Positions 1 through 30,753 of a stretch of 30,753 nt of DNA are shown here, piece by piece. The notes under the pieces were generated by a model. The model did not search any database and had not been told where the DNA came from. It saw nothing but the letters and a program-made list of their open reading frames with translations. Origin of the DNA: Cyanophora paradoxa CCMP329 (taxonomy: Eukaryota; Plantae; Glaucophyta); the NCBI GenBank assembly GCA_004431415.1, contig QPMI01000020.1:1-30753 (forward strand), written 5' to 3'. The position numbers were made by a program, and so were the translations under genes. Position 1 is the stretch's first letter; the number at the start of each line of letters is the position of its first letter.

Positions 1-616
1 ACGTCGACGGTCGGGACTCCCGGAGTCCCGGCCGCGGTACCGCCGTACCGGTCAGGACTCCGGATCGATATCGACATCCGGATTTCGGATCCCGGCCCGG
101 CGGAGTCCCGGAGTCCCGGATCCGGATCCCGGAGTCCGAGACTCGGGAGTCGGGACTCGGCCCCGGTCACTCGGGAGTATCTTACTAGAAGTTACTGCTA
201 GTAACTTAGTAGTGAGTTACTAAAAACAAGTTACTAAGGTAACTAAGTTAGTATCATCATGCCATATGGCATCATCGATTCAGATCGAATATTAAAAAAT
301 ATTACTAAGTTAATATTAATAGGGGGTCGGGTTCGGCCGACCGTCGGGCCGGCGTCGGCCGCGGACCGCGCGCGAATTCGAACTTCGGCGGCTTACTAGT
401 TAAGCTTAAGCTTAATCATTGAATTACCGTAGTACTAGTATATAATATTAATTAAGCTTAGCTTCGGCCGAGCTAGTAGACTCAGTCGAGTCCGGGCCGA
501 TCGCGACCGGTACGTATACGTACGTACTATCATAGTATACTCGGCCGCCGGGCGTCCGACGGTCACGGGTCGCCGTCGACTCGCCGAGTGCCGCAGTGCG
601 TCCGACGCCCGGCGGC
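1..616. repeat. Low-complexity filler built from chained short palindromes
   Basis: Near-continuous GATC, TCGA, CCGG, TTAA, AAGCTT, TACGTA, CTAG and AGTACT words with local ccggga/gtccc and ttact/agtaa reiterations; no ORF. Confidence 0.75.
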
Positions 617-1143
617 TAGGGTTGCCGTTTAACGGTTTAAGCTTAAGTTTAAGCCTCCCCCACTTAAACTAAAAGTGCGCTTAAACTTAAGCGTTTAAGC
701 GCTTAAACTTAAGTCCATACAAGAGCACCCAGTATGATGAGGAAACAGACACCGATTCAATCTCAAACGCGCCACAGACATGCTAGAATGCCTTCCTGAC
801 GGATTTTAATCACTAAACACACGATTTTCCAGAAGTTTCAGTCAGTGAAGCTTCTGAAGGGGGGTATACGTAATCCTTTCTGAGGGAGACCCAGCCTCGA
901 AACTGGCAGTGTTGGGACCATTATGAATGCAGAGAAGTTTTATAGCCGATGGCGATGACATACAGCATGTTTTCTGCACATCTGACATCGTTTTGAGGGG
1001 GTTTCCGGGGGTTCTGCCCCCGGGATTCGAACCGGGGGTGTCCCCGTTTAAGCTTAAGTTTAAGCAGGCCGCTTAAACTAAAACTTAAACTTAACTTAAA
1101 CGCTTAAGTTTAAGTGCACTTGAACTTAAGCGCGGCAACCCTA
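617..1143. mobile_element. Non-autonomous hAT-superfamily DNA transposon (MITE), 527 bp
   Basis: Perfect 11-bp TIR TAGGGTTGCCG (617-627) / CGGCAACCCTA (1133-1143); identical 8-bp flanks CCGGCGGC at 609-616 and 1144-1151 (TSD); subterminal TTTAAG/CTTAAG/CTTAAA repeats at both ends; no transposase ORF. TAGGG ends plus an 8-bp TSD are typical of hAT. Confidence 0.92.
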
Positions 1144-1234
1144 CCGGCGGCCGTGACGGTCGAGCCTCGGAGACGGTCGATCACGAGTTGGCCCGGTGGC
1201 GTCGACGTCAACTACCGTATAACGCTAGTACTTA

Positions 1235-1395
1235 ATTAATGCGCCAGTAATCAATGCGTTTTTGGACCCGGACCCCTACATGGATATTAATGCGGTACCG
1301 AATTAATGCGGTTTGAAGCCTTTTGGCTGCTCTAAGGGGATACATACCGCAGTTTCTTAGCGTTTCGATATTAATGCGGTCCCAGCCGGGGTACG
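1235..1395. repeat. Cluster of ATTAATGCG(G) motifs, possibly a solitary DNA-transposon end
   Basis: ATTAATGCG at 1235, 1286, 1302 and 1370, plus ATCAATGCG at 1250, in non-palindromic sequence; no partner end found. Confidence 0.4.
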
Positions 1396-1790
1396 TTAAG
1401 CACCAAACTACGTACGCGTACGCGATACGTATACGTATACGTATACATGTACAGCTGCAGGAGATCTAGATCGATATCTAGCTGTATACGTACTGACTCA
1501 GTGATCATGCGGATCATCCGGGCCCGGGATTCATGCCATGATGATCAGTAGGTCCTAAATTGACTCCAGCTCCGATCCTCATTTATAATTATATGATACG
1601 CCGCCCAATAGGCTATACTATGATAGCTGCAGCTAAGCTCATGATCATGATCATCGACTGCTGATCACTGAGTCATGATCATGAGCTACTAGTACTGCTG
1701 CCCGGCGGCTATAGCTAGCGCTGGCGGTAACCATCGATATCAGATTAACTAAATATATTTTTCAATGCAATCGAAATTAAAGCCGGCGAC
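1396..1790. repeat. Low-complexity palindromic filler
   Basis: TACGTA, GATC, TCATGA, CAGCTG and CTAG chains like 1-616; abrupt switch to GC-rich genic DNA near 1800. Confidence 0.7.
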
Positions 1791-1965
1791 CTCACACTGG
1801 CTCACCGTGCACAGTGCTCACACCAAGCCCCAAAACCCGCGCCATGCACAGCGAGCCCACGTTTAACCCCAACCTCCTCGGGACCCTCGGCTCGCCGACT
1901 TGGCGAGTCGGTTGCCCCGGCCCGCCCCGCCGCCGGGCCGCGGCCGGGCCCGCCCGCGGCGCCCT

Positions 1966-3640
1966 TTACGAGCGCGCCCGCTTTGCCCCTGGCAGAGCGG
2001 CGTCCTCGCACGCGTAAACGCCCCCGCCCGCGGCCGCCCCGAGGCGCGCGGCAAAGGGGCAGGACGGCCAGAGGGCCGCCGGGGATCGCGCCGCCGGCGC
2101 CGGCGCCGGAGAAGCCTCCTCCGGACCCGCCCCGACGGGGCGGGCGGGAGCGGGCGCCCCCGCCCCCGCGCGCGCGCCGCCCGCCCCGCAGAGCGCTGCA
2201 AAGGGGCAGGGCGGCCAGAAGGCCGCCGCGGGCCGCGCCGGCGCCGGCGTCGTCGACGGCACCCGGACGGGGTCGCGCCGCTCCCCGCCGCGGGGCTCGG
2301 GGTGCGCGGGGCGGGGGCGGGCGCCGCCGCCGGCGCGCCGCACGATCCGAAGCGCGCCGCAAACGGGCAGCGCGGCCAGAGGATCGCCGGCTCGGCCGAG
2401 CCGCCGCCGCAGCCGTCGTCCTCGTCCTCCAGGATGCCGACCACCCGCGCCACGAACTTGAGGGCGGCCGCCGCCGCCTCCGCGCGCTCCCACCAGCGGT
2501 CCTGGGGTCCAGGCGCCCGCGGCGCACCCCGAGCACCGCCAGGCCGTCCAGCTCGCCCCGGGGGCGCTTCGACATCCGCTCGTCCCGCTCCGACAGGCGC
2601 ACCTGCCCGGGCCAGTCGCACTCGGCGAAGACGCCCGCCTTGAGCTGGCCCAGCAGCTTATCGAAGAAGCCGTCGCCTGCACGACGGGCGGGGTCGGCCG
2701 CGGGGTCGCGCCGGGGGAGACGGGCGGGCGCGGCACGTACCGTATGAGACGAGGATCTGCGCGCGGGGCGGGCGCGTTCGTCGGCGGCGGCGGCGCGCCG
2801 CGGGGGGGGGGGGTTGGGCGCGCGGGGCGCACCTCGTCGTCGTCGTAGATGCACTTTGTGGCGTGCAGCCAGGCCGTCTGCGTGTTGCCGTCTCCGGCGA
2901 TCGTGGCGTTGTTCCGCGCAAACGGATAGCCGTTGTTCGCCCAGCGGCCCGTAAAGATCGGGAGGGAGGCGTCGATGAGGCAGCTCGAGTTGATCTGGAA
3001 CACGAACCTGCGTAAACGGGCCCGCCCCCCGCCCGTGAGCGGCGCGCGCGGCGCCGGCGCCGGCGGCGAGGGAAAGCGCACGTCCACCGCCCGGTCTTCT
3101 GGAGCTGGGCCCACTGGTGCGTCGGGCAGACGATCTTCCGCCTGCGCGCGCGCGTCGACGTCGTCCGGCGAAAGCGAGGGTCCAAGGGGCGGCGCGGCGC
3201 ACCCGTCGTACGGGCAGATGCGCTTCCGGAGCTTTGGGTGAAAGACGAGGGCGCGGTACGCCGGGCCGAGGAGGGCGGCCCGCGCCCGCGCGGCCGGCGA
3301 AGCAACCGCGAACAGGCCCAGGGCGCCCGGGACCGCCCTGGAGGGCCCGACTCGTAGCTACGCAACAATCAGCCGCGCGGGAGGTGCCGGCCGCTCGCCG
3401 CGCGGCCCGCACCGAGGCTCGTTCGAGGTGGTCCGTGCACAGCGGCGTCCGGCACCCCGTGGACGCCCAGCATCCCCGCGCGGCGCAGCTACGGTACTGG
3501 ATCGGCAGCTGTGATGCCTCCAGTAACAGGCGGGCCGAAAGCTCGCCGAGCTTGTTCGTCGGGTCGCTCTCGCGGATGATCCGGGCGCGCACCGCGGCCT
3601 CGGCGCTAGAATGGCGGCCCGTCTGGGTGGGTCGCTGCAT
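1966..3640 (-). CDS. SET-domain lysine methyltransferase (viral/TE-type) with Cys/His pre-SET motif and C-terminal WPxCPFAA repeats
   Basis: In-phase GT-AG splicing of exons ..-3413, 3357-3203, 3141-3082, 3007-2833, 2756-2741 and 2676-.. gives CAARGCWASTGCRTPLCTDHLERAS-LRVGPSRAVPGALGLFA...ICPYDG...FVFQINSSCLIDASLPIFTGRWANNG...ATKCIYDDDE-ILVSY-GDGFF. These match SET motifs GxGLFA, IxxYxG, IDA..RxxN and EILVSYG. Stop at 1966-1968 inferred across frameshifts; 5' end uncertain (3640 may be an acceptor). Confidence 0.85.
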
Positions 3641-3685
3641 GGGGGCGCCCGCCGGCGCCCCGCGGCGTTGGGACGCGCAGGCCGT

Positions 3686-4720
3686 TTACGCGTACCCCCC
3701 TTCGACCAGGCCGCAGCTCGCAGGGCGGATGGAAGGGAACGGCCACAGCCGGCGCTGGGATTGGATCTCGGCGATCCGCGTGCCCTCGGTGGAGCAGACG
3801 TCGCCCGGCTTGCCCCGGAGCACTACGCGCTCGCTTCGATGAGCTCTACGCATTCGAACCCACGAAGCTGAAGGTGAGCGACGCCGCGCGCCTCCGTGAT
3901 GGCCGCGCGCGAACGCCGACCGCACTTCGCGCCATGACCGCAGGGAACCGTGGAGCAGCTCAAGCCGGCCCAGATCATTGCCTTGTCGAGTATGATCAGG
4001 GCGCAACTTGGAGCGCGTGCGTCGGCCCGTCCGGGCCCCGCGCGCCGGTTGCTGACGGTGCTATCAGAATGCGCAGCGCTCGCCGACCCCGCGTAAACAG
4101 CCTCTTCAGTCGCTGCCCGAAAGGATCGCACGTCGTCGCCTCGTGCGGCGCTGTGGATTGCGCCGATCCCCGGAACGTTCTCTGCCCGGGGTGCGAGTCG
4201 ACCATGTCCGAGCATGCGCCGTTTACCAGCAATGCCGCTCGCGAAGAGCTACCATGCGACCGCCGTTCCATTAAAGTTCCGAATTGGAGTTCTTTGATCC
4301 CCCCACACGGTGGGAGACGCGACGGCGGTCCCGAGCTCGCGGACATTGCCTCGGTCGTCAAGCCAAGGCCGGCGAAGCCCCCCGGCGGCGGACCCGGTGG
4401 CGAAGCGTCGGCGCGGCCGCGACGCGCCGTAAATGCGCGCCCGTTCCCGCCAGCCCGGCGGCCCATCGGCTCCCACTCCCAAGCCATCAACCCTGGCGGC
4501 GGCGGCGCGACCGGAGATGGCAAGCGGCAGGAGACCCCGGCACCGCGGCGGCCGCCGGCGCCGCGCGCGCGGCGGCTCCGGCATCGGCTCCAAGTACGCG
4601 CCGGGTTCTGGCAAACCGCAGCCGTCTCATTCGAACCGCCGCGCAGGCCGGAGCCGGGAAGTACACTTCAAGGACACGAAGGCGGTCAGCGGTGCTTGAT
4701 AAGATGACGAGCCGTAGTTG
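3686..4720 (-). CDS. Probable upstream exons of the SET gene or a separate hypothetical protein (frameshifted)
   Basis: Protein-like minus-strand segments in shifting frames (VPGIGAIHSAARGDDVRSFRAATEEAVYAG; CALIILDKAMIWAGLSCSTV; VVLRGKPGDVCSTEGTRIAEIQ) and a gtacgc...tgcag intron linking to ~3634. Function not recognised. Confidence 0.3.
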
Positions 4721-4757
4721 AGGGCGACGATCTGTCCGCCTCCGGCCACGCTCGCGA

Positions 4758-7006
4758 ATGCATACAACGGCTCGGCTACGACATCTCCAAGTGGTGCCTC
4801 ATTTCCTTTTCCCCTCTTCCACGCGCGAGCGAGAGCACCCGGCGCGCAGCGATCCGCACCCGTCAGTTCTCAAGGACGAAGACGAAGACGAGAGCGAGGA
4901 AATGAGGAGAGAGAAGGACGAGAAGAAGGAGGAGGACGACGAGAAGCCCCCACCACAAGCGCCACGGCGACCACGCCCTCGCAATCGAAGGAGGAGTGAA
5001 GTCGGCGCCCGGACCAGCGTATGCACCTTTCTCCACGTTTGCTAACCGGGCGCGCAGGCTGCGAAACGAAAGGCGGGCGGCGACGGCGACAGCGGCCGTC
5101 GACGTCGCGAGGGCGGGACATGGCGGTGCTTCCGGCTCGAAGCCGGCGCGGGGTGCGAACCCGCCCGCCCCGGTTCTCGCCGCATTCTCACGTGAGAGCC
5201 GATCCAGAGGCCGCGGCGGCAAAGCACAGGCATCTTCGGGATCGCAAGGGCGCCAGGAATCGCTGGAGGACATCGGGATCAAGCTCAACGCTCCGACATC
5301 GTGGACGAACCACGTTGTGCGTCCTGTTCATTATCGATCCTCAACTTGCGTTTACCAACAGGCCTCGCCGAGCAGAAAGGAGTCGTTCGAGACGAAGACC
5401 TTCCTCAGGGGTTTTAAAAGCGCGGAACTGATCGAGAGAATCACGAACCACCTCCGACGGTCCACGCAAAGTTCCCCTCGATCGAAGGATCAGTGGGACG
5501 GTCGCAAAGGCCTCGTCTCCCTCTTCATCCTCATCGGCGACCACCTCGGCTGGCCCGCCATCCACCCGTGCGTCCCGTTGGAACCGCCGTGTTATCACTC
5601 TCATCATCGGTTTGACCCACCTTGCGTCATCAGTGGGCAGAATCTTACAAAAGGTTCCACAAGATTCAAGAGCAAGGGAAGCTCGGCGAGACCTTGTGCG
5701 CACCCCAGCGCAAGTCCCGTCAGCTTGTATTACCATCGTTCTCATACAGCTGGAGGCCTACCGGGTAGCCGAAGAGCTCGAAGAGATGAGGAGAACGACG
5801 ACGGCGGTGCAGGTAAACGTGGCCGTTTACCATTCTTTCCTTTCCCTCCCCACTCCGCGGCTCTTTACTCGCCCTTCGTCGATAACTAGGTGGTGAGGAG
5901 GAGGAGGCGGAGAGGCGGCGGCGGAACCGGCGGAGGAGGCGGAGGAGGAGGAGGAGGTCAAGAAGAAGGGCAAGGGCGGGAAAACCGACCGGCCGTGCGA
6001 AGCCGCCCCGCGTCGCCGCGCCCCACTCGCGCTCGAATCAACCTTGCCCAGGAGTATGCCGCCCCCGCCCCCGCCAACCCGCACGCAAGCCCCGCCGCCG
6101 CTCCGAGCGCCAGGTCCGTCTCCATTGATCCCTCCCCGGCATCTCCTACCCCTCCAACGCTGGCCGCAGCGGCGCCGGCAGTTCAAAAAAGAGCCGCGGG
6201 CGACGAGGGGGAAAGCCGCCCGAAAGCGATCCCGCGGAAGGTACAAGGGCGAGCGCGGAGGCGGCGAGATCGAACGCGACGCCCCGTCCACGTCCGCCCC
6301 GCGCCCGACCCGCGCTCGTTCGACTTTCCGATCCCGCCCGCATCGCGCAGGCCGGCGGCGAGCGCGCGTCGGGGCCGGCGTCTGCGGCCAGCAAGGCTCG
6401 CGGCGGCATCGCCCGTGGCGCGCCTGCGGCAGCGACTCCAGTGCGTCGCCCGCGTGCACGCCCCCGCCCCGTTCCGCCCGGCCCGCCCCGCCCGCCCCCC
6501 GGCCTCCGCCCGCCCCGCCCGGCCGGCCCACCCAGGCCCGCCCTGCCTCCCCGCCCGCCCGCCCTCACGAGCCGGGCGCACGCACAGGGCCCAAGACGCG
6601 GCTGCGACCCCCAGCCCAAAGAGGGTGCGCCCTTCCCCACCACCCCGCCGCCACAGTTTACAACAGGACCGACGCAGATGCCGGCGATCGCGGGGGGCCC
6701 CGGGTCCGTCCGGCACCATGGTGCACTCGCTTGGCGTGCATTTTGGCGTAGACGACAGCCGCGTGCTTACGCCAGCACGCGCAGGTCCTCGTGGACCAGA
6801 AGAGAAAAATATGCTCGAGCGGTTCAGGAAGAGAAGAGACAGCTGCGCGCGGAGGCCCGCGCCGGAAGCAAAGGACCGACGGCTCGGCCAGCAAGCTCGG
6901 CGTCAATGCAGCCGCGCCGTCCGAGCTAGAGTCGGTGGAGAACGCCCCGACGACGCGTAGGCGGCGCCGCGCTTGCACGCCCTCTAGGCTTCGATTTAGG
7001 ATCTGA
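4758..7006 (+). CDS. Multi-exon hypothetical protein, acidic/basic low complexity; weak SAP-like helix
   Basis: Series of short GT-AG introns (about 5019-5057, 5317-5361, 5568-5633, 5714-5749, 5813-5889) joining segments such as KDEDEDESEEMRREKDEKKEEDDEK, FLRGFKSAELIERITNHLRR and LEAYRVAEELEEMRR; frameshifts obscure the 3' half. Confidence 0.45.
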
Positions 7007-8900
7007 GAATTCAGCCCGTGCCGCCCGCTCGGAAACCCGTCGAAAGCCGCCGCCGCTTGCCGCGGCGCGATCCATTGCATGATCACCACCGCTCGCTAGA
7101 TGGAGGGGATGATGGACTGCCGGCCGTCCTCTAGATCCCACGGCGCCTGTCTCGCCCGGGGCGCGCGCCGCGACGGCCGCCTTCATACCGATCGCGCCCG
7201 AGGCGGGCTGCGCGGAGCGTGGTCGTTGCGGGGCAGGCGGGCGGAGAGACTCGCGCGGACCTTGATCGCGGCGGGCACGGATGAACGGCCGCGCCGGAGG
7301 GCCGCGACGCGGGCGGGCTGCGTCTTCCCGGGCCTCTACGCATCCGGAATAGGCTCTAGCTCGCGTGCGCGCCGCGCAAGCCTGCGGAGACGAGTTGGTG
7401 GGGCGGGCGTGTGAGGAACGGGCGGGGCCGCGCACCGTCTGCAAAGGCGCGGCGGGGTGGACCGGCGGTCGACGAGGGGATGCGCAGGGGTTCTAGGATG
7501 CCCTGGAGCGCAACGGGATCGTCAGGGCGACCGCCGCGGGCTCGCGCAGCCGAGGGAGACGCGAACCAAAGGTGGACCCGCGGGCCGCCGCGCGTCTCCG
7601 CACTCCTGATCGTCCGAGGAAAGAATCTTTCTCGCTCCGAAGAGGCGCGGGGCCGAGGAGGGGCTAGCTACAGCGCCGCACGCACGCGAGCGGCCGCTGC
7701 CGCGCCGCGTCGGGGCGAGCGGCCGGGGCGATCAGCACCCGTGGAGGCACGAAAGAAGCCGCAGGAAGCGTGCAGGGACGGCCGGGCGGGCGACGGGCGC
7801 GATGCGAGAGGCGCGGGCGGGCTCGCCGGATTCGTCGGCTTCGTCGCCAGCTAGAGGATTGAGAGGCCTCCATGTCCTCGGAGCGCGGTCGGCGAGGTCG
7901 GAGCGGTCGCTGCGATCCGCCGGCTCGGATTGCGGCCCGAGGCGATGGAGGGACTCTACGCACCCTCAAACTCCTCTGACAATGCCTGAACGCTGCTAGC
8001 CGGCGAGCGTGCGACTTGAAAGGCCTCGTTTGCCGACGTTTGGCGCACGGGGGTACACGTATTCCATTTCTCACCGGCAGGACCGCCGCGGCGGCGCGCT
8101 ACCGATTCGGCCGTCGGCATGCTCTCGCACGCGATCCACCGCACGCTTCGCCGTAGCTAGCCGCTGCGATCGCAGGTTTGCGCCGCCACACCATCCCGTT
8201 CGATCGCTGCGGCATCGACCGTGCGATCCAGGTCGCTTGGATCGTGCGGACCTGCTCGGGACACCGGATTCCCCGCCGCCTCGCGCTTGTAATTGGCCCA
8301 CGTGCACGCAGCCTCGGCGGCGGTTCACGACGAGCCGACGGGGCGGACGCCAGGCGTACGATGGACATCGTCTAGACGGCGGACGCGGCACGGGTGCGAG
8401 GCGCGCCTCCCGTGGGCGCTCGCTCGACGCTTCCTGACTCGCGGCCCGCGCTCGCACCCGCCCGGCCGGCGCGTGCGCAGATCGCCCGCCGTCGCGCCGG
8501 ACAGCAAAGGCGCCCGCCGCGCCGCGAACCGCCCGCGCTCCTCGTCCCAGGCGCTGCAAGGAGCCCTCGCCCGGGCCGCCCGCCGCGCCTCTGCCCGTGA
8601 AGTGCGAACGCTTACTCTTTCGCATTCGCGCGACCTGAAAGGGGCCGGTTTCTGCACGCGCAGGTCTGCGCCGCGGCCGCTTCCGCGCTTCGGCGGCGGG
8701 CCGGCGGGGAGAGCACGACAACGACGGGCGGATCGCACGGCGGGGCGCGTCGATGGGCACCGGCGCCGGGGCGCGGGTGGGCGGGCGCGGGCGTCCGTCG
8801 GCCTCCATCTGCCCCACCAGCGCCGTCGTCGTCGGCGCGGCGCGGACCGGTTCGAGCCTCTTCTTATGCGTCGCGCCCGTCCTCCTCACGCCCTCGCTCA
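7000..8900 (-). other. Unresolved, frameshifted coding-like region (3' extension of the YR gene or a separate gene)
   Basis: Protein-like minus-strand fragments (EKWNTCTPVRQTSANEAFQVARSPASSVQALSEEFEG; VVIMQWIAPRQAAAAFDGFP) and intron-like gtgcgt...ag stretches; no domain recognised. Confidence 0.25.
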
Positions 8901-11270
8901 GTTCTTGGGCGGCGGCCGCGGCGGCGGCCGGTGGCGCTCCCGCGCCTCCCGGCGGTGCGCCGCGGCGGGCCTCGGGGCGGCCGCGCCGAGCCGCTGCATG
9001 ACTCCTCGGCAGACGTCGTCACGTCGATCGCCCCGTTCGTCGCGCGGTACTCGACGGGCACCGCCGCGCGCGGTAGGTGTAATCGTCCGGCCGCCTCGTT
9101 CGAGGGCGTCCAGAGCGTGCCGAACCTGCGCAGAACGACGAGCGGTTCTCCTGCTGGCCGAGGCGAGCCCACCGTCGCGTGAGCCTCGCAAGACCGTCGT
9201 GGTAAGAGGTCGCCCGCCGAGTCACCATCGCCGCCACGACGCTCCGCGCAGGCATGGGGCTCGGCGTGATCAGGCGTATGTGCCAGGGGCCGGCGGAGGC
9301 GCCATCTCCTCCGCTCGCGCGGCGCCGGCGGCCGGCGGCCGCGCGGGGCGACCCCGCTTCGGAGCTCGTCCAACCCTCGCCCTCGTCTTCCGCGGCGGTC
9401 CCGGACGCCACGTCCCGCCGCCGCGGCGCGCTCGCGGCGCGGGGCCTTGGCGTCGGATCCTCCTCTCCTCTTCTCCTCATCCTCTCGTCGTCGTCGTCGC
9501 TCCGACGCGCGCCTTGGCGTGCGCGGCGAGCAACGATGGCGGAGATGCTCTGGGGTCCGAAGATGCGTCGGCACTCGGGACACCAGCGCCCTCGGCGCGG
9601 GCGAGCTCGCGCTCGACGCGCAGGCCCTCCTTCAGCTCCTCGAGCTCCGCCGTCTCGCTCTCCGAGCTCCGCCCTCCTCCCGTCGTCCGAGGCGGCGGCG
9701 GCGGCGGCGCCGGCGGCGGCGCCGGGCTCGCCTTCCCCTCCTCCCGTCCCGTCCGACGAAGACCGCCCTCCGGCCCTCGAGCGCGGCAACCGTCGGCTTC
9801 TCGAGTTCGCCGGCGGCGCGCTCGAGCCAGGCCAGCGCCACGCACGCCTCTTGCCGGTGAGCGGCGGGGCCGGGGTGCGGGGCGGGGCGGCGCACCTCGC
9901 GCTGCGTCTTATTGCAATCGTGTGCATCGTCGCCGTCCGCGGGGTGTGCTGGAGGAGGCGCGCCGTCCTCGATGATGCTGTGCAGACGTCGCCTCGATCC
10001 GCCCTGGGCCGCCTGATCGCGCACCAGGTCGTCACGACGGCGCGCATCGTCCGCGGCGGCACGGCGACGCCGTCCAGCGGCTCATGGCCTGCGCCGGGTG
10101 AGCCCGCCCCGCGCCGGCGGCGCGCCTCGCCTCACTGTTTCGCGAACAGGGTCCAGGACCCGCGGCGAAACGCATCGCCGCCGGAGGTGAAGAAGATGTA
10201 CCCCTGGTCCTTGGCGCCCTCGCTCAACAGGTGACGCCGGAAGCTCTCACGTACTCTGTTAGCGGCTCTGACGCGCCGCGCGGCAGCGGTCGACGGAGCG
10301 CGCGCGGGCGGGCGGGGCGCGCACCTGGAGCTGCTGGGCGACCGGACGATCACGGCGCCGTGCCGCTTCTGCGGATGGGGGCGTCGGCGGCGCGCGTCCG
10401 GCGCGGCGCGGCGGGAGGCCCCGCACCGCCGTCTTGTGGGTGAGCGCGCCCTCCTCGGAGCCGTCTGGATCCGCATGCTCAGGATCGACATGTTCCACCG
10501 ACCGTTGTCCTTGCGCAGCGTCTCGCCGATCTTCAGGTGCTGAGGAGGCCCGGCCGCGCCGGCTGATCGAAAGGAACCAAGCAAGAGAGATTCCTCAGGT
10601 ACTTCGCCTTTTGCCGCGGCCGCTCCTCGGAGCGAAACGCGGCGTAGGCTCGACGCGCCGCGAACGACGTCCTCGAAGCGGACCCACGTTTTCTCGTTCT
10701 CCACTTCCGTTCCGCCTTGGACTCGGCGACGAGCTGGTTCTGAGGGTGCGCGCGGCGCGTCGGCGCGCCCCCGGGGGCGGCGGCGCGGGGCGGGAGGAAG
10801 CTCACCGCAGGTTGCGCAGGGCCTGACCGTGCGGGCCCTCGCTCCCCGCCGGCGCGCCGCCCGTCCCGCGACAAAGGCGGCGAGGTTGATGAGGGTGGAG
10901 GCGTAGCTCACGAGCGTCCGGGCAGCGTGCCCCGCTCCTCGCGCAGGAACCTGCCGCGGCGTTTGGTAAACGCCCCCGCACCCCCCTCCACCGCGCCCGC
11001 CGCCCGCCTCACTTGAAGAAACGAAGCACGATTTCGACCGCGTCGACCCGGCTCATCAGATCGAGGTGAGCTCGCCCTCCAGCCCTCGCGCATGCGGACG
11101 TAGCCCAGCAGCCGCTGAATGATGCCAGTCGTTCGCCAGGCTCGAGTTTCGACGGCGTGCCCTTGCGCGAGGCGTTCAACGGTGCCTGTCTCCACTCCCG
11201 ATAGGCCGCGAGCTGCAGTTTCAGGCCCGACTAAACGCGCCCTCGTGCAGGGCGTACGGCTGCCGCGCCT
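8900..11270 (-). CDS. Tyrosine recombinase (phage-integrase fold), intron-containing, frameshifted
   Basis: Ordered motifs: N-terminal PYALHEG..LQLAAYREWRQAPLNASR..IIQRLLGYVR; catalytic Arg in PARPGLLSTLKIGETL (~10555); Lys in HKTA (~10430-10439); GYIFFTSGGDAF; PRTMRAVVTTW (HxxR-equivalent, ~10045); ARLLQHTPRTATMH-[Y]DCNKTQRE (His 9946-9948). The nucleophilic Tyr needs one T restored at 9921/9922. 3' end approximate. Confidence 0.8.
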
Positions 11271-13366
11271 CGCCGGCCGGGGCGAGCCGGTCCGGGCGAC
11301 GGCGAGCGCGACGGGCGCGGCGGCGAGCCGACGGCGGGCGAGGCGGCGCGGTCGATGGGCGTGAGCGGCGCGCGTCGCCGTCGCTGCCGCCCTCGTCGCC
11401 TCGGCCTCGCTCTCGGACGACGACGAGCTCGCGACGAGGACGAGGGGTCCCCGGCGCCGCCGGGCCCGCGGCCTCGATGGCGCCCGCCCCGGCGGCGCGC
11501 GGCTCGATGCGGGAGCGCGACGGCCCAGCTGTCGACGTCCTCGTCGATCTCGAACAGGCGGAGATCGCTGGTGTCGACGATGGCGCTCTCCAGCAAGGAC
11601 CGGTACGCCTCTCGCCTGCGGGGGCGGGTTCGGCGTGGTGGGGGCGGGGCGGGGGCGGGAGGGCGAATAGAGGCACCTCGTGCGATGAAGCGCGTGTTTT
11701 TAGCGCCGAGCTCGCTCGTAAACGCCTCACCAGACTTTAGGAATCCGATGGAGCCGTCGTTCAGGTACTCTTCCACGAGTACTGCGTCGCCGCTCCAGCG
11801 CGAGGCTCTCGGCGAACCACAGCGCCCATATCCCTGGTGCGCGCGGTTCGCGCGCGTGCGCGCGCGCGGGCGAGGGCGCCGGCCTTACGCAGGAGTGACC
11901 GTCCGTTTGCAGGCGATCGGGAAGCTCCGTGACCCACGTAAACGACGGCAAGGCCTTGCTCGCCGCCCGCCTCAACCTCGGATCCGGCGGCGCGCCGAGC
12001 GAGTCAAAGTACCTGCACCGCCTGCGGGGACGCGGTGCGCGCGGTCGTGGGAGGGGGCGGGGGGATGGGGCGGGCGCGTATACCGGCTCGCGCCGTCGAG
12101 GGCGAGCGTGACCCAGTGGCCGCGCGTCGTCCACGTCCTCTGCGCGCCGCCCTGCCCCCGCCGGTGCAGCCAAAGCACAGAACGAGCCCGCCGTTTGCCG
12201 CGTGCCATAGCGCCGCTTTCGGCGCTCTCGTCGCTCATCTTGGCGTATCGCCGCAGGATCGAGACGATGGTGTCGAGGCTGGCGGGGTACAGGGCCTTGG
12301 CGCTCGCGTTGGGCTTCATGCGGTGCAGCAGGAGGGTCATCACGTTTGCGAGCATCGTATCCTACGCGCGCCCGGGGTGAGTGCGGCGCCGGAGGGGGGG
12401 GGGGGGGGCGGGGAGGGGGGGTACCGTTAGCCACTCCCTCTTGGAGAAGATCGCCAGGCGCCGCGCCGGGCGGGCTCGGGCACCATCAAATCGATCTCCG
12501 CAGGATCGTGGCCTCGGATGGCGAGCGAGGCCCTCTTGAACGCGAGCCGAACGCGGGATCCCGGCCCGGAAGCTTGGCCAGGAGCTGCTCCGCCCCTCGA
12601 GGCTCAGGAAGGACCACTTGCGAGCCGACCCAGGTTCTCCTGCCCCGCCTCGCCGGAGAGCGCGAGGAAGCTGACCAGCGTTCTCGCCAGGGTGGCAAAG
12701 TGGGGCGCCCGAGCGTCTTCGTCGTCGCGAGCCAGCGGTGCGGGCTGTTCTCTCCGAGGCTCGGGTGGCTCCTCGCGATCTCACGCCGCACGCTGGCCGT
12801 GTCCTTTGGGCCGCCGTAGATGCACTGGGCGATGCTGGCGAGCGGGATGTACCAGGGCGAGACCTCCGGAACTTCGAGCCGGCGGACCTTCAGAGCGAAG
12901 AACCTCGCCCCGTCTACGTGGAGCACCTTGACGTCGCACCGCTCGAACGTCTCCTGCGTCCGCCGCTCGATCGCCGAGGTGAGGTCCCGGTAGCAGTGCC
13001 GCAGCCGCGGGCTGTCCGACCCCTCCAGCAGATCGACGCCAGCTCCTCGACGTGCTGGAGGGAGAGGACGCGCGGCGGGCTCTCGGTCGGGTGCAGCTGG
13101 CCCGCGGCACGATCGCGAGCATCTCCAGAGGAGGATGAGGCTCTCCGTCTGCGGGCCGGCGATCGGCCTCGACGCGAGGCCGTGCGGTCCGGTGAGCTGC
13201 CTCGCCGCCTCTTCCGCCGCCTCGGCGGTCCGTTGCGAATATGCGCTGAACCTGGGCAGGGCGGCCGCGGGCCCGGCGTCGGTGCGGAACACGTGAGGCG
13301 CTCGGGCCCGGCGTAGGCGTCGAACGAGACCACCTCCCACGAGTCGCGCGCAAACGCGAGCGACAT
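11231..13366 (-). CDS. Ulp1/SENP-like (clan CE, C48) cysteine protease with N-terminal putative DNA-binding region; probably the N-terminal part of the YR gene
   Basis: ATG at 13364-13366 (gccATG). Spliced KREWLT-DTMLANVMTLLL, GHWVTLALDG (His 12116-12118), YFDSLG (Asp 12003-12005), LQTDGHSC-GIWALWF (Gln; Cys 11889-11891) give the H-D-Q-C order of Ulp1/adenain proteases. One base is missing at the C|GIW junction. Confidence 0.82.
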
Positions 13367-13836
13367 GGCGCCGCTGCGCCCGCGGCCTGCGCGCGCCTCG
13401 ATAGCAAGGGCCTGCGCGCTCCGATTTATGCGTTGAAAGAGGACGCGGGGAGCTTGCGGGTTAGGGGCGGGTGCGCGTGGGCGGGGGGAACGAGCGACTG
13501 TAAAAAAAAAATGGGACGGCGTAAACGGGGGGGGGTACGTTTGGTCCCCGTAAACGCCGATCCGGCCACTCGGATTCCCGTAAACCGTGTCGAGACGATA
13601 GCTTACACGCAGCTGCGGTAGTTTGCTTGGCCAGCAATCCGCACACAAGCTCGGTTCTCGGGTACCTCTATCGGCGGGCGTGGTCGCGCCCGCTTCGGGA
13701 ACTTGCACTTTCCGATCGATTCCGACACCGCCGGGCGTGTCCAAAGTCTCCGGTAAGCATTTCGACCCTTTCGGACGTCGTCTGCGGCTAACGGTCGCCG
13801 CGGCGGCCGCCCGTTGCAGGCGTCGCCTCGGCGGGC
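13367..13836. promoter_or_regulatory. Putative bidirectional promoter between Ulp1-YR and TET/JBP
   Basis: ~470 bp between divergent ATGs (13366 and 13837); lower GC, an A-tract at 13502-13511, three CGTAAAC motifs (13520, 13549, 13579). Confidence 0.5.
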
Positions 13837-16113
13837 ATGGCGGGAGGCTCGCTGAAGAGAGCGCGCGATCGAGAAGGTGATCGCAGCGACCTCGGCGATG
13901 TCAGCGGGCCCGCGGCCGCGCCCGAGGCGCCCGTTCCCATCTGGATGGCGTCGGCGGCGTCCCGCGCGTCGAGAAAGGCGCGCGCCGCGCAGCGCGGACG
14001 CATGATGAACATCTCGCTCGCCGCGGGTGCGGGGGGAGGGTCGGCCCCGGCGGAGCGCGGCGGCGGCGGCGGCGGCCTCGTCTGGATGAACCGGAAGAGG
14101 GAGCTCCAGGCGTCCGGCCTGGCGCTCGGCGGCGCCGCCGCGTCAAAGACGCCGCGCCCGGCGGGCCGTGTACTCGAAGAGTCTGCTCCCCGCACTTTCC
14201 CTCCGCCCCTCCAACGGGGATCCCCGCAGGCCCTACAAACGCGCCGAGCTGGTCGCGACGAGACGATACGGCTATCGATCCTTCGGCCCCGTCCGGTGGC
14301 GGGACCAGGTCCTGTACGTGCGTCCCGGGGTCGCGGGGGCTCCCGCCGCGCGCCCCGACGGCCGCCCCCGCAGCTCCCTTTCGGCGTCGTCCCCGAGGGC
14401 ATGACGGGGCCGCCGGAACGGATGGAGGAGCACTTTGGCTCGGAGCTGGGGCTGAGCCCACCGCCCGTCGACCTGCTCGCCCTGCGCGCGATCGAGGGGG
14501 CCTTTCTCGGGCGTCCGCACGGCCCGCCGCACGCCTCGGCGCTGGCGTCGTGGGCCGTATCTCCCGAGCGGCGCGTCGCGCTGCCCTGCAATCTCCTCGG
14601 GGGCGGCGTCGACTCGCGCTTCATCCGGCAGCAGCGGGCCGAGGTACGGCGCCCCCTCCCCCCGCGCCCCGCCCGCGCCTCACGCGCCCGCAGGGCAAGT
14701 TTGCCGCCTACGTCGCGCCGCTCCCGCCGGGCTGCTCCAAGGAGGACGAGGCGCGGCACGACTACGTCTTGGACCGCGGGCGCAGACGTGCATCTCCCTG
14801 GGCGGCGCCCTCGCCGCCGTCCACCTCCCCGGCCTCTTCCGCGAGGGCGCCGGGATCGAGCGGGTCGCCGCCGCCGTCGCCTGCGCCTCCACGGCCTTTA
14901 CGTTTTCCATCCGCCGCAGCATCATGTACAACGAAGCCCGGTGCGGCCCGGCCCGCCCGCCCCGCCCCCGCGCGCGCCCGGGCTCTGACGGGCCCGCCGC
15001 GCAGGACCAGAAGCTGCTGGACGAGGCGCGCGAGGCGGCCGAGGCGGCGCTGCGGACGGGCGGCTCGACGTGATGCGGGAGATTCTCGCCAAGCGGCCGA
15101 AGAGGAGGCCTCGGCCGCCGCGACCGCGCGGCCGCGCCGGGGCAAGAAGAAGAAGAAGAAGGAGCACGAGCGCGGCCCGAGGATCGTCACCGGCGTCCAG
15201 CGGGCCAGGGCGCGACCGTCCCGATCCCGGTCCGCGGCCCCGCCCCCACCCCCCGCCGAACGCGCGCGGGACGCGGGGCGAGCCGACCCGCCCTTTCCCA
15301 GATCTCCCTGAACCCGCAGTACGGCGCGGACACGAACGCGAACCGGCGGCTGCACCTCCTCAACGGCCACCTCGTCGGCGTGCTCGAGTACCTGTTCCCG
15401 GCCCTCTGCGCCATCGACGTCAAGGCCGGTTGCGACATGGCGGAGATCGCCCTGAAGGTCCTCGAACGGCACCCGTACAGCTACGGTCCGCGAGCGCGTG
15501 TGCGCCGGCCCCGGGCCCGCTCGTGCCCGACGCGCGGGTCGCGGGCGCGCAGGAACCTGGACGATGCACTGGATGAACCCGCCGGAAACGTGAGCTGCCG
15601 TTTACCCCTCGCTCCCTTTCCCGCCCTCGTTGATGCCGACGGCCCTCTAGGATATCAAAGGGCCACCGGGACCGCAGCGACGCGCAGGAAGCCTACGCCG
15701 CCCTCGTCTACTTTCACCCCGAGGGCAAGCGGGACCGGCCCCTGCACCGGCTCCGCTTTCCGGCCCTCGGCATCTCGCTCGACCTAAGGCACGGCGACGT
15801 CGTCTTTATTCGAGTGCGCGCCCTCTATCCTATCCCCCCCCCCCATGCCTGCCGATCGACGGCGCCCCCGTCGACGCCGCGGCCGCCAGGGGCACATGCT
15901 GGAGCACGAGGTGGTGGCGAGCGAGGGCACGGATGCGAGGTTCGCGGGCGTCCCCTCCGCCGGCGCCGGCCCCGGCCCGATTCCGCGCCCCCCTCGCGCA
16001 GGTACTGCATCGTCTTCACGCTGGGAAAGAACCTGAAAGTAGACGCCGATTCCGGGTCGAGCAGCGACTCTTCTACGTCCTCAGATAGCGACTCTTCGAG
16101 CTCGGAAGACTAG
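13837..16113 (+). CDS. TET/JBP-family 2-oxoglutarate/Fe(II) dioxygenase
   Basis: In-phase GT-AG introns 15486-15552, 15590-15650, 15814-15889 and 15940-16001 give YSYG-TWTMHWMNPPET-ISKGHRDRSDAQEAYAALVYFHPEG...LRFPALGISLDLRHGDVVFIR-GHMLEHEVVASEGTDAR-YCIVFTLG. This has HxD (15664-15672), distal His (15905-15907) and 2OG-binding Arg in RxxxVF; Ser/Asp tail, stop 16111-16113. The N-terminal exons carry frameshifts. Confidence 0.87.
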
Positions 16114-16829
16114 CGATAACGTAGGGCGAGCCGCCGTGATGGGAGGGGGGGCCGGGGGGCCGGGATCGAATCGTGATGGGAGCGGGCGGGCGGCCGGCGG
16201 CCGACGCGCGTGAGCTCGGGCGCGCGTTGAGGTTATGCGGCGCGCGCGGGGCGGTCCGGCGCCGCCGGGAATGGAGGGGCCGGGGGGCGGGGCCGGGGCG
16301 GGGCCGGGCCGAACGTTTAGAAGAGGGTCCTGGCTAGGAACTAAAAATCAGGTGGGTGTGGTACGGGCCTGTGCGTGCATTTGCTGCATCTAGTTCCGTG
16401 CGAGCGGCCCCGGGATATCCCATTTTAATTGCCCCTGGACTGGTATGGAGTCTGGACGATTTCGTCTGGTAAAATTCGTGGAGGCGATTGGCAGGGAACT
16501 AGATGCCGTATCGCGCTCCTACCAGCACCCGCTACGTGCACGGGGCGCTGGTTTGGAGCGGACCCGGAATCACTACTATCGGGCCCCCGGCCCCGCGGGT
16601 ACCTGGCAGGAGGGGCCGCGCTTCGACGCGCGCGCGGGGGCCCGCGAGCTATCCCACGCGTAGAGCGGGCGGGCGCGAGGTAATGGGCGTGCTCGGCGGC
16701 GCCCCGGCTGGGCTCTGCTTACGGCGGCGCGAGGGGGCGAGGCTCGCCCGGCCCCTTGCCGATTCGAGGTCGCAGTGCGCGCGGCGGGTGCGGGTTGATA
16801 CGAGGATGCTATTATCCTATAAACGAATT

Positions 16830-17271
16830 ACTATAGGAGTGAGAGTCGGCCTCTGGATCTGGGTCATGATCATGACATGTACATATGCATGCATGTCTCC
16901 ACGTTCTGAAATGTACATGTACATGTCGCTCGAGCTCCGGTCCGGGCCCGCACCAGCTAAGCTTAAGATATGATTACTATTAGGCTTCAAAGGCTTCAAG
17001 GCTTAACTTAAGTAAGCTTGTATCATAGTTTATATAATTATATACGTATACATATCTTGACAGCTACGTCCGACCGTCGGACAGTCATGATCATGATCAC
17101 TATGAAGCTTAATTATAAGCTTGGGAGTCATGATCGCTATAAGACTTAAGCTTCAAGGCTTGTATCTTTTTGGAACGATGATACTATGATATAAATTAAA
17201 TTCCATCTTTCAAGTTTCAATGATCATGATCATGATCATGATCATGATCATGATCACTGAGTCATGATCAT
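16830..17271. repeat. AT-rich palindromic filler with (TGATCA)6 microsatellite
   Basis: TCATGA, TGTACA, AAGCTT and TACGTA chains; (TGATCA)6 at 17221-17256; same character as 1-1790. Confidence 0.75.
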
Positions 17272-17294
17272 GAGGGCCGCCGGGCCGGCGGGCC

Positions 17295-17755
17295 GGGGCG
17301 AGATCTCGAGTTGACTGGGGGGAACTAGAAACGCTTAAGTTTGATAGCTCCATCACTGAATAGCTTATATTCTGCGGCTCGAGTGCCTCTTCCAAGAGCG
17401 TCGGGAGAAAGGGCCGCGGGGCCGGCGCCGCGCGGCGCTGCGGCGCGCGGGGCGAGATCAGAAGTTGACTGGAGGAGCTAGAAACGCGCGAGTTCGATAT
17501 CTCACTCACCGAATAGCTCATATTCTGCGGGGCGGCCGCCTCTTCGAAGCGCGTCGGGAGAAAGAGCCGCCGGCCGCGGGCCGGCGGGGCGAGATCAGAA
17601 GTTGACTGGGGGAGCTAGAAACGCTCGAGTTCGATATCTCACTCACCTAATAGCTCATATTCTGCGGGCGGCCGCCTCTTCGAAGTGCGTCGGGAAAAGG
17701 AGCGCTAGCCGCCGGGTCGGCGGGGCGAGATCAAAAGTTGACTCGGGGGGGAACT
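17295..17755. repeat. Tandem repeat, ~136-154 bp unit, 3 full copies plus a partial
   Basis: GGGGCGAGATC starts at 17295, 17449, 17586 and 17722, each followed by AGTTGACT(G/C)G; the three full copies continue CTAGAAACGC..AATAGCT.ATATTCTGCGG..CCTCTT..GCGTCGGGA. Confidence 0.9.
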
Positions 17756-18032
17756 CGGTGCGGCCGGGTACGGTTACAATCGCAGCACCCGACGGGGCGA
17801 GGTCCAAGCTCTCGCAATCTCGTCGTTCCGCTTGCTCCGGCGCTGCCAGCAGCTCTAGCGACCCAGCGGCGCTTTCACCGCCGGCCTGGCGCGCCGGGGT
17901 CTCCTGCGGTGGTTCGCGCCTCTCCCGCTCCGCCCAGTGATCGTAGCGGAGGCAGCTGCGCCCTTCCGGGTGGACTTGACGCCCCGGAACGCGTTTCGGC
18001 TCGCTCCCGTCGCGCGGCGAGCTTGCGCATCG

Positions 18033-18270
18033 CCCTAGTGCTCGCAGTCCACCCGCGAGCCGCCGGCGACCTCTTCGCAGTAGCTAAGATGCGGTCAGCC
18101 CTCGATGGGCGCTGTGGGCGGCGGGCGCGGCGGCCCCCGTTCCCCGCGCCCGTGGAACTGGGCCTAGTGCCCGCAGTCCACCCGCGGCCCGTTAGCGACC
18201 TCTTTGCAGTAGCTAAGATGCGGTCAGCACTCGATGGACGCCGTGGGCGGCGGGCGCCGCGTCCCCGCTC
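18033..18270. repeat. Direct duplication of ~105 bp (period ~129 bp)
   Basis: CCTAGTGC.CGCAGTCCACCCGCG...GCGACCTCTT.GCAGTAGCTAAGATGCGGTCAGC.CTCGATGG.CGC.GTGGGCGGCGGGCGC at ~18034 and ~18163. Confidence 0.85.
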
Positions 18271-18298
18271 CCCGCGCGCCGCCTCTCGCTCCACGCAC

Positions 18299-18903
18299 GA
18301 TGATAGCTAGCGGCCGGGCCAGCGCCCGCGCCTCGCCGGCGGCCCTCTCTGTCGTCGCGGAGACGCGGCGCACCACAGGCGGTTCCCCCCCCCTCTCTCT
18401 CTCTACGGTGCGCCGCGCCCCGGCCTGCGCCCGCCCGCCCGCACCGACGCCGCCCTCACGGCCGCCTCGGCGCAGGACTCGCGCCCGCTCGTGCGCGACC
18501 CCGTCGAGGGCGCGCCGCCGGCGGGCCGACCGCACGCGGCGTTGGTCGAGCCCCGCGCGCGCCGCCGGACCCGCCGCCCACCCGCCCCGCCCCGCCCCGC
18601 GCCGCCCGCCCCGCGCCGCCCGCCCCCGCCTACCTACCCGTGGATCAACGGCCCCGGGTCGCCGTTGAACGACGCACCCACGCCCTTCGCCGCGCTCGAG
18701 TTTCATCCCGGCGGGAGCCGGTGACGAGTACGCGTACCCCCGCCCGCCCCATCCCCACCCTCCCCCCCGCCGCCCTTTCCGTTGACCATGCGCCCAGGCG
18801 TTGCGTATTCGTGCGGTCTGTACATGATGGAGCGGCGGCGGGCTTTGCCGTCGGGTACGGTCCCCCTCCCCTCGCCCGCGTCCGGCCTCGTCCTCCCGTC
18901 TGA
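18299..18903 (+). CDS. Small spliced hypothetical protein, convergent with H3
   Basis: ATG ~18299, introns gtgcgc..cgcag (~18408-18476) and gtgacg..cccag (~18721-18797) joining TYPWINGPGSPLNDAPTPFAALEFHPGGSR to RCVFVRSVHDG; stop 18901-18903. Confidence 0.3.
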
Positions 18904-18921
18904 TCCGCGCCCGCTCGCCCG

Positions 18922-19721
18922 TCAGCCGCTCTCCTCCTCGCGGATCCGGCGGCGCAGCTGGATGTCCTGGGCGCGCGCGGCGGCGGCGGGCGTCGGCGCG
19001 CGCGGCGGCGGCGGGCGGCGCGGGCCCCCACCTTGGGCTGAATCGTGATGCGATTCCGGTGAAGGGCGAGCAAATTCGCTCCCCCGAGCACGTTGATGGC
19101 GTGCATTTCGGCCGCTTCGCGCATCGCCAGGATGGCGTCCTTACTCCATCTCAGGTCCTCGGCGGTGAATCCGGCCTCTACGCGGCGCTTCTTCTCGTCG
19201 TCAGCGATCTCTTTCACCTGCCGGTCCGCCCCGTCGCCCGGCGCCCCGCGCCCGGCTCACTCCGGGCTCACCAGGCGCTCAAAGGGAGCGAATCGGATCA
19301 AAGGGTTGAAGGTCTTCTGGTACTTGCGTATCTGCGGGGTGCGTTTACGCCCGCCCCGGGTGCGGGGAAGCGACGGTTAGCGGCGGCGAGCGGGGTACGG
19401 CGTCTAGTTGGGGGGCGGGGGAGGGTGGGGAACGGGCCTCCCTGAGCGCGACCGTGCCTTTGGCGCCCGGCGCGCACCTCTCAACCGCGGCGCGCGCAGG
19501 GACCGCGCGGGAGGGGCGCGGCGGACGCACCTGGGCGGTACCTACGCGCGGCGGTCACGTGCACGCGGCGACGCGCGCGGGGCGGACGGGACGGCGCGCC
19601 TGTGGGGCTTCTTTACGCCTCCCGCCGCCGGCGCGCTCTTCCGAGCGGCCTTGGTGGCGAGGCGCCTGCGCGGGGCCATGCTCCCCGTCGATTTCTTCCC
19701 CGCCTGCTTGATTCTTGCCAT
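18922..19721 (-). CDS. Divergent histone H3 variant, 147 aa (H3-like tail, CenH3-like histone fold)
   Basis: Six exons (19721-19600, 19541-19531, 19457-19438, 19331-19272, 19217-19032, 18966-18922; two GC-AG introns) splice without frameshift to [147 protein letters not shown]. Confidence 0.95.
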
Positions 19722-20132
19722 GGCGACGGCGCCCCCCGCCCGCCCGCTGCGCGCTCGCCCCCTCCTAGATCCGTATTCTCTGGCATGTATTTATCCGTGC
19801 GTGGGCGTCGGGGCGCCGGAGGGGGTGGCGGGTGGGGGTGGGGGATCGTCTCGCGGGGGGCGGCGGGCCGGCCGCGCGCCCGAATTCCCGCCCCGGTCCC
19901 GCCGGAGCGCGCGCTGTCGCCGCGCGTCCCGCTGCGTGCAGCCTGAACAGAGGGCATGCGCGTTTCGTCTGTGATCGGGAGAGTAAATGTATGTGGGGAC
20001 CTGATCGAGGCGCGCGCGCGTGAAGTTGGTATTTGCGCATGCGCGCCGCGGAGCGGTGGTGTGGGTGCTGAATTAAATGAAGACGGTGTCGGTGGGGTAT
20101 ATTTGGTACTCAAGTCCGGCAGCTCGAGATTT

Positions 20133-20928
20133 TCAATTGCAATGTAAACGAGATATCAAACTCTGTGTAGACCGTTTACGGGCCATGCTCCCCGTAAAAC
20201 GCATCGTGGGCGGTAAACGCGGCGGCGGGGCTCGCGGGTGCCTGCAGCGCCGCCCGTCGCTGCTCGTCGCGGCGCCAAAGTAGGAGCTCCTTCCGGCGTG
20301 CGCGATCCTCGCATTTACGCTGCGCGGCGGCCTCGGGTCGGGCCCGTGGCGGTCCTCGGCCCAACGGCGGGTCGACGCCAAGTCGTACCGCTCCTCGAGC
20401 GTTCGGGGCAGTATCCCACGGCGAGTATTCCTCCGGGGACGTTGAAGAGACGGCGGTCGAGTCCGAATCGCTCGGAGAGCGCGTCGGCCGAGTCGGCGCC
20501 CGGCGGGGCGCGGGTCTCGCGCCGCCGGTCGGCCTCGGACATGGCGGCCGCGCGCGTGGTCCATCCGGGTGGCCGGTCAGTTGGGGGAGGGCACGGGCGG
20601 CCGACGCCGGGAGGGCGGCAAACGTCGCCGCGGCTCGGAGTCGGACCGGCGCGCAGCAATGGGCGCAGGTGCGTTTACCGGTGAGCGGGCACTGGCCTCC
20701 GTCGTTGCGGCGCCGGCAGGATGCGCACGCGGAGAGCGTTGTTTGGGAGAGGATGCTGCGCGCGGCGCTCGTTGGGAGGGACGGTGGGATGCTGACGCCG
20801 ATGAGGAGGAGCTCGCGCGTCGTCTGGGCGTCGCCCGCGGAGATGGGCATGGTTATGGGCGTGTCGGTGGCTTTGATATCGATGCTCGAGCGCGCCCCCG
20901 GGACCGTGGATGGGGCTTTTATGTGCAC
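20133..20928 (-). CDS. Zinc-finger protein with XPA-like C-terminal region (frameshifted)
   Basis: CASC...CPLTGKRTCAHC, then AAATFAALPASAARALP, ALSERFGLDRRLFNVP and ERYDLASTRRWAEDRHG, resembling the XPA Zn/DNA-binding layout. Boundaries approximate. Confidence 0.4.
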
Positions 20929-20957
20929 GCGAGGTATGGCGTGGGGGGGGGGGGGGG

Positions 20958-21805
20958 ATATGGGCGGGCGGCGGGACCCCTGGGGGCGGCTGGTGAGAGC
21001 GGCCGCCGGCGCCGCCGCGGATACGGGGCGGGCGGGACCCCTCGGGGTGGCTGGTGAGAGCGGCCCGCCGGCGCCGCCGCGGATACGGGGCGGGCGGGAC
21101 CCCTCGGGGCGGCTGGTGAGAGCGGCCCGCCGGCGCCGCCGCGGATACGGGGCGGCGGGACCCTCGGGTGGCTGGTGAGAGCGGCCCGCCGGCGCCGCCG
21201 CGGATACGGGCGGGCGGGACCCTCGGGCGGCTGGTGAGAGCGGCCCGCCGGCGCCGCCGCGGATACGGGGCGGGCGGGACCCCTCGGGCGGCTGGTGAAA
21301 GCGGCCCGCCGGCGCCGCCGCGGATACGGGGCGGGCGGGACCCCTCGGGTGGCTGGTGAGAGCGGCCCGCCGGCGCCGCCGCGGATACGGGGCGGGCGGG
21401 ACCCTCGGGGCGGCTGGTGAAAGCGGCCCGCCGGCGCCGCCGCGGATACGGGGCGGCGGACCTCGGGCGGCTGGTGAGAGCGGCCGCGGCGCAGCCGCGG
21501 ATACGGGGCGGGCGGGACCCCTCGGGGCGGCTGGTGAGAGCGGCCCGCCGGCGCAGCCGCGGATACGGGGCGGGCGGGACCCCTCGGGCGGCTGGTGAGA
21601 GCGGCCCGCCGGCGCCGCCGCGGATACGGGGCGGGCGGGACCCTCGGGTGGCTGGTGAGAGCGGCCCGCCGGCGCCGCCGCGGATACGGGGCGGGCGGGA
21701 CCCTCGGGGTGGCTGGTGAGAGCGGCCCGCCGGCGCCGCCGCGGATACGGGGCGGGCGGGACCCCTCGGGGCGGCTGGTGGGAGCGGCCCGCCGGCGCCG
21801 CCGCG
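20958..21805. repeat. Tandem array, ~60-bp unit, 14 copies
   Basis: Unit GCTGGTGAGAGCGGCCCGCCGGCGCCGCCGCGGATACGGGGCGGGCGGGACCCCTCGGG(G/T)CG; 14 GCTGGTG cores counted; variation mostly 1-bp indels in G/C runs. Confidence 0.95.
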
Positions 21806-22090
21806 TTTACGGGGAAGGCTCTGGGCTATGTAGTGTACCTAAAATCACTAGAAGGTGGCGAACTGATACTGGCTATATCCTAGTTATTCGTACACATGCC
21901 CGACTATAGATAATTTTATACGTTCCCCGTTCTCCTAAGTGTATCATGGTATCCTAAAGATCTAAAAAGATAGTATCCTAAAGATCTAGTCAGTAATTCG
22001 AGTCGTCGACATGAAGACGTACGAAACTCTAGATCTGAATACTTAGTATTTTATCATACCAACTGAAAATATTACACGTGCACGTTTACA
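21806..22090. other. AT-rich core between two GC-rich arrays (candidate origin or regulatory hub)
   Basis: ~285 bp AT-rich; direct repeat GTATCCTAAAGATCTA twice (~21949 and ~21974); bounded by CGTTTAC motifs at 21804 and 22083. Confidence 0.5.
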
Positions 22091-22094
22091 ACCG

Positions 22095-23490
22095 CGCACG
22101 TCGCCGTGGGGCGACCCGGCTCGCATCAACTTCCCGAGGGGTCATTCGGGCCTCCTACTGCGCGGCGCCGGCGGCACGACCTCGCTCCCGTCAGCGACGA
22201 CTCGGCCCTGCTGCCGCCCGCCAACGCGTCGCCGCGGGGCGGCCCGGCTCTCATCAACTTCCCGAGGGGTCCCCCCGGCCTCTACTGCGCGGCGCCGCGG
22301 CACGACCTCGCTCCCGTCAGCGACGACGCGGCCCTGGCGCCGCCCCGCCCCGCCCACGCGTCGCCGCGGGCGGCCCGGCTCTCATCAACTTCCCGAGGGT
22401 CCCCCGGCCTCTACTGCGCGGCGCCAACGGCACGGGCGCGCTCGCGTCAGCGACGACGCGACCTCTGCCGCCGCCCCGCCCGCCCACGCGTCGCCGCGGG
22501 GCGGCCCGGCTCTCATCAACTTCCCGAGGGGTCCCCCGACCTCTACTGCGCGGCGCCGGCGGCACGACCTCGCTCCCGTCAGCGACGACTCGGCCCCTGG
22601 CGCCGCCCCGCCCCGCCCACGCGTCGCCGCGGGGCGGCCCGGCTCTCATCAACTTCCCGAGGGGTCCCCCCGACCTCTACTGCGCGGCGCCGGCGGCACG
22701 ACCTCGCTCCCGTCAGCGACGACTCGGCCCCTGGCGCCGCCCCGCCCCGCCCACGCGTCGCCGCGGGGCGGCCCGGCTCTCATCAACTTCCCGAGGGGTC
22801 CCCCCGACCTCTACTGCGCGGCGCCGGCGGCACGACCTCGCTCCCGTCAGCGACGACGCGGCCTTAGCCGCCGCCCCGCCCGCGTGTCGCCCCGGGGCGT
22901 CCCGGCTCTCATCAACTTCCCGAGGGGTCCCCCGGGCCTCTACTGCGCGCGCCGGCGGCACGACCTCGCTCCCGTCAGCGACGACGCGACCTCTGCCGCC
23001 GCCCGCCCGCCCACGCGTCGCCGCGGGGCGGCCCGGCTCTCATCAACTTCCCGAGGGTCCCCCGGCCTCTACTGCGCGGCGCCAACGCACGGGCTCGCTC
23101 GCGTCAGCGACGACGCGACCTCTGCCGCCGTCCCGCCCGCCCACGCGTCGCCGCGGGCGGCCCGGCTCTCATCAACTTCCCGAGGGTCCCCGGGCCTCCT
23201 ACTGCGCGGCGCCGCGGCACGACCTCGCTCCCGTCAGCGATGACGCGGCCTTAGCCGCCGCCCGCCCGCGCGTCGCCCCGGGGCGTTCCGGCTCTCATCA
23301 ACTTCCCGAGGGTCCCCCGGCCTCTTACTGCGCGGCGCCGGCGGCACGACCTCGCTCCCATCAGCGACGACGCGGCCCCTGGCGCCGCCCCGCCCACGCG
23401 TTGCCGCGGGCGGCCCGGCTCTCATCAACTTCCCGAGGGTCCCCGGCCTCTACTGCGCGGCGCCGGCGGCACGACCTCGCTCCGTCAGCT
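22095..23490. repeat. Tandem array, ~130-bp unit, 11 copies
   Basis: CATCAACTTCCCGAGGG cores at about 22124, 22251, 22382, 22513, 22646, 22779, 22909, 23039, 23169, 23294 and 23422; unit continues CCTCTACTGCGCGGCGCC..GCACGACCTCGCTCCCGTCAGCGACGAC. Confidence 0.95.
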
Positions 23491-23643
23491 ACACCGAGGA
23501 ATGTACCATTATAACGCCGTTCCGTAAACCACAACGCCGCATTTGAAAACTTTACATTCATTGCGTCTTCAAAGAACCATCCAAGGGCAGCTGACGTTAT
23601 TTTATAATTACATCTTTTAATACAGCTAGTCATTCGTCTCCCC

Positions 23644-24154
23644 TTACGTAAACGTTGACATCTCCAGATCGTCTTTTTCCACAGATATCCTGAGAGCAGC
23701 GCGCTTCGGCGACCAGATACCCGCCTTGATCACCGCGAGCCGCATTTCCGCCTGTTTACGACGCCACTCGCGATTCCGCTCCGAGTGCACGCGCGGCAGC
23801 ACGTTATCCCTTTGTGTACTCGTCCAATGGCTTTGTTTCCTTGCACCTCCAGCACCGGCGAGCTTTGCGGTCCGCCCATCCTCGACGACGACCACCACGG
23901 CGCGAGGCCGGACCGCCGGAGTTCGAGGATGCAGCGCGTTAAACGCCTCGCGCATTGCGCGCTTCCGCGCCGAAACGCAGGCACGGCACTCGTACGTGTG
24001 CATTCTGATCTTGGAGGGCGTATATTCCGACGCCGGCTTCCTCGTTCGACAGCGAGTGCACCACGCCTCGACGACGCGCCCTTTATCGTCCCGGACGGCA
24101 CCGCGGACAGGTCCGAGGGGCTCTTTGGCGCGAGACGTTGGAATCGGAATCCAT
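23644..24154 (-). CDS. Small CxxC-x21-CxxC zinc-finger protein (Stc1-like or endonuclease-associated Zn ribbon)
   Basis: WCTRCRTRKPASEYTPSKIRMHTYECRACVSARKR followed by basic helical segments; stop 23644-23646; likely ATG at 24152-24154 needs one frameshift. Confidence 0.5.
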
Positions 24155-24451
24155 GCCGTCGCGAGCGAGGACGTGGGGTGACGGTGACCACGCTCGATCC
24201 CCGAACCAGGACCTCTCCCTTTTATGCGTCCACCCTCCCTCGCCCCTCGCCCCCCCCCCTCCCGCTTCCCCCTCCTGCCCCGCGCGAGCGCCGGGCCGGA
24301 TCGACGCGCGCGTTTACCATGCCCGCGCGCGGGCGACGGACCCGCCCGCACGCCCCCTCCCCCCCCCCCACCCCTTCCATGGGCCCCCCGCCGAGGATCG
24401 AGACCATAAAAGGAAGCGCGCGGCCGTCGCCTCCTTACCCCCATCCCCACC

Positions 24452-26623
24452 ATGCCGCCGCCACGCAAGCGGCAGCGCGCGGCGTCCACGTGCGTCTTCC
24501 CGCGCGAGGTCCTCGCAATGATCGCCTCGCATCTCGACGCAGAGGATCGCGACGCTTTCGCGAGCGCCGCCGACGAGTGCTACGTCGCAACCATCGACGC
24601 CGAATCGACCATGCCCTTTTGGAAGCAACGCCTTGCCGCACGCGCCGGCCCGCTCGTCCGCCGCGCGGCGGGCGCTGGCGTCCCGAGGGCGAGTGGGCGT
24701 GCGGCGCGTCGCCCCCAGCCCCGACGCGCGCTGGTTCGCCGTCGAGCGCGCGCCCGCCTCGCTCGCGATCCAACCCGAGGCGCTCCTACGCATCGACCCT
24801 TCCGGCGCCGTGGACACGCTCCCCGCGGCCGTCCTCGCACGCATGGAACTCCGCCCGCGCCTCTCGGGCCTCTGGGTGGCCGACGACGGCGAAGTTCGCT
24901 TCCAGGCCGCTCCGTTCAACGCCGCGCCGACGAACCGGGGTCGATAGTCTCCTGGCCCGTCGGCGCCCCACCCGCATCCTCTTGGACCTCGCCGAGCACG
25001 CAAACGCGATCATGGCGGAAGCGCAATCGTTTCACTCCAGGCCGGCCCACCGGATTAACGCACGCTGCACCTCTGTTCTATTTACCATCACCGACGCCCC
25101 CAACGCCACCACAACGCCGACGCCATGGCCAACGGAGCGGCTTTGCTCGTGGTAAACGTCGGCGACGGAACCGCGAGGCGCATCGAGCTCGCCCCGCGGG
25201 CTCGCCTCTCGCCAGCATCAATACCCAAATGATCGTCCCGTTTGCCGACGGCTGGCTCATTGCTTGTTCAGAGGAGCGGGAGTCTTCGTCGGCCCGACGG
25301 TCAAACGATGCGATCGCCGGCAGGGCCCTCCGAGACCGGAGCAGAGTCTCCTACCTGGCGGACGCGTTTGCAAGTACGCGCGCGCCGAGGGCGACTCGAA
25401 GGACGAGCTCGGATTCTTTCGCGTGAGCCACGACGGCCGCGCGAGCGAGGTGAACCCCCGCCCCGCGTACTCGCCCTCTACGGCCCGACCTCGTCCACCA
25501 TCGTCGCTTGGGCCGCCGCGGCGCGCGGCCCCGCCGTCGCCGTCACCATCCCCACCATGCAAAGCGGATTTCGCATCGTCGAAGTACCCCCGCGTCCGCC
25601 TGGCTGGACTGTTTGTGAATCGAATGGAACCAACCTATTTCGCACGAATCCGGCGCCGCCACGCGCTCCTTAGAGCGCGCCCGCCATCGCACTTTTGCTC
25701 ATTCCACATCCGCGACACCATGAACGCGCGGCCTCGCGTCCTTTACGAAGCAGCCGCAGCGCGGCGACCCGAGCGCGGGCTTCCCATCCCCGACGGCGAG
25801 AGCATCGTCTCCGGCTCGCTCGCCACCTGCGGCCCGTTTACCGCCTATGCAACGCCGCCGCCGACGGGACCCCGCTGTCGCTCTTCCTTTGCCACCCCGC
25901 CGCGCGCGCGCCCGTCGCCCTCGGGCGCTGGCGAGCGCGGCGTGACCGTCGACGTCCGCTCCTCCGCGCGCGCGCGGGCGTCCTGACGGCCATTGCCCGC
26001 ATCGACCTCGCCGCGGCGCGCGACAGCCCGCTCCTCCGGTGATCCCAAGGCCCTCGCGGACGCGGAGCGCCCGTCAAACGCCAAGGCCGACGCGCGCGAC
26101 TCTGCCGTCCTCCTGGAGTGGTCCGCGCACGGCGACAACGACGCGCCGGCGACCGTCGCCCTCTGGCTCGACCCCGGGCGCGCCGCCGCCTGCAAGAGGC
26201 CCGCACGGACCCGGCCGGCGCCCGCTTCCTGCGCGACCTCGCGGAAACGCGCTCGCCCTCGTCTGCCGCGACGAGCGCGGCCTCGACTCGCTGTACGTCT
26301 CCGACGGCGCCACCGCGACCTTTCGGCACTCGGCATCGCCCGCGCGCGTGGACCGAGGGTCAAACCTGTTTCCCGTCGAGACGGGCTGGTTCGGTACAGC
26401 CTTCGATGGCTGGCGCGTCCTCTTTGTCTACCCGACGGCAAGTTTGCCTTTGTCGAGATCGCGTGATGAGCCGTCGCCGCCGTCTGCCGCTCGGCGGCCC
26501 ATGTACGCGTGCCGCTGCACCGACGGCACGCTGATCTCGCTGGAGACGAGGCGCACGGGCGAGCCGCCGCCGCGCGTCGCTGCTCCGGCGCGCCCGATGG
26601 CACCGCCCGCCGCCGTTGCGTAG
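24452..26623 (+). CDS. F-box protein (frameshifted, no clear introns)
   Basis: caccATG; MPPPRKRQR (NLS-like), then VFPREVLAMIASHLDAEDRDAFASAA (F-box consensus) and FWKQR; downstream beta-strand-rich fragments in shifting frames to a TAG at 26621-26623. Confidence 0.6.
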
Positions 26624-26706
26624 GCCTCCGCGCCCCCCATTCCCAGGTCGAGACCGTTTACGATTAGAAATGTGATTGTATTAAAAATTGAGCGCAACGC
26701 CTACGT

Positions 26707-29700
26707 TTACAAAGCACTGCCGCGGTATGCAAAGGTAACGCTGCGCCGCCGGCCGGCCCGCTCGATCTCGCGGTAGCGATTCGCCTTTGCGGAACACCCC
26801 GGCGCTCTGGGCGGCGTCTTCCACGTCTCCTCCTGCCACTTGTCACCGCGGCGATTCCGCTCTCGGAGGACGTGTTCAGGAACCACCCATCCGTCCCCGG
26901 AGGAAGTCACCGTCGGCTCGCGTCCCATGCACGTGTACGTCTCGAAGAGCGACCTGCAGACGAGGATGTGGTCGCCGCGGCCGCGCCTCTCCGATACGGC
27001 TCGGCGAGACGCGGCTGTGCCGTGCTCGGCCCTCCACCGAACCACCTGCTCGCAGAGGCGCGCACGTCGTCCTCGGTGGCCGCGATTCGCAGTTCGTGGC
27101 CTCCTGGAGGCCGTCTCGGCACATTGCAGCGCGTTTACGACCCCCGCGCACCGTCGTGCCGTTTACGTCCCAATCCAGCACCGGCTCGCCTCTGGCGACG
27201 AGAGCGCGCGATGTACAACGTCCCTGACGTCGTAATCGCACAGGACACCGTCCTCTGGGTCAGCGACGCGCGCGCCTCGGCCGAGAGCCAAAGAACGGTT
27301 CTCCGCGGATACTCGGCTCGGGGGCTCTCGGTAGGGTATCTTCTGATCGTGCGCGCGCTGCTTGGCCGCTTTGATATCCGCCGCCCTCTTCTTTGCACGT
27401 CCCAGCACCGTCGCGCCGCCGCCAGGACCGTAAACGCCAGGTGAGCTGGCCAGTCGGCCGCCAGGGTCGGAACGTGCCGAGAGGGACGTAAACTGTCGAA
27501 CAGAGCGGGTTGCCCGTGCGATGGCACCAAAGTATCCTTGCACGAAAGGGGAGGCGACGTGCTCGATGCCTTGGCGTAGAGTTCAGAGGACGCCTTCGCA
27601 TCCGACTCGACCAAAGCACGCCAGGGCCGACCAAACTCGTCCGCGCCCACTCCAGCACGCGCAGGCGCTCGATCTCGGTGCGGATGGCGTGTCGTCCGCG
27701 CCGGCCGGGTCGAGCACGTTCAAGGGCCCGAGTCCGTCAGCCGAGCGAGGCGCTCCCTCCACGCCGCGCCGCGCTCAGCGAGCGAGCGTCCGGTGCGGCG
27801 CCACGAGCAGCCTGCCGTCACCTTGCGCAGCTCCTCCACGGCCGCCGGCTCGCCGTCGCGCCCGATGCGCAGCACCGTCTCGCCGTGATGCGCTCCCCGG
27901 GGCGAGCCGCCCCGTAACGACGTCCAACGTTCGAAAGACCTCGACGCGACCTCGTCCTCGAGGGCGCGCCGGCCGCCAGCATGGTCGAGAGCTCCTCGAG
28001 CTCGCCGCGCGCCACCTCGACGGCGCCTGCCGCAACGCTCCCGTAAAACAGGGCCCGCGCCTCGTCCCGCACGGATGGCTTTGCGAGCGCCCGGCCGACG
28101 GCGGCGACGGGCAGAGCGTCATCCGCATCCCCGACCCCGACCGCCCTCTTATGCACGCCTGTCGTTCGCCGGCAGTCGGAAAGTTGCGCTCGAGGAGCCC
28201 CGCCTCCACCGAGATCGTCGCCTCCAGCGTGCCTTGGTCGCATCGTCAAAGAGTCGCGCCCCAGACGTCCAGCCCACGCGCACCGCCGAGGTCGCCAACC
28301 CCGGCGGGTCGTGGGGCGCCTCGGAGAGGGCGATTCGCAAGAGGGGCGCCGCCACCGCGGCGTCGGCGACGGCGCCGCGCCCGCGCGCTCGAATCCACGA
28401 CGTGCCGGAGCGCGAGCAACGCCGGGCACCGCACCATCTCCAGCAGTTCCCGAAAGCTGCGGTCCGCGTGCGCCTCGTCCGTAACGTGGGCTGGAGAACG
28501 TACGTCGACCGAGCGCGCCGGGGCGGCCGCCCATCTCCACCTCGAGCGCGTGGAGGAGGTTCCTGAGCTCGGGTCGATTCTTCTTGCCGTTGGATCCTGG
28601 AGGTACCAGACGATTATCGCGGGCGCCGAGCTCCTCCGGCGCAACGCAAAAGGCCTGCGCGGCAAAGGCGAGATCGAGCGACGACGCTCGTAGTCGTTGG
28701 ATCGCCCGGTGGGCCCTGCGAGCCGTAAACAGCCGGCCCGCCGATTTCTCCTGTGAGACGTCCTCGCCGGGGAGGGCGCGCGCGCCGAGGACCGGGTGGG
28801 CGATGACTTGCAGGCGAAGAGCTCGCGTAGCGCCTGGATCTCCTCCTTTACATTTTCGCCGCGGAGCGCTGAAATCAACGACGACCACGCCGAGCTGCCG
28901 CCGAGAGGAGCTTGGCGTTAAAGGACGAGATAGCTGCGGCGCGTGTGCGATTCGTTGGCCATCTGTGGCCTGACGACGGAGGAGGGCGTTTTCCTGCGTG
29001 GGGTTCAACCACTGCGCCGTCGCCACGCAAAGGCGCCGTTGTCGTGCTCCCTGCGAACGCCGCGCCCCTGTCGCGCCGCTCGCGTCGCCGGTGACTCCGG
29101 ACCTCGGCCCGCCGCGTTTCGAGGAGCTCGAGCGCGCCCTTGGCGTTCTCTTTGGGCTGTGTCCCGAGGGGGCAGAAGATGAGCGCGAGGGTCTCGGAAA
29201 AGGCCCGGCAGCGAGGCGTGAGCTGGTACTGGATGTTGACGTCCCCGAGGACGCCTCCGTGCACCACGCAGCAGACGTCAAAGAGCACGTGGGGTTCGTC
29301 CATGGAGCTCCCTTGAGCGACCGCGGTGTTGTAACATATTAAGTCCAGCTCGGCGAACCGGTTCGGGTCGGAAAAGAGCCTGCGATCGCGATCGTCCGAG
29401 TTGCCGCAGACGAGGGCCCTGCGGACGTGCGCGAGGTCCGGGTGGCTGTCGACAACGGCGCAGATCGCGTTGAACTCGTCTTTGGTGGTCGAGGAGACGA
29501 TCACCTTGTAGCCGAGGAGGAGCAGCGCGGCGACGCGCAGCCCGGCTTCAGAGAGCGGGAGCGCGGCCCACGCGTGGCGCATGTCGCCCCCCGCCCCGTG
29601 GGATTTACGATACAGGATGCGCTTTGTCCGCGCCGCGCCGGTCCTCCCCGCGAGCGCCACCCCCTCGTCGTCCGAGTCCCCGCCGCCGTCTCCCCCCTCG

Positions 29701-30753
29701 GAGGCGTTTACGTCGGGTCGTGGCTCCGAATTGCCCATGTCGAGGACAAATCGGAGCGTCTCGCGGTCCAGGTCGGCGTCTGCGAGATAAACGACGCGCG
29801 CCGCGGCCAGCATCCGCGCGAGAGCCTTTGCCGCGGCCGCCTGGCGTAAATCCTTGGCGAGGGTGCCCGACGAGCTGATGATGGCGGCGATCTTGCCGAC
29901 CTCGTCGATGACGAGGATGTGGTACGGCGAGGCGCCCTGGACGAACCGATGGGACGACTCGGCCGTCACGAGCAGGGCGTCCGGCGCATCGGAGCCCGCC
30001 TTTCGCTCCTCCCTGTACCCGATCCAGCACCGCTGCACCTCCCTCCCCTCTTTGTCCACGAGTCCGCGAAACACCGCCCGAAAGTCGTTCCTCTCCTTGA
30101 GCTGGTCGGGATGGGAGCGGGAGTTGACGAACCAGGCGATCGAAACGGTCGTGTCCTCGGCGAGGTTCGCGATCGTTGGGTCCCGGACCACCTCTGCGGC
30201 CGACCTGAGGATGGCCGTCGACTTTCCGGCGCCCATGCCCTCCTCCAGCACGACGTAAACGCGCTCGTATCCTTCCGCAAAGGCGCGCGCAATGGCGTCG
30301 TGGATGAGCCTGTCGTCGACGTAAACGTTTGTCACGTCGGGATCCACGATGATCTCGTCCATCGCGTCGTCGATCTCCCCCCTCTGGGACAACAGACCCC
30401 TCATCCAATCGTCCATCTTGCCGGGCTCCGGGAGCTGAAAGCCCGTCCGCAGCGCGCCCCGCTCCTTGCGGCGCTCCTCTTCATTCAGCGTGGCCCACTT
30501 TTCGGCGATGCCCTCGAGCGTCCAAAAGGTACCCTCGCCGCCGAAAAGCCTCGCCGTCGCCTCGGCCACCCGCTCGATCTCCGCGACGTGCTCGGCAGAG
30601 GCCGTGCCGCACCCCTCGAACGCGCGATTCGCCGTCGCACCGAACCGCGCGGCGTCCATGTAGTGCTCCCGCCGCTCGACGGCGTCCCGACCGAGGTTTC
30701 CGAAGCGCGCCTCGTCGGCGGCGACCTCGCACTGCCGGAGCGCCTTGAGCGCC
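26707..30753 (-). CDS. Origin-binding-protein-like SF2 helicase (herpes UL9 / NCLDV type), 5'-truncated by window, frameshifted 3' half
   Basis: VVLEEGMGAGKST (Walker A, ~30217-30240), WFVNSRS, LLVTAESSHRF, ILVIDEVG (Walker B, ~29900), VYLADADLD, LICYNTAVAQGSSMD, YQLTPRCR: motif order and wording of UL9-like helicases. Frame stays open upstream of 30659 to the window edge. Extension to ~26707 is inferred from protein-like fragments. Confidence 0.8.

Follow-up and report, generated by a model that had tools for sequence, protein, structure and literature searches.

A candidate virus-like integrative DNA element with a UL9-type helicase and a histone H3 gene in Cyanophora paradoxa

Cyanophora paradoxa carries a real, repeated family of virus-like elements, which is old and so far known only from this organism. 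The window analysed here, a stretch of 30,753 nucleotides, belongs to tig00000104, a contig in the PacBio assembly of C. paradoxa (PMC6704402), and contains a repeated block of at least 29 kb, the window edge cutting through a helicase gene. A human or a prokaryotic source of this DNA was rejected. Our favoured reading, at about even confidence, is that a virus-like integrative DNA element has recently been duplicated and that the window shows the left 29 kb of one of its copies. We give a similarly balanced weight to the functional side of this reading, namely that the element is integrated by a recombinase, is able to replicate from its own origin and carries cargo directed against host silencing.

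The helicase gene at the right end (26681..30753, minus strand) encodes a UL9-type SF2 helicase with a long C-terminal region and corresponds to residues 424-1769 of the model P0002, its open reading frame matching EukProt model tig00000104_g4819 at 100%. The full protein comprises about 1,770 aa, with a primase-like N-terminal and Zn-ribbon part beyond the window. SF2 motifs I-VI are present, and the best match is an origin-binding protein. A profile built from six family members matches the HSV-1 origin-binding protein (E 5e-8), and UL9-type proteins rank first when the predicted structure (pLDDT 66) is compared by Foldseek with viral and PDB libraries, the fold neighbours being herpesvirus and giant-virus proteins. 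The assignment of this helicase to the UL9 type is thus confirmed statistically.

Relatives of the helicase are restricted in distribution. Seven matches were obtained among 1.84 billion proteins and an eighth was added by cluster look-up; all eight are EukProt models, and the seven that are named come from C. paradoxa, where they occupy six contigs. No relative outside EukProt was found among the 1.84 billion proteins, and a scan of viral and metagenome contigs likewise returned no relative. The subfamilies are 22-31% identical to one another, form two supported groups and represent at least five deeply diverged lineages within one genome. In addition, P0003 and P0008 are identical over 619 aa and are both encoded on tig00000042, 23 gene numbers apart, a pattern that speaks for a recent duplication in this family. 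In P0005 and P0006, the N-terminus contains DxD and SGxKGFH motifs of primase type, with a Cys-rich ribbon after them, and P0005 matches Pfam LigD_Prim-Pol at E 0.0016, below the cut-off; the primase motifs are degenerate in P0002, P0008 and P0004. P0005 corresponds to g9756 on tig00020509 and lies amid the no-hit genes g9742-g9766 (PMC6704402, Table S5), as expected of another element copy.

To the left of the helicase lies an arrangement of inverted repeats. A 61-bp unit is repeated 14 times at 20966..21814 (minus strand), and a unit of about 130 bp is repeated 10.7 times at 22099..23489 (plus strand); both arrays flank an AT-rich core of 284 bp (21815..22098). Read as its reverse complement, the 61-bp unit shows homology with the 130-bp unit in the core of the latter, so that the two arrays share a core of about 55 nt with 70-77% complementarity in opposite orientation. 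Positioned beside a UL9-type gene, this arrangement resembles a herpesvirus origin, and the AT-rich core is accordingly a candidate replication origin by analogy. Alternatively, it could represent an end-to-end junction, in which two element ends with subterminal repeats meet.

A spliced gene with six introns (18922..19721, minus strand) encodes a histone H3 variant, an assignment confirmed statistically by the Pfam Histone profile (E 1.3e-9) and by the match of the tail exon to H3.1 (E 6e-14). Relative to H3.1, the tail carries T3I, T6A, R8K, K14M and K18R, with K4, K9, S10, K23, K27 and K36 kept; it is near-canonical, and a divergent non-canonical tail of CenH3 type was not found. The histone-fold exon is closest to Cse4, its best PDB match (37.7 bits, compared to about 31 for canonical H3), and displays hallmarks of CenH3/CENP-A, namely a W at F84, the absence of Q68, a changed T107 and a longer loop 1. 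Such fold hallmarks occur in non-centromeric H3 variants too and are no proof of centromeric function, and centromeric H3 proteins do not usually have a canonical-like tail. Two of the six introns apparently use GC donors.

The SET-like gene (1966..3640, minus strand; EukProt g4810) is located nine gene numbers away from the helicase gene (g4819). It has short introns and an N-terminal Cys/His motif, and its database model P0009 maps exactly, matching the window exon by exon and including the private indels of the contig. The motifs GLFA, CPYDG, GRWAN and ILVSYG follow one another in order, and the usual NHS reads NNG. Judged from these motifs, the gene very probably encodes a SET protein, and no Pfam or PDB match was obtained even with complete database models. 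An exon search recovered nothing but three near-identical models, located on tig00000104, tig00020538 and tig00020539; the copies differ from one another by indels only. Both tig00020538 and tig00020539 carry ordinary host genes elsewhere on the contig, indicating that at least some SET copies are chromosomal. These two contigs may overlap each other, and the three contigs could be a partly redundant assembly of one locus. Copies of helicase and SET were seen at the protein level.

Three further candidate genes were recognised by ordered catalytic motifs. The gene at 11490..13367 (minus strand) contains HW, YFDSL and QTDGHSC in order, forming a His-Asp-Cys triad with an oxyanion Gln (His at 12118, Asp at about 12005, Gln and Cys at about 11909-11890), preceded by an upstream domain; we have considerable confidence in its assignment as an Ulp1/C48-type cysteine protease, a prediction that comes from the motif order. 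Alternatively, the enzyme may be a maturation protease of virus type and not a SUMO protease. An exon-wise library search returned no match for this gene. The domain 5' of the protease (12711-13037, minus strand) shows a faint excisionase-type match (E 0.33) and is possibly DNA-binding.

In the same direction lies a spliced and frameshifted gene (9900..11230, minus strand), in which SAM-like core-binding helices are followed by R, K, xxxR and H motifs (RPG, HKT, RTMR and LQHT, in order). It is likely to be a tyrosine recombinase (YR) gene and probably extends to about 8000; the position of the Tyr nucleophile cannot be read because it falls on a frameshift near 9940. A homologue search with individual frames, Pfam, a profile of 11 phage integrases, PHROGs, NCBIfam and PADLOC all gave no match for the YR. 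A weak match to the bacterial domain Ntox47 (8867-9199, minus strand; E 0.0023, below the cut-off) lies 3' of the YR motifs and may be due to chance. No clear stop separates the protease from the YR, and frameshifts occur in the region; the two may form one protein in a single reading frame.

On the opposite strand, the gene at 13837..16112 (plus) carries HRD, LRHGDV, LEHEV and YCIVF in order and contains an HxD...H triad, with HxD at 15664 and the distal His near 15905. In all probability, it encodes a TET/JBP-like 2OG-Fe(II) dioxygenase, as far as motif content allows such an assignment. For one exon, the alignment with a phage TET-like protein stays in register over the HxD and the GD strand, with a family-level z of only 1.6. 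Neither a profile of 10 phage TET sequences nor exon-wise library profiles gave a match, and a published TET/JBP member falls below the Pfam cut-off even at full length. The phage Cooper gp2 (L092:785-1753), annotated as queuine tRNA-ribosyltransferase, matches Pfam Tet_JBP at E 4e-6, so that its annotation is likely an error passed on between records.

The motif chains of SET, Ulp1/C48, TET/JBP and YR each lie on one strand, split by short introns. In the window, every chain is found a single time, and 200 shuffled windows yielded no full chain, a significance that is overstated because the patterns were written after inspection of the sequence. None of the four genes was found by Pfam, NCBIfam, PHROGs, PADLOC, PDB or two home-built profiles. 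The full-length proteins searched (P0001-P0011) were database models, and YR, TET and Ulp1 were searched only as separate exons or natural frames; these exon-sized queries probably explain some of the YR, TET and Ulp1 negatives. Searches of phages and plasmids by tblastn, exact look-up of ten open reading frames, and Rfam and tRNA scans all gave no match, and a single-sequence fold prediction (pLDDT 38) was counted among the negatives.

The remaining open reading frames are less informative. A spliced gene without family match, delimited approximately at 4700..6960 (plus strand) by codon-likelihood segments, encodes acidic and basic low-complexity sequence. Coding segments further define a Cys-containing open reading frame without match (20176..20928, minus strand) and an apparently intronless, frameshifted gene (24452..26623, plus strand), which more probably than otherwise encodes an F-box protein according to its sequence (F-box-like E 0.07, below the cut-off). 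A small zinc-finger open reading frame (CxxC...CxxC; 23647..24198, minus strand) has a weak match to Stc1 (E 0.037, below the cut-off), the linker between RNAi and heterochromatin in fission yeast.

An earlier note, made from the letters of this DNA, had proposed a giant YR element with these genes, and its gene list holds to differing degrees: the UL9-like helicase and H3 gained statistical support in the profile and structure searches that it had called for, SET, Ulp1, TET/JBP and YR stand as ordered motifs without a match in such searches, and the F-box remains weak. The arrays around an AT-rich core are as it described. Its expectation of repeated and not single-copy genes is borne out by three SET copies, two near-identical helicases and a helicase family of eight models. 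No capsid gene was seen in the window, in agreement with the note, the contig being cut at its right end. The reported lack of a polymerase is correct for the window; however, part of the helicase lies outside, and in two relatives that part has primase-polymerase motifs. The label of a YR element is likely to be appropriate, as judged from sequence.

At the left end, GC content rises sharply near position 1800, from about 50% to more than 70%. Positions 1..1790, which we infer to lie outside the element, consist of palindrome-rich low-complexity DNA of about 50% GC, as delimited by the GC step and the density of palindromic hexamers. This flank contains a hAT-like MITE of 527 bp (617-1143) with the terminal inverted repeat TAGGGTTGCCG and the 8-bp target duplication CCGGCGGC. 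The GC profile and palindromic hexamers reveal a similar palindrome-rich low-GC tract at 16800..17270. Since it shares the composition of the left flank, the block may consist of two units, with this host-like tract as a possible boundary between them. Next to the tract, a repeat of about 137 bp is present three to four times (17284..17749, plus strand). A 111-nt segment occurs twice at 18034-18273, the copies lying 129 bp apart and being 86% identical. The hexamer GTAAAC/GTTTAC was observed 39 times at 1800-30753 (about 5 expected) and was absent from 1-1800; it is found on either side of the 16.8-kb tract and also at both edges of the AT-rich core. Some, though not all, of these sites are intron branch-site-like. 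GC content and GTAAAC enrichment are equal on both sides of the tract.

P0002, a second helicase model of 1,769 aa, maps across 26684-30752 in dozens of exact, frame-changing blocks, and a frameshift-aware comparison over 2,378 bp yielded 743 matches, 68 one-base and 6 two-base deletions, and a single substitution. We reject decay as an explanation for the right-end frameshifts, as 74 small deletions against one substitution are the pattern of long-read errors. Differences limited to indels, as seen for the helicase against P0002 and among the SET copies, thus indicate consensus error instead of decay in the regions compared. By extension from these regions, the frameshifts of the YR gene are presumably of the same origin.

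Three other readings of the window have to be weighed. It may be one end of a larger endogenous DNA virus of polinton-like, giant-virus or mirusvirus type, whose capsid and packaging genes would lie past the contig end and whose capsids the Ulp1-like protease may mature; we regard this as possible, if rather doubtful. The herpesvirus and giant-virus neighbours of the helicase fold are consistent with such a virus, as are the giant-virus insertions present in C. paradoxa, the YR of some polinton-like viruses and the primase-SF2 helicase of some (PMC12220804), and the place of H3 among the mirusvirus core genes (PMC10132985). However, no capsid, polB or packaging ATPase was recognised within the 29 kb up to the cut right end of the contig, a Walker A scan of the window yielded no candidate ATPase, and no relative was present among the viral or metagenome contigs scanned. 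Moreover, the 156 catalogued glaucophyte elements of polinton-like virus (PLV) type include 85 with an rve integrase and 139 with an A32 ATPase, and none with a YR or a C48 protease.

It is unlikely, in our estimate, that two adjoining units in heterochromatin make up the block, unit A (1.8-16.8 kb; SET, the gene without family match, Ulp1-YR and TET) being a YR transposon that resembles Cryptons and carries cargo against silencing, and unit B (17.3 kb onward; H3, arrays, F-box and helicase) a replicative element. The flank-like composition of the tract at 16.8-17.3 kb would fit this division, and so would the gene numbering of tig00020539, from which we infer a contig starting near the TET gene (g10393 being the first gene seen and SET g10396), with the no-hit genes g10393 and g10395 set against g4814 and g4811 of tig00000104. 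The uniform GC content and GTAAAC enrichment of both sides, the spliced H3 gene on side B and the near-identical second copies that exist for both sides argue against it. It is very improbable that the block is ordinary host DNA, present through duplication or redundant assembly, with divergent chromatin genes and an H3 that serves as the host centromeric histone. The left genes do have short host-style introns, indels are the only differences between copies, and the H3 fold is nearer to Cse4 than to canonical H3; yet the helicase family, which is of virus type, exists in multiple copies and is without homologues elsewhere, the SET gene has none outside C. paradoxa, an origin-like structure is present, and the tail of the H3 is unlike that usual for centromeric H3.

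Returning to the single integrative element, its way of working is closest to that of polinton-like viruses with a YR or a primase-SF2 helicase, with which it shares its size class, a probable YR integrase, a probable clan-CE protease, a putative primase fused to an SF2 helicase (with intact motifs in two relatives) and multiple copies in a protist genome (PMC12220804). In contrast to these viruses, no capsid, A32 ATPase or terminal inverted repeat was found in the window (only one end of the element lies within it), and the C. paradoxa element has spliced genes and H3, TET-like and SET-like cargo; catalogued glaucophyte PLV-type elements differ from it in having neither YR nor C48. Herpesvirus UL9/oriS and the primase-UL9 fusions of giant viruses have in common with the element the helicase family and inverted, binding-site-like repeats around an AT-rich spacer. 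Identity is below 20%, the repeats here form long arrays, and no other herpesvirus or giant-virus core gene was seen.

Cryptons and fungal Starships are mobilised by a YR-type enzyme encoded by a spliced gene, and Starships carry large cargo; neither is known to have a replicative helicase or origin of its own. In the C. paradoxa element, the YR-like gene is internal instead of first and possibly fused to a protease, and DUF3435, by which a Starship or Crypton would be recognised, had no match in Pfam scans of the YR pieces. TET/JBP transposons (KDZ, Plavaka, hAT, Helitron; Chlamydomonas DNA-1_cRei) share a TET/JBP-like HxD...H gene as probable anti-silencing cargo (PMC12730594; 10.1101/2022.06.16.496473), and there are precedents for TET and SET cargo among DDE and Helitron transposons (PMC12730594). 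Those that are classified use DDE or HUH transposases, DNA-1_cRei having no recognisable one; no DDE-type transposase was recognised beside the TET gene among the selected frames scanned. A TET/JBP transposon with YR, UL9 helicase or histone was not reported in the texts searched. Mirusviruses, which belong to a herpesvirus-related realm, have H3 in common with the element (PMC10132985), whereas the window lacks the HK97 capsid, terminase, portal, polB and RNA polymerase. Literature searches, with limited coverage of subscription papers, found no description of the same gene combination, in keeping with the earlier note, which knew of no such family.

Overall, these results suggest an element, so far without a description, that copies itself and withstands silencing by its host. 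In the cycle that we propose, the tyrosine recombinase would integrate and excise a circular form, and the UL9-type helicase would bind the inverted arrays and unwind the AT-rich core, like UL9 at the herpesvirus oriS. Priming may be carried out by the fused primase domain in relatives with intact motifs, and the present copy, lacking these motifs, would need host or helper enzymes for this step. The spliced genes would act against silencing by the host. C. paradoxa shows 32% CpG methylation, and its repeats and viral genes are silenced (PMC12344493), which provides a rationale for such cargo: the dioxygenase would oxidise 5mC, the protease would strip SUMO-like marks, and the SET enzyme together with the variant H3 would set the element's own chromatin. 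The hybrid H3, with its canonical-like tail and centromere-type fold, might in addition attach the episome to the spindle or to host chromosomes. More tentatively, the element may be capsid-less altogether, combining YR integration, a nuclear episome with a herpesvirus-like origin and its own chromatin made by a 5mC oxidase, a SET enzyme, a deSUMOylase and the hybrid H3; that it represents a categorically new capsid-less class is a similarly speculative suggestion.

If the block is one unit, it brings together modules that had until now been seen in separate groups: a herpesvirus-type origin and helicase, recombinase-mediated integration, and several genes against silencing, a histone among them. 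An H3 combining K14M with a Cse4-like fold is worth study in its own right. As C. paradoxa is culturable and its methylomes are published, the escape of a selfish element from 5mC silencing is directly testable in this organism. Finally, the deep divergence of the helicase family within one genome, and its lack of detectable relatives elsewhere, suggest that comparable elements may have gone unnoticed in other protists.

Follow-up and report, generated by a model that had tools for sequence, protein, structure and literature searches.

An H3-tailed histone family with a CenH3-like targeting region in Cyanophora paradoxa, and spliced antisense RNA across one of its genes

The window, a stretch of 30,753 nucleotides of Cyanophora paradoxa DNA, carries an intact histone H3-family gene whose predicted product combines an H3-type tail with a CenH3-like targeting region. 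This gene belongs to a family in the alga, and the spliced RNA seen over it runs antisense. Our tentative reading (probability about 0.42) is of an element-carried, lineage-specific H3 variant with a CenH3-like targeting region, which would package element DNA, not kinetochores, and be repressed by antisense RNA.

Results

Gene structure

The histone gene occupies the minus strand from 19721 to 18922, with 147 codons in six predicted exons:

19600-19721, minus strand: exon 1, ATG and tail residues 1-40, with T3I, R8K, K14M and K18R
19531-19541, minus strand: exon 2, predicted, 11 nt, bringing back the ungapped H3 alignment
19438-19457, minus strand: exon 3, predicted, 20 nt
19272-19331, minus strand: exon 4, end of alphaN and start of helix 1, with Q68E; the same exon in database models P0001 and P0002
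19032-19217, minus strand: exon 5, 10-residue insert, W84, helix 2 with A107 and L110, and loop 2
18922-18966, minus strand: exon 6, helix 3, acidic C-terminus and stop

The five predicted introns are 54-106 nt long and bounded, in order, by GC-AG, GT-AG, GC-AG, GT-AG and GT-AG. An earlier note on this DNA had placed the histone at 18922-19331, which holds exons 4-6 only; the tail is encoded upstream (19721-19438). Exon 1 is 80-83% identical to the first exons of two other gene models (P0003 and P0004), and exon 5 matches the Pfam Histone family with an E value of 1.2e-9. Among the 139 window ORFs examined (182 of at least 100 aa, less 43 of low complexity), the histone ORF was the only one above a Pfam cut-off. 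Frames at 20161-20850 (minus strand), upstream of the histone, are fused to it in P0001 and P0002; they possibly form a separate orphan gene, and no long contig of presumed RNA is listed there.

A CenH3-like core

The core carries all four of the features that had drawn attention to it. Alignment puts the loop 1 region 10 residues longer than that of H3, and F84W, Q68E and T107A are each present in the predicted protein; T118 of the mature protein is retained. Identity was scored against the commonest H3 core among profile-search matches, and was 34/43 in the tail, 14/19 in alphaN, 14/38 at residues 75-112 and 15/22 in helix 3. The low value at residues 75-112 indicates that change is concentrated in the CATD-equivalent region, and this peak of divergence supports the chimera-like anatomy suggested before. 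CATD comprises loop 1 and helix 2, and PMC7333888 describes it as necessary and sufficient for centromere targeting. Over the whole fold 37/72 residues (~51%) are identical, in place of the near-invariant fold of canonical and replacement H3 (H3.1/H3.3); matched H3 cores from the profile search kept Q68, F84 and the standard loop 1 in 158 of 158 cases.

AlphaFold2, given a 65-row alignment, predicted a helix 1 of 21 residues and built most of the insert as helix, not loop; pLDDT in the P0001 model was 86-98 across residues 61-140. The P0003 model, from four rows, had a pLDDT of 52 and was unusable. The window histone retains R83, H113, R116, T118, D123, L126 and I130, residues that presumably serve H4, DNA and H3-H3 contacts. 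We assume T107 to be the third of the residue positions used in the literature as CenH3 criteria. Loss of these residues, printed as 69, 85 and 118, is listed in PMC4359364.

Rarity was counted in 143 other H3-like rows, 89 database proteins and 54 viral H3s, one row having been dropped. All four features coincide in 2/89 database proteins, one of which is a named fungal CenH3 (P0007), and in 2/54 viral H3s. W84 is found in 4/89 and 3/54, an insert of at least 5 in 3/89 and 0/54, and joint loss of Q68, F84 and T107 in 4/89 and 5/54, respectively. Among rows having an H3-type tail, W84 together with an insert of at least 3 occurs in 1/46 database and 0/43 viral sequences. Three viral H3s (L008, L030 and L049) have W84, A107 and an altered Q68 with a loop that is normal or longer by one; as they do so with no long insert, the residue criteria alone can evidently converge.

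Tail and C-terminus

The tail had been described as aligning to H3 residue for residue. It does so without gaps, but is not fully canonical, nine positions being substituted: T3I, T6A, A7G, R8K, G13S, K14M, K18R, Q19R and T32A. It is nonetheless far from the divergent N-terminal tail that PMC4359364 states as a CenH3 criterion. Tail lysines differ by type, with K14M in the window gene, K9R in P0003 and K27R in P0004 and P0005; R8 is lost in all types.

The CENP-C site at the C-terminus of CenH3 is hydrophobic. It is assigned to the last 6 residues in PMC7333888. No such site is seen in the window histone, whose C-terminus is acidic and has no hydrophobic residue after I130, which argues against CENP-C recruitment. 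On the strength of its tail and C-terminus we do not class the window histone as CenH3; its CenH3-like build is confined to the targeting region.

A multi-type family

The design is not a one-off at this locus. A fold search returned 94 proteins, the top five from one organism, labelled Cyanophora paradoxa. The family comprises four types in eight gene models, one type accounting for four of them:

P0001 and P0002: the window gene
P0003
P0004 (three identical accessions) and P0006
P0005

Because the window gene is one of a family, the combination of tail, insert and W84 must be older than the locus. P0002 equals the window letter for letter except for frame jumps, three of which fall where short-read contigs add a base; its letters mark it as either an identical copy or a duplicate made by the assembly. 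The DNA run X6 reveals a fifth type, differing at 16 positions over 97 nt of exon 5 and at 6 over 58 nt of exon 1, and contigs of presumed RNA show this type too.

The four types have in common W84, an insert of 10-11 residues, an H3-derived tail (28-38 of 43 identical) and the structural residues, although fold identity between them is 38-49 of 72. In a 40-row tree that left out the insert and the three diagnostic columns, and whose bootstrap had not settled, the family forms one clade (98/95) in which P0005 branches first. A quick 132-row tree, from which 16 duplicate or partial rows had been dropped, gave the clade an SH-aLRT of 94. The best 150 matches of a profile search through 1.84 billion representatives included no family member outside Cyanophora paradoxa. 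The nearest outside row (86/84) is L008 (3001-3420), a giant-virus H3 with an H3-type tail, W84, C68, A107, F113 and a normal loop, a nearness that is possibly long-branch attraction. Metagenome loci L056-L058 matched the pattern by chance and were rejected as histones. Our literature search found no description of a Cyanophora H3-variant family; the words 'histone' and 'centromer' are absent from PMC6704402, and the main text of PMC5579357 does not name Cyanophora paradoxa.

Descent, and a possible host CenH3

Single-sequence searches favour Cse4, and the family profile favours H3. Searched against the PDB, exon 5 scored 37.6 bits with Cse4 vs about 30-33 for H3s, and the P0005 fold gave Cse4 as its best match (85.3 bits vs 81.3 for H3). 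With the family fold profile, all top 60 PDB matches were H3, not CenH3. H3 and CenH3 were not told apart by a fold search, and trees are considered weak for this question in PMC2939574 and PMC3380720. In ours the family does not group with P0007, the single named CenH3 included.

The family might nevertheless be the host's own centromeric histone, with P0005 as best candidate, the window gene a centromeric or stage-specific duplicate, and the neighbours incidental. We hold this to be a serious but doubtful alternative. P0005 speaks for it not only by its Cse4 matches and early branching but also by having the most altered tail (28/43) and a hydrophobic last residue; joining of the family with P0007 is not rejected (p-AU 0.17), and C110 is replaced in all four types vs 17/143 other rows. 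The 94 matches hold no other long-loop W84 protein of Cyanophora, a weak point in its favour as the search needs shared words. Against these stand the H3-type tail, where PMC4359364 would have a divergent one, the H3 preference of the family profile, and a lack of sense mRNA of the window copy in the contigs of presumed RNA. Five types are also many for one essential function.

Spliced antisense RNA

Contigs of three runs (X16, X18 and X20), each from a different study, delineate a transcript on the opposite strand:

18659-19805, plus strand: spliced antisense transcript; this extent is a minimum
18659-18727, 18798-18854, 18926-19098, 19155-19223, 19275-19338 and 19500-19805, plus strand: its exons, from contig skips

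The RNA status of the three runs is guessed; their spliced joints, absent from a DNA run, fit RNA. Five skips lie over the gene, and on the plus strand they read GT..AG (four) or GC..AG (one), with none canonical on the minus strand. A random skip would read canonically with a chance of 0.014, and with five of five canonical on the plus strand and none on the minus we conclude that the transcript is spliced and antisense. All five skips were present in X16 and X18 and two in X20, so that antisense splicing was seen in 3/3 presumed RNA runs. DNA run X6 had none of the three skips listed in the joint table; its contig depth of 126-212 over the locus was not taken as copy number. The transcript extends beyond the histone ATG. 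Exon 3 is lost in one skip and part of helix 2 in another; the contigs keep sense introns 1 and 5.

By contrast with these joints, the sense splicing that had been predicted found no backing: 0/5 introns are spliced in the X16, X18 and X20 contigs. Neither a sense transcript nor a protein from this copy turned up, though contigs drop rare forms and a lack of sense joints does not prove silence. The antisense RNA likely represses the histone gene. Cyanophora paradoxa is reported in PMC3700990 to have RNA-dependent RNA polymerases and numerous antisense small RNAs. A protein-coding role for the plus-strand transcript was considered and rejected, there being by eye no ATG-started frame of more than about 50 codons. 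On opposite strands, antisense intron 19224-19274 and predicted sense intron 4 (19218-19271) cover almost the same interval. An unspliced 628-nt contig of presumed RNA at 17766-18393, beside a 137-bp tandem repeat (17447-17749) and a 111-bp pair, may be an upstream part of the antisense transcript.

Neighbouring genes and arrays

The proposed element-like neighbourhood is supported by a primase-helicase-like gene, an endonuclease-VII-like finger and the absence of H4 and H2B genes from the window. The relevant features are:

20966-21814: 61-bp tandem array, 14 copies
21815-22098: AT-rich spacer, GC 0.39, 284 bp, between inverted arrays
22099-23489: about 130-bp tandem array, 10.7 copies
23647-24579, minus strand: ORF with an endonuclease VII-like C4 zinc finger; PHROG matches, E 4.8e-5 to 0.02
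28878-30752, minus strand: helicase core of P0096, running past the window end, with Walker A, DExx and C4 motifs

The N-terminus of P0096 may be primase-like, judging from one motif. This replication-type protein of 1769 aa weakly matches the plasmid replication family CyRepA1 (E 0.0066, far below cut-off). Searches of viral contigs, phages, PDB and PHROG gave no relative for its helicase, which also had no match in the record of L008 and no paralog among proteins of 1095-3125 aa. An integrated element of plasmid or virus type is the likely carrier of the histone gene. Within the window we found no transposase (hAT included), integrase, capsid, terminal repeat, terminal inverted repeat or target-site duplication (8-bp ones included, and around the arrays too); the element may extend beyond. 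Nor were the hallmark genes of an endogenous giant virus or mirusvirus (capsid, polymerase B, packaging ATPase) detected in these 30 kb, where many frames are broken by assembly errors. At about 2800-11300 such errors account for the breakage, short-read contigs differing from the window by numerous single-base indels (92 gaps in 2819-5884 and 166 in 6497-9670). PMC12344493 reports virus-derived regions in Cyanophora paradoxa, a point in favour of element carriage, and describes them as silent; an endogenous giant-virus or mirusvirus region would be hypermethylated as well. Several genes left of the histone differ from this picture in being covered by contigs of presumed RNA.

The two satellite-like arrays had been put ~1.2 kb away. 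The distance holds when taken from the ATG (1245 bp to the first array; 1635 bp from the end of 18922-19331), but the arrays are not centromere-like satellite, being 0.85 and 1.4 kb long and inverted relatives around an AT-rich spacer. The two units are related: aligned with the reverse-complemented 61-bp unit, the 130-bp unit scores 71, where shuffles average 41 and 0/500 reach that score. Such an arrangement looks less like centromeric satellite than like replication origins or foldback ends.

These arrays bear on a further alternative, an active CenH3 mimic encoded by the element and acting on its arrays or on host centromeres for segregation, targeting or drive. An H3 with a swapped CATD-like region is indeed a centromere-targeting design (PMC7333888), an H3.3-tail CENH3 swap leads to genome elimination in Arabidopsis (PMC4314295), and a replication-type gene and repeats lie nearby. 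Yet the C-terminus is acidic, the arrays are small, inverted and origin-like, and antisense is the sole splicing seen, all of which make an active mimic unlikely in our estimation.

Discussion

We favour an element-carried H3 variant that packages element DNA. This reading starts from what was observed, namely gene anatomy, family monophyly, antisense splicing and the motifs of the neighbours, and adds five steps that we infer. The window histone would pair with host H4, as suggested by its retained contact residues and the absence of a nearby H4 gene. Its rewritten helix 1-loop 1-helix 2 surface would engage another depositing chaperone and other readers, as CATD does for CENP-A, and deposition would follow a route other than that of H3.1 or H3.3. 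Through the kept tail it could still be marked by host enzymes, with R8K and K14M (K9R or K27R in paralogs) blunting some marks, silencing marks among them. That last step is weak, since unrelated divergent H3s often have K9 (17/46; viral 6/43) or K27 (15/46; viral 10/43) altered; H3K27me3 in Cyanophora paradoxa is inconclusive according to PMC5405695. A C-terminus without a hydrophobic residue would recruit CENP-C poorly, and in growing cultures the gene would be suppressed by the antisense transcription that crosses its start and coding region. The outcome would be special nucleosomes built on element DNA, not kinetochores.

A bolder version is improbable, in which a natural, element-encoded H3-CATD family competes with, or has become, the glaucophyte centromeric histone and is checked by antisense RNA. 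If true, it would mean that CenH3 arose anew from H3 or that a selfish element tampers with centromere identity. Least credible is a captured H3 drifting to a pseudogene with CenH3-like residues by chance convergence, which the three viral H3s, the missing sense RNA in the presumed RNA contigs and the fungal transposon-borne genes ascribed to drift (PMC3538342) would allow, but which is hard to square with an open frame, five canonical-type introns, divergence uneven along the protein, structural residues kept in four types, and an insert held at +10/+11 between folds so far apart.

The variant reading can be set beside known systems. Like CenH3/CENP-A/Cse4, the window histone has an extended helix 1-loop 1 region, W84 and a fold about 51% identical to H3, lacks Q68 and T107, and has an exon 5 best matched by Cse4. 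It differs by its H3-type tail, its C-terminal end, the several types per genome and the whole-fold profile of the family, and is known from sequence alone. Engineered H3-CATD chimeras (PDB 5z23, 5zbx) and the Arabidopsis GFP-tailswap (PMC4314295) likewise join an H3 tail to a CenH3-type targeting region or fold; they are synthetic and contain a true CENP-A or CENH3 part, whereas the Cyanophora part is natural and of unproven CenH3 descent. The hAT-borne H3-like genes of Pyrenophora tritici-repentis (PMC3538342) and of Pseudocercospora and relatives (PMC6710886) are similarly multi-copy, divergent and linked to mobile DNA, those of Pyrenophora matching neither H3 nor CenH3. Unlike them, the Cyanophora locus has no hAT transposase or terminal repeats and does have introns; its insertion is in the fold, not the tail, its frames are intact and not RIP-damaged, and its five types are diverged where the fungal copies are near-identical. 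Giant-virus single H3s (PMC9145170; L001-L055) are also solo H3s with an H3-type tail, L008 adding W84, A107 and an altered Q68, and clandestinovirus H3 is described there with a longer loop 1. However, an insert of at least 5 occurs in 0/54 of them, L008 sits among unrelated genes, and the Cyanophora gene has spliceosomal introns.

Whether CenH3 arose from H3 once or repeatedly is stated to be open in PMC2939574 and PMC3380720. A family that keeps an H3 tail with a rewritten targeting region offers a direct test of CenH3 origin. If one member marks centromeres, CenH3 is able to function with an H3 tail; if none does, CenH3 sequence criteria yield false positives and mobile DNA owns a nucleosome variant. 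The spliced antisense RNA provides a handle on control of the histone gene.

Other features of the window

A multi-exon gene at 13792-16113 (plus strand) ends in a part with HxD...H...R spacing (by eye). Its stretch at 15634-16110 may be a TET/JBP-like or other 2OG-Fe(II) oxygenase; the TET/JBP-like reading found no confirmation in Pfam, NCBIfam, PDB or phage searches. Diverged copies of this gene appear in reads at about 14500-14900. Transposon-borne TET/JBP genes are described in PMC12730594, which is relevant only if the TET-like neighbour is real.

Frames at 11730-12361 (minus strand) show His, Asp and Gln-Cys spacing by eye. They may be Ulp1/SENP cysteine peptidase-like, a reading for which Pfam, NCBIfam, PDB and phage searches gave no match. 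At 24410-27440 (plus strand) an F-box-like stretch, seen by eye at the start, has no Pfam match. The intervals 1-1750 and 16800-17270 are AT-richer, with 6-bp palindromes at 68 and 106 per kb vs 15-16 expected, and many contigs map to 1-1750.
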